A DNA stretch of 64,000 nt from an uncultured Actinomycetes bacterium. Its GTDB lineage: Bacteria; Actinomycetota; UBA4738; HRBIN12. The DNA lies in contig CAWCDA010000012.1 in NCBI GenBank assembly GCA_963794065.1, positions 3,032-67,031 of the forward strand, written 5' to 3'. Position numbers and translations under genes: made by a program. Below are positions 1 to 64,000 of the stretch, one piece after another (within the stretch, counting starts at the first letter, position 1; each line of letters opens with the position of its first letter). The notes under the pieces are model-generated. The model had not been told where the DNA came from and made no database searches. It worked only from the letters and a program-made list of their open reading frames with translations.

Positions 1-8
1 ACGTTCCC

Positions 9-2347
<2,339 letters not shown>

Positions 2348-2360
<13 letters not shown>

Positions 2361-2986
2361 CCGGGCGGCTCGTGATGTGCGTGTGTGAAGCGGCGATCGG
2401 GGACCAGCCAGATGACGGAGACGGCTGCGTAGCAGGCGTAGGCGAGATAGGCGCTGACGCCCGCCAGCGCGACGCCGGCCGCGTAGAGCCCGAGTGACAG
2501 ATTGCCTTTGAGGTCCGTGTGGATCGCTTGCGCGAAGGTCGAGTCCCGTCCGTTCGCACGGATCAGGGAGCGGACGAGCCAGGTGTAGCTGAGGGCGGCC
2601 GCCAGGCCGACGATGCCGAAGAACGCCGCCGGTCCTCGCGGGTCGGCTTGATCGTGCGCGGCTGTGCGCATCCATTCGGCGGCCACCGGGATCAGCGAAA
2701 GACAGAACAGCAGCAGCATGTTCGCCCACATCGCAGCCGCGCTGATCCGGTCGGTCGCGCGCAAAAGGTGGTGATGGTTGTTCCAGTAGATCGCGATGAA
2801 CAAGAAGCTCAGCACGTAGATGAACAGACCGGGCAACGCCGCGCGGATCGCGACGCGCGAGACCTCGGCCGGCGGTTCCAGCTCGAAGGCGAGCAGCGTG
2901 ATGATGACGGCCATCACGGCGTCACTGAACGCCTCGAGACGGCCCGCCCCCATGTCGAAAGGGGTTCGCGGTGGTGCCGCGCTCAT
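2348..2986 (-). CDS. TMEM175-family (DUF1211) potassium channel
   Basis: RLEAFSDAVMAVIIT signature, YWNNHH, about 6 TM segments. Confidence 0.88.
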
Positions 2987-3327
2987 TCCTCGTCGGGGCG
3001 AGGTGGCTCAGCCGTGTCCGAGCCCCGGCTCTTGACCGCCTCCGCCGCCTCGTTCACCGATGTGGAGATGGCGTTGCCGAGCGCGCCGAACGCGATCTTG
3101 AGGTCTGTCCGGGCCTCCGGATCGCGCATGGTCGCATCCAGCGCGTCGAGAGCGCGATCGAGCTGGTTGCCGATCTCCCGCGCCACTTCCTCGACCTTGC
3201 GCTGGGTCTCCTTCGTGGAGGCTTCGCCCTCCTTCGCGCCCGCCTGATACGCGTCGGCGAGTCGCTTCCCCACCGACGAGAAGCGGTTCCCGACCTCGTT
3301 CCACGCCTGCTTGGACTGGTCTGCCAT
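2983..3327 (-). CDS. Hypothetical helical protein, 114 aa
   Basis: AGGAGG RBS, ATGA overlap with the next gene, natural amphipathic composition. Confidence 0.7.
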   Translation of the reverse strand: MADQSKQAWNEVGNRFSSVGKRLADAYQAGAKEGEASTKETQRKVEEVAREIGNQLDRALDALDATMRDPEARTDLKIAFGALGNAISTSVNEAAEAVKSRGSDTAEPPRPDEE

Positions 3328-3366
3328 GTCGCGCCCTCCTGTTCGCTCGGCTCCAGCCTACGTCGG

Positions 3367-4132
3367 TCAGCCTGCAACGCCGCCACCGTCGACCGGCAGC
3401 GCGACCCCCGTCACGTACGCGGCCTCGTCGCTGGCGAGGAACAGCACTGCGCGGGCGATCTCCTCGGGGCGTTGCCATCCGCGCGATCGCTCGACCCGCG
3501 ACGGCGTCCTGCACGTACCGATCCCAGGTCATGCCCTGCGCTCGCGCATCCTCGTGCTCCATCGGCGTGTCCGTATCGCCGGGGCAGATCGCGTTGACGC
3601 GGATCCCTTGCGGTCCGTGGTCGAGCGCCATCGCCTTCGTCATGACGACCATCCCGCCCTTGGCCGCGCAATAGGCCACGGCTCGTTCCCCGCCGACCAA
3701 GCCCCACCCCGACGCGCAATGCACGATCGATCCGGCTCCTCGCTCGACCATGTGAGGCAGCGCGTACTTCGACATCAGGAACGCGCCCTTCAAGCTCGTG
3801 TCGACCTGCGCATCCCACTCGTCCTCGGAACAGGCGATCGTGTCGTTCGCCACGTAGACGCCCGCGTTGTTGAACAGGACATCGAGTCGGCCGTACGCCT
3901 CGACGGTGGCCTCGACGGCGTGGCGACACTCCTCGGCGATCCGGACGTCGGCCCGTACGAAGAGCGCCTCGCCACCGTGGCCGGCGATGGCGGCCACGAC
4001 CGCCGCGCCCCGCTCTTCGTTGCGCCCGGTGATCACGACGCGAGCCCCCTCGTCCGCGAACTGCAGGGCCGTCGCCTCGCCGATGCCCGACGTCCCGCCC
4101 GTGATCAGTGCAACGCATCCGGCGAATCGCAT
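3367..4132 (-). CDS. SDR-family oxidoreductase; apparent frameshift near 3466
   Basis: [17 protein letters not shown]; removing one base of the GGGG run at 3466-3469 restores [31 protein letters not shown] with stop at 3367. Confidence 0.85.
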
Positions 4133-4175
4133 GGTTGGACCACCTTCCCTGTCGAGAGGTCGACGATACCTCCGC

Positions 4176-5043
4176 TCAGATCGGCAGTGGTCGGGCGGTC
4201 GCCGCTCGATGCAGGCGGGGCAGGCCGAACCAGTGCTCGAGACCGGCCAGCAGCCCGTAGTGGCTGTACGACTTGTGGTTCCGACGGCCCCGCGGGACGT
4301 GGGGGCCGGCGATGGCCGTCATGACGCGCCCGCCGCCCCCGGTGCCGCTGGAGCCCTCGTCGAAGGTGATGATGACGTCGGCGCCCCGCTTCCAGAGCGG
4401 TGGGACATGCGCGGCCAGCCACCGGTCGCCGGCGGCGATCGAGCAGTCGTGCATGTCGTGGCAGACGTTGGGCGACACGAATGTGAACGGGCGAAGGTGC
4501 GACGGCAGGTGGCCGGGGTACCGACGATCTCGCGCGCGGCACATCCGCGGGAACAAGCTCGCGTAATACGCGGGTGGGTTGTGTTTCACCGCGTAGGAGC
4601 CGCTCGAGTTGAGCGTGCAGCGCGAGGGCATCGACTCCATCCAGCCCGCCCACCCGATCCCCGCGTGCGACAGCTGGTGGAAGATGTTGTCCGTCCTGTA
4701 GGTCCGACGAGGGCAGGTGTCGCTCCGGCAGCCGCTCGTCGTGCCCGACGTCATCGCCAGATAGTTCGGCAACGACGGGTGATGCGTCGCGTGGTAGGAC
4801 GTGAACAGCGTGCCCCGGCGGATGAAGGAGCGATTCAGCCAGCGCGCAGACGGGGAGCCGACGATCGAGCCGAACTCGTGGTTCTCCAACACGATGAGCA
4901 CGATCGGCGGTCGGGTCGCGCGGGCGGCGCGCGGTATCGAGGCGGGGGAAGCCGGAAAGGCTCGGCGCCGAGGCCTGAGTGGCGGTCGGCTGGGCAAGCG
5001 CGAGGCACGCGAGCGCGGCGAGGACGAGGCGGGCGGTCTTCAT
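4176..5043 (-). CDS. Secreted phosphoesterase (acid phosphatase/phospholipase C-like family); apparent frameshift near 4945
   Basis: IVLENH, HPSLPNY, KHNP, DMHD, ITFDE motifs; signal peptide MKTARLVLAALACLALA from ATG 5043 lies in another frame. Confidence 0.8.
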
Positions 5044-5097
5044 GGGGGGAGTGCCAGACCATAGCAACCCGCAGGCCGCTCGCGGTAGGTTCGCGGC

Positions 5098-6102
5098 ATG
5101 GAGAGAGGCGAGCGTGTGCGGTGGGGGATCCTCGGGACGGCCGGGATCGCGGCGAGCGCCTTCCTGCCCGCACTCGCCGAGGCGGGCGGCGGCGAGGCGG
5201 CCGCCGTGGCGAGCCGGGACGGCGCCCGTGCGGCGAGATGGGCGGCGCAGCACGGCATCACCCGCGGCGTCGAGGGGTACCGCCCGGTGATCGAGGACCC
5301 CACGATCGAGGCCGTGTACATCCCGCTGCCCAACGGATTGCACGCCGAGTGGACGATCGCGGCCCTGGAAGCCGGCAAGGCGGTGTTCTGCGAGAAGCCA
5401 TTGTGCGCCACGCCCGAGGAAACGGCGCGGGTGCTGACGGTCGCGGCGAGCACGCCCGGCCCACTGTGGGAAGCGTTCGTCTTTCCCTTCCATCCGCAGG
5501 TGCGGCGGCTTCGTTCGCTGCTCGACGAGGGCGCGATCGGTCAGGTGCGCGAGGTGTCCTCGCGGTTCCATTTCTCGCTGGACGACCCGCAGGACGTGCG
5601 CCTGCTCGCATCGCTGTCGGGCGGGTCCACGCAGGATGTCGGCTGTTACCCGATCCGGTTGGCTCGGCTCGTCTTCGAGGCCGAGCCGGACTCCTCGGGC
5701 GCGATCGCCGACGCCGTGTGGGCGGACGGGGTGGACCTCGAGCTCTGGGGCGCGCTGACCTTTCCGGGCGAGCGGCGGCTCCTCCTGTCGTGCGGGTTCC
5801 GCAGCGCCGACGATACGTTCACGCGCGTGCTCGGCACCGAGGGCGAGATCCGCATGACGAACCCTTTCCATCCGGACGCCGGTGACACGCTGGTGCTCGT
5901 CCGGGACGACGACGTCGTCTCGGAGCCGGCGGTGCCCGACGGGGAGCGGTCATTCACGCCCGCGATCCGGCACATCCACCGCGCGATCCGCGGCCTCGAG
6001 CCGCCGCAGCACCTTGCCGTCGACGAGGCGGCCGGCAACGCGGCGGCGATCGGCGCGCTGCTGGCCGCCGCCGGCTCGACCGCGTCGGCTCGAGTGGGGT
6101 AG
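5098..6102 (+). CDS. Gfo/Idh/MocA-family oxidoreductase
   Basis: WGILGTAGIA, YIPLPNGLH, CEKP, DVGCY. Confidence 0.92.
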   Translation: MERGERVRWGILGTAGIAASAFLPALAEAGGGEAAAVASRDGARAARWAAQHGITRGVEGYRPVIEDPTIEAVYIPLPNGLHAEWTIAALEAGKAVFCEKPLCATPEETARVLTVAASTPGPLWEAFVFPFHPQVRRLRSLLDEGAIGQVREVSSRFHFSLDDPQDVRLLASLSGGSTQDVGCYPIRLARLVFEAEPDSSGAIADAVWADGVDLELWGALTFPGERRLLLSCGFRSADDTFTRVLGTEGEIRMTNPFHPDAGDTLVLVRDDDVVSEPAVPDGERSFTPAIRHIHRAIRGLEPPQHLAVDEAAGNAAAIGALLAAAGSTASARVG

Positions 6103-6132
6103 CGTTCGGGCTCCTGAGCGGCGGAGGATCGG

Positions 6133-6531
6133 ATGGCGACCAACCTGGAAGTACTCGGAACGATCCCGCTGTTCGCCGCACTGTCCAAACGGCAACGGCG
6201 CAAGCTACTCGGCGGGATGCGGGTGTTCGACTACGAGCCGGGGCACTCGATCGTCCGCCAGGGAGATGAGGGCGAGACGATGTTCGTGGTGCTCGACGGC
6301 GAGGCGCGGGTCATACGCCGCGGTCGCACCGTCGGGCGGCTGCTGCCGGGTGATGTGTTCGGTGAGGTCTCGGTGTTCGACACGCGCCCCCGCACCGCGA
6401 CCGTGCAGACCGTGACGCCGACCACGTGTCTGGCGCTGCACCGAGACGAGCTCCGGAAGATGCTCGCCGATGAGCCGCGCGCCGCCTGGGCGCTCCTCGG
6501 GTCGCTCGCACGTCGGCTGCGAGGCGACTGA
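6133..6531 (+). CDS. Stand-alone cyclic nucleotide-binding domain protein
   Basis: IVRQGDEG, GDVFGE and PRTATV phosphate-binding cassette; no HTH. Confidence 0.9.
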   Translation: MATNLEVLGTIPLFAALSKRQRRKLLGGMRVFDYEPGHSIVRQGDEGETMFVVLDGEARVIRRGRTVGRLLPGDVFGEVSVFDTRPRTATVQTVTPTTCLALHRDELRKMLADEPRAAWALLGSLARRLRGD

Positions 6532-6534
6532 CGC

Positions 6535-7350
6535 TTACGTGCGCAGCGCGGGGAACCGCGTGCGCAGGCCCTTGGCGCGCACCTGGTAGACCTGCTCGCG
6601 CGTCGGCATGCCCGCGAGCGCCGGCGAGCCGGCGGGGGCGAGGCGCACGCCGGCCAGCGGGGACCGGAGCGCGCCGTGCGTTCGCGTCGAGACGAGGATC
6701 TGCCCGCCGTGGCCCGCCGCGCAGATCCGCGCGACGGTGTGCAACGAGAGGCCGACGTATCCGTCGTCGGTGAGCGTCGGCCGGCCGGTGTGCACGCCCA
6801 TCCGGACGCGCACCTCGGCTCCTGCGGGCCAGGCGTGCCGGGCCAGGGCGCGCTGGATCTCGACCGCGGCCTCGATGGCGGCGCCGGGCCGTGCGAACAC
6901 CGCGAGGTACTCGTCGCCGTGCGCGTCCACCTTGAAGCCGCCGCTTCGCCGCACGCACGAGCGGATCTGCGCCCGGACATCGCGGAGCACCACGGCGTAG
7001 GCGTTGCCGAGGCGCCGGAGCAACCCGGTTGAGCCCTCGATGTCGGCAAGCAGGAACGTGACGGTGCCGGTGGGCAGGCTCGACAGGTCAGGCGAGCGCC
7101 GTTCGGACCGGAGCTGCCCGGTCACGAACCCGACGGGCACGATCCCGTGTCTCTTGGCCGCGTTCAGCAGGCGACGCCGAGCTCGATCGCGCGCCTCGTC
7201 GCTCTCGAAGCGGACCCGATCGAAGCGCGCAAGCGCGTTGCGCACGTGGGCCTCGTCGTTGATCGGCAGCGATCGCTTGCCGTCGGGGGCGATGTAGGCG
7301 AACGCTCGATCCGGGAGTTTCGCTCGTTGGGTGGCGCTCAGCTTCGCCAT
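6535..7350 (-). CDS. Class III nucleotide cyclase with N-terminal DUF6582-like domain
   Basis: N-term RAKLPDRAFAY..LPINDEAHVRNALARF; cyclase LLADIEGST, GDEYLAVF, RMGVHTG. Confidence 0.85.
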   Translation of the reverse strand: MAKLSATQRAKLPDRAFAYIAPDGKRSLPINDEAHVRNALARFDRVRFESDEARDRARRRLLNAAKRHGIVPVGFVTGQLRSERRSPDLSSLPTGTVTFLLADIEGSTGLLRRLGNAYAVVLRDVRAQIRSCVRRSGGFKVDAHGDEYLAVFARPGAAIEAAVEIQRALARHAWPAGAEVRVRMGVHTGRPTLTDDGYVGLSLHTVARICAAGHGGQILVSTRTHGALRSPLAGVRLAPAGSPALAGMPTREQVYQVRAKGLRTRFPALRT

Positions 7351-7387
7351 GAGCCGACGATACCGCCGCGGTCTGACGCCTCGCGGC

Positions 7388-7774
7388 TCACCACATGGAC
7401 GCTGGTTTGTCCTCCTCGACGACGTCCACGGGCGGCGGCGGGGTCTCGACCGGTTCGGACTCGGGAACTCGGATCACGGCCTCGAGGTTCCGCTTCGTCG
7501 CCAGCCGCGCGTTCTGATCCTGGAGGTCCTCGATGCGTTGCTGGAGAAGGTGACGCCGCGCCCGGCGGGACCGGCGGACACCCGCGAAGATCAAGAGGAC
7601 GGCGAGCACACCGAGACCGAACGCGATTGCGACCAGCGCGGGGACCGACAGGTTGATCGTGGTGCCGAACAGCGAGAACGACTGCGTGGCCGCCGTGGCC
7701 ACGTCGTTCTCGATCAGGAAATCGGCCAGCACGCCGGCCGTCGCGATACCCAGCAGGATCAGCAGCACTCCCAC
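7388..7774 (-). CDS. Two-TM membrane protein with coiled-coil tail (LapA-like architecture)
   Basis: Two hydrophobic helices then RRSRRARR and a heptad tail. Confidence 0.65.
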   Translation of the reverse strand: MGVLLILLGIATAGVLADFLIENDVATAATQSFSLFGTTINLSVPALVAIAFGLGVLAVLLIFAGVRRSRRARRHLLQQRIEDLQDQNARLATKRNLEAVIRVPESEPVETPPPPVDVVEEDKPASMW

Positions 7775-7887
7775 GTGGCGGTGCCTTTCGGATCGGGGAT
7801 GGTCTCAGCCAGCACACTAGACCGATTCTCGTGCCGCGCGCTAGCCCCGGGTCGCGTTCTCGAGCGGCGCCACGTAGGGTTCTGCGG

Positions 7888-8559
7888 ATGACCGACGAGC
7901 CCAGGGTCGAGGTGACCGCGGACGGCCCCTACCGGGTGGTCGGCGACGTGCCGCTCGTGCGCACGGGGCAGGTCGAGACGGAGTATGGCGAGCCGATCGC
8001 CTGGGAGCCCGACGCTCCGCTCGAGCCACCGACGGCCCCCTACGAGCTCTGCCGGTGCGGGCGATCGTCGCGCCAACCCTTCTGTGATGCGACGCACGAG
8101 CGTGAGCCGTTCGATGGAACCGAGGTGGCCGATCGCGGCGCCTATGACGACCGCGCCTACCCGTACCACGGCGGCGATCTGACGATGTTCGACGATCGCA
8201 CGCTGTGCACTCGGGCCGGATACTGCGGCGACCGGTTCCGCAACGTGTGGGCGATGATCGCCGACGCGGCGGACCCCGAGATCGCGGCGAGGATCCGCCA
8301 TATGTCGTCCCTGTGTCCCTCGGGGCGGCTGGTCACCGAGGCCGACGGCGCAGCGTCGCGCGACGAGCTCGACTACGCGCCCTCGGTCGGCGTGATCCGT
8401 GACGGTCCGCTCTGGGTGCGCGGTGGAGTGAGGGTCGTGGCCGCCGACGGCACGCCCTACGAGGTGCGCAACCGAGTCACGCTGTGTCGATGCGGCAACT
8501 CCGGCAACAAGCCCTTCTGCGACGGGAGCCACGAGGACGCCGGGTTCCACGAAGGCTGA
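7888..8559 (+). CDS. Double CDGSH iron-sulfur protein with central divergent 4Fe-4S domain
   Basis: LCRCGRSSRQPFCDATH and LCRCGNSGNKPFCDGSH; central CTRAGYC...CPSG; ATG at 7888. Confidence 0.9.
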   Translation: MTDEPRVEVTADGPYRVVGDVPLVRTGQVETEYGEPIAWEPDAPLEPPTAPYELCRCGRSSRQPFCDATHEREPFDGTEVADRGAYDDRAYPYHGGDLTMFDDRTLCTRAGYCGDRFRNVWAMIADAADPEIAARIRHMSSLCPSGRLVTEADGAASRDELDYAPSVGVIRDGPLWVRGGVRVVAADGTPYEVRNRVTLCRCGNSGNKPFCDGSHEDAGFHEG

Positions 8560-8572
8560 TGATCCGGCGGCC

Positions 8573-8842
8573 TCAGCCGTTGCGGCGAGCGGCCGAACGC
8601 GCGGTCGAGCCCAGATCGAGGAACACCGCGATCCCGAGCCACAGGAAGTCGAACGAGGCCACGCCGCCGGGCGCCACGAGCACCCACACGATCGTCGTGA
8701 TCGGCAGGAAGATCACGCCGAGAAGCGGCCACACCCACGAGCCGTCGAACGCCTTGTCCCAACGTTCCGGACGGAGGATCCAGTACAGGACGGCCGCCAA
8801 ACGGGGGGCGAACCCCGTCAGGATGATCAGCAGGCATCCCAT
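8573..8842 (-). CDS. Small membrane protein, 89 aa
   Basis: AGGAGG RBS before MGCLL; PRLA..W and GVIFLPITT; three hydrophobic segments. Confidence 0.75.
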   Translation of the reverse strand: MGCLLIILTGFAPRLAAVLYWILRPERWDKAFDGSWVWPLLGVIFLPITTIVWVLVAPGGVASFDFLWLGIAVFLDLGSTARSAARRNG

Positions 8843-8907
8843 CGCACCCTCCTTCCGGCGGCGGTCAGTATGCCTTGCCGCGCGTCGCCGACGCCACTCG
8901 CGTTCGC

Positions 8908-8933
8908 GTTTCCGTTCCGCATGGCGCGGGTAG
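8908..8933 (+). promoter_or_regulatory. SigB/SigF-type promoter
   Basis: GTTT-N16-GGGTAG upstream of the 8976 gene. Confidence 0.75.
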
Positions 8934-8975
8934 ACGTCATCCGGATCTCGAACACAGAACGCGGGAGGTGGTCTC

Positions 8976-9302
8976 ATGCCCCGTACAGCGTGGAGCGCGA
9001 AGCGGGAACGGCAATACGAGCACATCAAGGACGGCCTCCAAGAGCAGGGTCGACCGGAGGATCTCGCCGAGGAGATCGCGGCGCGGACGGTGAACAAGGA
9101 GCGGGCGCGCGCCGGCGAGGCACGGACGGCGAGCCGGAGTTCGACCGACGACATCTCCTCGGGACGCCGCGGCGGGCTCCGATCCCACCGCGGTCCCGGC
9201 GGCCGTACGTTCGAGCAGCTGTACAACGAGGCGAAGGAGCGAGGGATCAAGGGCCGTTCGAAGATGAACAAGCAACAGCTTGAGCGGGCCCTGCGGCGAT
9301 AG
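8976..9302 (+). CDS. Basic stress protein often annotated plasmid stabilization protein; C-terminal Rho-N-like motif
   Basis: KRERQYEHIK, IAARTVNKERA, LYNEAKERGIKGRSKMNKQQL. Confidence 0.85.
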   Translation: MPRTAWSAKRERQYEHIKDGLQEQGRPEDLAEEIAARTVNKERARAGEARTASRSSTDDISSGRRGGLRSHRGPGGRTFEQLYNEAKERGIKGRSKMNKQQLERALRR

Positions 9303-9316
9303 CGATCGCCGCGACC

Positions 9317-10681
9317 TCAGGCAGGCACGAGTCGCGCCGCCTGCTGCATCGCCTCCTGAAGCGATGACGACAGGGTCGGGTACGCGTGGATCGTCGCCGC
9401 GCCCGTCTCGAGGGGGATACCGCCGCGCATCATCGCCGCGATCTCATGGATCATCGCGCCGGCTTGGGTCGCCACGATGTGGCCTCCGAGGATCCGCCCC
9501 CGCGCATCGGCCACGATCTTGACGATTCCCGCTTCCTGGTCGTCGATCATGGAACGCTCGTTGTCCGCGATCCGTGCACACCCGACGCGCACGTCCAGGC
9601 CGGCCTCTCGCGCCGCTCGCTCGGTGAGTCCGACGCTGGCTACCTCCGGGTCGCAGAACGTGACCCGCGGCACGACCCGATAGTCGCGGGCTCGGTGACC
9701 GCCCAAGAGGTTCTCGACGACGATGCCGGCCTCGTACGTGCCGACGTGCGTGAACAGGAGCTCACCGGTGACGTCTCCGGCCGCCCAGATGTCGGGGGCG
9801 GTCGTTCGCAGGACGTCGTCGAGTACGGGCGCGCCCGCCTCGGTGCGTTCCACACCCGCGGCCACCAGATCTTGGCCGGCCAATCTCGGCCTCCGACCCG
9901 TCGCCACGAGGAGCTCCTCCGCGCGTATCAGCTGTCGCCCGACCACCAGTTCCCAGCCCTCGGCGCCGTGGGTGGCTCGTTCGACGGACGCGTCGGCGAG
10001 CAGCTCGATCCCGTCGGCCTCGAGGACAGGCGAGATGCTGGCAGCGACGTCCTCGTCCTCGGCGGGCAGGATGTGGGGTGCGGCCTCGATCACGGTCACC
10101 CGACTGCCGAACCGCGCGTAGATCTGTGCGAACTCGACACCGATCGCGCCGCCCCCGACGATCGCGAGCGAGGCAGGCACCGTCGTGGGCGCCCAGATCG
10201 CCTCGACGTTCGTCCAGACAGGCCCATCGACGAGGCCCGGCACGGGCGGCAGGATCGGCTCGGAACCGGTCGTGACGACGATCGACGCCGCCGTCAGGAT
10301 CGAGCCGTCCGCGAGCTCGATCTCGTGCGGCCCGATGATGCGCGCCTCCTGTTCGAACACGTCGATGCCGGCGCGGGCGAACGGCGTCGCGCCCTGACCG
10401 GAGCCGTGGTCGATCACGGTTCGCATTCGCTCGCGAACGGCGGGCAGGTCGACCTCGACGCCGGTGACTCGTACGCCCGTCCGGCCTGCGCGGCGCGCGT
10501 TCGTGGCGAGCGCGGCCGCGCGCAGCATCACCTTGGTCGGGACGCATCCGTCGTGGCTGCAGGTCCCACCCAGGAGGTGTCGCTCCGCCAGGCCGATACG
10601 ACCCGCGCCCGCCCTCGCGAGTTGGAAGGCGACCTCCGATCCGGTCGCGCCGCCGCCGATGACGAAGGTGTCGAATTCCAT
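9317..10681 (-). CDS. Class I pyridine nucleotide-disulfide oxidoreductase (MerA/LpdA-like, atypical C-terminus)
   Basis: IGGGATG, GGTCSHDGCVPTK redox disulfide, GGGAIG, WAAGD; ends HAYPTLSS without a Cys pair. Confidence 0.9.
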   Translation of the reverse strand: MEFDTFVIGGGATGSEVAFQLARAGAGRIGLAERHLLGGTCSHDGCVPTKVMLRAAALATNARRAGRTGVRVTGVEVDLPAVRERMRTVIDHGSGQGATPFARAGIDVFEQEARIIGPHEIELADGSILTAASIVVTTGSEPILPPVPGLVDGPVWTNVEAIWAPTTVPASLAIVGGGAIGVEFAQIYARFGSRVTVIEAAPHILPAEDEDVAASISPVLEADGIELLADASVERATHGAEGWELVVGRQLIRAEELLVATGRRPRLAGQDLVAAGVERTEAGAPVLDDVLRTTAPDIWAAGDVTGELLFTHVGTYEAGIVVENLLGGHRARDYRVVPRVTFCDPEVASVGLTERAAREAGLDVRVGCARIADNERSMIDDQEAGIVKIVADARGRILGGHIVATQAGAMIHEIAAMMRGGIPLETGAATIHAYPTLSSSLQEAMQQAARLVPA

Positions 10682-10711
10682 GGATCGGTCCAGCGCAACC
10701 CTGCCCGGAGA

Positions 10712-10876
10712 TCAGCCGGAGTCGCGCAGTTGCTTGGCGAGCGCATGGATGTTGTCCGCTGCCGACTCGACATCGATGTCGGCCGCCTTCGCGGCCCGCT
10801 CCATCTGGGCCAACGTGATGTTGTCGGTGTTGCCGTGTTGCTCGTTCGGCTGTCCACAGCCACAGGACATGCACAT
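10712..10876 (-). CDS. 54-aa protein with N-terminal CxxCGC motif
   Basis: GAGGAG RBS; MCMSCGCGQPNEQHG; ends 30 bp upstream of the reductase. Confidence 0.78.
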   Translation of the reverse strand: MCMSCGCGQPNEQHGNTDNITLAQMERAAKAADIDVESAADNIHALAKQLRDSG

Positions 10877-11010
10877 CGGTACGTCTCCTCTCGTCGCTCG
10901 ACACGTGGCTTCCACGCTCGACCCGATGTCATGAGTGGGGGAGCTGCGGCCGGCGACCCTCCCCCCGGATCGTCACCGGCCGCGAGCTCGCACCCGCCTC
11001 ACGGCGATGT

Positions 11011-11035
11011 GTACCCAGGAGGCGGTCGACGAAAC
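11011..11035 (-). promoter_or_regulatory. SigB/SigF-type promoter
   Basis: GTTT-N15-GGGTAC upstream of the CxxCGC peptide-reductase pair. Confidence 0.7.
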
Positions 11036-11075
11036 CAGAGGGGTAGGAGTGGATCGATCCGGGTAGACCGGAGGC

Positions 11076-12152
11076 ATGGTGATGACCGCGTCTCGAGACG
11101 TGACCACCGGCCGGAGCCGCGACGCGATGCCTATGCCGACGCCGCGAGGTCCGGTCAGCGCCGAGTTGATCGCCGCGTGGGCCCGTGGCGGTCCACGGTT
11201 GGTGTCGCCCGGTCAGCTCGCGCACACCCGCGCCTGGGTACGGTCGCTGCCACCGGACACGGCGGTGGAGGACGACGATCTTCATCTCGCCCTGTACGCC
11301 TGTTACGAGTTGCACTACACGGGTGTTCGCGGCGTGGACGAGCGATGGGAGTGGGAGCCGTCCCTCCTGGCGTTCCGCGGGCTTCTCGAGGAGACCTTTG
11401 AAGCAGCGCTCCGCCGGATCGTGCCGGCACCCGATCTGAAGCCGGCCCAGATCGAACGTGCGCTGGCGGTGATCACCGGCCGACCCGGTGGTGCGCTGTC
11501 GACGTTCCTCGAACGCGACGCCGATCGGCGCCAGTTCGCGGAGTTCCTCGTGCACCGGTCCGCGTACAACCTGAAGGAGGCTGACCCTCACACGTGGGTG
11601 ATCCCTCGACTCCGCGGAGATGCCAAGGCGGCCCTTGTCGAGATCCAGGCCGATGAGTACGGCGGGGGCAGCCCGGCGTGGGTGCACGCCGCGATGTTCG
11701 CCTCGGCGATGCGGGCCGCGGACCTCGACGATCGGCCGGGCGCCTACGTCGACCGCCTGCCAGGCTCGACCCTGGCGACCGTGAACCTCATGTCCTTGTT
11801 CGGTCTGCATCGTCGGCTGCGCGGCGCCGCGATGGGCCACCTCGCTGCGTTCGAGATGACGTCGTGCACGCCGAATCGCCGCTACGGCAACGGGTGGCGC
11901 CGGCTGGGAGCAGACCGAGACGCGACCGCCTACTTCGACGAGCACGTCGAGGCCGATGCGGTGCACGGCGCCCTCGCTGCCCGCGATGTGGCGGGGGCGC
12001 TGGTGAGCGCCGAGCCGGCGCTGGACCGTGAGGTGCGGTTCGGGGCGGAGGCGTTGCTCGCGCTCGAGGATCGAGCGGGCAGCTGGCTCCTCGACGCCTG
12101 GCGACGCGGGGCGACGAGCCTGCTCGAGCCGGGTAGCACGCGCGCGGCCTAA
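11076..12152 (+). CDS. Iron-containing redox enzyme (heme-oxygenase-like diiron family)
   Basis: YNLKEADPH, EIQADEYG..H, GHLAAFE, YFDEHVEADAVH. Confidence 0.88.
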   Translation: MVMTASRDVTTGRSRDAMPMPTPRGPVSAELIAAWARGGPRLVSPGQLAHTRAWVRSLPPDTAVEDDDLHLALYACYELHYTGVRGVDERWEWEPSLLAFRGLLEETFEAALRRIVPAPDLKPAQIERALAVITGRPGGALSTFLERDADRRQFAEFLVHRSAYNLKEADPHTWVIPRLRGDAKAALVEIQADEYGGGSPAWVHAAMFASAMRAADLDDRPGAYVDRLPGSTLATVNLMSLFGLHRRLRGAAMGHLAAFEMTSCTPNRRYGNGWRRLGADRDATAYFDEHVEADAVHGALAARDVAGALVSAEPALDREVRFGAEALLALEDRAGSWLLDAWRRGATSLLEPGSTRAA

Positions 12153-12358
12153 GGCGTCGGTTCGCGTCGATCCCGCCCTGACGCGTGCGTACCGTCGCAG
12201 AGGGGACGGATGGACGACCGGCCGCATCGGCAGAGCGCGATGGTCGAGCGGTGCGTCTCGATCGGCTCGCCCGCCTCATCGAAGATCTCGACGGGACCAC
12301 GCACCAGGAAGGGCCCGTTCTCATACGCGGCGATGCTCGGCGCCCGTTGCTCGCTCAC
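12149..12358 (-). CDS. CDGSH iron-sulfur microprotein
   Basis: NGPFLVRG, ALCRCGRSSIRPLCDGTH. Confidence 0.9.
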   Translation of the reverse strand: MSEQRAPSIAAYENGPFLVRGPVEIFDEAGEPIETHRSTIALCRCGRSSIRPLCDGTHASGRDRREPTP

Positions 12359-12606
12359 GCCTCAGGCTCCGGCGGCGTCACGGTGTCCTCCGACTGACGG
12401 CGCTCGACGTCCAGGACCTCGGCGTCGGCGCCGGCCAGCGACCGCCCTGGAACCTGATGACCGCACGTGTAGGTGGTCACCTCGATGGTCTCGGCGCTCT
12501 GTCGGGGCTCGCTCTGGGCGTGCATCGGGTCGCGATCGAACGCGATGTCGGCGACGACGCCGATGCCACAGATCGGGCAGCGCAACTCCTCCGTTCGTTC
12601 GCTCAT
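12355..12606 (-). CDS. Small putative zinc-ribbon protein
   Basis: CPIC...YTCGH; GTGA overlap with the CDGSH gene; start 10 nt after a promoter -10 box. Confidence 0.72.
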   Translation of the reverse strand: MSERTEELRCPICGIGVVADIAFDRDPMHAQSEPRQSAETIEVTTYTCGHQVPGRSLAGADAEVLDVERRQSEDTVTPPEPEA

Positions 12607-12616
12607 CCGCTGGCGC

Positions 12617-12642
12617 CTACCCTTGCGTGAAGGGGCGCAAAC
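12617..12642 (-). promoter_or_regulatory. SigB/SigF-type promoter (probably leaderless)
   Basis: GTTT-N16-GGGTAG, ATG 10 nt downstream. Confidence 0.78.
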
Positions 12643-12645
12643 GCG

Positions 12646-13386
12646 TCAGGACTGCTCGCGCAGCTTGGCCAGGCTCTGGCTCAGGAGCCGCGAGACATGC
12701 ATCTGCGAGATGCCGATGTCCGCCGCGATCTCCGTTTGTGTCATGTCTTGAAAGAAGCGGAGGTACAGGATCCGCCGTTCTCGCGCCGACAGCAGTCGTA
12801 GCTTGGGCGCCATCGCTAGCCACTCCTCCGAGACTTCGAAGCGAGCGTCGTCGTCGCCGAGCAGGTCGCCTGTGACGGCGCCGGAGTCGCCGACCGGCTC
12901 GTCCAGCGATGCGCTTGTGTAGGCGCGTGACGCTTCGAGCGCCTCCAAGACGGCCTCCTCCGTGAGGTCGGTGCGCGCCGCAACGTCGGCGACCGTCGGG
13001 GCACGCCCGAGCTCCTGCCACAGGTCGGCCATCACACGGTTCACCTGCATGGTCGCTTCTTGCACGCTGCGCGGGACGCGAACGCCCCACCCGCGGTCGC
13101 GGAAGTACCGCTTGAGCTCCCCGACGATCGTCGCGGTGGCGAAGGTGGTGAAGCGGACCTCGCGCTCGGGATCGAATCGGTCGATGGCGTTGACCAGGCC
13201 GAGGCTCGCGACCTGCACCAGGTCGTCGTGCTGCTGCCCGCGGCCGCCGAAGCGCCGTGCGAGGTGCTCTGCCAGCGGGAGGAACCGCTCGGCCAGCTCT
13301 TCGCGCGCCGAGGGATCCGGCAGCCGTGCGAAGAGTGCCGCGATGACCGGATCCTCGGCGTCGCGGACCGTTTGGTCCGGTGTCAT
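12646..13386 (-). CDS. sigF: SigB/SigF/SigG-family RNA polymerase sigma factor
   Basis: DLVQVASLGLVNAIDRFDP, TIVGELKRYFRD..W.VRVPR, MTQTEIAADIGISQMHVSRLL. Confidence 0.93.
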   Translation of the reverse strand: MTPDQTVRDAEDPVIAALFARLPDPSAREELAERFLPLAEHLARRFGGRGQQHDDLVQVASLGLVNAIDRFDPEREVRFTTFATATIVGELKRYFRDRGWGVRVPRSVQEATMQVNRVMADLWQELGRAPTVADVAARTDLTEEAVLEALEASRAYTSASLDEPVGDSGAVTGDLLGDDDARFEVSEEWLAMAPKLRLLSARERRILYLRFFQDMTQTEIAADIGISQMHVSRLLSQSLAKLREQS

Positions 13387-13772
13387 CCCCCCGGTCCCTC
13401 GCCCACGACGAAGGCGACCTGCGCCCAGGCGTCCTCGACCGACAGCTCGGCATCGCGCGTGAGCTGGCGAATGACCCGCCAGGGCCAGGAGGTCGCGCGG
13501 TCGACGTGGAACGCCGTTCCGTCGGCATCCGTGCGGACCCGTACCTCGACGCCCGCCTCGGCGCTGGGCACGATCGACATCTCTAATCGCGATGCCCGGC
13601 CGCCGAGCAACAGGAGCGTCGCCGCCTCGTCGACCGCGATGCGGAATTCTTCGATCGCCACGACGTCCATGTCTCGGCGCGCCGCGATGCTGGCCGCGAC
13701 GGAGCGCAGCAAGGCCACGGTCTCGGCGCGGGCGGGGCCGGCGACGACGATCGGTTCTTCAGAAGAGACCAT
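13383..13772 (-). CDS. RsbW-like anti-sigma factor (degenerate kinase fold)
   Basis: LLRSVAASIA..IEEFRIAVDEAA; ATGA-coupled to the sigma gene. Confidence 0.75.
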   Translation of the reverse strand: MVSSEEPIVVAGPARAETVALLRSVAASIAARRDMDVVAIEEFRIAVDEAATLLLLGGRASRLEMSIVPSAEAGVEVRVRTDADGTAFHVDRATSWPWRVIRQLTRDAELSVEDAWAQVAFVVGEGPGG

Positions 13773-13851
13773 GTGCCTGCGTATAGTAAGAGCGCTCGCG
13801 GGGAACGCTGCGGAGGCATCCGGCGTGCGTCCGGACGAGTGGGAGGTCCGC

Positions 13852-14175
13852 GTGGAACTCGGCATCGACGTTACGACCTATCGCGGGTGGCAGGTGATCG
13901 CGGTCAGCGGCGACTTGGACCTGTACACCAGCCCGTCGCTGCGCACGAACCTGCACGAGGTCGGCGACGGCAAGATCGCGCTGGATCTGACGGACGTGAC
14001 TTTCATCGATTCGAGCGGCTTGGGGGCGGTGGTCGGCGCCTTGAAGCACGTCCGCGAGCGTGGCGGCGACTTCGCGGTGATCGCCCCGCCCGAGGGCTCG
14101 CTCACGCGACTCCTCACGCTCACTGGTCTGGATCAGATCGTCTCGCCGTTGGGCCGGCGAGAGGATCTCGCATGA
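13852..14175 (+). CDS. STAS-domain anti-anti-sigma factor (RsbV-like)
   Basis: GDLDLYT, LDLTDVTFIDSSGLG; GGAGG RBS before GTG 13852. Confidence 0.92.
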   Translation: MELGIDVTTYRGWQVIAVSGDLDLYTSPSLRTNLHEVGDGKIALDLTDVTFIDSSGLGAVVGALKHVRERGGDFAVIAPPEGSLTRLLTLTGLDQIVSPLGRREDLA

Positions 14176-14528
14176 GCGCCGAGGAAGCGGGCTACTCGCT
14201 GCGCGTGCCGTCCGATCCCGCGCTGGGGGTGACGGTGCGAACCTTCGTCCGCTCGAGCGGGGCCGCGCTGGGTCTGCCGGAGGTGGATGTGGAGACGCTG
14301 AGCCTGGCGGCCACGGAGCTGCTTGCGAACGCCGTCGAGGCGCGCGAGCCGACGTTGGAGCTGACCCTGGCCGCCACCGAGGGACGCTGGACCCTACGGG
14401 CGACGGGCGTCGGCCCGATCCGTTCGATCGTCGGCGAGGAGATCGATCGTCGAGCGCTGCTGTCGGGTCTGGGCGACATCCAGGTCGATCCCACCGGAGG
14501 CTTCCAGCTGTCCTCCGTGCCCGACTAG
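14172..14528 (+). CDS. HATPase_c-like anti-sigma protein
   Basis: LAATELLANA N-box; ATGA overlap with the STAS gene. Confidence 0.75.
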   Translation: MSAEEAGYSLRVPSDPALGVTVRTFVRSSGAALGLPEVDVETLSLAATELLANAVEAREPTLELTLAATEGRWTLRATGVGPIRSIVGEEIDRRALLSGLGDIQVDPTGGFQLSSVPD

Positions 14529-14568
14529 TCGTTCCCGTTGCGCAAGCACCTCGATCCATCGAGCCTCT

Positions 14569-14593
14569 CTACCCACGCTTAGACGCAGGAAAC
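14569..14593 (-). promoter_or_regulatory. SigB/SigF-type promoter antisense to STAS/HATPase genes, pointing at rsbW-sigF
   Basis: GTTT-N15-GGGTAG on the minus strand. Confidence 0.6.
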
Positions 14594-14595
14594 CC

Positions 14596-14621
14596 GTTTG
14601 GGCTCGGGTGCAGCGGGGAAC
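14596..14621 (+). promoter_or_regulatory. SigB/SigF-type promoter
   Basis: GTTT-N16-GGGAAC upstream of the 14677 gene and otsA. Confidence 0.65.
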
Positions 14622-14676
14622 ACCTCCCCTCGACGGATGCCGGTCATGTGTCGGCGCCCACGAGGGGGAATGCGTC

Positions 14677-15042
14677 ATGGAAGCAGCGGAGATCTTGCGG
14701 CCCAGCGGATCACTGTCTGCGAGCGAGCCCGGTGGCCGCCCGCGAACGGCAAGGTTCCGCCCGGGTCGCGTCTGTGCCGCCGACGGGTGCGCAACAGTGC
14801 TGTCGTCCTACAATCCCGATGAATGCTGTTGGATCCATACGGAGCCTCGTCCGAAGATCGCGCTCGGCCGGCGGCCAGCCGAGGTCGAGGGGCCTCGTGT
14901 CCTGTCGCCCCCGGAGGAGCTCGGGCTGATCAAGTCCCTCGTCGGGTCTCGCCGTGGACGTCACCCGGAGCCGGCGCCCGAGCCCACGCCCGCGCCGCCG
15001 GCCCCACCCCAGCCGAGCCCGCAGCCCGTGCCTATGTCGTGA
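14677..15042 (+). CDS. Hypothetical protein with Cys/His motif and Pro-rich tail
   Basis: GAGGGGG RBS; RVCAADGCATVLSSYNPDECCWIH. Confidence 0.65.
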   Translation: MEAAEILRPSGSLSASEPGGRPRTARFRPGRVCAADGCATVLSSYNPDECCWIHTEPRPKIALGRRPAEVEGPRVLSPPEELGLIKSLVGSRRGRHPEPAPEPTPAPPAPPQPSPQPVPMS

Positions 15043-15079
15043 GCGAAGTGGGTGAGGAGGGGCACCGGCTCGCGCGAGC

Positions 15080-16630
15080 GTGCGCCGACCGATGGTGATC
15101 GCGGCGCTCGAGTCACCATTGGTGGTGGCCTCGAATCGCGGGCCCATCTCCTTCGACACCGAGCACGGTCGGCTGGTCGCCCGGCGGGGCTCGGGTGGCC
15201 TCGTCACGGCTCTTGCCGGGGTGCTCTTCGAAAGCGACGCGACGTGGGTCGCCGCGGCGATGAGCGACGGCGATCGCCAGGTGGCGGCCGCGGGAGAGCG
15301 CGTACCCGTCGAACCCGCCGGCCATGCGGCGTTCGTCGACATCCCCGAGGAGATGTACGAGGGGTATTACCAGGGACTGTCGAACCGGGTCTTGTGGCAG
15401 CTGCATCACTACCTCTTCGACCTCTCGTATCTCCCCAGCTGGGATGCGGGCACCGGTCGCATCTGGGATGACTACCGTGAGGTGAATCGACGTTTCGCCG
15501 AGGCGCTCGCGAAGGAGGGTTCGCGCGACCCGGTGTTCCTGGTGCAGGACTACCACCTGTCGCTCGTGCCGAGGCTCCTGCGCGAGCTGCAGCCGGACGC
15601 GCGGATCACGCACTTCACGCACACGCCGTTCGCCTCCCCCTCGTACCTTCGCGTGCTCCCCGGCGCGATGCGCGACGAGCTGCTGCGCGGCATGCTCGGC
15701 GCCGACGTGCTCGGCTTCCAGGCGGAGCAATGGGCCGAGAACTTCCTCCTCGGCGCGCGCGACACGCTGCGCGACGCCCGGGTGGACGTCCGGCGTCGTC
15801 GTGTGCACTTCGAGGGCCGCACCGTGCTCGTGCGCGCCTACCCGGTCTCGCTGGATCCCGCCCCGCTTCGCGCGACGGCCAGCGATCCCGAGGTCGTCGC
15901 GATCCGCGGCGAGCTCGAGGAGCTGCGCGGGGACCGGCATCTGTTGGTGCGTGTCGATCGGCTCGATCTGTCGAAGAACATCGTGCGTGGCTTCGAGGCC
16001 TTCAGCGTGTTCCTGGAGGAGCACCCAGAGTGGCACGAGCGCGTGATCTTCCTTGCGCTGCTGCCTCGGTCGCGTTCGGAGATGGAGGAGTACCGCGCGT
16101 ACGGGGACCGGTGCCTCGAGATGGCCACGTCCATCAACGACACCTTCGGCACGTCCACCTGGACCCCGGTGCACGTGCGCACCGACGAGAGCTACGCACG
16201 AGCGGTCGCCGCCTATGGCATCTACGACGTCTTGTTCGTGAACCCGATCTTCGACGGGATGAATCTCGTGGCGATGGAAGGACCGCTCGTCAACCGGCGG
16301 CAGGGGGCGCTCGTCCTGTCGCGCAACGCGGGTGCGTTCGCACGGCTCGGACGACACGCGATCGCCGTGAATCCGTTCGATGTGGGCGAGACCGCGGCGG
16401 CGATCGCGACGGCGCTGGAGCTCCCCCGCGACGACCGCGTGCGGCGGAGCCGCGGGCTCGTCCGCGCGGTCCTCGCGCGCAACCCGGTGCGTTGGCTCAC
16501 GACGCAGCTTCGGGATCTCGATGCGTCGGTGGCGATGCGGGGGTCACAGACCGGCCAGGATCGCGAGGAGGCCCTCCGGGCCCTCGACGCTGAGATCGGC
16601 CGCGGCGAGGAGGGAGTCGGGGGTCTCTGA
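15080..16630 (+). CDS. otsA: GT20 trehalose-6-phosphate synthase (glucosylglycerol-phosphate synthase not excluded)
   Basis: VASNRGP, SGGLV, VQDYHL, RVDRLDLSKN, DGMNLVA. Confidence 0.88.
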   Translation: MRRPMVIAALESPLVVASNRGPISFDTEHGRLVARRGSGGLVTALAGVLFESDATWVAAAMSDGDRQVAAAGERVPVEPAGHAAFVDIPEEMYEGYYQGLSNRVLWQLHHYLFDLSYLPSWDAGTGRIWDDYREVNRRFAEALAKEGSRDPVFLVQDYHLSLVPRLLRELQPDARITHFTHTPFASPSYLRVLPGAMRDELLRGMLGADVLGFQAEQWAENFLLGARDTLRDARVDVRRRRVHFEGRTVLVRAYPVSLDPAPLRATASDPEVVAIRGELEELRGDRHLLVRVDRLDLSKNIVRGFEAFSVFLEEHPEWHERVIFLALLPRSRSEMEEYRAYGDRCLEMATSINDTFGTSTWTPVHVRTDESYARAVAAYGIYDVLFVNPIFDGMNLVAMEGPLVNRRQGALVLSRNAGAFARLGRHAIAVNPFDVGETAAAIATALELPRDDRVRRSRGLVRAVLARNPVRWLTTQLRDLDASVAMRGSQTGQDREEALRALDAEIGRGEEGVGGL

Positions 16631-17263
16631 GCTTCGCACGGCGATCCGCAGGACCGGGACGCCGTGGTCGCGGAGGGGCTCGAGTGCCGCGAAGGCATCG
16701 GCGTCCTCCAGATCGTCGCCCGCATACAGTGCGGCCTCCGGCGTATGGCGATCGAGGATCTGCGTGACGGCGCCGCCCTTGCGCGGGCCGGGCCGCGCGA
16801 TCTCGATCACGCGCTTCCCGGCGAACGACACGAGGTCGTTGTCCGCGGCGATGGTCCGCAGCGCCTCTTCGACCGCCGCGATCGCCGCAGCGTCGTCCAC
16901 GCCGCGAACATGCACCGCGACGCTGACCCGTTTGTCCTCGACGGTCGCGCCGGGCACCGCGGCAGCCGCCGCCGTCACCGCACGGAGCACCCCATCGTCC
17001 AGCGGCGGCGCAGCCTCGGCGCCGTAGACCCCGATCACCTCGAGCGCGGGCACCGGCAGGACCCGACGGACGAACGAGGCCGGGCGCCCGGTGATCACCG
17101 CGACCACACGCGCCCGCTGCGCGAGCGAGGCGAGCGTCGCGGCGGCGGCGGGAAGCGGCGCGGCGTCCTCCGGACGGGGCACGATCGGTGCGAGCGTGCC
17201 GTCGAAGTCGAGCAGGATCGCCGCCCCGCCCAGACGCGCGCGGAGCTCCTCGAGGGTGCCCAT
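16544..17263 (-). CDS. otsB: Trehalose-6-phosphate phosphatase
   Basis: LDFDGTLAPIV HAD motif I, VITGR, EDK..S.AVH, KG, YAGDD..D. Confidence 0.88.
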   Translation of the reverse strand: MGTLEELRARLGGAAILLDFDGTLAPIVPRPEDAAPLPAAAATLASLAQRARVVAVITGRPASFVRRVLPVPALEVIGVYGAEAAPPLDDGVLRAVTAAAAAVPGATVEDKRVSVAVHVRGVDDAAAIAAVEEALRTIAADNDLVSFAGKRVIEIARPGPRKGGAVTQILDRHTPEAALYAGDDLEDADAFAALEPLRDHGVPVLRIAVRSSETPDSLLAAADLSVEGPEGLLAILAGL

Positions 17264-19101
17264 CACGGGTCTCGGCGTACGGAGGTGCGTGGCCGCAGGC
17301 GACGGCGCGGCGGCTTGCGCCGGCGCTCCGCCGGACCGATGTGCCCACGCGTCAGGTTGCGGGCGGTGCCGATCAGCGACACGTGCGAGAACGCCTGCGG
17401 GAAGTTGCCGACGAGGCGCTCCCGCCGCGTGTCGTACTCCTCCGAGAGCAGCCCGACGTCGTTCCGGATAGCCAGGACGCGCTCGAAGAGCGCCCGCGCC
17501 TCGAGATCTCTGCCCTGCAGCGCCAGGCAGTCGGCCAGCCAACAGGTACACGGCAGGAACGCTCCCTCGCCGCCGGGCAGACCGTCGATGCCCGTCTCGG
17601 TGTCGTAGCGTCGGACGAACCCATCGACCATCAACTCCCGCTGGATCGCCTCGATCGTGCCCGCCACCCGGCCGTCTTCGATCGGGAGGAACCCGACGAG
17701 CGGCATCATCAGAGCCGACGCGTCCAAGGACCGATCGCCGTAGGTCTGCGTGAAGGCGCCCAGCGAGTCGTCGAAACCCTCTCGGCAGATCTCGTCGTGC
17801 ATCTCGGCGCGGAGCGCTCGCCAGCGGTCCACCGGCCCCTCGAAGCCGAACACCTCCACGTCGCGGATCGCGCGATCGACCCCGACCCAGGCCATCACCT
17901 TCGAGTGGACGAACTGCTGCCGACCGCCCCGCACCTCCCAGATGCCTTCGTCGGGCTCCCGCCAGCGGGATTCGAGCGCGTCGAGCATGCGGGTCTCGAT
18001 GTCCCACGCGGCGCTCTCGTGCGGCAGTCCTTCGCGCGCCGCCTGATGCAGGAGGTCGAGGACCTCCCCGTAGACATCGAGTTGGAACTGCGCCGACGCG
18101 TCGTTGCCGACGCGCACCGGCCCCGAATCGTCGTACCCCGGCAGCCACGGAAGGACGGACTCCGGGCATCGTCGCTCGCCGGCGAGACCGTAGAGGATCC
18201 GGAGGTCGTGGGGGTCGCCCGCGACCGCGCGCAGGAGCCATTCGCGCCATGCCTCCGCCTCCTCGACGTAGCCCGCCATCAATAGGCTGTAGAGGGTGAA
18301 GGTCGCGTCGCGGAGCCAGCAGAAGCGGTAGTCCCAGTTGCGCGGGCCCCCGAGCTGCTCGGGCAGCGACGTGGTCGGCGCCGCGACGATGCCGCCCGTG
18401 GGCCGATACGTCAGCGCCTTGAGCGTGATGAGCGAGCGCACGACCGGATCGCGCCACTCTCCCTGGTACGTGCATCGAGCCACCCACGCGGTCCAGTAGC
18501 GCACGGTGCTGCGCAGGGCGGCCCACGCGTCGATCCGTGCCGTCACGGGCTGGTGCGACGGGTGCCACGTTAGCGTGAACGCCAGACGGTCGCCTGCCCC
18601 GACCACGAACCGCGACGACACGATCCCCGTGACGACGTCGAGCGGCACGTCGCTGTAGAGATCGACCGCGTCGGGGCCGGCGACGGCGGTGATGTGGCGG
18701 CGGCCCGGTCGCAACCACGGGACCGCGAGGCCGTAGTCGAAGCGCAGGCGAAGGGCCGTGTGCATCGGAACCGCGCCACGGATCCCTTCGACCGTGCGTA
18801 CCACGCGTGCCTGGCCGTGACGGGGGGTCATGAAATCCGTGACGCGGACCTCGCCCTCGGGTGTGCGATGGTCTGTTTCCAGGACGAGCGTGTCGGGGCG
18901 ATACCGGCGCCGCGCCGCTCTGCTCTCGCCCTCGGGCGCGAGCTCCCAGCTGCCGTGATCGACCTCGCCGAGCAGCGACGCGAAGCAGGCGCCGGAGTCG
19001 AACCGCGGGAGGCAGAGCCAGTCGATGGATCCGGCACGGCTCACCAGGCCCGCCGTGTGGGTGTCACCGATCAGTGCATAGTCTTCCAGCGGAAGCGACA
19101 T
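17263..19101 (-). CDS. Glycoside hydrolase family 15 (trehalase-like)
   Basis: DYALIGD, AAPTTSLPE..GGPRNWDYR, QLDVYGE, LLSEEYD..GNFPQAFSH. Confidence 0.94.
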   Translation of the reverse strand: MSLPLEDYALIGDTHTAGLVSRAGSIDWLCLPRFDSGACFASLLGEVDHGSWELAPEGESRAARRRYRPDTLVLETDHRTPEGEVRVTDFMTPRHGQARVVRTVEGIRGAVPMHTALRLRFDYGLAVPWLRPGRRHITAVAGPDAVDLYSDVPLDVVTGIVSSRFVVGAGDRLAFTLTWHPSHQPVTARIDAWAALRSTVRYWTAWVARCTYQGEWRDPVVRSLITLKALTYRPTGGIVAAPTTSLPEQLGGPRNWDYRFCWLRDATFTLYSLLMAGYVEEAEAWREWLLRAVAGDPHDLRILYGLAGERRCPESVLPWLPGYDDSGPVRVGNDASAQFQLDVYGEVLDLLHQAAREGLPHESAAWDIETRMLDALESRWREPDEGIWEVRGGRQQFVHSKVMAWVGVDRAIRDVEVFGFEGPVDRWRALRAEMHDEICREGFDDSLGAFTQTYGDRSLDASALMMPLVGFLPIEDGRVAGTIEAIQRELMVDGFVRRYDTETGIDGLPGGEGAFLPCTCWLADCLALQGRDLEARALFERVLAIRNDVGLLSEEYDTRRERLVGNFPQAFSHVSLIGTARNLTRGHIGPAERRRKPPRRRLRPRTSVRRDP

Positions 19102-19113
19102 AGAGCTCCCAGG

Positions 19114-19287
19114 CTAGCCGAAGATGCTCACGCCTCCCGGACCCACGAGGAGACCGACGACGATCAAGATGATGCCGAAGAGTATGCCCCCTCGCACGAT
19201 CGTGACGATACCCGCGATGACCAGCACCGCGGCGATGATCCACAGGAGCGTGGCGGTCGCACCGTGTACGGCTGCGATCAGTTCCAT
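19114..19287 (-). CDS. GPGG-motif small membrane protein
   Basis: LLWIIAAVLVIAGIV...GLLVGPGGVSIF; AAAGGA RBS. Confidence 0.85.
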   Translation of the reverse strand: MELIAAVHGATATLLWIIAAVLVIAGIVTIVRGGILFGIILIVVGLLVGPGGVSIFG

Positions 19288-19325
19288 GGGCGATCCTTTC
19301 TGAAAAGGGGCGCGAGCCCCGAGGC

Positions 19326-19529
19326 TCACATCGAAACAGCGACGGATGGGCGGAGGATCCGCACGTTGGGCTCCGCGCGGCCCGCCTCGAAGATCCGGCC
19401 GGGGCCGACCAACACGACGCCGTCCTCGACCCGGCGTGCGGATGAGCGCCCGCAGGCGCAGAACGCCCGATCTCGCGTGACGTATCGCACGTCATCGCAC
19501 GCGAGGCAATGCATGAGATGGGCGTTCAC
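19326..19529 (-). CDS. 67-aa putative zinc-ribbon protein
   Basis: HCLACDD...FCACGRS; GTG overlaps the CBS stop (GTGA). Confidence 0.65.
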   Translation of the reverse strand: MNAHLMHCLACDDVRYVTRDRAFCACGRSSARRVEDGVVLVGPGRIFEAGRAEPNVRILRPSVAVSM

Positions 19530-19975
19530 GACGCACCTTCGGTGGTTGCCGGCGACTCGGTGATCTCGCGCACGGTCTCCCCGACATCTTGCATCGACGG
19601 AGTCGACTGGGCGATGTCGCCGAGGGAGATCACGCTGACGAATGCGTCGTTCTCGGTGACGATCAGCCGCTTCACCTGGTGCGCCGCCATCAGCTGGCGG
19701 GCCTCGTCGACCGTGGCGTCGGGGGAAATCGTGTGCAGCGATCGCCGTGTTGCGATCTCGCTCAACGGGACCGTCATCGGGTCGCGGCGGTCGGCCAGGA
19801 CCCGAACGACGAGGTCTCGGTCGGTGACGAGTCCGACCACCGCACCGTCGCCCTCGACGATCGGGACGACCCCGATATCGTAGGACGCCATCAGCCCGGC
19901 CGCGTTCGTCGCGTCCATGTCCGGGCCCGCGGTCTTCGGCTCTTTCGCCATCACGTCTCGCACCTGTGTCGTCAT
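19526..19975 (-). CDS. CBS-domain protein
   Basis: VRDVM, DIGVVPI, GLVTDRDLVVR, QVKRL, ISLGDI. Confidence 0.92.
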   Translation of the reverse strand: MTTQVRDVMAKEPKTAGPDMDATNAAGLMASYDIGVVPIVEGDGAVVGLVTDRDLVVRVLADRRDPMTVPLSEIATRRSLHTISPDATVDEARQLMAAHQVKRLIVTENDAFVSVISLGDIAQSTPSMQDVGETVREITESPATTEGAS

Positions 19976-19985
19976 GCGAGGGTGG

Positions 19986-20039
19986 ATACCCGCGACCCGA
20001 ACGCTCCAAACCGTGTTTCCGTCGCCGCCGTCGGGGAAT
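19986..20039. promoter_or_regulatory. Back-to-back SigB/SigF-type promoters
   Basis: Minus GTTT-N16-GGGTAT (20011-19986), ATG 10 nt downstream; plus GTTT-N15-GGGAAT (20015-20039), GTG 9 nt downstream. Confidence 0.8.
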
Positions 20040-20048
20040 CCTGACGCG

Positions 20049-20522
20049 GTGGGCGAGACGGAGAAGGAGCGGGTCGACCGAGAGCTGATCGAGCTGCTGA
20101 ACGAGCTGCGCGTCGCGCTGCCGGGCGTCCAGGTGCTCTTCGCCTTCCTGTTGACGATCCCGTTCTCGAGCCGGTTCTCCTCGCTGACCGACGTGCAGGA
20201 CGCGATCTACTTCGCCATCTTCGTGGTGACCCTTCTAGCCTCGGCGTTCCTCATGGCGCCCTCCGCGTACCATCGGCTGCGGTTCCGACAGGGCGACAAG
20301 GAGCGACTGCTCGCCTCGGCGAACCGCTTCGCGATCGCGGGTTTGGTGATGCTCGCCCTGGCGCTCGGCGGGGCGTCGCTGTTGGTGGCTGACCTGCTGT
20401 ACGGCGAGACCGCGGCCTGGATCGCGGTCGCATGCACCCTCGCGGTGTTGGTGTGGTGCTGGTTCGGGCTGCCGCTGGGGCGCATGGCGCGGGGAGGCGC
20501 CGAGCTCAATGCTCGCCGATGA
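20049..20522 (+). CDS. DUF6328-like membrane protein
   Basis: ELLNELRVALPGVQVLFAFLLTIPF, APSAYHR. Confidence 0.85.
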   Translation: MGETEKERVDRELIELLNELRVALPGVQVLFAFLLTIPFSSRFSSLTDVQDAIYFAIFVVTLLASAFLMAPSAYHRLRFRQGDKERLLASANRFAIAGLVMLALALGGASLLVADLLYGETAAWIAVACTLAVLVWCWFGLPLGRMARGGAELNARR

Positions 20523-21477
20523 ACGCCAGGACGGCCGCCTCGACCTCCTCGGGTGACGAGGCGCCGTTGAGGTCGACCGTCCGCCCTTCGTCGAGGAACG
20601 TATCCACGATGCGGGGGTCGACATAGGAGGATCGCGCGACCGCCGCCGTGTTCCCGAGCTGTGCGGCGACCTCGCGCATCATGACTGTGACCGCGCGCTT
20701 CCCCTCGGCCGGGTCATGGCCCGCAAGGGTCGTCGCCGCCAACACGGTCGCGTGCCAAGTTCTGAAATCTTTCGCGGAGGCCGCGTCCCCGAGCCCGTCG
20801 CGGATGTAGTCGTTGACCTCGGCGCCGCGCACCGGTCGCCACGCGCCGTCGTCCCGCCAGGCCCACACCTCCGGCAGATCGTGCGCGCGGCGGAGCCCGC
20901 GAAGCAGGCGAGCCAACGCGGCGTCGCGGACCTGTACGTGTTGCTCGACGCCGGACTTCCCAGGGAAGCGGAGCTGCAGTTGTTCCCCGCTGATCCGGAG
21001 GTGATCGCGACGCAACGTCAAGAGACCGTGGGAGCCGTTGCGGCGCTGATACTCCTCGGAGCCGATGCGCAAGGCGCCGCGATCGAGCAGCCGCACAGCG
21101 CCCGCAAGCAGCCGGGGCTGCGGGTAGCCGCGTGTGCGCAGATCCGCCGAGACCTGATCTCGCAGGTCGGGGAGCGCGGCGCCGAACGCCTCGAGTCGCC
21201 GGAACTTCGCGCGGTCCCGTCGCTCACGCCAGACGTCGTGATAGCGATACTGCCGTCGACCGGCGGCGTCCGTGCCCGTAGCCTGCAGGTGGCCGTCGGG
21301 GTCGGCGCAGATCCACACGTTCTCCCAGGCGGGCGGGATCGCGAGCGCACGGATGCGCGCCAGCGTCGCCTCGTCCTCGATCCGCGCCCCGGATGCGTCA
21401 AGGTAGCTGAAGCCACGCCCGTGTCGTATGCGCGAGAGACCGGGGGCGTTCGGGTCCGAGCGGCGGAGGCGTGCCAT
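20506..21477 (-). CDS. Bacterial DNA topoisomerase IB
   Basis: AIPPAW, GRRQYRYH, LRIG, GKSG, KDFRTW, LGNTAAVARSSY (catalytic Tyr). Confidence 0.94.
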   Translation of the reverse strand: MARLRRSDPNAPGLSRIRHGRGFSYLDASGARIEDEATLARIRALAIPPAWENVWICADPDGHLQATGTDAAGRRQYRYHDVWRERRDRAKFRRLEAFGAALPDLRDQVSADLRTRGYPQPRLLAGAVRLLDRGALRIGSEEYQRRNGSHGLLTLRRDHLRISGEQLQLRFPGKSGVEQHVQVRDAALARLLRGLRRAHDLPEVWAWRDDGAWRPVRGAEVNDYIRDGLGDAASAKDFRTWHATVLAATTLAGHDPAEGKRAVTVMMREVAAQLGNTAAVARSSYVDPRIVDTFLDEGRTVDLNGASSPEEVEAAVLAFIGEH

Positions 21478-21521
21478 GCGCCCCTTCCTGGCCCGATCGA
21501 GGCGGGGTCAAACGTTTCGGG

Positions 21522-21547
21522 GCTTAGATCGTCCCCCGACGGGGTAG
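21522..21547 (+). promoter_or_regulatory. SigB/SigF-type promoter (variant -35)
   Basis: GCTT-N16-GGGTAG upstream of the nucleotidyltransferase operon. Confidence 0.55.
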
Positions 21548-21605
21548 CAGCGAGGCTCGAACACGGAGCCAGGAGGCTCGGTGTCCGGACCGAGGAGGAA
21601 CGCCC

Positions 21606-22286
21606 ATGACCTCGCAACACCCCGACGGATACGACTACGCCGACGAGGCGTGTCTGCTCCGCGCCCTCGACGAGGCGCAACGCGCCCTGATCGCGGGCGG
21701 CATCGACTTCCTCGTCATGGGCGGCCTGGCCTCGGCGGTGTGGGGACGTCCGCGCTGGACCCGCGACGTGGACCTGTTCGTGCGACCCGAGGACGCGGGC
21801 GAGGCCCTGGCGACGCTCACTGACGCGGGGTTCGAGACGTGGGTGCAACATCAGCATTGGCTCTCCAAAGCGAAGAAGCACGGCGTCGTCGTCGACATCA
21901 TCTCGCGCTCCCACAACGACATCCTGCTCGACGAGGAGATGCTTGCTCGGGCGGAGACCGCCACGTTCAAAGGACTGACGGTGCGGGTCCTGCCGGCCGA
22001 GGATCTGATCGTGATGAAGGCGGTGGCCGCGAGCGAGGACACGTTCCGCTACTGGTACGACGCGATCGGCGTGATCGGTCGCGCCGACCTCGACTGGGAC
22101 TACCTGATCGCACGCGCGCGCCCGGCCGGGGCTCGACGCGTCCTGTCCCTGTTGCTGTACGCGCAATCGGTCGACCTGCTCGTGCCCGCGCGCGCCGTCG
22201 CGCTGCTGGCCGGGCTCGTAGTGGAGCCCGGACGACGAGGCGACGAATCACCGCGCGCCCTCAGTGCACCGGCGGCATCGTGGTGA
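21606..22286 (+). CDS. Nucleotidyltransferase-family protein
   Basis: GGLASAVWG..R.TRDVDLFV, VDII, AEDLIVMK. Confidence 0.85.
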   Translation: MTSQHPDGYDYADEACLLRALDEAQRALIAGGIDFLVMGGLASAVWGRPRWTRDVDLFVRPEDAGEALATLTDAGFETWVQHQHWLSKAKKHGVVVDIISRSHNDILLDEEMLARAETATFKGLTVRVLPAEDLIVMKAVAASEDTFRYWYDAIGVIGRADLDWDYLIARARPAGARRVLSLLLYAQSVDLLVPARAVALLAGLVVEPGRRGDESPRALSAPAASW

Positions 22287-22537
22287 GCGAGCGCGAAACC
22301 GGCTATGACGAGGAGGCGCTCCGCCACGCGCTGGCGGTCGACCCCCGCGTCCTCGAGCCCGAATTGGTGGTGCGGATCGTCGGCGATCGCGTCGTCGTCA
22401 CCGGCGTGGTGCCGACGGAGGCGCGGCGCGCGGCCGTCGGCCAGGTCCTCGCCGAGCTCGTCGGTGACCTGCAGACGGACAACCGAACGGAGGTGGCGAG
22501 CTTCCAGCCGCCGCCGGGCGCGGAGCGGATCACGTGA
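22283..22537 (+). CDS. BON-domain protein
   Basis: ALAVDPRV..VVVTGVVPTEARR..DN; GTGA overlaps at both ends. Confidence 0.8.
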   Translation: MSERETGYDEEALRHALAVDPRVLEPELVVRIVGDRVVVTGVVPTEARRAAVGQVLAELVGDLQTDNRTEVASFQPPPGAERIT

Positions 22538-23301
22538 TCCGCGTCGCCGCCGTCGGCGATCTGCACGTCGGACTCGATTCGGCGGGCTCGATCGGCCCGA
22601 GTTTCGATGGGATCGCAGACCGCGCCGATCTGCTGCTGTTGGCGGGTGACCTGACGACGCACGGTAGCCCGGAGCAGGCGCGCGTGCTGACCCGCGAGGT
22701 CGCGGACGTGCCGATCCCGATCGTCGCTGTCCTCGGCAATCACGATCACCACGACGGCGACCCGGGGGCGGTGCGGCGCGAGCTCGAGCGCGGCGGCATC
22801 GTCGTTCTCGAGGGCGAAGCGTGGCACCTCGATGTGTCGGGCACGACGTTGGCGGTCGTCGGCACCAAGGGCTTCGGCGGTGGGTTCGTCGGTGCGTCGC
22901 TCGCCCCGTTCGGTGAGGTCGAGATGAAGGCCTTCGCCCACACGTCGATCGAGATGGCCACGGCGTTCGAGCGACTCCTGTCGGATGTTCGGGCTGATCT
23001 ACGGATCGGACTCCTGCACTACGCGCCGATCCGCGAAACGCTGTTCGGCGAGCCGCGGGAGATCTTCCCCTTCCTGGGGAGCTACCTGTTCGCGGAGGCG
23101 GTGGATCGGGCCGGGGCCGACCTCGTTGTGCACGGGCACGCCCACCGCGGGACCGAGTGGGGCCAGACGCCCGGTGGCGTCCCGGTGCGCAACGTGGCCA
23201 AGGCTGTGCTACGCCAGGCCTATCGCGTATATACCCTCGAGCCCGGTGACGTCAGTGCACGTCAGCGCGCCGCCGCGACGGGTCCAGACGGCGCTCGTTG
23301 A
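22534..23301 (+). CDS. Calcineurin-like metallophosphoesterase
   Basis: GDLH, AGDLT, LGNHD, LLHY, HGHAH. Confidence 0.93.
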   Translation: MIRVAAVGDLHVGLDSAGSIGPSFDGIADRADLLLLAGDLTTHGSPEQARVLTREVADVPIPIVAVLGNHDHHDGDPGAVRRELERGGIVVLEGEAWHLDVSGTTLAVVGTKGFGGGFVGASLAPFGEVEMKAFAHTSIEMATAFERLLSDVRADLRIGLLHYAPIRETLFGEPREIFPFLGSYLFAEAVDRAGADLVVHGHAHRGTEWGQTPGGVPVRNVAKAVLRQAYRVYTLEPGDVSARQRAAATGPDGAR

Positions 23302-23686
23302 TCCGATCCCCGCGTCCACGGAACCGCAGGCTCCACGTCCAGTGCAGGCGCGCCTCATCGGTCTCCCAGGATAGGAGGTCTCCGGCCTCGCCTCCGTGCA
23401 GGACGACGACGGTGCCGAGGTCGACGTCCGTAGGCCATACGTCCGTGCGGGTGATCCGGAGGCCCTCGATCCGCAGCCGTGACATCGGGGCGGCTCCGTC
23501 ACCTCGAAGGTCGCGGCCCATCGCGATCAGTCGGGAGCCACTGGATGTCACGTCCACGTCGATCGCGGTCGGGGAGGCGTGCACGAGGATCGAGCGGTGG
23601 CGCGCCTCGATGCGCGCCTGTGCGAACTCTAGGCCTGTGGCGCCCCCGTCGGAGGTTCGGATCGTCCAGACCATATCGAGCTCCAT
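23252..23686 (-). CDS. Hypothetical beta-rich protein
   Basis: AGGAGG RBS; own SigF-type promoter; WP..D.GTVVVLHGGEAG.L.SW motif. Confidence 0.7.
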   Translation of the reverse strand: MELDMVWTIRTSDGGATGLEFAQARIEARHRSILVHASPTAIDVDVTSSGSRLIAMGRDLRGDGAAPMSRLRIEGLRITRTDVWPTDVDLGTVVVLHGGEAGDLLSWETDEARLHWTWSLRFRGRGDRINERRLDPSRRRADVH

Positions 23687-23751
23687 CGGATCCCTCCTCG
23701 TCGGCCGGGCGACCGGGCGGTCGCCGCGATCGGACCGGTGACGAGAGGCCC

Positions 23752-23815
23752 GTACCCAGCGGGCGGGCACGCGAACCGAGCCGCGAGGTGGTTCGAGCGG
23801 CCCCCGAGCGGGTAC
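23752..23815. promoter_or_regulatory. Back-to-back SigB/SigF-type promoters
   Basis: Minus GTTC-N15-GGGTAC (23776-23752); plus GTTC-N15-GGGTAC (23791-23815), ATG 9 nt downstream. Confidence 0.75.
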
Positions 23816-23824
23816 GACGCGGCG

Positions 23825-24106
23825 ATGTCATCGACACGGAGTAGCCGGAGGACCCGCCGTCGCGTCACGCTGTCGCCCGAGGAGGTGCAACGCTTCCTCG
23901 CCTCGGACACCGGGCGCACGATGCGCCGCGCGGCCGCCGCCGGAGTGGTGATCGGGGTGCCGCTGCTGATGCGGGTCCCCGTCCTGCGCCGACATCCGCT
24001 GCTGCGCTGGCTCGAGCTGCTCGGAGGCATGGCGTTGATCGTGAAGCTTGCGGAAGCCCTGCGTGATTGGGAGCCGAGGACGCCGATCCGCCTCGACGTC
24101 GAGTGA
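23825..24106 (+). CDS. Small hypothetical membrane-associated protein
   Basis: Start at leaderless position; two moderately hydrophobic segments. Confidence 0.65.
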   Translation: MSSTRSSRRTRRRVTLSPEEVQRFLASDTGRTMRRAAAAGVVIGVPLLMRVPVLRRHPLLRWLELLGGMALIVKLAEALRDWEPRTPIRLDVE

Positions 24107-24132
24107 GTTTCGCGCGCCGATCCTCCGGGAAT
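24107..24132 (+). promoter_or_regulatory. SigB/SigF-type promoter
   Basis: GTTT-N16-GGGAAT upstream of the PRC-barrel gene. Confidence 0.72.
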
Positions 24133-24183
24133 GATGCTGGCGCACAGTCCTGGAAACAGAAACGCACGAAAGGAGGAACGTTC

Positions 24184-24519
24184 ATGACCGACGTCTGGAC
24201 GTATCGGACCGGGTTGGGCGACACGACCGACCTCGAGGGGTTCGACGTGCACGCGACCGACGGCGACATCGGCTCGATCGACGAGGCGACGTACGACGTG
24301 GGGGCTTCCTACATCGTCGTCGACACCGGGCCGTGGATCTTCGGCAAGAAGGTGTTGATCCCGGCGGGCGCGATCAGCCGCGTCGATCTGGAGAACCGGG
24401 AGGTGTGGCTCAACCTCACGAAGGATCGGATCAAGGGCTCACCCGAATTCGATGCATCGATCTACCGCGACACGACGTACCGCAACGACATCTCGTCGTA
24501 CTACGGTCCGTTCGAATAA
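24184..24519 (+). CDS. PRC-barrel domain protein
   Basis: GFDVHATDGDIGSIDE, YIVVDTGPWIFGKKVLIPAG; AAGGAGG RBS. Confidence 0.92.
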   Translation: MTDVWTYRTGLGDTTDLEGFDVHATDGDIGSIDEATYDVGASYIVVDTGPWIFGKKVLIPAGAISRVDLENREVWLNLTKDRIKGSPEFDASIYRDTTYRNDISSYYGPFE

Positions 24520-24577
24520 ATCACGAACGGTTGCGCGTTGAGGGTCCTCCGCATCAGTGGAGGGCCCTCGGCGCGTT

Positions 24578-24898
24578 TCAGGCCCCGGCGTCGGGACCTT
24601 CGATGCGGATCGCCGGACGGGTCGCCTCGAGCGCCACGAGATCGAAGACCCGTTGCACGGCGGGAGCCACGTTGCGCAACACGAGCACGTCGTCCGGGGG
24701 CAATCGATCGGCTAACACGAGGAGCGCTCGGACCCCGCTGCTATCGATGAATGCAAGCTCGTCGAGCTCCAGCACGACGTCGCCGGTCCCGCTGAGGTCA
24801 CCGATCCCGGTCAGGAAGTTGTCCGTCTCGGCGACGTCGAGCTCCCCTTCGAGCCGGAACGTGCGTGGTTGCCCTTCCTCGATGGAGAACGTCATCAA
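24578..24898 (-). CDS. STAS-domain anti-anti-sigma factor
   Basis: LEGELD, LAFIDSSGVRAL. Confidence 0.88.
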   Translation of the reverse strand: MMTFSIEEGQPRTFRLEGELDVAETDNFLTGIGDLSGTGDVVLELDELAFIDSSGVRALLVLADRLPPDDVLVLRNVAPAVQRVFDLVALEATRPAIRIEGPDAGA

Positions 24899-24946
24899 CC
24901 GTGCCCTTCAACCTTCGCACTGCGACGTGTGGTGCGTGCGGCCACC

Positions 24947-27900
24947 CTACGTGACCGCGCTCGCACCGTCGACGCCGCGGATGTCCACAGAGGCCCCTGC
25001 GCGACCGGGCCCGATCGCGCGCTGCATGCGCACGGTGGTCCCTTCGCTGGACCGTTCGATCGTGATCGTGTCCATGCAGGCGCGGATCAGCAGCAGCCCG
25101 TGGCCGCGATCGGGCTCGCTGGGCTCGTCGCGCCACACCCCACGGTCGCGAACCTCGACGGTCAGCGACGACGGGCCGGTCCACACGTCGACCCCCACAC
25201 GGTGCTGGCCTCGCCGTCCGTGCTCGATCGCGTTCGCGACGGCTTCGTTCGTCGCCAGGATGATCGGTTCGATCTCCGACTCGTCGAGCTTGCTGCGCCG
25301 CAGCCATCCGCCGAGCTGGGCGCGAAGGCCCGAGAGCTCCGCTGGGTCCGATTCGAGGATCGCGGAAAAGCGATCCGCCGCGACCGCCGAGCGGCACACG
25401 CACAGCAGCGCGACGTCATCATCCTGCTCCGTGCCGTCCAACATGCGCAGGACGATCTCGTCGGCGCGGGTCTCGAGGTCGAGCGCGGCCGTCGCGGCCA
25501 GCGCCCGGCCGAGCCGCTGGATGCCCCGGTCGATCAGTTCGCCTCGCCGCTCCACGAGACCATCGGTATAGAGCGCCAACGTGGCCCCGACGGCAAGGTT
25601 GACGCTGGCCTGCGTGCGGACGCCGGTCGCGCCCGCCGCGAGCAACGGCGAGCGCCCATCCTCGAGGACGTCGACCTTCCCGCCTGTCTCCACGAGCGGT
25701 GGCGGATGTCCCGCGATGCAGTACCGGAACTCGCCCGTGTCCGCGTCCAGCTCGCCGTACACCACCGTCGACATGGCAGCGTTCGGTGTTCGTTCCGCGA
25801 ACGCCTCGAGCCCGTCGATCACCGCGGCGGGACCGAGATCCTGCAGCGCGAGGGCTCGGAGGGCGCTTCTGAGCTGGCCCATTGCCGCCGCGGCCTCGAG
25901 CCCGCGGCCGACAACGTCGCCGATCGCGACCGCAAGCCGATGCGGTGTCAGCGCGATCACCTCATACCAATCCCCGCCGACCTCGAGATGCTCCGCGCCT
26001 GGCTGATACCGCGCCGCGACGCTGAAGGCGGGCGTCTGGGTGAGATCCCGCGGTAAGAGGCTGCGCTGCAGGACGCTTGCGACCTCCTGCTCCTGGCCGA
26101 ACAGACGCGCGCGGTCCATCGCCTGTGATGCCTGCGAGACCAACGTCGCGAGGGCGCCCTGCAGCTCTTCGCCCGGGCCGGGTGGCTCGAACGCCAGATG
26201 GGCGAAGCCGATCGCGCCTGACTCGTTCAGCAGCGGGACGGTCAGCCACACCGTGGGGTCGAGGGCCCCGTCATCGATCGTCTTGGGGTAGCGCCGACGC
26301 GCGTCCTCGACATCGCGGATCCACACATTGCCGCGCGACGCGATCGCGTCGTCGCCCGGCCATCGGATGCTCAGCTCGATGCAGCGCTCCGCGTCGAGCG
26401 GATCGGGCGGGCCCGAGCGCCGCAAGACTCGCTGCGAGCCCTCCGGATCCACGACGCCGACCGTCGCGGAGCGTGCCTGCAGGAGGCGGGCCCCCACCCC
26501 GACCAGGACGTCGGCGACCTCGGTCGTGCTCGTCGCGGCGGCGAAGGCGGCCGCCACCCCCTGCAATCGCAGGGCGCGGTCGGCGAGTTCGCGCTCCGAC
26601 TCGAACAGACGGGCGCGCTCGAAGGCTTGTGCGGCGTGCTGGCCCATCGTCGTCGCCAGCTGGCGTTCTTCGCGCTGCATCGCGTGCTCCCGGCGAAAGA
26701 GCAGGCCGAGCACGCCGAGCACGGTCTCGCCCTCCGTCACGAGTGGCACCGCGAGCACCGATCCTGTCTGCTGGTGGTAGCCAGGCGGCGCATCCGCGTA
26801 GCGGCGACGCCACTCCACACGCGTCGGGATCCACACGGTGCGACCGGTGCGGAACGCCTCGGCGACCGCGAGTGGCGCGTCGAGCTCGATGCGGTCGGCG
26901 CCGTCCCACACACCCTCGCTCTTGCCTTGCCGGGCGATCGGTAGCAGGACGGGACCCACCGGCACGAACAACGCCACGCTCGTCGAACCCAATGACTGCA
27001 TCACCTGGGTCGTGATCGTGTCGGCGACCTCGTCGGCGCGGAGGCGTGGGGTCAGCGCCGCCGTCACACTCTGCAGGCGCCCGAGTCGGGACATCGCCCG
27101 TTCCAGCGCGCCCCGGGTCGTGAGTTCTGCCTCGTAGGCCCGAGCCCGTTCCAGCGCCTGGGCGAACATGCCGGTGATGGCGTCGAGCAGGTCCCATTCC
27201 GGCTCATCCAGGCGACGCGGCTGGGTGTAGTTGATCGCCACGATCGCGACCGGCTCGTCGTGCACCATCACCGGCAAGACGACGCTCGCCTGGACCCCCA
27301 GCTCCTCGGCCACCTTGACGCGCTCCGGGTATCGGTCGCGGACCTCGTCCCGTGAGGTCAGTTCGACGGGCGCCCCGCGCGCGATGGCGTCCGCGACGGG
27401 GCCGCCGGCGGCCGCGATGCGGGCGAGACCTTCCGACGCCGCCGCGGGGTATCCGCGGGAGGCCAGCATCACGATGTCCGGTCCCTCGATCGTGCCGATG
27501 TAGCCCATCGTCGCACCGAGCAATCCGAGGCTCTCCAGGAGGGTTTCGGCCATCTCGCTCATCGTCCGGTCGCGTGCGAGCCCCGCAGAGATCGACTGGA
27601 GGGCCCGTTCGCGCACGAGCGCCCGTTCGAGCTCGCTGAGGTGCCGGGCGCGTTCCAGCGCGACACCGGACTGCCGGGCGATGGTCGCCAGCATCTCGAG
27701 CTCGTCCGCATCGAACGCGCGTTGCTCGGCGCGCATCACGTTGAGCACACCCTGCGTGCCCCCTCGCCCGGGGATCGGGATGAAGGCCGCGGCGTGGTAC
27801 GGGAGCGATCGGATGCGCTCGCCGCGGTCCGGGAAACGCTCGATCATCTCGTCCTGTGAACCGAACACCCCCGACTCGCCGGAGTGCACGACCGCTTCGA

Positions 27901-28126
27901 GGAACCCGTCTCGATCCTCGATCGGAGAGCGGAGGGCCGGCATCATCTCGGACGGGTAGCCGGAGACCGCGCCGATGATCATCGTGCCGTCCTCGATCAG
28001 CACCACGGCGCCCGCCGACACATCGACTGACGCCATCGCCCCGGCGCAGGCGATGTCGGCGATCTCCCCGTCGGAGGAGGCCGCGGCAAGCGCACCCGTG
28101 ATGGCTTGCAACGCGCGGGTGTCCAT
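24947..28126 (-). CDS. Multi-GAF SpoIIE/PP2C phosphatase with C-terminal HATPase_c (partner-switching sensor)
   Basis: About four GAF repeats ending ALERAR; LQRSLLP, VGGDWY, GDVVGRG, YTDGLVE, DDVA; NEAVANAIEH, GHGL. Confidence 0.92.
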   Translation of the reverse strand: MDTRALQAITGALAAASSDGEIADIACAGAMASVDVSAGAVVLIEDGTMIIGAVSGYPSEMMPALRSPIEDRDGFLEAVVHSGESGVFGSQDEMIERFPDRGERIRSLPYHAAAFIPIPGRGGTQGVLNVMRAEQRAFDADELEMLATIARQSGVALERARHLSELERALVRERALQSISAGLARDRTMSEMAETLLESLGLLGATMGYIGTIEGPDIVMLASRGYPAAASEGLARIAAAGGPVADAIARGAPVELTSRDEVRDRYPERVKVAEELGVQASVVLPVMVHDEPVAIVAINYTQPRRLDEPEWDLLDAITGMFAQALERARAYEAELTTRGALERAMSRLGRLQSVTAALTPRLRADEVADTITTQVMQSLGSTSVALFVPVGPVLLPIARQGKSEGVWDGADRIELDAPLAVAEAFRTGRTVWIPTRVEWRRRYADAPPGYHQQTGSVLAVPLVTEGETVLGVLGLLFRREHAMQREERQLATTMGQHAAQAFERARLFESERELADRALRLQGVAAAFAAATSTTEVADVLVGVGARLLQARSATVGVVDPEGSQRVLRRSGPPDPLDAERCIELSIRWPGDDAIASRGNVWIRDVEDARRRYPKTIDDGALDPTVWLTVPLLNESGAIGFAHLAFEPPGPGEELQGALATLVSQASQAMDRARLFGQEQEVASVLQRSLLPRDLTQTPAFSVAARYQPGAEHLEVGGDWYEVIALTPHRLAVAIGDVVGRGLEAAAAMGQLRSALRALALQDLGPAAVIDGLEAFAERTPNAAMSTVVYGELDADTGEFRYCIAGHPPPLVETGGKVDVLEDGRSPLLAAGATGVRTQASVNLAVGATLALYTDGLVERRGELIDRGIQRLGRALAATAALDLETRADEIVLRMLDGTEQDDDVALLCVCRSAVAADRFSAILESDPAELSGLRAQLGGWLRRSKLDESEIEPIILATNEAVANAIEHGRRGQHRVGVDVWTGPSSLTVEVRDRGVWRDEPSEPDRGHGLLLIRACMDTITIERSSEGTTVRMQRAIGPGRAGASVDIRGVDGASAVT

Positions 28127-28218
28127 CGGTCCATCCTGCGGCAGCGCCCCCGGCTGCGGCAAGCCGTGCATGCCGCACGACGCGACTGGGTACACACGTT
28201 CGGCGGCGTGAGAGTCAC

Positions 28219-28788
28219 GTGGCGAGGAACGGGAGGTCCGGGCGCATGTTCGACACAGCGACGGGAATCACAGAAGGCATCCGGGACGAGCGCGCAGCGT
28301 TGCGCGAGCGTTCGATGGATTGGCGGCAACGGCGGCTCCAGCACAAGGTGGACGCGCTGCACGGGGAACTCGACCGCGAGCGCGAGGCTCGCCGTGCGCT
28401 CGCGGACGCGATGAGCAGCAGCGTTGGCCGTACGAAGCGGAGCCGCGGTTTCCTGCGGCTGCTGCTGATCGGGGGCGGCGCCTACATCTTGGGCACCCGC
28501 GCAGGCCGCGAGCGGTACGACCAGATGATCGGATGGTTCCGAGGCACGCGCGATCGCGCCGTGACGACCGCCAAGGACGTGCAGGGCGACGCGGTTCAGG
28601 CTGCGGGCCAGGTTCGCGACGTGGCGAAGGACACCGCGCGCTCGATGGGCGATGAGATGAAGAAGACTGCGGCGCAGGTTCGGGATGACACGTCGAGGGG
28701 CGCGCGCGCGATGGGCGAGGACACGGGTGAGGCCGTGCAACGGCTCCGTCGAGAGTTGGCCCCCTCCCCGGACGTAGCGGATGTGTAA
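28219..28788 (+). CDS. YtxH-like/LEA-like stress protein
   Basis: Coiled coil, GAYILGTRAGRERY, repetitive QVRD helical tail. Confidence 0.65.
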   Translation: MARNGRSGRMFDTATGITEGIRDERAALRERSMDWRQRRLQHKVDALHGELDREREARRALADAMSSSVGRTKRSRGFLRLLLIGGGAYILGTRAGRERYDQMIGWFRGTRDRAVTTAKDVQGDAVQAAGQVRDVAKDTARSMGDEMKKTAAQVRDDTSRGARAMGEDTGEAVQRLRRELAPSPDVADV

Positions 28789-28854
28789 TGCCGTCTTCGG
28801 GCGGGAAGGCATGACGCCGACGACGTGGATCGAGCGTCGAAGGAGGTAATTGAT

Positions 28855-29466
28855 ATGCGAGCAGACACGATGTATGGGGACACAACCGATCGGATGCCGT
28901 CGGCGTTGTTGAAGTGGAGCGCCGTGTTCGGAGGGTTGGTCCTGGGGCTGGCGATGCTGTTGCTATTGTCGGCGATGTGGCTCGCGCTCGCCTACGGTTC
29001 CGAGGTGAGCGCCATCCGGGACAACCTGCGGTGGTACATCGGGATCTCGGCCGTGGCGTCCTTGTTCGTCGCGGGGATCCTCACGGGATACTTGTCGGGG
29101 GTTCGCGGGGTCGGACCGGGCATGCTGCACGGCTTCACGTTGTGGGGTCTGTTGATGCTGGTCGCCGTAACAGTTGGCGTCCCGTCGCTGCTGAACGTGT
29201 TCGGCCTGCAGGGACTCGCCGATCAAGCGACCTCCGCAACCAGGCTCGTCGACTCCGGCAGCGACGGAACCCTCTGGGTGACGTTCTGGACGTTGCTCGG
29301 CGGGTTCATCGCCGCGGGCATCGGCGGGATGATCGGTGGCGCGTTCACCCGTGCGGAGGCCACCGAGCCCCCGGTCGTGGTGCGCAACACGCCCACCAGG
29401 ACGGCGACGCCGGCTCGTGCCGACGAGCGGGTATTCGTGGACGACGACGCGACCACGCGCTCGTAA
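28855..29466 (+). CDS. Four-TM hypothetical membrane protein
   Basis: WSAVFGG, GMLHGFTLWG; AAGGAGG RBS. Confidence 0.8.
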   Translation: MRADTMYGDTTDRMPSALLKWSAVFGGLVLGLAMLLLLSAMWLALAYGSEVSAIRDNLRWYIGISAVASLFVAGILTGYLSGVRGVGPGMLHGFTLWGLLMLVAVTVGVPSLLNVFGLQGLADQATSATRLVDSGSDGTLWVTFWTLLGGFIAAGIGGMIGGAFTRAEATEPPVVVRNTPTRTATPARADERVFVDDDATTRS

Positions 29467-29547
29467 AGACGTGGGGGCCGAGCGGGCGGCGAGGCGTTCC
29501 TTCGCCGACCGTTCGGCCCCACGCCAACCGATCGACAGAGGAGGGCA

Positions 29548-29742
29548 ATGATGGGCGAAAAGATCGACAAGACGAAGGGTCACGCCAAGGAGGCCGTCGG
29601 GGATCTCACCGGCGACAAGGACCTGGAGCGTGAAGGCAAGATTGATCAGGCCGGCGGCGCCATCAAGGGCGCCGCGGAGCGAGCCAAGGACAAGGTGGAC
29701 GAGAACGTCGACGCTGCGAAGCGCCACGCGAACGATCACTGA
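29548..29742 (+). CDS. csbD: CsbD-family general stress protein
   Basis: KGHAKEAVGDLTGDKDLEREGKIDQ. Confidence 0.92.
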   Translation: MMGEKIDKTKGHAKEAVGDLTGDKDLEREGKIDQAGGAIKGAAERAKDKVDENVDAAKRHANDH

Positions 29743-29759
29743 ACCACGACGTCGCGCCG

Positions 29760-29793
29760 CCGAAGAGCCCGGCCGGAGGCCCGGGCTCTTCGG
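29760..29793. terminator. 13-bp hairpin after csbD
   Basis: CCGAAGAGCCCGG-N8-CCGGGCTCTTCGG perfect inverted repeat. Confidence 0.75.
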
Positions 29794-29878
29794 TGTCCGT
29801 GCGCCGCACGGCACCTGAGCAGAGGCCGGGCCAGTCGGCGAGGTTGCGCACCAGTGACCGCCGAAGGAGTATCGCCGG

Positions 29879-31212
29879 GTGACGGGGACCTCGAGGTTCG
29901 GCTACGCGAAGACCGACGACGGTGTCTACCTCGGCTATCGGGTCGACGGCGACGGTCCGATCGACGTGGTGTGGCAATCCGATTGGCCGGGCAACATCGA
30001 CCTGGAATGGGAGGACCCCTACTCGATCGAATGGCTGCGTGACGTCTGCTCGTTCTCCCGGGTGATCACGCACGACCCGCGAGGGCTCGGCCTATCGAGC
30101 CGCGACGTCGATCTGCCGACGCTCGAGACCCGGGTGTCCGACATGATGACCGTGCTGAATACGATCGGCGTACGTCGACCGGTGCTCTATGGGGTCCTCG
30201 CCACCGGCGCGGTCAACATCCTGGCCGCGGCGATGCGCCCGCGGCTCGCTCGCGCGATCGTCTGGCTGGAGCCGACGCCTCGCTACACCTGGGCCGAGGA
30301 TTTCCCCTGGGGCGTCACGCGGGAGGAGCTGGAAGGCGAGCTCGACTTCATCGACCTGTGGGGGACCGACGCATACGGGAGGGCGTTCGAGGAAGAGCAG
30401 GAAGCCTCGGGGAACGTCCTCCCTCCCGGATTCGCCTCCTATATGCCGAAGTGGACACGCGGTTCGTGCACGCCCGACGTTGCCAGAAGGATGGTGAAGA
30501 TCTGGGCCGAGATCGACGTCACGAACGTGCTGGAGGCAGTAGCGGCACCGACGCTGCTGCTCGTACACGAGGGCAGGGAGGGCGCCGTCGACCGCGCCGA
30601 GTACATCGCGGCAAAGATGCCCGCGGCGGAGGTCCGGGCGATGCCGGGTGATGCCTGGACCCAGGAGGATCGCGTGCCGTGGATCGAGCAGATCCAGGAC
30701 TTCATCGGCGTGCAACGGCCCCCACCGGCGCTCAGCACCATGTTGGCGACGGTGCTGTTCACGGACATCGTCGGGTCCACGGAGCGCTCCTCAGCCGTGG
30801 GGGACCGAGGCTGGAAGGATCTCCTTCAGCGACATCATGCGGTCGTGCGTGATTCACTCCGCAGCCTCGCGGGCGCCGAGGTGGACACTGCGGGCGACGG
30901 CTTCTACGCCACCTTCGACGGACCTGCTCGTGCGATCCGGTGCGCGCTCGACATCGCGGAGCGCGTCCGCGAGATCGGGGTGGAGATCCGCGCAGGTATC
31001 CATACCGGCGAGTGCGAGGTTATCGACGGCAAGGTCGCCGGGCTTGCCGTCTCCACCGGGGCACGGGTCGCCGCGAGCGCCGGTCCATCCGAGGTGTTGG
31101 TCTCCCAGACGGTGCGCGACCTGGTCGCCGGGTCCGGGCTCACATTCGACGAGGCAGGCAGCACGAGTTGAAGGGCGTGCCCGGCCGTTGGCGCCTCTAT
31201 CGGGTCCTGTGA
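29879..31212 (+). CDS. Alpha/beta-hydrolase-fold plus class III cyclase (LipJ-like); apparent frameshift near 31160
   Basis: DPRGLGLS; LFTDIVGST, DTAGDGF, RAGIHTGE; the tail HELKGVPGRWRLY is in another frame ending at 31212. Confidence 0.88.
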
Positions 31213-31235
31213 GCTGACGGCCGTCGGCTCGTGCC

Positions 31236-32798
31236 TTATGGGGTCGTGGATACCGAGACGGCCGGCGAGGGAGCGGTGATCGAAGGCGCCACGATCGTGG
31301 CGTTGGCGTTCGACGAGCTCGAGGCGCTCGTCGTCGCGCCGGTGTCCGACGCCGGGATCGCAACCATGGTGCAACCGGGTGTGGACGTGGTCGTCGGCGT
31401 GCAGGTCGGCAGGGGCGTGTCCCCCGCGGCCACAGCGATCGTCAGGTAGCGACCAGCTGGGGGCATCGCGATCTGTTGCACGACCCTCGCCGTCCCATCC
31501 TGCGAGGCGAAGGCGACCCGATTCGCCAGCACCGAGGGCGCCGCGTCGCTGGCGGTGAACGACTGGACGTCGACGGAGATCGTCGCGTCCGGATCGGCGT
31601 TCGCCACGTCCACCTGGATCGTCGCGAGCACCGGGCTGGTGGCCGTCTCGAACGTCACCGAGGTGCTCGAGGTGGCCGCGACGTCGGTCGCGAGAACGGG
31701 AGCCACGCCGACCATGAGCGCGACGACAAAGAGCACGACGGAGATCGCAGACGCCCACCCGATCAGCGCGGTTCGACTCGAGTAGAGGCGCCGCACGTCG
31801 AAGGTGTCGTTCACGTTCGCCTCGGGGTCCCGTGTGACGAACCACGGCAGCGCCGCGAACACGATGGCGGCGGTCGCGAGTAAGAGCGACACCTCCAGCC
31901 ACACGGCGTGATCCCGGGCGGCAACCGCGAGCCCGCCGGAGACCCACGCGCAGAGCAGCACGGCGGTCGCGACCAGCACTTCTGCAGCGACCAGCCACGC
32001 CGTGCCCCGTTCCGCGCGGGCAAGTTCGGCGCTCGGGAACAGATCCTCCGGGGCAGTTTCTTCGACCGATGCGTCGAGGCCGCCGGCCGCCGTTCCGTAC
32101 ATCACCGCGGGCTCTCGACCCTCCAACCCGGTGAACAGGGCCGCGTGGGGCCGATCCGCCGCTTCGACGACCGGACACGGGACGATCACGCGCCACGGCG
32201 CATCGGCGATCACCTCGCCGACGGCAGCATGCGGCGCGGTCCGGATCGCATCGATCACGGCCTCCTCGTCGGTGCCTGCGATCGCGATACGAGCGGCGAG
32301 CTCGTGCAGATCGAAGATGCCCTGCGGGATCACGCGCACCCGCGGCTGCGTCCGGGTGAGCACGCCGGTACTGCTACCGGGGTCGCCGCCAGCATGACGG
32401 CCGTCGTCCTCCAAGAGGATCACGTCGTCGTGCGGGTCGCCCCCCGGCTGCGCACCGGCCGGGCCGGCCGCGAGCCGGTCCAAGAGCGACGTGTCGCGCC
32501 GCAGGTCGTCCCACTCGTATCGACCGCGTGTGCGATCGGACGACCGCGCCGATACGAGCACGACCGGCAGGTTCGTGGGTTCGGCTTCCCCGGCGATGAA
32601 CTGCTCGATCTTCCTCCGTCGGTCGACCGAGGGCCCGGGCAGGGCAAGGGCCTCCTCCACCAGGTCCTCGGTGACGGCGAGGTACACGGCGGGGCGCGGT
32701 ACGAGAGACCGTTCGAGTCGGACGCTGTCGGTCAGATCCACGGGAACGCGCTTGCCGTCTCGGCGGTGGGATGAATGCACACACAGATATCTGGTCAT
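31236..32798 (-). CDS. Unrecognised 520-aa membrane protein (soluble N-domain, 3 TM, S/T-rich beta C-domain)
   Basis: Long ORF with natural composition; ATG 9 nt after a SigF-type -10 box. Confidence 0.8.
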   Translation of the reverse strand: MTRYLCVHSSHRRDGKRVPVDLTDSVRLERSLVPRPAVYLAVTEDLVEEALALPGPSVDRRRKIEQFIAGEAEPTNLPVVLVSARSSDRTRGRYEWDDLRRDTSLLDRLAAGPAGAQPGGDPHDDVILLEDDGRHAGGDPGSSTGVLTRTQPRVRVIPQGIFDLHELAARIAIAGTDEEAVIDAIRTAPHAAVGEVIADAPWRVIVPCPVVEAADRPHAALFTGLEGREPAVMYGTAAGGLDASVEETAPEDLFPSAELARAERGTAWLVAAEVLVATAVLLCAWVSGGLAVAARDHAVWLEVSLLLATAAIVFAALPWFVTRDPEANVNDTFDVRRLYSSRTALIGWASAISVVLFVVALMVGVAPVLATDVAATSSTSVTFETATSPVLATIQVDVANADPDATISVDVQSFTASDAAPSVLANRVAFASQDGTARVVQQIAMPPAGRYLTIAVAAGDTPLPTCTPTTTSTPGCTMVAIPASDTGATTSASSSSNANATIVAPSITAPSPAVSVSTTP

Positions 32799-32807
32799 CC
32801 GGCTCGT

Positions 32808-32833
32808 CTACCCCGTTCTCGAAATGTGCAAAC
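32808..32833 (-). promoter_or_regulatory. SigB/SigF-type promoter (probably leaderless)
   Basis: GTTT-N16-GGGTAG. Confidence 0.78.
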
Positions 32834-32839
32834 CACCTG

Positions 32840-33160
32840 CTATCGGGTGCTGGCCCGCTCCCCGCGGTCGATCTCGGTGTCCGTCACGATGCGTTCCACG
32901 ATGTCGCCGGGGAGATCCTCTTCGTCCCGGGCGGCCTCCTCCTCCTGCTGCTTCACCTCGACGCGCGCTGCCTGCCACGCCGCCCAGTGGCCCGACACGA
33001 GCGCCCACAACGAGAGCGCGGCGACGTAGGTCACGCTGCTGATCCAGTGCGTCACGATCGAGATCGGGATCATGGCGAGCCACAAGATCGTCAGCCAGCC
33101 GTTGACGCGTCGCATGAAGACGGGGTCGCCCTGGATCGAGGCCCACATGGATTTCAGCAC
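32840..33160 (-). CDS. Small Trp-rich two-TM protein with acidic tail
   Basis: [30 protein letters not shown]; GGAGG RBS. Confidence 0.75.
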
Positions 33161-33187
33161 GCCGCATCGACCTCCATGGTCGGGCGT

Positions 33188-33249
33188 GTTCCCATCTCTG
33201 CAGGGGCGCAAACCTCTGCAGGAGGTTCGATCTCGAGCGAAGCGGGTAT
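33188..33249. promoter_or_regulatory. Back-to-back SigB/SigF-type promoters
   Basis: Minus GTTT-N16-GGGAAC (33213-33188); plus GTTC-N15-GGGTAT (33225-33249), ATG 9 nt downstream. Confidence 0.75.
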
Positions 33250-33258
33250 CGAGCGCCG

Positions 33259-34095
33259 ATGCGCATCCGACGGAGGGCTCGCCTCGACCCCGGACAGATC
33301 TCGGATCGCCGTGGGATGTCAGCCGGTGGCCCCGTCGCGATCGGCGGCGGCGTCGTTGGGCTGATCGTCGCCGTGATCCTGCTGCTGGTCCAAGGTGGAT
33401 CGGGCGGCTCGGCGCCCCAAGAGAGCGGAAGCGCGTCGGACCTGTCGACCTGTCGCACCGGCGCCGACGCTCGGCAGCAGGAGGATTGCCGCATCGTGGC
33501 CTACGTGAACAGCATCCAGGGGTATTGGACCGACGCGCTCGGTGGCTACCGGCCTGCGAAAACGGTGTTGTTCACGGACCGGACCTCGAGCGCTTGCGGC
33601 ACGGCGACCACCCAGGTCGGTCCTTTCTATTGCCCCGGTGACGAACACGTCTACATCGACCTCGGGTTCTTTCGCGAGCTGACCCAGACCTACGGGGCGC
33701 GCGGCGGTCCTCTCGCACAGGCGTACGTCCTGGCGCACGAGTACGGCCATCATGTGCAGGATCTGCAAGGAACGTTCGACCGGGTCGACGGTACCGACAC
33801 GGGGCCCGAGAGCGATTCGGTCCGTTTGGAGTTGCAGGCGGACTGCTACGCAGGCGTCTGGGCGGCGAACGCGGTCTCGACCGGGTTCGTGACCGGCATC
33901 ACCGATCAGGATGTCGCCGATGCGTTGAGTGCGGCGGCGGCGGTGGGTGACGATCGGCTCCAGCAGGAGTACCAGGGCCATGTGAACCCTGAGACATGGA
34001 CACACGGGTCCGCCGAGCAGCGGACCACCTGGTTCCTGACCGGTTACCGCGCGGGAAACGCCGGAGACTGCGACACCTTCAGCGGGACTATCTGA
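33259..34095 (+). CDS. YpfJ-family neutral zinc metallopeptidase
   Basis: [31 protein letters not shown]. Confidence 0.93.
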
Positions 34096-34100
34096 GCTCG

Positions 34101-34247
34101 CTACTCGGTATCCTCGACCGGCAGGAGCTCCCCGTCGTGGTCATCCATCAGATGCGCGGAGAGTTCCTCCTGGGTTGCGAACGTGCGGCCGCACACGTGG
34201 CAGGTGCCGATCTCTCCATCGCCTCGCTGCTCTGTGCGCTCCGTCAC
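34101..34247 (-). CDS. 48-aa C2H2 zinc-finger microprotein
   Basis: CHVCGRTFATQEELSAHLMDDH; AAGGAG RBS; GTG overlaps the PAP2 stop. Confidence 0.8.
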   Translation of the reverse strand: MTERTEQRGDGEIGTCHVCGRTFATQEELSAHLMDDHDGELLPVEDTE

Positions 34248-35152
34248 GACGTCTCCTTCCGTTCGCGTTCGCGCATTCCTGCCCCGACGGCGTTGTCGGC
34301 AAACCTGGGTCCCGAGCCGGCAGCGACTTGTTCCGGTGTGGCGAAGCGCATGATCCGGCCGCCGAACGCGACGGCGCACAGCGCGACCCAGGCCCACCCT
34401 AGGACCAGCCCTCCGATCGCATCCGATAGCCAGTGGACGCCGAGGAAGACCCGCGAGCACGCCACCGCCACCGCAAGCGCCGCGGCGATCCCCCCCAGGA
34501 TCATCCGTCGGATGCCAGGCCCCTCACGACCGAGGACGACGGCGACGGCGGCGAACGTCGCCGCGGCGGCGGTCGTGTGTCCACTGGGGAACGACGGCCC
34601 CGTAAACCCCGCCAGCGGATGCAGGTCGGGCCGGGCACGCTGTACGGCCCCCTTGATCAGGTTCGAGAGAACGAGTTGACCGACGATCACGATCGCCAAG
34701 AACAGCGGGATCGATCGACTTCGCCAGCGCCAGAACGCATACGCGGCGGTGAGGATCCCGACGATCGCGACGGTGATGGTCGCGCCCAGCCCCGTCAGGA
34801 GGCGCAGGACCGAGATCGACACGGCGGTCATGCGCGGATCGCTCCAACGCTCGACGGCTCGATCGATCCCGACGAGACCGGTCTGCGTCCGCACCATGTA
34901 GACCAGGATGCCGAGCGCGATACCGGCCGCCACGGTGGCGACCAGCCCCACGGTGAGCGCGAGCCCCGTCGTAACACCCCGTTCCACACGAGAGCGCAGG
35001 AACCGGCGGATCCAGGAGTGCGAGCGCAGCTCCTCGCCGAGAGCGCGACTCGCCGTGAGCGCGGGGTCGGATCGAGGCGCGGCGTGCACGGCGAGCGCGG
35101 CGAGAGCTCCGACGAGAAGGCTGATGCCGGCGACGACTCCAAGGATCTCCAT
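34244..35152 (-). CDS. PAP2-family membrane phosphatase
   Basis: K..V.RARP, PSFPSGH, SRVFLGVHWLSD. Confidence 0.92.
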   Translation of the reverse strand: MEILGVVAGISLLVGALAALAVHAAPRSDPALTASRALGEELRSHSWIRRFLRSRVERGVTTGLALTVGLVATVAAGIALGILVYMVRTQTGLVGIDRAVERWSDPRMTAVSISVLRLLTGLGATITVAIVGILTAAYAFWRWRSRSIPLFLAIVIVGQLVLSNLIKGAVQRARPDLHPLAGFTGPSFPSGHTTAAAATFAAVAVVLGREGPGIRRMILGGIAAALAVAVACSRVFLGVHWLSDAIGGLVLGWAWVALCAVAFGGRIMRFATPEQVAAGSGPRFADNAVGAGMRERERKETS

Positions 35153-35188
35153 CGGTGCCTCCGAGAGCGGGTTCGATGAGCGCGAGGT

Positions 35189-35215
35189 TTACCCGACGGG
35201 GTGTTGCAGGGAAAC
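35189..35215 (-). promoter_or_regulatory. SigB/SigF-type promoter
   Basis: GTTT-N17-GGGTAA upstream of the PAP2-C2H2 pair. Confidence 0.55.
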
Positions 35216-35223
35216 GACCGCAC

Positions 35224-36048
35224 GTGAATGACAACGGGAATCGACGCGAGCTCCACGGAAGTACCCGCCCTCGAACCATCCTCGACCCCGCTCCGGACGG
35301 CCCGGCGACGCGCACCGCGCGCCACCTCCACGGCCCCGTCCGGGGGTGGGCCGAGGGGACGGTCGTCGGGTGGGTCGTCATGGCCACGGTCCTGATCGGG
35401 CTCGGCCTCCTGCTGGTTGCGGAGTTTCTCCCCGAAGGCGTGGGAGCGTGGGATCACTCGATCTCCGCGTGGTTCGTCGCGCAGCGAACGACGACCCTGA
35501 ACAGCGTGACCGAGATCGGCTCGATGCTTGGTTCCACCTTCGTGGTCATCGGGATCGCGCTGGTGGTGGGGATCGTGTTGGCGATCGCGAAGAATTGGCA
35601 GGCGGTCGGGTTCCTTGCCGCCGGGCTGGTGATCGAGGTCGGCGCTTTCCTCGCGACCACGCTGGCTATCAGCCGGCCACGGCCCAGCGTGCCGCAACTC
35701 GACGTCGCGCCGCCGACGTCGTCGTTCCCATCGGGACACACGGCCGCGGCGCTCGTCCTGTACATCAGCATCGCGATCATCGTCTGGGCGTTCACCGACG
35801 TGGGGGCGCTCCGTGCGTTGTGCTGCTTGATCGCCGTCGTGGTGCCGGTGTTCGTGGCGCTCTCACGGCTGTATCGCGGCATGCATCATCCGACCGACGT
35901 GCTCGCCAGTGTGTTGCTCGCGGCCGGCAGCCTGCTCTGCGCGGTCGTGGTCGCGCGCGTCAGCACGGCGGTCGCGTCCCGGGAGCATCCGGTCGCGCCG
36001 TCACAGAAGCCGACCGATCGGGTCCTGGAGCCGGGGGTGTCCGCATGA
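35224..36048 (+). CDS. PAP2-family membrane phosphatase (start uncertain)
   Basis: RPRP, SSFPSGH, SRLYRGMHHPTD. Confidence 0.88.
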   Translation: MNDNGNRRELHGSTRPRTILDPAPDGPATRTARHLHGPVRGWAEGTVVGWVVMATVLIGLGLLLVAEFLPEGVGAWDHSISAWFVAQRTTTLNSVTEIGSMLGSTFVVIGIALVVGIVLAIAKNWQAVGFLAAGLVIEVGAFLATTLAISRPRPSVPQLDVAPPTSSFPSGHTAAALVLYISIAIIVWAFTDVGALRALCCLIAVVVPVFVALSRLYRGMHHPTDVLASVLLAAGSLLCAVVVARVSTAVASREHPVAPSQKPTDRVLEPGVSA

Positions 36049-36935
36049 CGGCGGTCGCCGTGCTCGCGCACGCGGCCAAATCGCTGGACGGTGGCCTGCC
36101 GGCGTTGCGGCAGACGCTTTCAAGCTATGGCTTCGACGACCCGCCGTGGGTCGAGGTCACGAAGGCAAAACGGATCCCCGACGCGGCGCGGCGCCTGCGC
36201 AAGGACGGAGCCGACCTCGTCTTCGTCTGGGGCGGCGACGGCAGCGTGCAGCGCGCACTGGACGCGCTCGCGGGCTCCGGCGTCGAGGTCGCCATCCTGC
36301 CCGCGGGTACGGCCAACCTGTTCGCGACGAATCTCGGCATCCCAGCGGATCTCGAACAGGCCGTGCGTATCGGCCTGCACGGCGCGCGGCGCGCGATCGA
36401 TCTCGGTCGAGCCAACGGCGAGCACTTCGGCGTGATGGCGGGGGCGGGGCTGGATGCCTTCATGATCCGCGACGCGGAAGCGGGCGGGCTGAAGGATCGG
36501 ATCGGGTCGCTTGCGTACGTCTTCTCTGGGGCGAGGAATCTGGATCGCGACCCCGCCCGGATGCGCATCGAGGTGGACGGCGACACCTGGTTCGACGATC
36601 GCGCAAGCTGCGTGCTCATCGGCAACGTGGGCGACGTGGTCGGCGGCATCTCGGCGTTCCCCGATGCACGCCCCGACGACGGTGTGCTCGACATCGGCGT
36701 GATCACCGCGGACAGCGGCCTGGACTGGCTCCGCACGCTGTCGCGATCGGTGGTCAGCGATCCCACTCGATCGCCGTTCGTCCGTACCACGACGGGCGCA
36801 TCCTTCGACATACAACTGAAAGCCGCGCTGCCGTTCGAGATCGACGGCAGCGAGCGCGGCACGACCAGGCACATCAAGACCAAGGTCAAGCCCAAGGCGA
36901 TCACGGTCTGCGTGCCGGAAACGGAGACAGCATGA
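36045..36935 (+). CDS. Diacylglycerol/lipid kinase (YegS-like)
   Basis: WGGDGS, LPAGTANLFA, DDGVLD, EIDG. Confidence 0.92.
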   Translation: MTAVAVLAHAAKSLDGGLPALRQTLSSYGFDDPPWVEVTKAKRIPDAARRLRKDGADLVFVWGGDGSVQRALDALAGSGVEVAILPAGTANLFATNLGIPADLEQAVRIGLHGARRAIDLGRANGEHFGVMAGAGLDAFMIRDAEAGGLKDRIGSLAYVFSGARNLDRDPARMRIEVDGDTWFDDRASCVLIGNVGDVVGGISAFPDARPDDGVLDIGVITADSGLDWLRTLSRSVVSDPTRSPFVRTTTGASFDIQLKAALPFEIDGSERGTTRHIKTKVKPKAITVCVPETETA

Positions 36936-37882
36936 GCACCGCGAACGAGGTTCCGGAGACCTGGCGCCTGACGGGCGACGACGCGAAGGACACGCTGGCG
37001 CGTGCGGGACGGTGGACGCTGATGCGCGATGCGTTCATGCGATTGCGATGGGCGGACGGGTTCAGCCACGCGCGTTCGATGGCATACGCGACGACGCTGA
37101 TCTTCGTCCAAGGGGTAATCGCCCTGGTGGGCTTGATCAGTCTGTTGGGCGCGGGTGGCGCGCGCGACATGATCGTGAACACCCTCCGAACGGTCGTGCC
37201 CGGGCCGACCGGGCAGGTGCTCACCGAGGCCGCAGGACAGGCCCGGCAGGCCGGCTCGTCGCACCCGCTCGCGTTGATCCTCGGAACGATCGGCGCCGTG
37301 TTCACGGGCGCCGTGTTGATGGGTCAGATCGAACGCGCACTGAACCGCATCTACGGCGTCGAGCGCGACCGTCCGACGTTGCACAAGTACGGACGCGCGA
37401 TCCTCCTGGCGCTCAGCGCCGGGGTCCTGCTGGTGGTCGCGGTGATCGCGCTCGCCCTGGGCCGGGACATCGGCTCGTCGATCGGCTCGTCCGCCGGCGC
37501 GACCGTGTGGGCGTTCGTGCGTTGGCCGCTCGCCCTTGTCTTGCTCGGGGCGGGCACGGCGCTGCTGTTCCGTCACGCCCCGAAGCGGCATCAGCCCGCC
37601 TGGTCCTGGCTCGCATTCGGCGCCGGGGTGTCCATCGTCCTGCTACTCGCGGTGACCGCCGGGCTCGATCTGTTGTTCGGTCTGAGCTCCACGTTCGGCT
37701 CGACGTACGGGCCGTTGGCGGGCATCGTCGCGCTGATGTTCTGGGCGTTGGCGGCGTCGGTCGCGTTCCTCTACGGAGCGTCGTTGTCCGCACAGCTCGA
37801 AGCGGTTCGGGCCGGCGCCGCACCGCCGCAGGACCTCGCCAAGGCGCACGACGCGCAACCGGCGACGCTGAGTTCGCGATGA
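36932..37882 (+). CDS. YihY/BrkB-family membrane protein
   Basis: ALNRIYG, VRWP, STYGPLAG; ATGA overlaps at both ends. Confidence 0.9.
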   Translation: MSTANEVPETWRLTGDDAKDTLARAGRWTLMRDAFMRLRWADGFSHARSMAYATTLIFVQGVIALVGLISLLGAGGARDMIVNTLRTVVPGPTGQVLTEAAGQARQAGSSHPLALILGTIGAVFTGAVLMGQIERALNRIYGVERDRPTLHKYGRAILLALSAGVLLVVAVIALALGRDIGSSIGSSAGATVWAFVRWPLALVLLGAGTALLFRHAPKRHQPAWSWLAFGAGVSIVLLLAVTAGLDLLFGLSSTFGSTYGPLAGIVALMFWALAASVAFLYGASLSAQLEAVRAGAAPPQDLAKAHDAQPATLSSR

Positions 37883-39054
37883 GCGTGGCGTCGACCGATG
37901 ATCGAACCCTGACCCTGCGACGCACCCTCGAGGGGATCGTCGGCGTCCCCATGACCGAGGGCAATAGCGTGGACACCTTGCGCAACGGGGACGCGATCTT
38001 CCCCGTGATGCTCGAGGCGATCGGGGAAGCCCGACACACGATCGATTTCCTCACGTTCGTCTACTGGCGTGGCGAGATCGGCACACGCTTCGCAGACGCG
38101 CTGTCGGAACGCGCGCGCGCCGGCGTGCGCGTGCGCCTCCTGTTGGACGGCTGGGGATGCCACCCGATCGAGCGCCCGTTGGTCGATCAGATGCAGGACG
38201 CTGGCGTGCAGGTGCGGTGGTTCCGGCCGCTGAAGCATTTCGAGCCGACCAAGATGAACCACCGGACCCACCGCAAGGTCGTGATCGTCGACGAATCGAT
38301 CGGGTTCACCGGCGGCGTGGGGATCGCCGACGAATGGCAGGGAGATGCGCGCGACGCCTCGGAGTGGCGCGATACCCACTTCAAGGTCCTCGGACCGGCG
38401 GTCGACGGGCTCCGCGCAGCGTTCCTGGACAACTGGGTCGAGACCGACGACGTGCTGTTCGACTCCTCGATCGATCGGTTCCCCGCGCAAGAGCAGCCAG
38501 GCTCCTCGGTGATCCAGTGCGTGCGCGGCGCATCGGAGGCGGGGATGAGCGACATCTCCACCCTGTTCAACGCGCTGCTGCAGCTCGCCGAGGAACGAGT
38601 GCGGATCGCGACGGCGTACTTCGTGCCCGACGAGGCGATGATCGAGCGGTTGTCGGCCGCCGCCGATCGCGGTGTCCGCGTTGAGATCCTCCTGCCAGGA
38701 CCGAACGCCGACAAACGCTTCGTGCAACTTGCCGGCGAGGACACGTACGCCGCGCTGCTCGAGCATGGCATCCGGATCTGGAACTTCCAGCCGTCGATGC
38801 TGCATGCGAAGGTGATGACGGTCGACGGGATCCTCGCCATGGTGGGGTCCGCGAATATCAACGCTCGTTCGACCGAGCTGGACGAGGAGATCAACCTCGT
38901 GGTGCTCGACCCCGCGGTGGTGACGACGCTCGACGAGCAGTTCGACGGCGACCTCGAACGCAGCGAGGCGGTGACCCCCGACGACTGGGAGGACCGGTCC
39001 CTCGCTCAACGCGTCATGGAGAGCCTGACCCGGCCGCTCCACCATCAGGTGTAG
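37879..39054 (+). CDS. cls: Cardiolipin synthase-like phospholipase D
   Basis: Two HKD motifs (HRKVVIVD, HAKVMTVD), WRDT, GSAN. Confidence 0.9.
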   Translation: MSVASTDDRTLTLRRTLEGIVGVPMTEGNSVDTLRNGDAIFPVMLEAIGEARHTIDFLTFVYWRGEIGTRFADALSERARAGVRVRLLLDGWGCHPIERPLVDQMQDAGVQVRWFRPLKHFEPTKMNHRTHRKVVIVDESIGFTGGVGIADEWQGDARDASEWRDTHFKVLGPAVDGLRAAFLDNWVETDDVLFDSSIDRFPAQEQPGSSVIQCVRGASEAGMSDISTLFNALLQLAEERVRIATAYFVPDEAMIERLSAAADRGVRVEILLPGPNADKRFVQLAGEDTYAALLEHGIRIWNFQPSMLHAKVMTVDGILAMVGSANINARSTELDEEINLVVLDPAVVTTLDEQFDGDLERSEAVTPDDWEDRSLAQRVMESLTRPLHHQV

Positions 39055-39057
39055 GTC

Positions 39058-39819
39058 TCAGCGCCCCAGATCTCGTTCCACACGCTCGGCCTCGGCTTCG
39101 GCCGCGAGCGCCGCGGATTCCGCCGCCGCGTGGTCGCGCTCGAGACGCTCGACGTGCTCGCGCGCGTCGGCGAGCTGGCGCGCGAGCCGGTCCGCCGCCG
39201 TGCGGCGGCTTGCGGCCGTGGCGCGCGCCTTGTCTCGTTCCTTGCGGAGGCGCGCCGCGTCGCGCGCCGGTCGAGCTTCGCGATCGGCGTCCGTCCCGCC
39301 GCCGGGAAGCAGGGTCAGACCGGAAGTATCGCCGAAGCCCAGGCCCGCGGCGGCAGTCGGCGCCTGCTGGAGCGTGCCGGCGGCGAGCGCGGCGCCCGCG
39401 TCGGCGTCGGTCGAGGCCGTTTCCAGCGCGGTCGCGATCGCGTCGGCCTGCCCGGCGCCGAGCCCGGCCTCCTGGAGGGTCGAGATCGCCGAGTCTCGGG
39501 CACGAGCGACGGCCGCACGTCGCGCGTCCGTGGCCGTTCGAAGGTCCTCGGCCCCCGACGCCTTGCCGGCGACGGCGGCCTGCTGCGCCGCCCGGAGATC
39601 GCGTCCGGCCTCGAACAGGCTTGCGAGCCCATCCGGGTCGCGCGACGCCAGTTGATTCAGCGCCCACACCACGGCGGTCGGCTTGCGCAGTGCCTGCACG
39701 GCGGCCGCCTCGTCGTTGCGATCCTCCTCGCGGAGCCGGGCGACCAGCGCGTTGCGGGCCGCGATGAAGCCGCTCGGCGGAACGCGGAACAGCTCGTCGG
39801 CCTCCGGAGGGAGCGCCAT
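39058..39819 (-). CDS. Conserved-looking helical/coiled-coil hypothetical protein
   Basis: DELF..P..FIAARN, LRKPTAVVWALNQL; TGATG overlap with the GNAT gene. Confidence 0.8.
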   Translation of the reverse strand: MALPPEADELFRVPPSGFIAARNALVARLREEDRNDEAAAVQALRKPTAVVWALNQLASRDPDGLASLFEAGRDLRAAQQAAVAGKASGAEDLRTATDARRAAVARARDSAISTLQEAGLGAGQADAIATALETASTDADAGAALAAGTLQQAPTAAAGLGFGDTSGLTLLPGGGTDADREARPARDAARLRKERDKARATAASRRTAADRLARQLADAREHVERLERDHAAAESAALAAEAEAERVERDLGR

Positions 39820-40328
39820 CACCAGCTCCATTCCAGCCGAAGCACGTCCGGCAGGACGGAGGGGTCGCCGAGCACCATGATCAGATCCTCGCCCTCCCAG
39901 GCGTCTTCCTCGACGACCACGCGCGCCTGATCGAGCGCTCGCCAGCCCAGACCACCGTAGAACGGCTCCATCTCCTTGTCGCAGAACAGCATCCCGATGT
40001 CGAATGATCGCTCCTGGATGTGTTCGGCCGCCCGGCGCAGCAGCGCCGAGGCGTGCCCCTGACCACGGAAGTGCGGATACGTGAGCACGCCGCTGACGCC
40101 GCCGATCAGGAGGGTCCGCCCGTCGACCTCCTTCTCGATGCGGAAGACACGCACGTGACTCACGAGGAGGTTCCCCGCGGCCCGGACGAAGTGCACCGAG
40201 CCTGGCCCCTCGTGCACCCGATCACGGAAGGGCTCGTCGCCGCCCCAGGCGATGCGCATGAACGCGAGCGCCTGGATCTCGAGCTCGCGGGGCAGGTCGG
40301 GCCACGGGTAGGCATGTTCGGTGATCAC
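39819..40328 (-). CDS. GNAT-family acetyltransferase
   Basis: GVLTYPHFRGQGHAS acetyl-CoA motif, FYGGLGW. Confidence 0.88.
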   Translation of the reverse strand: MITEHAYPWPDLPRELEIQALAFMRIAWGGDEPFRDRVHEGPGSVHFVRAAGNLLVSHVRVFRIEKEVDGRTLLIGGVSGVLTYPHFRGQGHASALLRRAAEHIQERSFDIGMLFCDKEMEPFYGGLGWRALDQARVVVEEDAWEGEDLIMVLGDPSVLPDVLRLEWSW

Positions 40329-40410
40329 CCATCCGAGTCTCGACCACCCGGTGGACTGCGGCAACCGTCGTTCCTTGCAGGGCTGTCGGAACGGGCCTAC
40401 GCTCGAGCCC

Positions 40411-40941
40411 ATGTTGGCGACCGACTGGACCGTGCTGGTGTTCCGATTGATCCACATCACCGCGGGCGTCTGGTGGGTTGGCTCGGTCTACCTGTTCGTC
40501 GTGTTCATCCAGCCGAGCGCGCAGAGCGTCGGGCCGGCGGGCGCTCCGTTCATGACGGAGCTCGTCGCGAAACGCAAGCTCCCGAACACGGCTCCTCGAG
40601 CTCGCGGGGGTCACGATCGTCGCCGGCCTCGTCCTGTATTGGATCGACTGGCACGATGCAGCGAGCCTGGGTGACTTCGCGAAACAGGGGTTCGGACTGG
40701 GGATCACGCTGGGCGCGCTGAGCGCGATCACCGCGTTCCTGATCGGCTTGCTCGCGACGCGGCCAACCGCAAGCCGGTTCATGGCCCTGGCCGGCGAGGT
40801 GGCCGCCTCCGGCGGCCCGCCGTCGCCGAGGTGGGTCAGCGGCTGCAACAGCTCCAGGCCAAGCTCACCACGTACGCGAAGCTCAACCTGGTGTTCGTCA
40901 CGATCGCCGTGATCTGCATGGGCACCGCTCGCTACTGGTAG
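40411..40941 (+). CDS. Four-TM membrane protein (CopD/DUF2269-like); two apparent compensating frameshifts near 40590 and 40828
   Basis: RLIHITAGVWWVG; continues in other frames as LAGVTIVAGLVLYW and VICMGTARYW, stop at 40941. Confidence 0.7.
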
Positions 40942-40945
40942 CTCA

Positions 40946-41029
40946 GCTGCCTGGCGGCCCCGAAAGCAACCCCGAGGGGTACTCTTCCACGTAGTTCCTG
41001 GGTAGGGGCGAACCGCCGTGTCTGGCAGC
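40946..41029. ncRNA. Candidate structured RNA, family not identified
   Basis: Nested pairings GCTGCC/GGCAGC, TGGCGG/CCGCCG, CCCC/GGGG, ACCC/GGGT in an intergenic region. Confidence 0.35.
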
Positions 41030-41040
41030 GATCCGGGCCG

Positions 41041-41069
41041 TTGTGCCATCGGCTGGATTTGTGCCATCG
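41041..41069 (+). promoter_or_regulatory. 11-bp direct repeat, candidate regulator site
   Basis: TTGTGCCATCG at 41041 and 41059, upstream of the sugar ABC operon. Confidence 0.45.
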
Positions 41070-41121
41070 CGGCGAACGTCGCACATTAGGCGGACGGAAG
41101 AAGCACTGGAGGAGGAACCAT

Positions 41122-42345
41122 ATGTCAGAGTTCCGCAGGCCACTGGCAGCAGTCGTTGCACTGGTGGCGTTTTCGCTTGTCTTGGCAGCATGTAGTAACT
41201 CGTCGAGCTCCTCGTCGACCGCTTCGTCGTCCGGCAGCGGAGAGGTGCCGCAGATCAACGCCGCGGACTTCACCGCCGACTTCGCGGTGATGCAGCAGCT
41301 GACAGGTCTTGCGGCGCAGGGTAGCGGGCTTGTCGGGGTGCTCCTGCCCGACACCACGACCTCGACGCGATACGTCCAGTACGACGCGCCGTTCCTGGCG
41401 AAGGCGTTCGAAGCCGCGGGGCTGACCCCCGATCAGTACAAGATCGACAACGCCCACGGCAGCGTGCAGACGATGCAGACCCAGGCCGACGCCGACATCA
41501 ACGCCGGCGCGTCCGTGCTCCTGATCGATCCCATCGACCCCGGCAGCGGCGCGGCGATCGAGTCCAAGGCCGAGTCGCAGGGCGTCGCGGTGATCGACTA
41601 CGACCGGTTGGTCACCGGCGGTCCCGCGGACCGCTACTACGTCAGCTTCAACAACGTGCAGGTCGGCGAGCTGATCGGCAAGGGCGAGGTCGACTGCATA
41701 GACGCGTGGAAGGTGCAGGACCCGAGCCTGCTGATCATGGACGGAGCCCCGACGGACAACAACGCGAAGCTGTTCGCGCAGGGCTACAACTCGGTGCTCG
41801 ATCCGCTCTTCAGCGACAAGACCTATACGAAGGTCGGCGAGCCCGCCGGCACGTGGGATCCGCCGACCGCGGCGACCACGTTCGAGCAGCAGTTCACAGC
41901 GCACCCGGAGATCAACGCGGTCGTGACGCCGAACGACGACAACGCGAACGCAGTGATCTCGATCCTGAAGAAGAACAACATCCAGCCGAACACGTTCCCC
42001 ACCACGGGCCAGGACGCGTCTCCGGTCGGCCTGCAGAACATCCTGCTGGGCTACCAGTGCGGGACCGTCTACAAGCCGTTCCACGCGGAGGCCCAGGCCG
42101 CCGCCGCACTCGCGCTCTACCTTCGGGCGGGCGTCACGCCACCCTCGACCTTGGTGAACTCGACAACCAAGGACGATGAGATCGGCAAGGACATCCCATC
42201 GGTGTACACCGTGCCGGTGTGGGTGCAGACCGACGGCGTGGCCGACGTGCTGGCCGACTCCGAGACGACGGGCGTGGGCCCGACGGCGAAGGATGTCTGC
42301 ACCGGTCAGGTGCAGAGCGCCTGCCAGGCCGCGGGGATAAGCTAG
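41122..42345 (+). CDS. xylF: Sugar (xylose-type) ABC transporter binding lipoprotein
   Basis: GGAGGAGG RBS, lipobox LAAC, LLPDT..S.RY, YDRL, TGQDA, TVYKP. Confidence 0.85.
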   Translation: MSEFRRPLAAVVALVAFSLVLAACSNSSSSSSTASSSGSGEVPQINAADFTADFAVMQQLTGLAAQGSGLVGVLLPDTTTSTRYVQYDAPFLAKAFEAAGLTPDQYKIDNAHGSVQTMQTQADADINAGASVLLIDPIDPGSGAAIESKAESQGVAVIDYDRLVTGGPADRYYVSFNNVQVGELIGKGEVDCIDAWKVQDPSLLIMDGAPTDNNAKLFAQGYNSVLDPLFSDKTYTKVGEPAGTWDPPTAATTFEQQFTAHPEINAVVTPNDDNANAVISILKKNNIQPNTFPTTGQDASPVGLQNILLGYQCGTVYKPFHAEAQAAAALALYLRAGVTPPSTLVNSTTKDDEIGKDIPSVYTVPVWVQTDGVADVLADSETTGVGPTAKDVCTGQVQSACQAAGIS

Positions 42346-42360
42346 CCGCAATAACGACGC

Positions 42361-42392
42361 TGACCGGGCCGCCGACATCGGCGGCCCGGTCA
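42361..42392 (+). terminator. 14-bp intra-operon hairpin after the binding-protein gene
   Basis: TGACCGGGCCGCCG-ACAT-CGGCGGCCCGGTCA. Confidence 0.75.
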
Positions 42393-42415
42393 CGCGTGGT
42401 TCGCACGACTGGAGG

Positions 42416-43238
42416 ATCGCGACGGGCGACGTCATCACGGATTCCCGGGCTCCCGACGAGGTCGAGCACGCCGGCCCGCTCCTACGCCTGGAGGGCATCG
42501 GTAAGCGGTTCGGCGCGGTCCAGGCGCTGTCGAACATCGATCTGGAGATCCCCGCCGGCCAGGTGACCGCGCTTGCGGGTGACAACGGCGCCGGCAAGTC
42601 GGTCCTGATCAAGTGCATCTCGGGGATCCACGCACCCGACAGCGGCCAGATGTGGTGGGCGGCCGAGCGGGTCGACATCCATACGCCGCGCGCCGCCGCC
42701 GCGCTCGGGATCGAGACCGTCTATCAGGACCTCGCGCTGTGCGACAACCTGGACATCGTTCAGAACATGTTCCTCGGACGCGAGCGGGTGCGCTGAGCGG
42801 TCGCTGGACGAGGAGTCGATGGAGCAGGCCGCGAAAGAGACGCTCTCCAGTCTCGCGGTCACCACCGTGCGGTCGGTGCGCCAGCCGGTCGCATCGTTGT
42901 CCGGTGGCCAGCGGCAGTCGGTCGCGATCGCGAAAGCCGTCCTGTGGAACTCCAAGCTCGTCATCATGGACGAGCCGACCGCCGCGTTGGGCGTCGCCCA
43001 GACCGCCATGGTGTTGCAGCTCGTGCGGAGGCTGGCGGATCGGGGCCTCGCCGTCCTGATCGTGTCCCACAACATGAACGACGTCTTCCAGGTGGCCGAT
43101 CGGGTCGCGGTGCTGCATCTCGGGAAGATGGCCGCTGTACGCCCCATCGGGGAGATCGACACCCAGATCGTCGTCGACCTGATGACCACCGGTGTCTCGA
43201 CGCGGGAGCAAACGAACGGGGAGACGACGGAGCGATGA
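42416..43238 (+). CDS. Sugar ABC transporter ATP-binding protein; start uncertain, apparent frameshift near 42792
   Basis: GDNGAGKS, YQDLAL, then LSGGQRQ, MDEPT, VSHN in the next frame. Confidence 0.85.
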
Positions 43239-44519
43239 CCACCGTCGACGAGCCGGTCCCGACCCCCGACGCGGAGCAGGACGTGGAGCTCGACCCGACG
43301 AGCGTTCCCTCCGAGCTCGTCGCGAACTCGGTCGGTGAGTACCTGAAGGCGTCGTTCGCGCGGATGCGTGGCGGGGAGACCGGCATCCTGCCGGTCGTGG
43401 CCGGCCTGTTGCTGGTGTCGATCCTGTTCCAGGCGATGAACGACCACTTCCTGACGGCGGGGAACCTGGTCAACCTGTTGGTCCAGGGGGCGGTCTTTTC
43501 GCTGCTGGCGATGGGCGAGGTCTATGCGCTGTTGCTGGGCGAGATCGACCTCTCGATCGGCTACGTCGCCGGGCTCAGCGCCGTCGTGATCGCCGAGCTC
43601 GCCAAGCCCACGGTCGGGTGGCCGTGGTGGGCCGCGATCGCAGCCGGACTGGTGGTCTGCGCCCTGATCGGGCTGCTGTGGGGAACGATCATCACCAGGA
43701 TCGGGCTGCCCTCGTTCATCGTGACGCTCGCCGGCCTGCTGTTCCTCCAAGGAGTCATGATCCGGATTCTGGGCGACGGCGGCACGGTCTTGGTGCAGAG
43801 CAACGTCATCAACGACATCTCGAGCGGGAACCTGTCGAGGGCGGCGGGATGGATCGTGATGCTCGTGATCGTCGGCGCCTTCGGGATCATGACCTGGCGT
43901 CGTGACGCCCGACGGCGTACGGCGGGTCTCACCGCGCCCCCGCCGACGCTGACGCTGGCCAAGATCGTGGCCGTGTTGGTGTTCGGTGTGTTGATCGTGC
44001 TGCTCTGCAACACGAACCGAGGGATCAGGACGCCCGTGTACGGGGTGCCGTGGGTCGTGCTGGTGGTACTCGCCGTACTCGTCTCGTGGACCTATCTGCT
44101 CGGCAGGACGCGCTTCGGACGCTACGTGTACGCGATCGGTGGCAACGCGGAGGCCGCCCGGCGCGCAGGCATCCCGTTGGCGCGGATCCGCACGATCTCC
44201 TTCATGTTGGTGTCGTTCACCGCCGGGATCGCCGGTGTGGCCTACCTTTCGCGTGGGCGCTCGATCTCGACCGCGTTCGACGGAGGCACCCTCGTGCTCT
44301 ACGCGGTGGCCGCCGCCGTCATCGGCGGTACCAGCCTCTTCGGGGGCCGCGGCAAGGCCGTGTCCGGCGTGCTGGGCGGCATCGTGATCGCGGCGATCTA
44401 CAACGGTATGGGCCTGGTCGGGTTCGACGCGTCGACCCAGTTCGATGGTCACCGCCCTCGTGCTTCTCGGGGCGGTCACGATCGACGCGCTTTCCCGCCG
44501 CAACCGACCCACCAGATAG
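43235..44519 (+). CDS. xylH: Sugar ABC transporter permease; apparent frameshift near 44444
   Basis: GEIDLSIG, PSFIVTLAG, YAIGGNAEAARRAG, VIGGTSLFGGRG; corrected tail MVTALVLLGAVTIDALSRR. Confidence 0.85.
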
Positions 44520-44525
44520 CCCGCG

Positions 44526-45725
44526 TCACGCCGCGGTCCGGTGGAACTCGAAGTGGTTCCCGTCGGGCACGATCCACGTGCCGCCCCACTGGAACCCCCA
44601 CCTGGCCAGGATGCGCACCAGCCGCGGGTCCTGATGCGGCGTCTGCCCCCGGTAGTTGGTGGCGAGGTTCACGTCGAAGGCGATGCCCCACGAGTGGTAC
44701 GAGAGCATGTTCTCGTCGCTCCAGCCGATGTGGCGTGGCACGAAGCACCCGTTGAACGAACGCACTGTCCGAGACAAGCCGGCGGCCGCCACTGCGGTCA
44801 TGGCGCGGCGCAACTGGTCGACGATGCCGATGTTGCAGGTGACCCGGCCGAGGACCGGCAGCCGCGTAGTGACCAGGTGCGATGACATCCACTCGGGATC
44901 GATCTCGATGGTGCCAGGCGTGGCACCGGGACGCGCCGCGAACTCACCGAACAGGCTCTTGACGATGACCGGCGGGAGCACGGCGTCTCCGGCCCGGAAG
45001 AACGGCGTCTGGCCGGGCGCGCGCACCTGCACGGCACGGTTCACGCCGAGTGCCGTCGGCAACAACGGCTCTAGCCGCGTTCGGAAAGCGGGTGCCGTCA
45101 TCCGACGGCCCGCGGCAGGCTGGACGAGCGCGTATCGGTCGTGCATGATCCCGATGCTCGCGCCGGTCCGTTTCGAAACCACGAGCTCGGCGGCACCGAG
45201 CAGCTCGTCCGGCAGGACGGCCGCGATCCGGATGCGGCGATCGCCGATCGCCAGCACGGCGCCGGGACCGAGCCCACGCAGTCCCGCCGACGTCGCGCCG
45301 AGGATCGCCTGGCCGTCGGCGAGCGCGGCAACGCGCGCCCGGTCGGCCGGCGGGACGAACGTGGCGAAGGTGGCGGGATCGACCGCGGCGGCATCTATGG
45401 GGATCCGATACGTGGGCGGCGGATCGTCGACGAGTTCGCCGGCCGCGCTCCAGGATCGGCGGAGCCAGACGTCGTCCTCCGCGACGACGGTCGTGGCCGC
45501 GACCTTTGCCATCCTGTCGATCCGGGCCGCGAACCCGGCCGGGAGCCCCCGCGGGACCCAGACGAGGAAGGTCGAGGGCGCCGCGGCGTCCGACACGGGG
45601 ATGGCCTCGGCGCGCGCGGGCAGCTCGGGGGCCTCTGTGCCCGGCTGGACGGCGATGGTCACCGTCGCGCCGGCCAGGAGACCGACGCAGGCCACCGCGG
45701 CGATCAGGCCCCATCGCCGCATCAT
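44526..45725 (-). CDS. M15-family zinc peptidase with N-terminal anchor and MacB-periplasmic-like region
   Basis: PR..SYHSWGIAFD, WGG.W..PDGNHFE; ATGA overlap with the anti-sigma gene. Confidence 0.85.
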   Translation of the reverse strand: MMRRWGLIAAVACVGLLAGATVTIAVQPGTEAPELPARAEAIPVSDAAAPSTFLVWVPRGLPAGFAARIDRMAKVAATTVVAEDDVWLRRSWSAAGELVDDPPPTYRIPIDAAAVDPATFATFVPPADRARVAALADGQAILGATSAGLRGLGPGAVLAIGDRRIRIAAVLPDELLGAAELVVSKRTGASIGIMHDRYALVQPAAGRRMTAPAFRTRLEPLLPTALGVNRAVQVRAPGQTPFFRAGDAVLPPVIVKSLFGEFAARPGATPGTIEIDPEWMSSHLVTTRLPVLGRVTCNIGIVDQLRRAMTAVAAAGLSRTVRSFNGCFVPRHIGWSDENMLSYHSWGIAFDVNLATNYRGQTPHQDPRLVRILARWGFQWGGTWIVPDGNHFEFHRTAA

Positions 45726-47644
45726 GAGGAGGACCTGGTCATCGACGCGGCGATGGCCACCAGCACGCCGAGCCCGACATCGCCCTGCAGCGATCGGGTC
45801 GAGCCGCCGGCCTCCCACTCCAGGAGCCCGTCGCTCGGCGTCCAGCGCCCGGTGGTGCTCCCGATCGCGACGAGCACCTGGTCCGGCGCCGTGCTGTGCG
45901 GCGCCGCGGCCGGTCGGGACACATGCAGCGTGATCGGCGACCCTGCGGTGTCGGTCTCGCGCTGACGGAACGCGATCGTCGTCGCGACGGCCGAGCGATG
46001 GTCGAGGGTCCGGGTGGCGCTGGCGATCACGTAGCCGGCGGGCAAGCCGTCCGGGAGCGACGCGAGCCCCACATCGCCCAACGCCTCAGCGGGCGGGACC
46101 TGCTCGATCGTGAGCGCTCCGGCGCGCGCGGATCGCCAGGCTTCCGGGAGCGGTCGCGCACGGACCGGCAGCGTTGCGGCGATCGACAGCAACTCATCGC
46201 GTGGCAGGTTCGTCTCGAGGAAGAGGTCGGTCCCTCCTGCGTGGATCGCGAGACGCCGTCCGAGTCCGTCGCCGGCGGGTTCGTAGAGCGCCGCACCGCC
46301 TCCGGGCAGCTCGATCCGCTGCGCGGTGGCGTCGATGGGCCCGAACGGGCCCGGCCCGGTCCAGGACGGGTCCTCGCTGATCCGCAGGTAGTCGAGGCCC
46401 GCGGTGTACACGAGCACCGAGCTGGGGGAGGCCGGTCCCTCGTTCGTCGGCGCGATCACCGACGTCAGATCAAGTTGCCCCGTGTCGCCAGGGATCGCCG
46501 GGGCGTAGCCGAGACGGCGCGCCGCGTCCGCGAGCGGCACTTCCACCGATGGCTCAGCGCCGGCGATCGAGAACAGGGAGGGATCGGGTGGCTCGCTCGA
46601 GACCGACTGCAGGTTCACGTCCATGATCGCGGTGTCGGGTCGTTCGTGCGCCAGCCCGAAGCGCATCTCCCAGGCTCGACGCGCCGGATCGGTCGACGGG
46701 AAGACCTCGAACCGCACGGGATACCACCCGGCGGCGTCCAGCCACAGCACGACCCGGTCTCCTTCGAACATCGGGCGCCACGTGCCGCCGAGCCGCAGGA
46801 ACGGGAACAGCGGAGCGGCGCGGGCGAAGGAGAGCTCGACGCGCTCGGTCGTGTGCCCGTCCATGTCCTCCCGGCCGACCACCGTGACGCCGTCCGTCGA
46901 TCCGAAGGTCGCGAGCGGCACGATCAGATCGGCCGGCAACGGTGCGGCCGCGGAGTAGGCAGACGAGCGCGAGATGATCGTCCGGGTCGTCGGGCAGTCG
47001 GCCGGGGGGAGCGTGGCCGGGCACCCGGTCGGCCCGGACTGATAGGTGGCGGGCATGTCTTCTATGTAGGTGAGGTCGGTCGGCGTCCAGGCCGGGGACG
47101 GGTATGCGGTCAGGTCGCGAACGTCCAGCCGGAATCGCTGCGGTGCCAGGAAGGCGACATCCATCCGGAGCTGTCGATCCGGCACGGACTGGTCCAATCC
47201 GTGCTCGTCGATCAGGTAGGTCCCGCTGAAGGCGCTCACCGACGGCGCGGCGGCACGGATCGCCTGCGCGATGGATGCGGCGGACGCCACGGGCGGCCCG
47301 GCGCGCCAGGGGCCGCCGACGACGAGGGTCCCGACGAGCATGCCGGCGATCGCGGCAGCGATCGCCGGCATGAGGCCACGGTGCAACCTCGGACGGCGCA
47401 CGTGGCTGCGCGCTCCGCGCGCCGCCTCGTGCGCCACCCCGGCCATGATCGCCTCGGTGAGATCGGGCACCCGCTCCGCCGGCCGGATCCGCACCGCGGT
47501 CCGGACGCGCGCCGATCGGTCCTCGAAGGTGCGGCACGTCGCACAGGTCGCGAGGTGGGCCTCGACCCCGGCCCGCTGCACCGAGGAGAGGTGCCCTCCG
47601 TCCATCCGCGCGGACACGAGCGGCTGCACGTGGCGGCAGTTCAC
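45722..47644 (-). CDS. Zinc-binding (zf-HC2) anti-sigma factor with large LolA-like extracytoplasmic region
   Basis: C..V..L.SA.MDG...HLATCATC, one TM, F.AP.RFRLD, LWLD. Confidence 0.85.
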   Translation of the reverse strand: MNCRHVQPLVSARMDGGHLSSVQRAGVEAHLATCATCRTFEDRSARVRTAVRIRPAERVPDLTEAIMAGVAHEAARGARSHVRRPRLHRGLMPAIAAAIAGMLVGTLVVGGPWRAGPPVASAASIAQAIRAAAPSVSAFSGTYLIDEHGLDQSVPDRQLRMDVAFLAPQRFRLDVRDLTAYPSPAWTPTDLTYIEDMPATYQSGPTGCPATLPPADCPTTRTIISRSSAYSAAAPLPADLIVPLATFGSTDGVTVVGREDMDGHTTERVELSFARAAPLFPFLRLGGTWRPMFEGDRVVLWLDAAGWYPVRFEVFPSTDPARRAWEMRFGLAHERPDTAIMDVNLQSVSSEPPDPSLFSIAGAEPSVEVPLADAARRLGYAPAIPGDTGQLDLTSVIAPTNEGPASPSSVLVYTAGLDYLRISEDPSWTGPGPFGPIDATAQRIELPGGGAALYEPAGDGLGRRLAIHAGGTDLFLETNLPRDELLSIAATLPVRARPLPEAWRSARAGALTIEQVPPAEALGDVGLASLPDGLPAGYVIASATRTLDHRSAVATTIAFRQRETDTAGSPITLHVSRPAAAPHSTAPDQVLVAIGSTTGRWTPSDGLLEWEAGGSTRSLQGDVGLGVLVAIAASMTRSSS

Positions 47645-48162
47645 CTCGTGGCCTCCTCGTCGCCGGCGATAGCGAGGCAGAGCGCCCGGCGGGCGCGAAA
47701 CATGCGGCTCTTCACGGTGCCCACCGCCACGCCGAGCACGTCGGACGCCTCCTGATAGGACAGGCCGAACACCTCGACCAACAGGAAGGCTTCCCGATGC
47801 TCCATGGAGACCGCCGCGAGCGCCGCTTCCAGCTCGACGCGGGCGCTCGGATCGGCCGTGGTGCGGGCCGCCGGCTCCGCGTCCGTGGGTGCGACGCGGT
47901 GCGCGCGCAGGGCGTCCATCGCGCAGTTACGCGCGATCGCGAACAGCCACGAGCCGAAGCGCTGCTCGCCCCGGTAGCCACGGATGAACCGGAACGCGCG
48001 CAGAAACGCGTCCTGTGTGACATCCTCCGCGAGGGTGCGGTCGCGCGTGAGGTGCCAGGCGAAACGGTAGACCTCGCCCTGATAGGTGCGCACCAATTCC
48101 TCGAAGGCGTGCAGATCGCCCGCGCGTGCGCGTTGCACCGTGCGTGGATCCGGATCGTGCAT
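47641..48162 (-). CDS. ECF sigma factor (alternative GTG start at 48189)
   Basis: AEDVTQDAF, WLFAIARN, LSYQEA..LGVAVGTVKSR. Confidence 0.93.
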   Translation of the reverse strand: MHDPDPRTVQRARAGDLHAFEELVRTYQGEVYRFAWHLTRDRTLAEDVTQDAFLRAFRFIRGYRGEQRFGSWLFAIARNCAMDALRAHRVAPTDAEPAARTTADPSARVELEAALAAVSMEHREAFLLVEVFGLSYQEASDVLGVAVGTVKSRMFRARRALCLAIAGDEEATR

Positions 48163-48220
48163 CCGGCCCCCCTCAGTGGCTTCCGCCACGACAGCCTAGA
48201 CGTGTCCGCGTCACGCCGTA

Positions 48221-48286
48221 CCGACCGGTTCCTGTCCCGGAAAGTTCCCTCGCGCCCCGGAACTTCCCGCGGTCTGGCCCGGTCTG
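48221..48286. promoter_or_regulatory. Mirrored ECF-type promoters
   Basis: Minus GGAACTT-N16-GTCGG (48248-48221); plus GGAACTT-N16-GTCTG (48259-48286). Confidence 0.75.
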
Positions 48287-48316
48287 TCGACTGAGGCGGC
48301 GGACAAGGGGGGCGGC

Positions 48317-48937
48317 ATGCGTGGATGGAGACGAGGTGCGATCTGGTCGGCGATCGTGGTCGCGACGGTGGCGGCGGTCGCCTTCCCCGGCGGCGCCGCC
48401 GTTGCGAGCGGTGGCGGGGGATGCGGTCGACCGGTGAGCGATGCGCGCGGCGACACCGTGCGGATCCGAGACTTCTGCTTCGGCCCGACGATCCTTCGGG
48501 TGCACCCGGGCGCCGAGGTTCGGTTCCTCAACGCGGACAGCACGCCGCACACCGTGATGGGCGCGAACGCGTCGTGGGGCTCGTTCCGCCAGCTCAACGT
48601 CGGGAAGCACATCACGTATCGGTTCACGCGCCCGGGGATCTATCCCTACGTGTGCACCTGGCATCCGGGCATGGTCGGCGCCGTCGTGGTCGGTGGCGGG
48701 CCGAGGATGGCGACCGGTGTCTCGACGACCGCCAGCGGGCCCGTCGTCCAGGTCCTTCCCCAGCCGCGGATCGAGCCGGGGATCGCCGCCGCGCCGGCGA
48801 TCGGCGGCACGGCCGAGCCCGCACCGGTCTCCGCCGGGTGGGTCGCGCCGTGGCAGGCGATCGCGCTCGCTCTGCTCGCACTGCTGGTGTTCGCGGCCGT
48901 GGCATTGGAACGGCACCGTCGCTCCACCGCCGTGTAG
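48317..48937 (+). CDS. Secreted, C-terminally anchored cupredoxin (type 1 copper)
   Basis: Signal peptide, F.P..L, PHTV, YVCTWHPGM (His, Cys, His, Met ligands), C-terminal TM. Confidence 0.88.
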   Translation: MRGWRRGAIWSAIVVATVAAVAFPGGAAVASGGGGCGRPVSDARGDTVRIRDFCFGPTILRVHPGAEVRFLNADSTPHTVMGANASWGSFRQLNVGKHITYRFTRPGIYPYVCTWHPGMVGAVVVGGGPRMATGVSTTASGPVVQVLPQPRIEPGIAAAPAIGGTAEPAPVSAGWVAPWQAIALALLALLVFAAVALERHRRSTAV

Positions 48938-48946
48938 CGTCGTGGA

Positions 48947-50110
48947 ATGAGCCGGGTCGGGGTCGCAGCGCCGTTCGTGGCGCTCGCGGTCCTGACCGCC
49001 TGTACTGCGGCGTCGACGAACGTCGAGGCCACGTCGGTCCCGCCGAGTCCAGGTGGCCCGGGCGTCCCGGAGCTGCGGCTCCGACGGGTCGCGACGCTCG
49101 AGGAGCCGGTTGCCCTCGCCGTCCGGCCCGACGATCCCGCTCTCTACATCGCCGAGAAGGGCGGTCGCGTCATAGCGATCCGCAACGGCGAGGTGGATCC
49201 GACCCCGGTCCTGGACGTGTCGAGCGAGGTTTCGCTCGGGGGCGAGCAGGGCCTGCTCGGGCTCACGTTCTCCCCGGACGGCGCCACGATGTACGTGAAC
49301 TCCACCGACGTGAACGGTGATACGCGCATCGTGGCGTATGGGATGACCGGCGATCGCGCGGATCCGGCCTCCGCGCGTGCGATCCTCTCTGTCGACCAGC
49401 CCTACACCAACCACAACGGCGGCAACCTCGTGTTCGGACCGGACGGCTACCTCTACATCGGCCTCGGCGACGGCGGCAGCGGCGGCGACCCACAGGGCAA
49501 CGCGCAGTCGCTCGGCACCCTGCTCGGCAAGATGCTCCGCATCGACCCGGAGCCCGCCGACGATGCTCCTTACATCGTCCCCGCCGACAACCCCTTCGTG
49601 GACACGCCCGGTGCTCGGCCCGAGATCTGGGCCTATGGTCTCCGCAACCCCTGGCGCTACTCGTTCGATCGGAAGACCGGCGACCTGTGGATCGGGGACG
49701 TGGGGCAATCGGCGTGGGAGGAGGTCGACCGACAGCCGGCGTCTTCGGGCGGCGGTGAGAACTACGGCTGGAACGTGCGGGAGGGGTCGCATCCCTATCT
49801 GGCGGGGGGTTCGGCGCCCGGCGCCGTCGATCCCGTGTACGACTACCCGCACAGCGGGGGTGGGTGCGTGGTGACCGGTGGCTACGTCTACCGGGGCGAG
49901 GCGATCCCGGCGCTCGTGGGGACCTATCTGTTCGCGGACTTCTGCCTCGGAGCGCTCGAAGGGCTTCGGGTCGAGGGCGATCGGATCGTCCATGAGGAGC
50001 TCGGTCCGACGGTGGACGCCGTGAGCTCCTTCGGCCAGGACGCCGAAGGAGAGCTGTATGTGCTCTCTCTGGCGGGAGGGGTCTACCGACTGGAACCCGC
50101 GGCAGGGTGA
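48947..50110 (+). CDS. PQQ-dependent aldose sugar dehydrogenase (GSDH family) lipoprotein
   Basis: LTAC lipobox, EQGLLGL, NHNGG, GDGG, GLRNPWR, GDVGQ..WEE. Confidence 0.92.
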   Translation: MSRVGVAAPFVALAVLTACTAASTNVEATSVPPSPGGPGVPELRLRRVATLEEPVALAVRPDDPALYIAEKGGRVIAIRNGEVDPTPVLDVSSEVSLGGEQGLLGLTFSPDGATMYVNSTDVNGDTRIVAYGMTGDRADPASARAILSVDQPYTNHNGGNLVFGPDGYLYIGLGDGGSGGDPQGNAQSLGTLLGKMLRIDPEPADDAPYIVPADNPFVDTPGARPEIWAYGLRNPWRYSFDRKTGDLWIGDVGQSAWEEVDRQPASSGGGENYGWNVREGSHPYLAGGSAPGAVDPVYDYPHSGGGCVVTGGYVYRGEAIPALVGTYLFADFCLGALEGLRVEGDRIVHEELGPTVDAVSSFGQDAEGELYVLSLAGGVYRLEPAAG

Positions 50111-50829
50111 CGCTCCGACGTCGACCCTGGTTCCCAGGCCGCACTGTCGACGATCGCCCGTTGCACCGGCGCCGCGACGCGCGCCGCCGGCACGGACGGG
50201 TCGCGATCGAGGAGGGACCGTAGCGCCGGTGTCTTCGACGCGCCGGTCGCGACCCACAGGATCTGATGCGCCCGATCGAGCACGGGAAACGTCATGGTCA
50301 TGCGCCGCCGGCCCTGGTACGCGCCCGTGATCGCCACGTCGCGGTCCCGCACGCCGAGCGCCGCGTCTCCGGGTACCAGCGATGCCGTGTGACCGTCGGA
50401 TCCGAGACCCAGGTGGATCAGGTCGAACCGCTCGGGCAGATCGGCCGCGTACCCCGCGGCGGCCTCCGCCAAGGCCGCGTCGTCGGCGGGATCGATCCCG
50501 TCGACCGGCATCGGCCGGATGCGGGAGCGACCCGGCTCGGGCAGCGCGGCGATCAGGTGGGCCAGGCCACGAGCGTCGTCATCGAGCGGCACGATCCGTT
50601 CGTCCACTTGCCAGATGCCGAGGGCCTCCCAAGGGATGTCCTCGTCGGCGAGGGCGGCGAACATCGCCCAGGGTGTCGTGCCGCCCGACACGGCGATCGA
50701 GCAGGACCCACGCGCGTTGGCGCCGGCGCGGCACGCGGCCGCCAGACGCGACGCACCGCGGCGCGCGACCTGCTCGGGATCGGCCTGGACGTCGAGTGAG
50801 ATGCGAACCGAGGCGGGATCGGGGCTCAC
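50083..50829 (-). CDS. pgl: 6-phosphogluconolactonase
   Basis: SGGTTP, VDER, LGLGSDGHTASL, RMTMT. Confidence 0.9.
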   Translation of the reverse strand: MSPDPASVRISLDVQADPEQVARRGASRLAAACRAGANARGSCSIAVSGGTTPWAMFAALADEDIPWEALGIWQVDERIVPLDDDARGLAHLIAALPEPGRSRIRPMPVDGIDPADDAALAEAAAGYAADLPERFDLIHLGLGSDGHTASLVPGDAALGVRDRDVAITGAYQGRRRMTMTFPVLDRAHQILWVATGASKTPALRSLLDRDPSVPAARVAAPVQRAIVDSAAWEPGSTSERHPAAGSSR

Positions 50830-51860
50830 GAGCGCTGCTCTGCGTGCCCGCCGAACTCCTTGCGCATCGCCGAGAGCACGCGGTTGGCGAACTCGGCCTC
50901 GCCGCGCGACTCGAACCGGGCGAACAACGCCGCGGACAGCGCGGGTGCCGGCACGCCCTCCTCGATCGCGGCGATCGCGGTCCATCGGCCCTCGCCGGAG
51001 TCGCTCACCCGACCGGCGAAACCGTCGAGCTGCGGCGATTCGTGCAGGGCGGCGGCGGCAAGGTCGAGCAACCACGACGACACGACGCTCCCGCGCCGCC
51101 ACACCTCGGCGACCTCCGCGACGTCGATCGAGAATCGATACCGCTCCGGATGCTCGAGCGGGGTGGTCTCCGCGTTGCGCGCACGCTCGTGCATACCCGC
51201 ATCGGCGTGCCGGAGCACGTTCAGCCCCTCCGCCAACGCCGCCATCAGCCCGTATTCGATCCCGTTGTGCACCATCTTGACGAAGTGCCCGGATCCGACG
51301 GGCCCGCAGTGCAGGTAGCCCATCTCCGCGGGCGCGGGCGACCCCGTGCGTCCCCGTGTTCGCGTCGCCGTCTCCAGGCCGGGCGCGAGCGAGACGAACA
51401 ACGGTTCCAGGCTGGCGAAGACGTCGTCCTCGGCGCCGACCATGAGACAGAAGCCGCGCTCGAGCCCGAACACGCCGCCGGAGACGCCGACGTCGACGTA
51501 GTGGATGCCGAGCGGGGTGAGTTGAGCACTGCGCGCGAGATCATCCACGTAGTGCGTGTTGCCCCCGTCGATGATCGTGTCGCCCGGCTCGACCAGGCCG
51601 GCGAGCTCCGCGATCGCGCGCTCCGTGATCTCGCCGGCCGGCAGCATCAGCCACACGGCGCGAGGGGCGGGCAAGGCCGCGACGAGGGCCGCGAGCGAGT
51701 CGACCCCGGTGGCGCCCTCGTGGCGCAGGGCTTCCACGGCGGTGGGATCGAGGTCGTACGCCACGCAGGGGTGGCCGTCGCGCGTCAGGCGGCGGACCAG
51801 GTTCGAACCCATCCGGCCGAGCCCCACCATCCCGAGATGCGTTGGTCGATCGGTCGTCAC
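50826..51860 (-). CDS. gnd: Decarboxylating 6-phosphogluconate dehydrogenase (short type)
   Basis: GLGRMG, DGGN, SGG, FVKMVHNGIEY, DSGEGRW, FGGH. Confidence 0.95.
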   Translation of the reverse strand: MTTDRPTHLGMVGLGRMGSNLVRRLTRDGHPCVAYDLDPTAVEALRHEGATGVDSLAALVAALPAPRAVWLMLPAGEITERAIAELAGLVEPGDTIIDGGNTHYVDDLARSAQLTPLGIHYVDVGVSGGVFGLERGFCLMVGAEDDVFASLEPLFVSLAPGLETATRTRGRTGSPAPAEMGYLHCGPVGSGHFVKMVHNGIEYGLMAALAEGLNVLRHADAGMHERARNAETTPLEHPERYRFSIDVAEVAEVWRRGSVVSSWLLDLAAAALHESPQLDGFAGRVSDSGEGRWTAIAAIEEGVPAPALSAALFARFESRGEAEFANRVLSAMRKEFGGHAEQRS

Positions 51861-51918
51861 GGCCAGCTCCTTCTCTCCGAGGCACCATGCTAGGCGAACG
51901 AGGCCGTAGCCTGATGGG

Positions 51919-53352
51919 ATGCGCGACCAGGGGACATCGAAGCGAGACAACGGGCGATCGGATGCCCTCGTGCTGTTCGGCATCACCGGGGACCTGGCCT
52001 ATCAGAAGGTCATCCCCGCGCTCCAGGCGATGGTCCGCGCCAAAGACCTCGATGTGCCGGTGGTCGGCGTTGCTCGCTCGGGCTGGAGCCGCGAACGGCT
52101 CCTCGAGCGGATGCGCGCCAGCCTCGACGATCACGGCGGGGTGGACGACGCCGCGTTCGCAAAGCTGACGTCGTTGTTCGAGTACGTGGATGGCGACTAC
52201 ACCGACCCCGCCACGTTCGCGCGTCTCCGTGATGCGTTGGGCGGCGCGAAGCGGCCGCTGCACTACCTCGCCATCCCGCCGGCGCTGTTCGAGGAAGTGA
52301 TCGAGCACATCGAGGGTGCGGGGTGCGCGGAGAACGCGCGCGTCGTGATCGAGAAGCCCTTCGGTCGGGACCTCGCGTCCGCGCACGCCCTCAACGCCGT
52401 GCTCCGGCGCGTCTTCCCCGAGGACGCGATCTTCCGGATCGATCACTTCCTGGGGAAGGAGCCGGTACAGAACCTCGCGTACTTCCGGTTCGCGAACTCG
52501 TTCCTCGAGCCGATCTGGAACCGGAACTACGTGGACAGCGTGCAGATCACGATGGCCGAGAAGTTCGGCGTGCGTCAGCGCGGCGCGTTCTACGAGCAGG
52601 TGGGCGCGATCCGCGACGTGGTGCAGAACCACCTCCTGCAGGTACTGGCGCTGGTGGCGATGGAGCCGCCGAGCGGCTTCGACCGCGACGTGTTCCTGAC
52701 TGAACGCATCCGGCTCCTGCAGGCGATCCGGCCGCTTGAGCCAAGCGAGGTGATCCGCGGCCAGTTCGAGGGGTATCGCGGCCTGCCGGGCGTGGATCCG
52801 CACTCGACGGTCGAGACCTATATCGCGCTGCGGCTGTCGATCGAAACGTGGCGGTGGGCGGGCGTGCCGTTCTACATCCGGGCGGGCAAGCGGATGGCGG
52901 TCACCGCCACCGAGGTGCTCGTGGAGCTGAAGCGGCCGCCGCGCGACGTGTTCGGGGAGGACGCCACGCATCCCAACCACGTCGTCTTCCGTCTGGGGCC
53001 CGACGTCGACATTTCGCTCGGGGCACGCACGAAGCTCTCCGGCGATCGGATGGTCGGTCAGGATGTGGAGCTTGTCGCCGATCACCACATCGCCGAGGAG
53101 GCGTCCCCGTACCAGCGGCTCTTGACCGACGCGATGGAGGGGGACGCGGAGCTTTTCTCCAGGCAGGACGTCGTGGAGCGATCCTGGGAGATCGTCGACC
53201 CGATCCTCGGTGACGCGACGCCCGTGCATCCGTATACGAGCGGTTCATGGGGGCCTCGAGAGGCCGACCGGCTCATCGACGGCGACGGCGGTTGGCACAA
53301 CCCGGATCCGCGTGGGCCGATCCGTGGGCGCCACGCCGGCGACGTCGCGTAG
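51919..53352 (+). CDS. zwf: Glucose-6-phosphate dehydrogenase
   Basis: [29 protein letters not shown]. Confidence 0.96.
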
Positions 53353-53371
53353 TCGTCAGATGGGAGGGACC

Positions 53372-54328
53372 GTGCACCTCGGATTGCAGCTGCCGAGCTT
53401 CACATTCGCCGATGTCCCCGACGATCGGCTCTTCGAGCGGATCGCCGAGATCGCAACCGCGGCCGAGGCCGCCTCCTTCGATTCCTTCTGGGTGATGGAC
53501 CACTACCACCAGATCGCCAACATCGGCCCGGACACCGACCCCATGCTCGAGGCCTACACGCTGCTGGGCGCCGTCGCCGCGCGCACGGCCCGGATCCAGC
53601 TCGGCGCGATGGTCACCGGGGTGACCTACCGCAACCCGGCGTTCCTCGCGAAGGTCGTGACGACACTGGACGTCGTGTCGTCGGGTCGGGCGATCCTCGG
53701 GATCGGCGCGGCGTGGAACGAGGAGGAGTCGCGCGCCTACGGCTACACGTGGCCGCCGGCCGCCGAGCGGTTCGAACGGTTGGAGGATGCGCTTCGGATC
53801 TGCCGGTCGATGTTCACGCAGCCCGCTTCAACACTGCAAGGCTCGGTCCATCACGTCGAGGGCGCGATGAACGTGCCGCAGCCGATCCGGCGGGGCGGCC
53901 CGCCGATCCTGGTCGGCGGGGGTGGCGAGCGCAAGACGCTCCGGCTGACCGCGACCTACGCGGACATGTGGAACGGGTTCGGGGATGTCGCGACGATCCG
54001 TCACAAGCTCGACGTGCTCGAGGAGCATTGCGCGGCGGTCGGTCGCGATCGATCCGAGATCGTGGCGACCCGTCTCGGCACGCTGATCGTCGGGGAGACC
54101 GCCGAGGACGCGGATCGTCGGCGCCGGGCCTGGCAGGAGGCACGTGGCGTCGACGACGCCGGGCTCGCCATGCGTCTGATATGGGGCGATCGTGCGAGCG
54201 TCGCCGAGCAGGGGCAGACTTTCCTTGACGCGGGCCTGCAGGGTCTCATCTTCAACATGCCCGCGGGCGCCACGGCCGAGGACGTGCTTCGCGCCGGCGA
54301 GGCCCTGGCGTTGCTGCGGACGGGTTGA
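53372..54328 (+). CDS. LLM-class, probably F420-dependent oxidoreductase
   Basis: WVMDH, VTYRNP, GRAILGIGAAW, GGGGERKTL. Confidence 0.88.
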   Translation: MHLGLQLPSFTFADVPDDRLFERIAEIATAAEAASFDSFWVMDHYHQIANIGPDTDPMLEAYTLLGAVAARTARIQLGAMVTGVTYRNPAFLAKVVTTLDVVSSGRAILGIGAAWNEEESRAYGYTWPPAAERFERLEDALRICRSMFTQPASTLQGSVHHVEGAMNVPQPIRRGGPPILVGGGGERKTLRLTATYADMWNGFGDVATIRHKLDVLEEHCAAVGRDRSEIVATRLGTLIVGETAEDADRRRRAWQEARGVDDAGLAMRLIWGDRASVAEQGQTFLDAGLQGLIFNMPAGATAEDVLRAGEALALLRTG

Positions 54329-54420
54329 CGTTCCGACATTGACCGGTTGCCGCGCCGCGGCCTACGATCGGGCAACCCTCGCGGGCGACCTTCTCGCCCG
54401 CCCGGCCCCCGGGAGGTTCG

Positions 54421-56358
54421 GTGCAACCCAGGCGACGGTTCCGTCGCGCGACGGTGCTGGCGCTGCTGTTGCCGCTCGCGTACGTGGTGCTCCCGAACCT
54501 GCAGCCGTCGGTGGCCGCGCCGGCTGGCTCGGCGTTCATCCGCGTCAACCAGGTGGGCTATCCGGACTCGGCCTCGAAACGCGCCTACCTCATGTCGACC
54601 GACGTCGAGACGGGCGCGACCTTCACCCTCCGCGCCGGCGGCTCCGTCGTCTTCACGGGCAGCGTCGGGGCGGATCTCGGCAAGTGGAGCAAGACCTACA
54701 CGCACGTCTACCCCTTGGACTTCGATGCCTTCTCGACTGCGGGCAGCTACACGATCGAGGTGGCGGGCCCGCTCCCTGCCTCCTCGCCTGCCTTCCGGAT
54801 CGCCACCGGCACGGACCTCTACGCGGACCCGCTGACCAACGCATTGAGCTTCTACGGCAACGAGCGTGACGGCGCGAACTACATCCCGTCGGCGTTGCGC
54901 ACCGCGCCCGCCCATCTGAACGACAAGACCGCGGAGACCTACCTCACCCCCCACGCGAACTCGAGCGGCCGCTTCAAGGGCGACCTGTCGCCCTTGGGGG
55001 AGACGATCGACGCGTCCGGCGGGTGGTGGGACGCCGGCGACTACATCAAGTTCGTCCAGACGACGAGCTACACGGTCGACATGCTTCTTGCCGGCGTCCG
55101 CGACTTCCCTGCGCAGATGGGTGCGGGATCGTCGACCTCGGACTTCACCGCGGAGTCAAGGTTCGGCGTGCAGTTCCTCCTGCGCCTATGGAACGACAAG
55201 ACCTCCACGCTCTACTACCAAGTGGGGATCGGCTCCGGGAACGCGAACATCACCGGCGACCACGACATCTGGCGGCTTCCACAAGACGACGACGCGTTCG
55301 GCGGCACCGACCCGCAGTACCGGTACATCCGCAACCGCCCGGTCTTCCGCGCGGCGCCGGCCGGCGCGCCGATCAGCCCGAACCTCGCCGGACGCCTGGC
55401 TGCTGCGTTCGCGGAATGCTCACAGGTCTTCCGCGCAACCAACACGAAGCTCGCGAACCGATGCCTGCTCGCGGGGGCGCACATCTACGACCTGGCCGAC
55501 ACCGCACCGTCGGGCGACCTGCTCACCGTGATCCCGTTCAGCTTCTATCCCGAGGACGAGTGGCTGAGCGACATGGAGCTCGGCGCCACCGAGCTCGCGA
55601 TAGCGACCACCGCGGCAGGTCTGCCCGCGGGCGTGCCGCACGCGTCGTCGTTCTATCTCAGCGACGCCGCGCACTGGGCCTCGCAGTACATGCAGAGCCC
55701 GTTCGACGCCGGCGACACGCTCAACCTCTACGACGTCTCCGGGTTCGCGCACTTCGATCTGTATCGCGCGATCGAGGCGGCGGGCGACCCAACCGGTCTC
55801 GAGACGACCCGAGCGGCGCTCCTCGCCGACATGGCCAAGGCGCTGGACGGCGCGTTGGCGCAGGCCGCGACCGACCCGTTCGAGTTCGGCTTCCCCTGGG
55901 CGACGTGGGACACGACCTCCCATGGCGCCGGGCTGTCGGTGATGGCAAGTGAGTACGACCAGCTCAGCGGCACCGATCGCTACGCGGACTGGAGCGTGCG
56001 CTGGCTCGGCAACATCCTGGGCGCCAACGCGTGGGGCACATCGCTCATCGTCGGTGACGGGTTCGTCTTCCCGCACTGCATGCAACACCAGGTGACGAAC
56101 CTGGTGGGCTCGCTCGACGGCACGCCGCCGATCCTCGCTGGCGCGGCGGTGGAGGGGCCCAACGGCACGCTCTATCAAGGGTCGCTCACGAACATGGTGC
56201 CGTGTCCGCCCAACGGGGTCGACACGTTCGCCGCGTTCAATGGGGGTGGCGCCAAGTTCCGAGACAACGTCGAGTCGTTCTCCACCGTGGAGCCGGCGAT
56301 CGACCTCACGGCCAGCTCGCCGCTCGCGTTCGCGAGACAGATGGCTGGTCTCCGCTAG
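54421..56358 (+). CDS. Secreted glycoside hydrolase family 9 with N-terminal Ig-like domain
   Basis: RVNQVGY, GGWWDAGDY, TVEPAID. Confidence 0.9.
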   Translation: MQPRRRFRRATVLALLLPLAYVVLPNLQPSVAAPAGSAFIRVNQVGYPDSASKRAYLMSTDVETGATFTLRAGGSVVFTGSVGADLGKWSKTYTHVYPLDFDAFSTAGSYTIEVAGPLPASSPAFRIATGTDLYADPLTNALSFYGNERDGANYIPSALRTAPAHLNDKTAETYLTPHANSSGRFKGDLSPLGETIDASGGWWDAGDYIKFVQTTSYTVDMLLAGVRDFPAQMGAGSSTSDFTAESRFGVQFLLRLWNDKTSTLYYQVGIGSGNANITGDHDIWRLPQDDDAFGGTDPQYRYIRNRPVFRAAPAGAPISPNLAGRLAAAFAECSQVFRATNTKLANRCLLAGAHIYDLADTAPSGDLLTVIPFSFYPEDEWLSDMELGATELAIATTAAGLPAGVPHASSFYLSDAAHWASQYMQSPFDAGDTLNLYDVSGFAHFDLYRAIEAAGDPTGLETTRAALLADMAKALDGALAQAATDPFEFGFPWATWDTTSHGAGLSVMASEYDQLSGTDRYADWSVRWLGNILGANAWGTSLIVGDGFVFPHCMQHQVTNLVGSLDGTPPILAGAAVEGPNGTLYQGSLTNMVPCPPNGVDTFAAFNGGGAKFRDNVESFSTVEPAIDLTASSPLAFARQMAGLR

Positions 56359-56369
56359 AGGGAGGACAC

Positions 56370-57206
56370 ATGCACGGGAAACGGACACGCCGGGCGACGA
56401 TCGGCGCATCGATCGCGCTGCTCGTCGCATCGTTCGGCTGGGCACAACCGGTGGTGGCCGCCGGCGCCTCGGGTCCCGTGCCGCTCGTGGCGCCGGTGGT
56501 GGTCGTCACGATCGGCTTCGATGACGGCACCGTGGATCAGTTCGGCGCGTTGCAGGCGCTGAACGACCACCACATGCACGCCACGTTCTTCATCAACAGC
56601 GGCTTCATCGGCGACTCCGATCACTTGAGCGTGGAGCAGCTGGGCGCGCTCGCCGCGGCGGGGAATGAGATCGGCGGGCACACGGTCGATCACGCGAACA
56701 TCCAGCCGTTGTCGAGCGCCGAGGCCACCGCCGAGGTGTGCAACGACCGTGCCACGCTCATGGGCTGGGGCTCCACCTGGAACTTCACGGTGACGTCCTT
56801 CGCCTACCCGTTCGGGTCCTACGACGCGAACAGCGAGGCGATCGTGGCCGGGTGCGGGTACGACAGCGCCCGCACCGTCTCGGGGGTTTCGATCCATGTC
56901 GGCAAGAACAAGATCGGCGAGACGCTGCCGCCGGCCGATCCCTACGCGACCCGCACGCCGCCAAACCCGAAGAAGGCCACGAAGCTCTCGACCATGGAGC
57001 AGTACGTGCTGAACGCCGAGGCCGGCGTCCAGGCATCGGAACACAGCCTCTGGATCCAGTTCGTGTTCCACCGGTATTGCGACGCGCACTGCGGCGCCTA
57101 CACGGTGCAGCCGGCGAAGTTCACGGCGTTGTTGGATTTCTTGGCCGCCGAGCGGCTCGCGAACCGGGTGAGCGTGCTGACGACGGCCGAGGCGATGGCG
57201 GGATGA
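56370..57206 (+). CDS. Secreted polysaccharide deacetylase (CE4)
   Basis: GFDDG, EIGGHTVDH, FAYPFG, VFH. Confidence 0.9.
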   Translation: MHGKRTRRATIGASIALLVASFGWAQPVVAAGASGPVPLVAPVVVVTIGFDDGTVDQFGALQALNDHHMHATFFINSGFIGDSDHLSVEQLGALAAAGNEIGGHTVDHANIQPLSSAEATAEVCNDRATLMGWGSTWNFTVTSFAYPFGSYDANSEAIVAGCGYDSARTVSGVSIHVGKNKIGETLPPADPYATRTPPNPKKATKLSTMEQYVLNAEAGVQASEHSLWIQFVFHRYCDAHCGAYTVQPAKFTALLDFLAAERLANRVSVLTTAEAMAG

Positions 57207-57236
57207 GTCGACGCCGCTCGACGTAGCCTGCGTGGC

Positions 57237-58034
57237 GTGAGCCACGACCAGGCATCCGTTAACTTCGACCGGGCGGCCGGCTTCTACGACGCGACGCGCG
57301 ATGTCGGCGCGACCGCGACCGGGCGCACGCTGGACATCGTCGCGGCGGGGGTCGGTGGGCGCGGGCGGGTCCTGGAGATCGGCGTCGGCACCGGCGCGCT
57401 CGCGATCCCGCTCGTCGGGCGGGGGATCGATGTCGTCGGGATCGACCTGTCCAGCGCCATGCTCGCGAAGCTCGTTGAGAAGGCCGGGACCCAAGGCTCA
57501 CCACGCGTGCTCCGGGCGGACGCCACCCGCCTCCCGTTTCCAGATGGTGCCTTCGGCGCGGCGTACGGACGCCACGTGCTGCATCTCATGGCCGACTGGC
57601 GAACCGCCGTCGCGGAGCTGTGCCGCGTCGTCGGCCGGGGCGTCATCCTGATCGACGCCGGTGGAGGCGCGGATCGGTGGTTCGACCTGTGGCTCGAGAT
57701 GCGCACCGTTCTCGGTCCGGAGGCCGATCACGTGGGCCTCGACATGGGGCGTGAGGGAGACGAGACGCTGGACGCCGCGTTCCTTGCCGCCGGCGCGGCG
57801 CAGGGGCCGGTCTCCACGTTCACCTACCCGGAGCTCGAGACCGTGGCCGACGTCCTCGAAGAGATCGCCCGCCGAAGCCCTTCGTGGACCTGGCGAGTGC
57901 CCGACGATCAGCTGCGGCGGGCGATCGAGGTGGCCAGGGCATGGACCCTCGAGCGCTACGGCACGCTCGATCTCCCTCTCGAAGAGGAGTCGTCCGTGCG
58001 CTGGCGTACCTATCTGGTCGGCGGGTCCGGTTAG
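57237..58034 (+). CDS. Class I SAM-dependent methyltransferase
   Basis: VLEIGVGTG, GIDLS, DATRLPF. Confidence 0.92.
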   Translation: MSHDQASVNFDRAAGFYDATRDVGATATGRTLDIVAAGVGGRGRVLEIGVGTGALAIPLVGRGIDVVGIDLSSAMLAKLVEKAGTQGSPRVLRADATRLPFPDGAFGAAYGRHVLHLMADWRTAVAELCRVVGRGVILIDAGGGADRWFDLWLEMRTVLGPEADHVGLDMGREGDETLDAAFLAAGAAQGPVSTFTYPELETVADVLEEIARRSPSWTWRVPDDQLRRAIEVARAWTLERYGTLDLPLEEESSVRWRTYLVGGSG

Positions 58035-58976
58035 GGCCCGGCGGGCGGTGGCGACAGCGTCGACACGACGGAGCTCACGCCCTCGAGCCCGTGGCCGCAG
58101 CCGGTGTTGGTGGCGCCATGCGGCGTGTCGAGGCAGAGTCCGCCCGAACCGAGCTGGGATCCGTCGGCCGCCAGGGCCACGATGCGCCCGCTGTCGCCTG
58201 CATGGACGAAGACCTCGAAGTACCGCGCGCCGACGCCGGCGGGGGCGTCGTAGAGGGGCAGCGTCGTGGTGTCCCCGCCCGCGAGCCGGAGTTCCACGGT
58301 CGCGACCCGGCTGTCGACGAGGCCGGCGTACCCGATGATCGGGTCTGCCTGTCGATCCAGGTTGTTGCCGAATCCGGCCATCGCGAACGCCGCGTCGGCC
58401 CCGGTCTCGCCCGTGTGCAGGCAGAACGCCATGCCTCCGTACTCGCCTTGATCGCCGACCATCAGGTCACCGCACGCCCCACCGAGGAACCGTGGGAAGG
58501 CGTCGCCGCGCGTATGCGCGGGTGTCGTAGGCGGCGAGGCTCCACTCCACGCCGTTCACGTGTCCGATCGCCACCGGGTTCTTCTGGGTGGTGAGGTACA
58601 CCTCCTGGCCATCGACCTGCTCGGTGTAGGGCACGGTGCTGTTCGTGTCGTGGGCCGTGGTGTCGCCGTTCGTGATCCAGAGGCTCGTGGGCGCCGCGGC
58701 CGCGTCGTTGGCGCCGCCGGCGCTGCTCTGGGGTCGGGGCAGGAAGCCGGACGGTGGCGGGACGGTCTCCTGCGAGCCTGCCTGCGAGGCGCGTGGGGAA
58801 GCGGACAGGACACCGACCGCGCCGACCACCACGAGCGCGGCGGCCGCGACGGTCCCGACGGAGATGAACACCTGGCGACCCCGCACGCGCGCGACCGTGC
58901 CCTTGGGCATCGGCTGGTGGAACACCTGCCCATGGCGCTGCAGAGCCTCCGCGATCCGTTCCTCCAACGTGTTCAT
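58031..58976 (-). CDS. Membrane-anchored putative anti-sigma protein; apparent frameshift near 58510
   Basis: LEERIAEAL..V.GR plus TM; ORFs 58467-58976 and 58031-58462 join; ATGA-coupled to the ECF gene. Confidence 0.65.
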
Positions 58977-59468
58977 CCCTCGCTCCTTCCGATGCCATCT
59001 CGAAGTGATGCCCGTGCTCGTGACAACAGGGCGTTCACCGCCCTAGGAGAACACCGCAGCACCTGACCGATCTCTCCCTCGGACAGGTCGTCCCAATACC
59101 GCAGGACGATCGCGGCTCGCTGCCGGTACGGCAGCGCCTCGATGAAGCTCCACACCTCGTCTCGATCCTCGGCCCCCGTGTCGGGCTCCACCGCGTCCGA
59201 TCGGGGCTGGCTGCGCAGCAGGACGCGCTCGCGGTCGAGGCGGCGCGCCCGCGCCCGGCACATGTTCACGACGGTCGTCCGGAGATACGGGACCGAAGGC
59301 GCCGGGGTCGCGGAGATCCCGGAACCGGCCCGCGACCCGGAGGAAGGCATCGTGCGCGATGTCCTCGGCGATCGCTCGGTCGCCCGTGAGCAACGTTGCG
59401 AGCGCCACCGCCCGTCCCACGTGCGTTTCGTAGAGGCCGGCGAGGCTGGACGCGGGCATCGACGTCAT
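58973..59468 (-). CDS. SigE-type ECF sigma factor; apparent frameshift near 59290
   Basis: LLTGDRAIAEDIAHDAF then YLRTTVVN..LPYRQRAAIVLRYWDDLSE. Confidence 0.85.
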
Positions 59469-59701
59469 GCCCTCAAGCGCGCCCGCGCCATCCACGCTCA
59501 TCGTCGGATCCGTCCCATACCCATCTCTACGACTCAGATGCCTGGCGCGGGGTGTTCGCTTCGCTGGTTCGGCGCATCGCTCCACACCTCGGTGGATGCG
59601 CGACGAACCGACCGCCGGTGCCGTCCGTATTCCATCCATCGTTCGTCGCTCGGATCCGGAGCCGGGCGCGGTGGGCAACGCTCGATGATGGGAGGGGAAA
59701 G

Positions 59702-60812
59702 ATGCGACATCGTTCTGTCGTGACATCCTGCGCTGTAGCCCTTGTGATGGTGCTTGGCGCGTCGGTGACGTCTGCGGCCGCACGCAGTGGGTCGCCGAGC
59801 CAGCGGACCGCCGACGACAACAGGTATCAGCTATCCCGGCTCGTGTCGGACAAGCCGGGCGTGGCCGCGCAGCTCGATCCGAACCTCGTGAACGCATGGG
59901 GGCTCGTGGCCGGTCCGGCCACCCCGTGGTGGGTGGCCAACAACGGCACCGACACCTCGACCCTGTACGACGGCGCCGGAACCCCGCTGTCCCTCATCGT
60001 CAGCGTGGCCGACGCACCGACGGGCGCCGTCTTCAACGGTGGATTGGGGTTCGTCGTGCACCACGAGGGTGACGCCGCGCCGTCGTTGTTCCTGTTTGCG
60101 ACCGAGGGCGGGACGATCCGAGGATGGAACCCAGCGGTACCGCCGCCGGCTCCGTCCACCAAGGCGTTCAAGGTCGTCGACATGTCCGGCGACGACGCGA
60201 TCTTCAAGGGACTGGCGATCGCCTCCACGACGCATGGGGATCGCCTCTACGCCACGGACTTCCACAACGATCGCGTCGACGTGTTCAACCAGCATTTCAA
60301 GCCGGTGGCGATCCCGGGGGCCTTCGAGGATGGGAGCATCCCCGAGCGGCTACGCGCCCTTCGGTATCCAGGCGCTTGCCGGTGGCATCGTGGTCACCTA
60401 CGCGAAGCAGGACGCCGATGCCGAGGACGATGTGGCCGGTGCGGGCTTCGGGTTCGTCGACATGTACAGCACGCGCGGCGAGCTGCTCGGCCGCATCGCC
60501 AGCCAGGGCGTGCTCAACGCGCCATGGGGTCTCGCGATGGCGCCCGATGGCTTCGGCGCGTTCGGCGGCGACCTGTTGGTCGGCAACTTCGGCGACGGCA
60601 CGGTCAACGCGTTCGAGCCGATGAGTGGCGGCAACTTCGATTTCGCCGGCACCCTGCATCGGCGCAACGGTAACGTGATGGCGATCGACGGCCTCTGGGC
60701 GCTGCAGTTCGGCAACGGGGGCGCCGCCGGGCCGATGGACTCGCTGTTCTTCACGGCCGGTCCCAACGACGAGAGCCACGGCTTGTTCGGAAAGATCGAG
60801 GCGAAGACCTGA
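59702..60812 (+). CDS. TIGR03118-like secreted beta-propeller protein; apparent frameshift near 60342
   Basis: DPNLVNAWG, WVANNGT, PTGAVFN, FKGLA, then YAPFGI, LNAPWG, LVGNFGDG, IDGLW, FFTAGP..E.HGLFG. Confidence 0.85.
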
Positions 60813-60833
60813 TCTTTCGTTGCACCGCAGTGG

Positions 60834-60879
60834 TAGGTCCACCGGTGGGCGAGCGGACGTGTCGCCCCCGGTGGACCTA
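60834..60879. terminator. Long hairpin (12+6 bp) upstream of clpB
   Basis: TAGGTCCACCGG-T-GGGCGA...TCGCCC-CCGGTGGACCTA. Confidence 0.6.
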
Positions 60880-60929
60880 TCGGTCCGGCCGCGTCTAGGC
60901 TCGGAGCACCTCGGGAGGGGGCGCCGAAG

Positions 60930-63549
60930 TTGGACGCGAACAAGCTCACGTTGAAGACGCAGGAAGCGCTGCAGGACGCGCAAACCAAGGCGCTGCGATA
61001 CGGCCACGTGGAGGCCGAGCCTGAGCATCTGCTGCTCGCCCTGCTCGATCAGCGCGACGCGCTCCTGCCACACCTATTCGCGCGACTCGACGTCGACGTC
61101 CAGGCGCTCCGCGACGAACTCGACCAGCACCTGTCGGGGCGTCCGCGCGTCAGTGGTCCCGGCGCCGCCCCGGGCCAGGTGTACGTCTCGCAGGCGCTCG
61201 CCCGCGTGCTGGACGCCGCCGAGCAGGAGGCCGACCGACTCAACGATGAGTACGTCTCGGTCGAGCACGTGGCGCTCGCCATGATCGCGAGCAACACGCA
61301 GGCCGGCCATCTCTTGACGCGCGCGGGGCATCACGCGCGAGCGGTTCCTCGAGGTGCTCACGCAGGTGCGTGGCAGCCAGCGTGTGACGAGCGCGACGCC
61401 GGAGGGCTCCTACGAGGCGCTCGAGAAGTACGGTCGGGACCTGGTCGAGGCCGCGCGCGCAGGGAAGATGGATCCCGTGGTCGGCCGGGACGCCGAGATC
61501 CGCCGGGTCATCCAGATCCTGTCGCGCAAGACGAAGAACAATCCGGTCCTGGTCGGCGACCCCGGGGTCGGTAAGACCGCGATCGTCGAAGGCCTCGCGC
61601 AGCGGATCGTGCGCGGCGATGTCCCCGAGGGCCTCCGCGGCCGCACGATCTTTGCGCTCGACCTCGGCTCGATGGTCGCGGGCGCCAAGTTCCGGGGCGA
61701 GTTCGAGGAGCGCCTGCAGGCCGTGCTCGCGGAGATCAAGGCCGCCGAGGGGCAGATCATCCTGTTCATCGACGAGCTGCACACTGTCGTGGGCGCGGGT
61801 GCGGCCGAGGGGGCGATGGACGCGGGCAACATGCTCAAGCCCATGCTCGCCCGGGGCGAGCTCCATTGCATCGGCGCCACCACCCTGGACGAGTACCGCA
61901 AGCACATCGAGAAGGACGCGGCGCTCGAGCGTCGCTTCCAGCCGGTCGTGGTCGATGAGCCGACGGTGGAGGAGACGATCTCGATCCTGCGCGGTCTGCG
62001 TGAGCGCTTCGAGGTGCACCACGGCGTGAAGATCCAGGACGGCGCCGTGGTCGCGGCGGCCACGCTGTCGCATCGATACATCACCGATCGATTCCTCCCC
62101 GACAAGGCGATCGACCTCGTCGACGAGGCGTGCGCGGTAGTGCGGACCGAGATCGATTCGATGCCCCAGGAGCTCGATGAGATCACCCGCCGCGTCATGC
62201 AGCTCGAGATCGAAGAGGCCGCGCTCACCAAGGAGACGGACGAGGCGAGCAAGGCGCGTCTGGAGACCCTGAGGCGTGAGCTCGCGGAGCTGAAGGAACA
62301 GGCAGATTCGATGACCGCGCAGTGGGAGACCGAGCGCGAGGCCATCCGGAAGTTGCAAGGGATCCGGCAGGAGATCGAGCGGACGCGCCAGGAGGTCGAG
62401 GACGCCGAGCGCGCCTACGACCTGAACCGCGCGGCGGAGTTGCGGCACGGCCGGCTCCCCGAGCTCGAGCGGCAGCTCCTGGCGGAGGAGGAGCGCCTCA
62501 GTCAGGATCAGGGCACCGGCCGGCTCCTCCGGGAAGAGGTCACCGAGGACGAGATCGCGGAGGTCGTCGCCCGATGGACCGGCATCCCGATCGCGCGTCT
62601 GCTCGAGGGCGAGCGCGAGAAGTTGCTCCGCCTCGACGAGGTCTTGCACGAGCGGGTCATCGGACAGGACGAGGCCGTGCAACTCGTCGCCGACGCGGTG
62701 ATCCGTGCGCGGTCCGGGATCAAGGACCCGAGCCGTCCGATCGGTTCGTTCCTGTTCCTCGGGCCCACGGGTGTGGGCAAGACCGAGCTTTCACGCGCGC
62801 TCGCCGAAGCGCTGTTCGATGCGGAGGATCACCTGATCCGCCTCGACATGTCCGAGTACCAGGAGCGGCACACCGTCAGCAGGATGGTCGGCGCGCCGCC
62901 CGGCTACGTCGGCTACGAGGAGGGCGGGCAGCTCACCGAGGCGGTGCGGCGCAAGCCGTATTCCGTCGTGTTGTTCGACGAGATCGAGAAGGCGCACGCG
63001 GATGTGTTCAACACGCTCCTGCAGATCTTCGACGACGGGCGGCTCACCGACGGCCAGGGGCGCACGGTCGACTTCCGCAACACGGTGCTGATCATGACCT
63101 CAAACATCGGCTCGCAATGGTTGCTGGAGGCCGACGTCGCCGACGGGGAGATCGGGGCCGAGGCCTACGACAAGGTGATGACGGAACTGCGCTATCGGTT
63201 CCGCCCGGAGTTCCTGAATCGGATCGACGACATCGTGATCTTCAAGCCGCTCACCCTGCCCGAGATCGAGCGGATCGTGGATCTGTTGCTCGACGACGTG
63301 CGCTCGCGCCTGGCCGACCGGCGGATCGAGCTGGTGGTGTCCGAGGAGGCTCGCGTCACGATCGCCCGCGATGGGTTCGATCCGGTGTACGGCGCCCGGC
63401 CGCTGCGTCGCTACATCCAGCGCGAGGTGGAGACGCGGATCGGGCGTGCGCTGCTGGCCGGGCAGGTCCGCGACGGTGCCACGATCACGGTGGACGTCGA
63501 AGGGGAGGACCTGGTCGTGCGCTGGACCGAGCCTGCGGTGGTCGCGTGA
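60930..63549 (+). CDS. clpB: ATP-dependent disaggregase ClpB; apparent frameshift near 61326
   Basis: N-domain EHLL repeats, GDPGVGKT, middle domain [22 protein letters not shown]. Confidence 0.95.
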
Positions 63550-64000
63550 TGCCGGAGGACCGCCCCTACATCGAGGAGAACGCACGGCAATTGGAACGCC
63601 TGCGTGCGTTCGTCGACGGGGTGGACGAGGACGATCTTCGGACCTCCGTCAACGAGTTCTGGTCGGTGGCCGGCGTGCTCGGGCACGTCGCGTTCTGGGA
63701 CGCGCGCGTCCTCGCGCTGGCGGACAGGCTGGAGCGCGGGCTGCCGTTCACGCCGTCGGAGGAAGAACCGGATGACCCGGCGTGGATCAACGACGCAGCC
63801 CGCCCGCTGATCCACGCGATCCCACCGAGCGAGATGGCCGCGCTGGCCCTCGAGCTGGCGGAGCAGACCGACCGGCGCGTGGCGACGCTGCCGCTCGATC
63901 GGATGTGGCCGACGGATCCTACGAGTCCGATGAACCCGCTGCGCGCGAACCACCGCGGCGAGCACCTCGACGAGATACAGGCGGCGCTCGAACGGCGCTG
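63549..64000 (+). CDS. DinB/MDMPI-superfamily protein, runs to the window edge
   Basis: TGATG overlap with clpB; WSVAGVLGHVAFWD ... HRGEHLDEI. Confidence 0.8.
   Translation, partial: MPEDRPYIEENARQLERLRAFVDGVDEDDLRTSVNEFWSVAGVLGHVAFWDARVLALADRLERGLPFTPSEEEPDDPAWINDAARPLIHAIPPSEMAALALELAEQTDRRVATLPLDRMWPTDPTSPMNPLRANHRGEHLDEIQAALERR

Follow-up and report, generated by a model that had tools for sequence, protein, structure and literature searches.

A 26.4-kb region around a sigma factor gene of an uncultured soil actinobacterium is very probably a general-stress regulon island, read by a sigma factor of the SigB/SigF/SigG family. Roughly one in four promoters of this sigma type is packed within 26 kb around the gene. 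The region, 0.85% of the genome, lies in a window of 64,000 nt, the whole stretch of DNA analysed (contig CAWCDA010000012.1, positions 3,032-67,031, assembly GCA_963794065.1). The organism belongs to an uncultured lineage of Actinomycetes (Actinomycetota; UBA4738; HRBIN12). The G+C content of its DNA is 70%. The assembly is a bin of 77.5% completeness and 2.9% contamination, so that a second SigB/F-type sigma factor could be absent from it and genome-wide counts are lower bounds. The gene map was produced with a codon-usage caller, which left 18% of the DNA intergenic and misplaced some starts. The argument draws on the motif itself, on how far it exceeds chance and how it is clustered, oriented and conserved, and on the family to which each regulator belongs.

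The initial annotation had listed 15 sites of the form G(T/C)T(T/C)-N15-17-GGG(T/A)A. A regular-expression search of the window recovered all of them with the same coordinates and strands (Table 1), together with five further matches. Three of these (11216+, 20943+ and 34032+) are inside genes of the region and one (48583+) is inside a gene beyond it. The fifth (42442-) has a GCTC -35 box and is positioned in an intergenic gap, facing a gene from its 3' side. All 15 listed sites occupy gaps of the curated gene map and 14 are directed into a gene, the exception being 14593-, as had been claimed. No convincing intergenic site was found in the window beyond 36 kb, in agreement with the earlier account, and the sites are not connected by any repeat family.

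The window contains 11 copies of GTTT-N15-17-GGGWA compared to 0.29 expected, and none of 100 shuffled windows reached 11. GTTC-N15-17-GGGWA is only mildly above chance (5 against 1.29 expected; 2 of 100 shuffles reached 5), and each GTTC site is therefore individually weaker. Genome-wide, the GTTT form has 41 matches, 34 of them in the 18% of the DNA called intergenic, compared to 12 matches, 4 of them intergenic, for the reversed-motif control. Its spacer profile is 21 matches for N16, 11 for N15 and 9 for N17, with 2-11 at N10-14 and N18-23. The GCTY..GGGWA class falls below its reversed control (198 vs 361). Site 21522+ (GCTT) is the least certain, because a C at position 2 of the -35 box lacks genome-wide support, and only its position speaks for it. 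The proposed 'at least 15' cognate promoters are 14 convincing sites and one doubtful one. An unbiased 5-mer test gives weak support: GGGTA came second, with 13 occurrences where 4.1 were expected, and its uncorrected P=3e-4 fails correction for 512 words.

The sites cluster around the sigma gene, as the initial annotation had noted. The region holds 15 of the 150 genome matches to GTTY..GGGWA, against 1.27 expected (Poisson P=9e-12), and the next-best 26.4-kb window of the genome has four intergenic sites. The regulon is not, however, 'self-contained', as it had been called: 11 of the 41 GTTT-type sites are in the region and 30 are elsewhere in the 77.5%-complete genome, and 44 of the 58 intergenic GTTY sites are outside. 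The earlier observation is confirmed and its interpretation supported in part. The four back-to-back pairs described earlier are present, with -35 boxes 2, 3, 14 and 11 nt apart.

Start codons at 12606, 19975, 20049, 23825, 32798 and 33259 are positioned 10-11 nt past the last A of GGGWA, which corresponds to the 9-10 nt given previously when six bases are assigned to the -10 box. This spacing, which is kept in orthologues, suggests that the mRNAs of the six genes are probably leaderless. Leaderless starts are an actinobacterial trait. Genome-wide, starts opening at least 40 codons peak at the same distance (14 among 58 intergenic matches), whereas most other distances have about 1-2. Such starts are also found at 10-11 nt for 12 of 92 coding-classed GTTY..GGGWA matches.

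Table 1. Predicted promoters and regulatory genes of the region (window positions; relatives designated G0xx)
Element	Position	Strand	Genes led to, or family evidence	Remarks
GTTT-N16-GGGTA	8908..8932	+	108-aa Rho_N-like protein (8976-9302)	43-nt leader, Shine-Dalgarno GGGAGG; boxes conserved in G031, G032
GTTT-N15-GGGTA	11012..11035	-	54-aa protein (10712-10876), Pyr_redox_2 oxidoreductase (9317-10681)	Counterparts in G031, G032, G033
GTTT-N16-GGGTA	12618..12642	-	83-aa Cys-rich protein (12355-12606), CDGSH protein (12149-12358)	ATG 11 nt past -10; G031, G032, G033 keep boxes, spacer diverged
GTTT-N15-GGGTA	14570..14593	-	Antisense to STAS/HATPase unit (HATPase_c_2 gene 14172-14528)	Present in G031, G033; absent in G032
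GTTT-N16-GGGAA	14596..14620	+	121-aa Zn-ribbon-like protein (14677-15042), OtsA (15080-16630)	121-aa orthologue (p121) has upstream motif in 7/9 relatives
GTTT-N16-GGGTA	19987..20011	-	CBS (19526-19975), 67-aa protein, 57-aa GPGG membrane protein, GH15/TREH_N (17263-19101)	ATG 11 nt past -10; CBS orthologue with strict motif in 7/7 relatives
GTTT-N15-GGGAA	20015..20038	+	DUF6328 (20049-20522)	GTG 10 nt past -10; conserved in 4/4 relatives having the gene
GCTT-N16-GGGTA	21522..21546	+	NTP_transf_5, BON, Metallophos (21606-23301)	Weakest; within window-specific 1.7-kb insertion; no counterpart found in relatives
GTTC-N15-GGGTA	23753..23776	-	DUF7712 (23252-23686)	In G031, topoisomerase IB directly follows the DUF7712 gene
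GTTC-N15-GGGTA	23791..23814	+	93-aa protein (23825-24106)	ATG 10 nt past -10; conserved in G031, G032, G033
GTTT-N16-GGGAA	24107..24131	+	PRC-barrel protein (24184-24519)	Boxes conserved in G031, G032, G033
GTTT-N16-GGGTA	32809..32833	-	520-aa membrane-anchored protein, no known family (31236-32798)	ATG 10 nt past -10; motif in 4/4 relatives, including G001 (32% identity)
GTTT-N16-GGGAA	33189..33213	-	106-aa membrane protein (32840-33160)	Conserved in 5/5 relatives
GTTC-N15-GGGTA	33225..33248	+	Zn_peptidase-family protein (33259-34095)	ATG 10 nt past -10; GTTT in G033, -35 box non-strict in G032
GTTT-N17-GGGTA	35190..35215	-	PAP2 (34244-35152), 48-aa zinc-finger protein	Mirror-image overlap with next site; both strands strict in G031, G033
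GTTT-N18-GGGAA, relaxed	35187..35213	+	Second PAP2 (35224-36048)	Counterparts in G031, G033 are N17
GTAT-N16-GGGAA, relaxed	13781..13805	+	Ahead of STAS gene	Overlaps sigma-70-like TTCAGA-N18-TATAGT; doubtful, since STAS orthologue lacks upstream motif in 9/9 relatives
GTGT-N16-GGGAA, relaxed	28783..28807	+	Ahead of 203-aa membrane protein (28855-29466)	Relaxed counterpart in G031, G032, G011; absent in G006, G005
Group-3 sigma, SigB/SigF/SigG family, 246 aa	12646..13386	-	Pfam Sigma70 regions 2, 3, 4	
Probable RsbW/UsfX-type anti-sigma, 129 aa	13383..13772	-		Stop overlaps sigma start
STAS anti-sigma-factor antagonist, 107 aa	13852..14175	+	Pfam STAS 3.3e-16; TIGR00377 71 bits, cut-off 53	Opens divergent two-gene unit
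Second small RsbW-like HATPase_c_2 protein, 118 aa	14172..14528	+	HATPase_c_2 2e-5, under Pfam cut-off	
Second STAS antagonist, 106 aa	24578..24898	-	Pfam STAS 4.9e-10	Downstream of 1082-aa regulator
GAF x3 - PP2C (SpoIIE) - HATPase_c_2 sensor, 1082 aa	24947..28195	-	Pfam GAF_2, GAF, GAF_3; SpoIIE 4e-41; HATPase_c_2 3e-24	

The arrangement is conserved in relatives, which are kin, so that the counts are not independent. Footprinting in G031, G032 and G033 (DNA identity 92%, 77-80% and about 74%, respectively) shows boxes kept and spacers diverged. For the 14 motif-led first genes, the motif is found at most 300 nt upstream in 50 of 61 orthologue instances, and it is retained in 17 of 27 instances in seven distant relatives. 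The corresponding figures for seven motif-less control genes are 2 of 35 and, in distant relatives, 2 of 16. In G001, G002, G005, G006 and G019, the sigma orthologue has 7-11 strict sites in its 40-kb neighbourhood, compared to about 2-3.5 expected from whole-genome counts; in G022 and G011 such sites are almost absent. In total, clustering around the orthologue is seen in 8 of the 10 relatives examined. The roughly ten small or unrecognised proteins that had been placed behind such promoters are likewise conserved beside the sigma orthologue. CBS, PRC-barrel and trehalose genes, named earlier as typical members, are motif-led; CsbD (29548-29742), named with them, has no upstream motif in the window, nor is there one in any of the four relatives (4 of 4) having the gene.

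Site 14593- precedes the start of the anti-sigma gene by about 790 nt. There is no credible open reading frame behind it, a 266-codon frame at 13759-14559 having a coding score of -100, and a search of 12300-15100 found no terminator-like site.

The sigma factor scores 272.1 bits against TIGR02980 (cut-off 234.35), in accord with the SigB/SigF type originally assigned, and is the only protein of the assembly above that cut-off. It does not reach the cut-off of the SigF model NF005514 (258 vs 372). Its best PDB match is the SigB-type 8x6g_H (8e-47), and the helices of regions 2.4 and 4.2 are near-identical. The protein encoded just upstream is probably an anti-sigma factor of the RsbW/UsfX type, judging from sub-threshold matches to HATPase_c_2 (E=9.7e-4, under the Pfam cut-off), to RsbW models (E=1e-4, N-terminal part only) and to two PDB entries named 'Anti-sigma-F factor RsbW' (8jzt_B and 8ih8_C, E about 7e-6). 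The second RsbW-like protein matches NF041045 RsbA_anti_sig at 4e-8, under the cut-off, and gave no PDB match. The anti-sigma/sigma operon is not preceded by a canonical motif, nor the 1082-aa gene by the motif, and this holds for the window as well as for all seven relatives.

The promoters could be genuinely of SigB/SigF type and yet be read mainly by another sigma factor, either a paralogue missing from the bin or one that cross-recognises them, and the clustering around 12646-13386 would then be only partly meaningful. The incompleteness of the bin leaves room for this, a second group-3-like sigma factor at C31 reaches 138 bits on TIGR02980, under the cut-off, and SigB homologues of Streptomyces coelicolor are described as cross-recognising (PMC8346170). 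The family cut-off is nevertheless passed by the window's sigma factor only, the relatives show no second close paralogue (second-best matches are about 30% identical), and the clustering recurs around the orthologue, all of which makes another principal reader improbable.

It is still harder to regard the sites as operators of a regulator binding AAAC-N2-16-GTTT palindromes, and this is very unlikely to be their nature. In its favour, back-to-back pairs number eight in the genome against 0.11 expected, with tight AAAC-NN(N)-GTTT palindromes in two of them. However, 7 of the 15 window sites are single, and what is conserved is a two-part unit whose spacer has a sharp optimum at N15-17 and which is fixed in orientation towards genes and in its 10-11 nt distance to start codons. 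These are properties of promoters, not of a symmetric operator, and SigF promoters defined by experiment have this consensus (PMC4694148). Chance occurrence of a motif this short and degenerate in DNA of 70% G+C, selected by eye, deserves almost no credence: the widest form is indeed less frequent than its reversed control genome-wide (348 vs 438), as is the GCTY class, but chance is excluded for GTTT and GTTC sites by the shuffles, spacer profile, intergenic bias, clustering and conservation, and is refuted for every one of the 15 sites except 21522+.

In the regulon island proposed here, the sigma factor would be kept inactive by its RsbW/UsfX-like anti-sigma factor. Release presumably occurs through a partner-switching chain comprising the two STAS antagonists, the second RsbW-like protein and the 1082-aa sensor. 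The freed sigma factor would then steer RNA polymerase to GTT(T/C)-N15-17-GGG(T/A)A promoters. The 14 convincing copies and the doubtful one are predicted to head about 14 transcription units with 23 of the 36 genes of the region, six of the units most likely being transcribed as leaderless mRNAs. These units would supply trehalose synthesis and turnover, CBS, PRC, BON and DUF6328 proteins, two PAP2 phosphatases, a Zn-peptidase and redox proteins, as well as about ten small or unknown proteins. That this sigma factor reads these sites is, like the transcription start positions, operon boundaries and inducing stress, a prediction from the DNA. A 'desiccation' label would derive from gene content alone (OtsA, GH15, BON, CBS and PRC).

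The SigB system of Bacillus subtilis and other Firmicutes belongs to the same sigma family (TIGR02980), to which the SigB-type structural relative also points. It likewise employs partner switching through RsbW, RsbV (STAS) and PP2C, a GTTT -35 and a GGGTA -10 box, and has small general-stress proteins as members. The N15-17 spacer distinguishes the sites described here from Bacillus SigB promoters, in which the spacer is shorter. Furthermore, the sigma gene is outside any rsbV-rsbW-sigB operon behind its own promoter, and CsbD here lacks the motif. The SigB-homologue network of S. coelicolor also has a role in osmotic stress, and its promoter is likewise of the actinobacterial SigB/F type, with GGGTA as -10 box (PMC8346170), but it comprises nine cross-recognising paralogues, whereas only one family member was found here.

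A close parallel is with mycobacterial SigF, whose consensus, given as GTTT-N14-19-GGGTA (PMC4694148) or GGWWT-N16-17-GGGTAY (PMC7693655), bears out the match first proposed. SigF of M. smegmatis, with its RsbW/RsfA/RsfB partner switch, has the same consensus, including GGGAA variants (PMC4694148, Table 1), and in many of its promoters the distance to the annotated start codon is short (8-11 nt), like here (PMC4694148; PMC7693655). A dense SigF-dependent run, MSMEG_1766-MSMEG_1804, with about 16 listed promoters, ends at rsbW-sigF (PMC4694148). Among its genes are one for a type I topoisomerase (MSMEG_1784) and, beside a STAS gene, one for an additional RsbW homologue (rsfA-rsbW3); both regulons contain trehalose genes (PMC4694148; PMC7693655). 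There are also differences. The present sigma factor is under the NF005514 cut-off, and its sensor is a single GAF x3-PP2C-kinase protein. The anti-sigma/sigma operon and the STAS/RsbW-like unit lack a canonical upstream motif, whereas in M. smegmatis rsbW3 has one, as does sigF, at a distance of more than 1 kb upstream. The present system, moreover, is known from sequence alone, in an uncultured lineage. The pattern is real and conserved, yet it is an ordinary case of a layout that the regulon of Mycobacterium smegmatis already displays.

All 15 motif sites that the initial annotation had listed around the sigma gene were found at their places with its pattern, G[TC]T[TC]-N15-17-GGG[TA]A, and the observation is confirmed. 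The pattern gives five further matches in the window, each of them either within coding sequence or with GCTC as its -35 box. GTTT-N15-17-GGGWA occurs 11 times in the window compared to 0.29 expected, and none of 100 shuffled sequences reaches 11. The GTTC-type sites number 5 compared to 1.29 expected, and 2 of 100 shuffles reach 5. In the whole genome, a 3.11-Mb bin of 71 contigs with roughly 70% G+C (completeness 77.5%, contamination 2.9%), there are 41 GTTT-N15-17-GGGWA sites, 34 of them intergenic, whereas the reversed, non-complemented control has 12, 4 of them intergenic. Genome-wide counts are 21 for a spacer of N16, 11 for N15 and 9 for N17, and 2-11 for N10-14 and N18-23. The optimum is therefore N15-17, and the sites have the bipartite GTTT...GGGTA/GGGAA form of a SigF/SigB-type promoter. 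As had been claimed, this form agrees with the SigF consensus quoted in the available text of PMC4694148 and PMC7693655.

The genome-wide counts support fewer forms of the -35 box than the initial pattern allowed. GTTC..GGGWA is found 109 times in the genome and 44 times in the control, whereas GCTY..GGGWA is found 198 times compared to 361 for the control and is not enriched. A C at the second -35 position is thus unsupported, and site 21522+, which has GCTT and belongs to this class, is the weakest of the 15. In its widest form the initial pattern does not exceed its reversed control genome-wide (348 and 438 matches, respectively). 'Strict' sites are defined below as GTTY-N15-17-GGGWA.

The motif is denser around the sigma gene than in the rest of the genome. 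The region constitutes 0.85% of the genome and contains 15 of the 150 GTTY..GGGWA matches, with 1.27 expected (Poisson P=9e-12), as well as 11 of the 41 GTTT..GGGWA and 7 of the 22 GTTT..GGGTA matches. Of the intergenic GTTY matches it has 14 of 58 in 0.66% of the intergenic DNA, a class that is too generous at 18% of the genome; the second-densest stretch of equal length has 4. The underlying 3097 genes were called with a codon log-odds model trained on the genome's long ORFs, with some starts misplaced, and the gene map of the region was curated using Pfam, NCBIfam and conservation. Permuted-box controls give zero intergenic matches in the region. When 5-mers were compared without bias between intergenic DNA inside the region and the remainder, GGGTA ranked second after GGAGG (13 compared to 4.1 expected), with an uncorrected P=3e-4 whose significance correction would remove. 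The sites are not copies of one mobile repeat, as no repeat family joins them. The regulon is not 'self-contained', as it had been described: 30 of the 41 GTTT-type sites and 44 of the 58 intergenic GTTY sites are outside the region, where they precede, for example, Transgly_assoc, Iron_permease (twice), BrkB, DoxX and GNAT genes.

Conservation in relatives was examined in three close genomes with syntenic regions, G031 (sigma 98% identical, DNA about 92%), G032 (91% and 77-80%) and G033 (85% and about 74%), and in the regions of seven more distant ones (sigma 54-70% identical). The sites lie upstream of genes, 14 of the 15 point into a gene as had been stated, and they are conserved. In alignments crossing 12618-, 24107+, 32809- and 33189- in the three close relatives both boxes are kept, whereas the spacer and flanks have changed. 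The numbers of strict intergenic sites in the syntenic regions of G031, G032 and G033 are 15, 9 and 13, and the whole-genome totals are 130, 119 and 101, respectively. For 14 of the 15 sites, one or more relatives have a strict counterpart in the equivalent position, the exception being 21522+, which is part of a window-specific insertion.

The first genes of the 14 motif-led units have 61 orthologue instances, and in 50 of these a strict or mildly relaxed motif is present in the 300 nt before the gene; for the seven distant relatives alone the count is 17 of 27. For seven control genes that have no motif in the window (anti-sigma, GAF-PP2C, the 180-aa protein, CsbD, cyclase, topoisomerase IB and Haem_oxygenas_2) the corresponding numbers are 2 of 35 and 2 of 16. 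A sigma orthologue with 52-70% identity is present in 22 of the 30 relatives searched, or 20 of 28 without the unpublished genomes G018 and G023. As the relatives are kin, the conservation counts do not amount to independent trials. Within 40 kb around the orthologue there are 11 strict sites in G001, 9 each in G005, G006 and G019, and 7 in G002, where whole-genome counts predict about 2-3.5. Only 1 site is near the orthologue in G022 and only 2 in 60 kb in G011, which seems to use GGGCA -10 boxes instead.

The six start codons quoted as close to a -10 box are positioned 10-11 nt after the last A of GGGWA. Among the 150 strict matches, starts that open at least 40 codons cluster at this distance (14 of the 58 intergenic and 12 of the 92 coding-classed matches), compared to about 1-2 at most other distances. 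The coding score is positive for about 21 of these cases, of which 6 are in the region. Orthologues retain the distance with different bases in between, e.g. before the CBS, 520-aa and Zn_peptidase genes. The simplest reading is that transcription would start at or beside the start codon.

Coordinates of the genes, sites and blocks discussed (window positions unless a contig is given)
Feature	Position	Strand	Remarks
Region (island)	about 8908-35215		26.4 kb
Gene	10712-10876		no NCBIfam or Pfam family
Haem_oxygenas_2/CDGSH block	11037-12349		
Gene	12355-12606		no NCBIfam or Pfam family
Sigma gene	12646-13386	-	246 aa
Putative anti-sigma gene	13383-13772	-	129 aa; overlaps sigma start
ORF opposite the STAS unit	13759-14559		266 codons
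Relaxed site	13781	+	GTAT-N16-GGGAA
First STAS gene	13852-14175	+	TIGR00377 above cut-off
HATPase_c_2 gene	14172-14528		paired with first STAS gene
Site 14593-	14570-14593	-	antisense
121-aa protein	14677-15042		no NCBIfam or Pfam family
otsA-GH15 gap	16631-17262		632 nt
Gene	19326-19529		no NCBIfam or Pfam family
NTP_transf_5/BON/Metallophos block	21516-23237		1.7 kb
Gene	23825-24106		no NCBIfam or Pfam family
Second STAS gene	24578-24898	-	
GAF-PP2C sensor	24947-28195	-	1082 aa; GAF x3-PP2C-HATPase_c_2
180-aa protein	28246-28788		no NCBIfam or Pfam family
Gene	31236-32798		no NCBIfam or Pfam family
Gene	32840-33160		no NCBIfam or Pfam family
Mirror-image element	35187-35215	both	between divergent PAP2 genes
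Back-to-back pair	C44 25173-25225		outside window
Back-to-back pair	C47 14575-14630		outside window
Back-to-back pair	C48 715-770		outside window
Back-to-back pair	C68 1621-1686		outside window
Overlapping pair	G011:C3:817234-817260		in a relative

The sigma protein exceeds the cut-off of NCBIfam TIGR02980 (SigBFG; 272.1 bits compared to 234.35) and is the sole such match in the assembly, so its assignment to the SigB/SigF/SigG family holds. It contains Pfam Sigma70_r2, r3 and r4 and lacks region 1.1, which is a group-3 architecture. The mycobacterial SigF subfamily model NF005514 scores 258.3 bits, short of its cut-off of 372; the protein is SigF-like in predicted function and lies outside this subfamily model. 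Its closest solved relative is 8x6g_H (8e-47), and the sequences of regions 2.4 and 4.2 are nearly the same. The co-oriented putative anti-sigma gene of the RsbW/UsfX type has sub-threshold matches to HATPase_c_2 (9.7e-4) and to RsbW models (1e-4), and its best PDB matches are chains named 'Anti-sigma-F factor RsbW' (7e-6, below curated cut-offs). The first STAS gene and its HATPase_c_2 partner diverge from the sigma operon. Ten kb from the sigma gene are the GAF-PP2C sensor (SpoIIE/PP2C 4e-41) and the second STAS gene, so that both the STAS antagonist(s) and the PP2C phosphatase of a partner-switching system are present. The core of the promoter and sigma interpretation is well supported in silico.

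A canonical motif is absent upstream of all these regulator genes, both in the window and in the relatives. Autoregulated sigB/sigF operons are found in B. subtilis (PB) and in M. tuberculosis (usfX promoter). In the window and in seven of seven relatives, the 300 nt preceding the anti-sigma gene contain neither a strict nor a relaxed motif, and canonical autoregulation of the anti-sigma/sigma operon fails as judged from the upstream sequence. The relaxed site 13781+ overlaps a sigma-70-like TTCAGA-N18-TATAGT. The sole site that could feed the operon is the remote 14593-, which is about 790 nt upstream from where the anti-sigma gene starts and points, in antisense orientation, into the 3' end of the STAS/HATPase_c_2 unit. 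An ATG is located at +10 of this site, and the ORF that it opens was rejected as a gene, having a coding score of -100 and real genes, STAS and HATPase_c_2, on the other strand. No terminator-like site was found between 14559 and the anti-sigma gene. The site is kept in G031 and G033, has no counterpart in G032 and is not seen in the distant relatives. Transcription from it could yield antisense RNA or supply the sigma operon with a long leader.

Fourteen strict sites are each followed by a run of genes on one strand, separated by 38 nt at most. Together these runs account for 23 of the 36 genes from 8976 to 36048, operon membership being inferred from spacing only. The motif-led units encode a Rho_N-like 108-aa protein; a 54-aa protein and a Pyr_redox_2 oxidoreductase; an 83-aa protein and a CDGSH protein; the 121-aa Zn-ribbon-like protein and OtsA; CBS, a 67-aa protein, a 57-aa GPGG membrane protein and GH15/TREH_N; DUF6328; NTP_transf_5, BON and Metallophos; DUF7712; a 93-aa protein; a PRC-barrel protein; a 520-aa protein; a 106-aa protein; a Zn_peptidase-family protein; and PAP2 with a 48-aa zinc-finger protein. 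Relaxed sites may add a 203-aa membrane protein and a second PAP2. CsbD, which had been named as a typical member, has no motif in the window. Its membership, self-containment and canonical autoregulation are the points that fail. The 'desiccation' label was guessed from the genes present, and a search of the literature available yielded no decisive link of desiccation to actinobacterial sigF.

The small ORFs are real genes insofar as they are conserved as proteins beside the sigma orthologue. In the regions of ten relatives, the 121-aa protein is found in all ten, the GPGG peptide in 8, the 67- and 180-aa proteins in 6, and the 83-, 106- and 203-aa proteins in 5 each. The claim that about ten unrecognised small proteins would belong to a general stress programme is consistent with their position behind motif sites and their conservation. 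A protein atlas search with the 520- and 121-aa proteins returned only unnamed actinobacterial clusters, and Rfam gave no match in the window at gathering thresholds.

The 121-aa protein, encoded between 14596+ and otsA, has a core of C-x4-C...CC-W-x-H, which is present near the sigma orthologue in all ten relatives, yet it has no family and a negative coding-model score. The 180-aa protein has a membrane segment and a repetitive, charged helical tail with a weak Apolipoprotein-like match; it has no motif upstream in the window, whereas its weak homologs in G005 and G006 have one. The gap between the convergent otsA and GH15 genes is about 72% identical to G011 and has no Pfam, NCBIfam or Rfam match. 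A trehalose-phosphatase domain is absent from the ORFs of this gap and from the long OtsA ORF of G011, and no trehalose-6-phosphate phosphatase gene was seen in the island.

The four back-to-back pairs described in the window are real, with -35 boxes 2, 3, 14 and 11 nt apart. Genome-wide there are eight such pairs compared to 0.11 expected by chance. The mirror-image element, GTTTACCC...GGGTAAAC, reads as a promoter on both strands, with a strict match on both strands in G031 and G033. Similar overlapping pairs are located before the PRC gene of G033 and in G011.

Close relatives differ in gene content by whole promoter-plus-gene blocks. The NTP_transf_5/BON/Metallophos block, with its own GCTT-N16-GGGTA site, is found only in this genome, between DUF7712 and topoisomerase IB; in G031 these two genes are neighbours behind a single promoter. 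The junctions of the block have no clear target duplication or mobile-element mark. The Haem_oxygenas_2 and CDGSH genes are missing at the corresponding place in G031 and present in G032 and G033, and one break point of the block abuts the -35 box of 11035-. Three to four motif sites are present on each of the contigs C68 (6.5 kb) and C48 (7.4 kb), for which neither G031 nor G032 has a counterpart. In G031, part of contig C49 maps just past the end of the window's contig, C12, and the island may thus extend onto it. The block-wise gain and loss of such units, the abundance of paired and mirror-image promoters, the conserved antisense promoter 14593- and the conserved set of small proteins are mildly interesting remainders.

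A joint reading, which is improbable, regards the island as an evolvable stress-regulon docking area and 14593- as an excludon-like autoregulatory switch. The docking area would be conserved across an order of uncultured Actinomycetes, and genes would join or leave it as short self-sufficient cassettes, GTTT-N16-GGGTA-N10-ATG, in which promoter and leaderless start would form one unit of about 40 bp. A long transcript from 14593- would silence the STAS/RsbW-like unit and then read into the anti-sigma/sigma operon. The pointers to this reading are the block-wise gene differences, the two contigs without counterparts, the excess of pairs and the lack of a terminator.

The island resembles that of M. 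smegmatis, as far as the available text of PMC4694148 describes it, in promoter form, short start spacing and a block beside the sigma gene. Table 1 of Singh et al. 2015 (PMC4694148) gives the SigF-dependent genes, with promoters GTTT-N15-17-GGGTA/GGGAA, many of them 8-11 nt from the start codon. They include a nearly unbroken block from MSMEG_1766 to sigF (MSMEG_1804), which contains rsbW3 and, at MSMEG_1783-1784, a hypothetical gene together with a type I topoisomerase. In G031, DUF7712 and topoisomerase IB are likewise together behind the counterpart of 23776-. The divergent STAS and HATPase_c_2 pair recalls rsfA-rsbW3 near sigF in M. smegmatis, as described in the accessible part of PMC7693655. 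The accessible part of Martini et al. 2019 (PMC6448022) reports a GGGTA motif at 56 hypoxia-induced transcription start sites. No published remark on the clustering beside sigF itself was found by text search or by words within the available part of PMC4694148.

The island reveals no new mechanism. The placing of many SigF-type promoters beside the sigma gene, often with predicted leaderless starts, is a widespread arrangement in this order, one not confined to M. smegmatis. About ten conserved proteins of no known function, among them the 121-aa Zn-ribbon-like protein, the 83-, 93-, 106- and 520-aa proteins and the GPGG membrane peptide, are predicted to take part in the general stress response. 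The result is a regulon predicted from DNA only, with comparative support, for an uncultured genus of soil actinobacteria.
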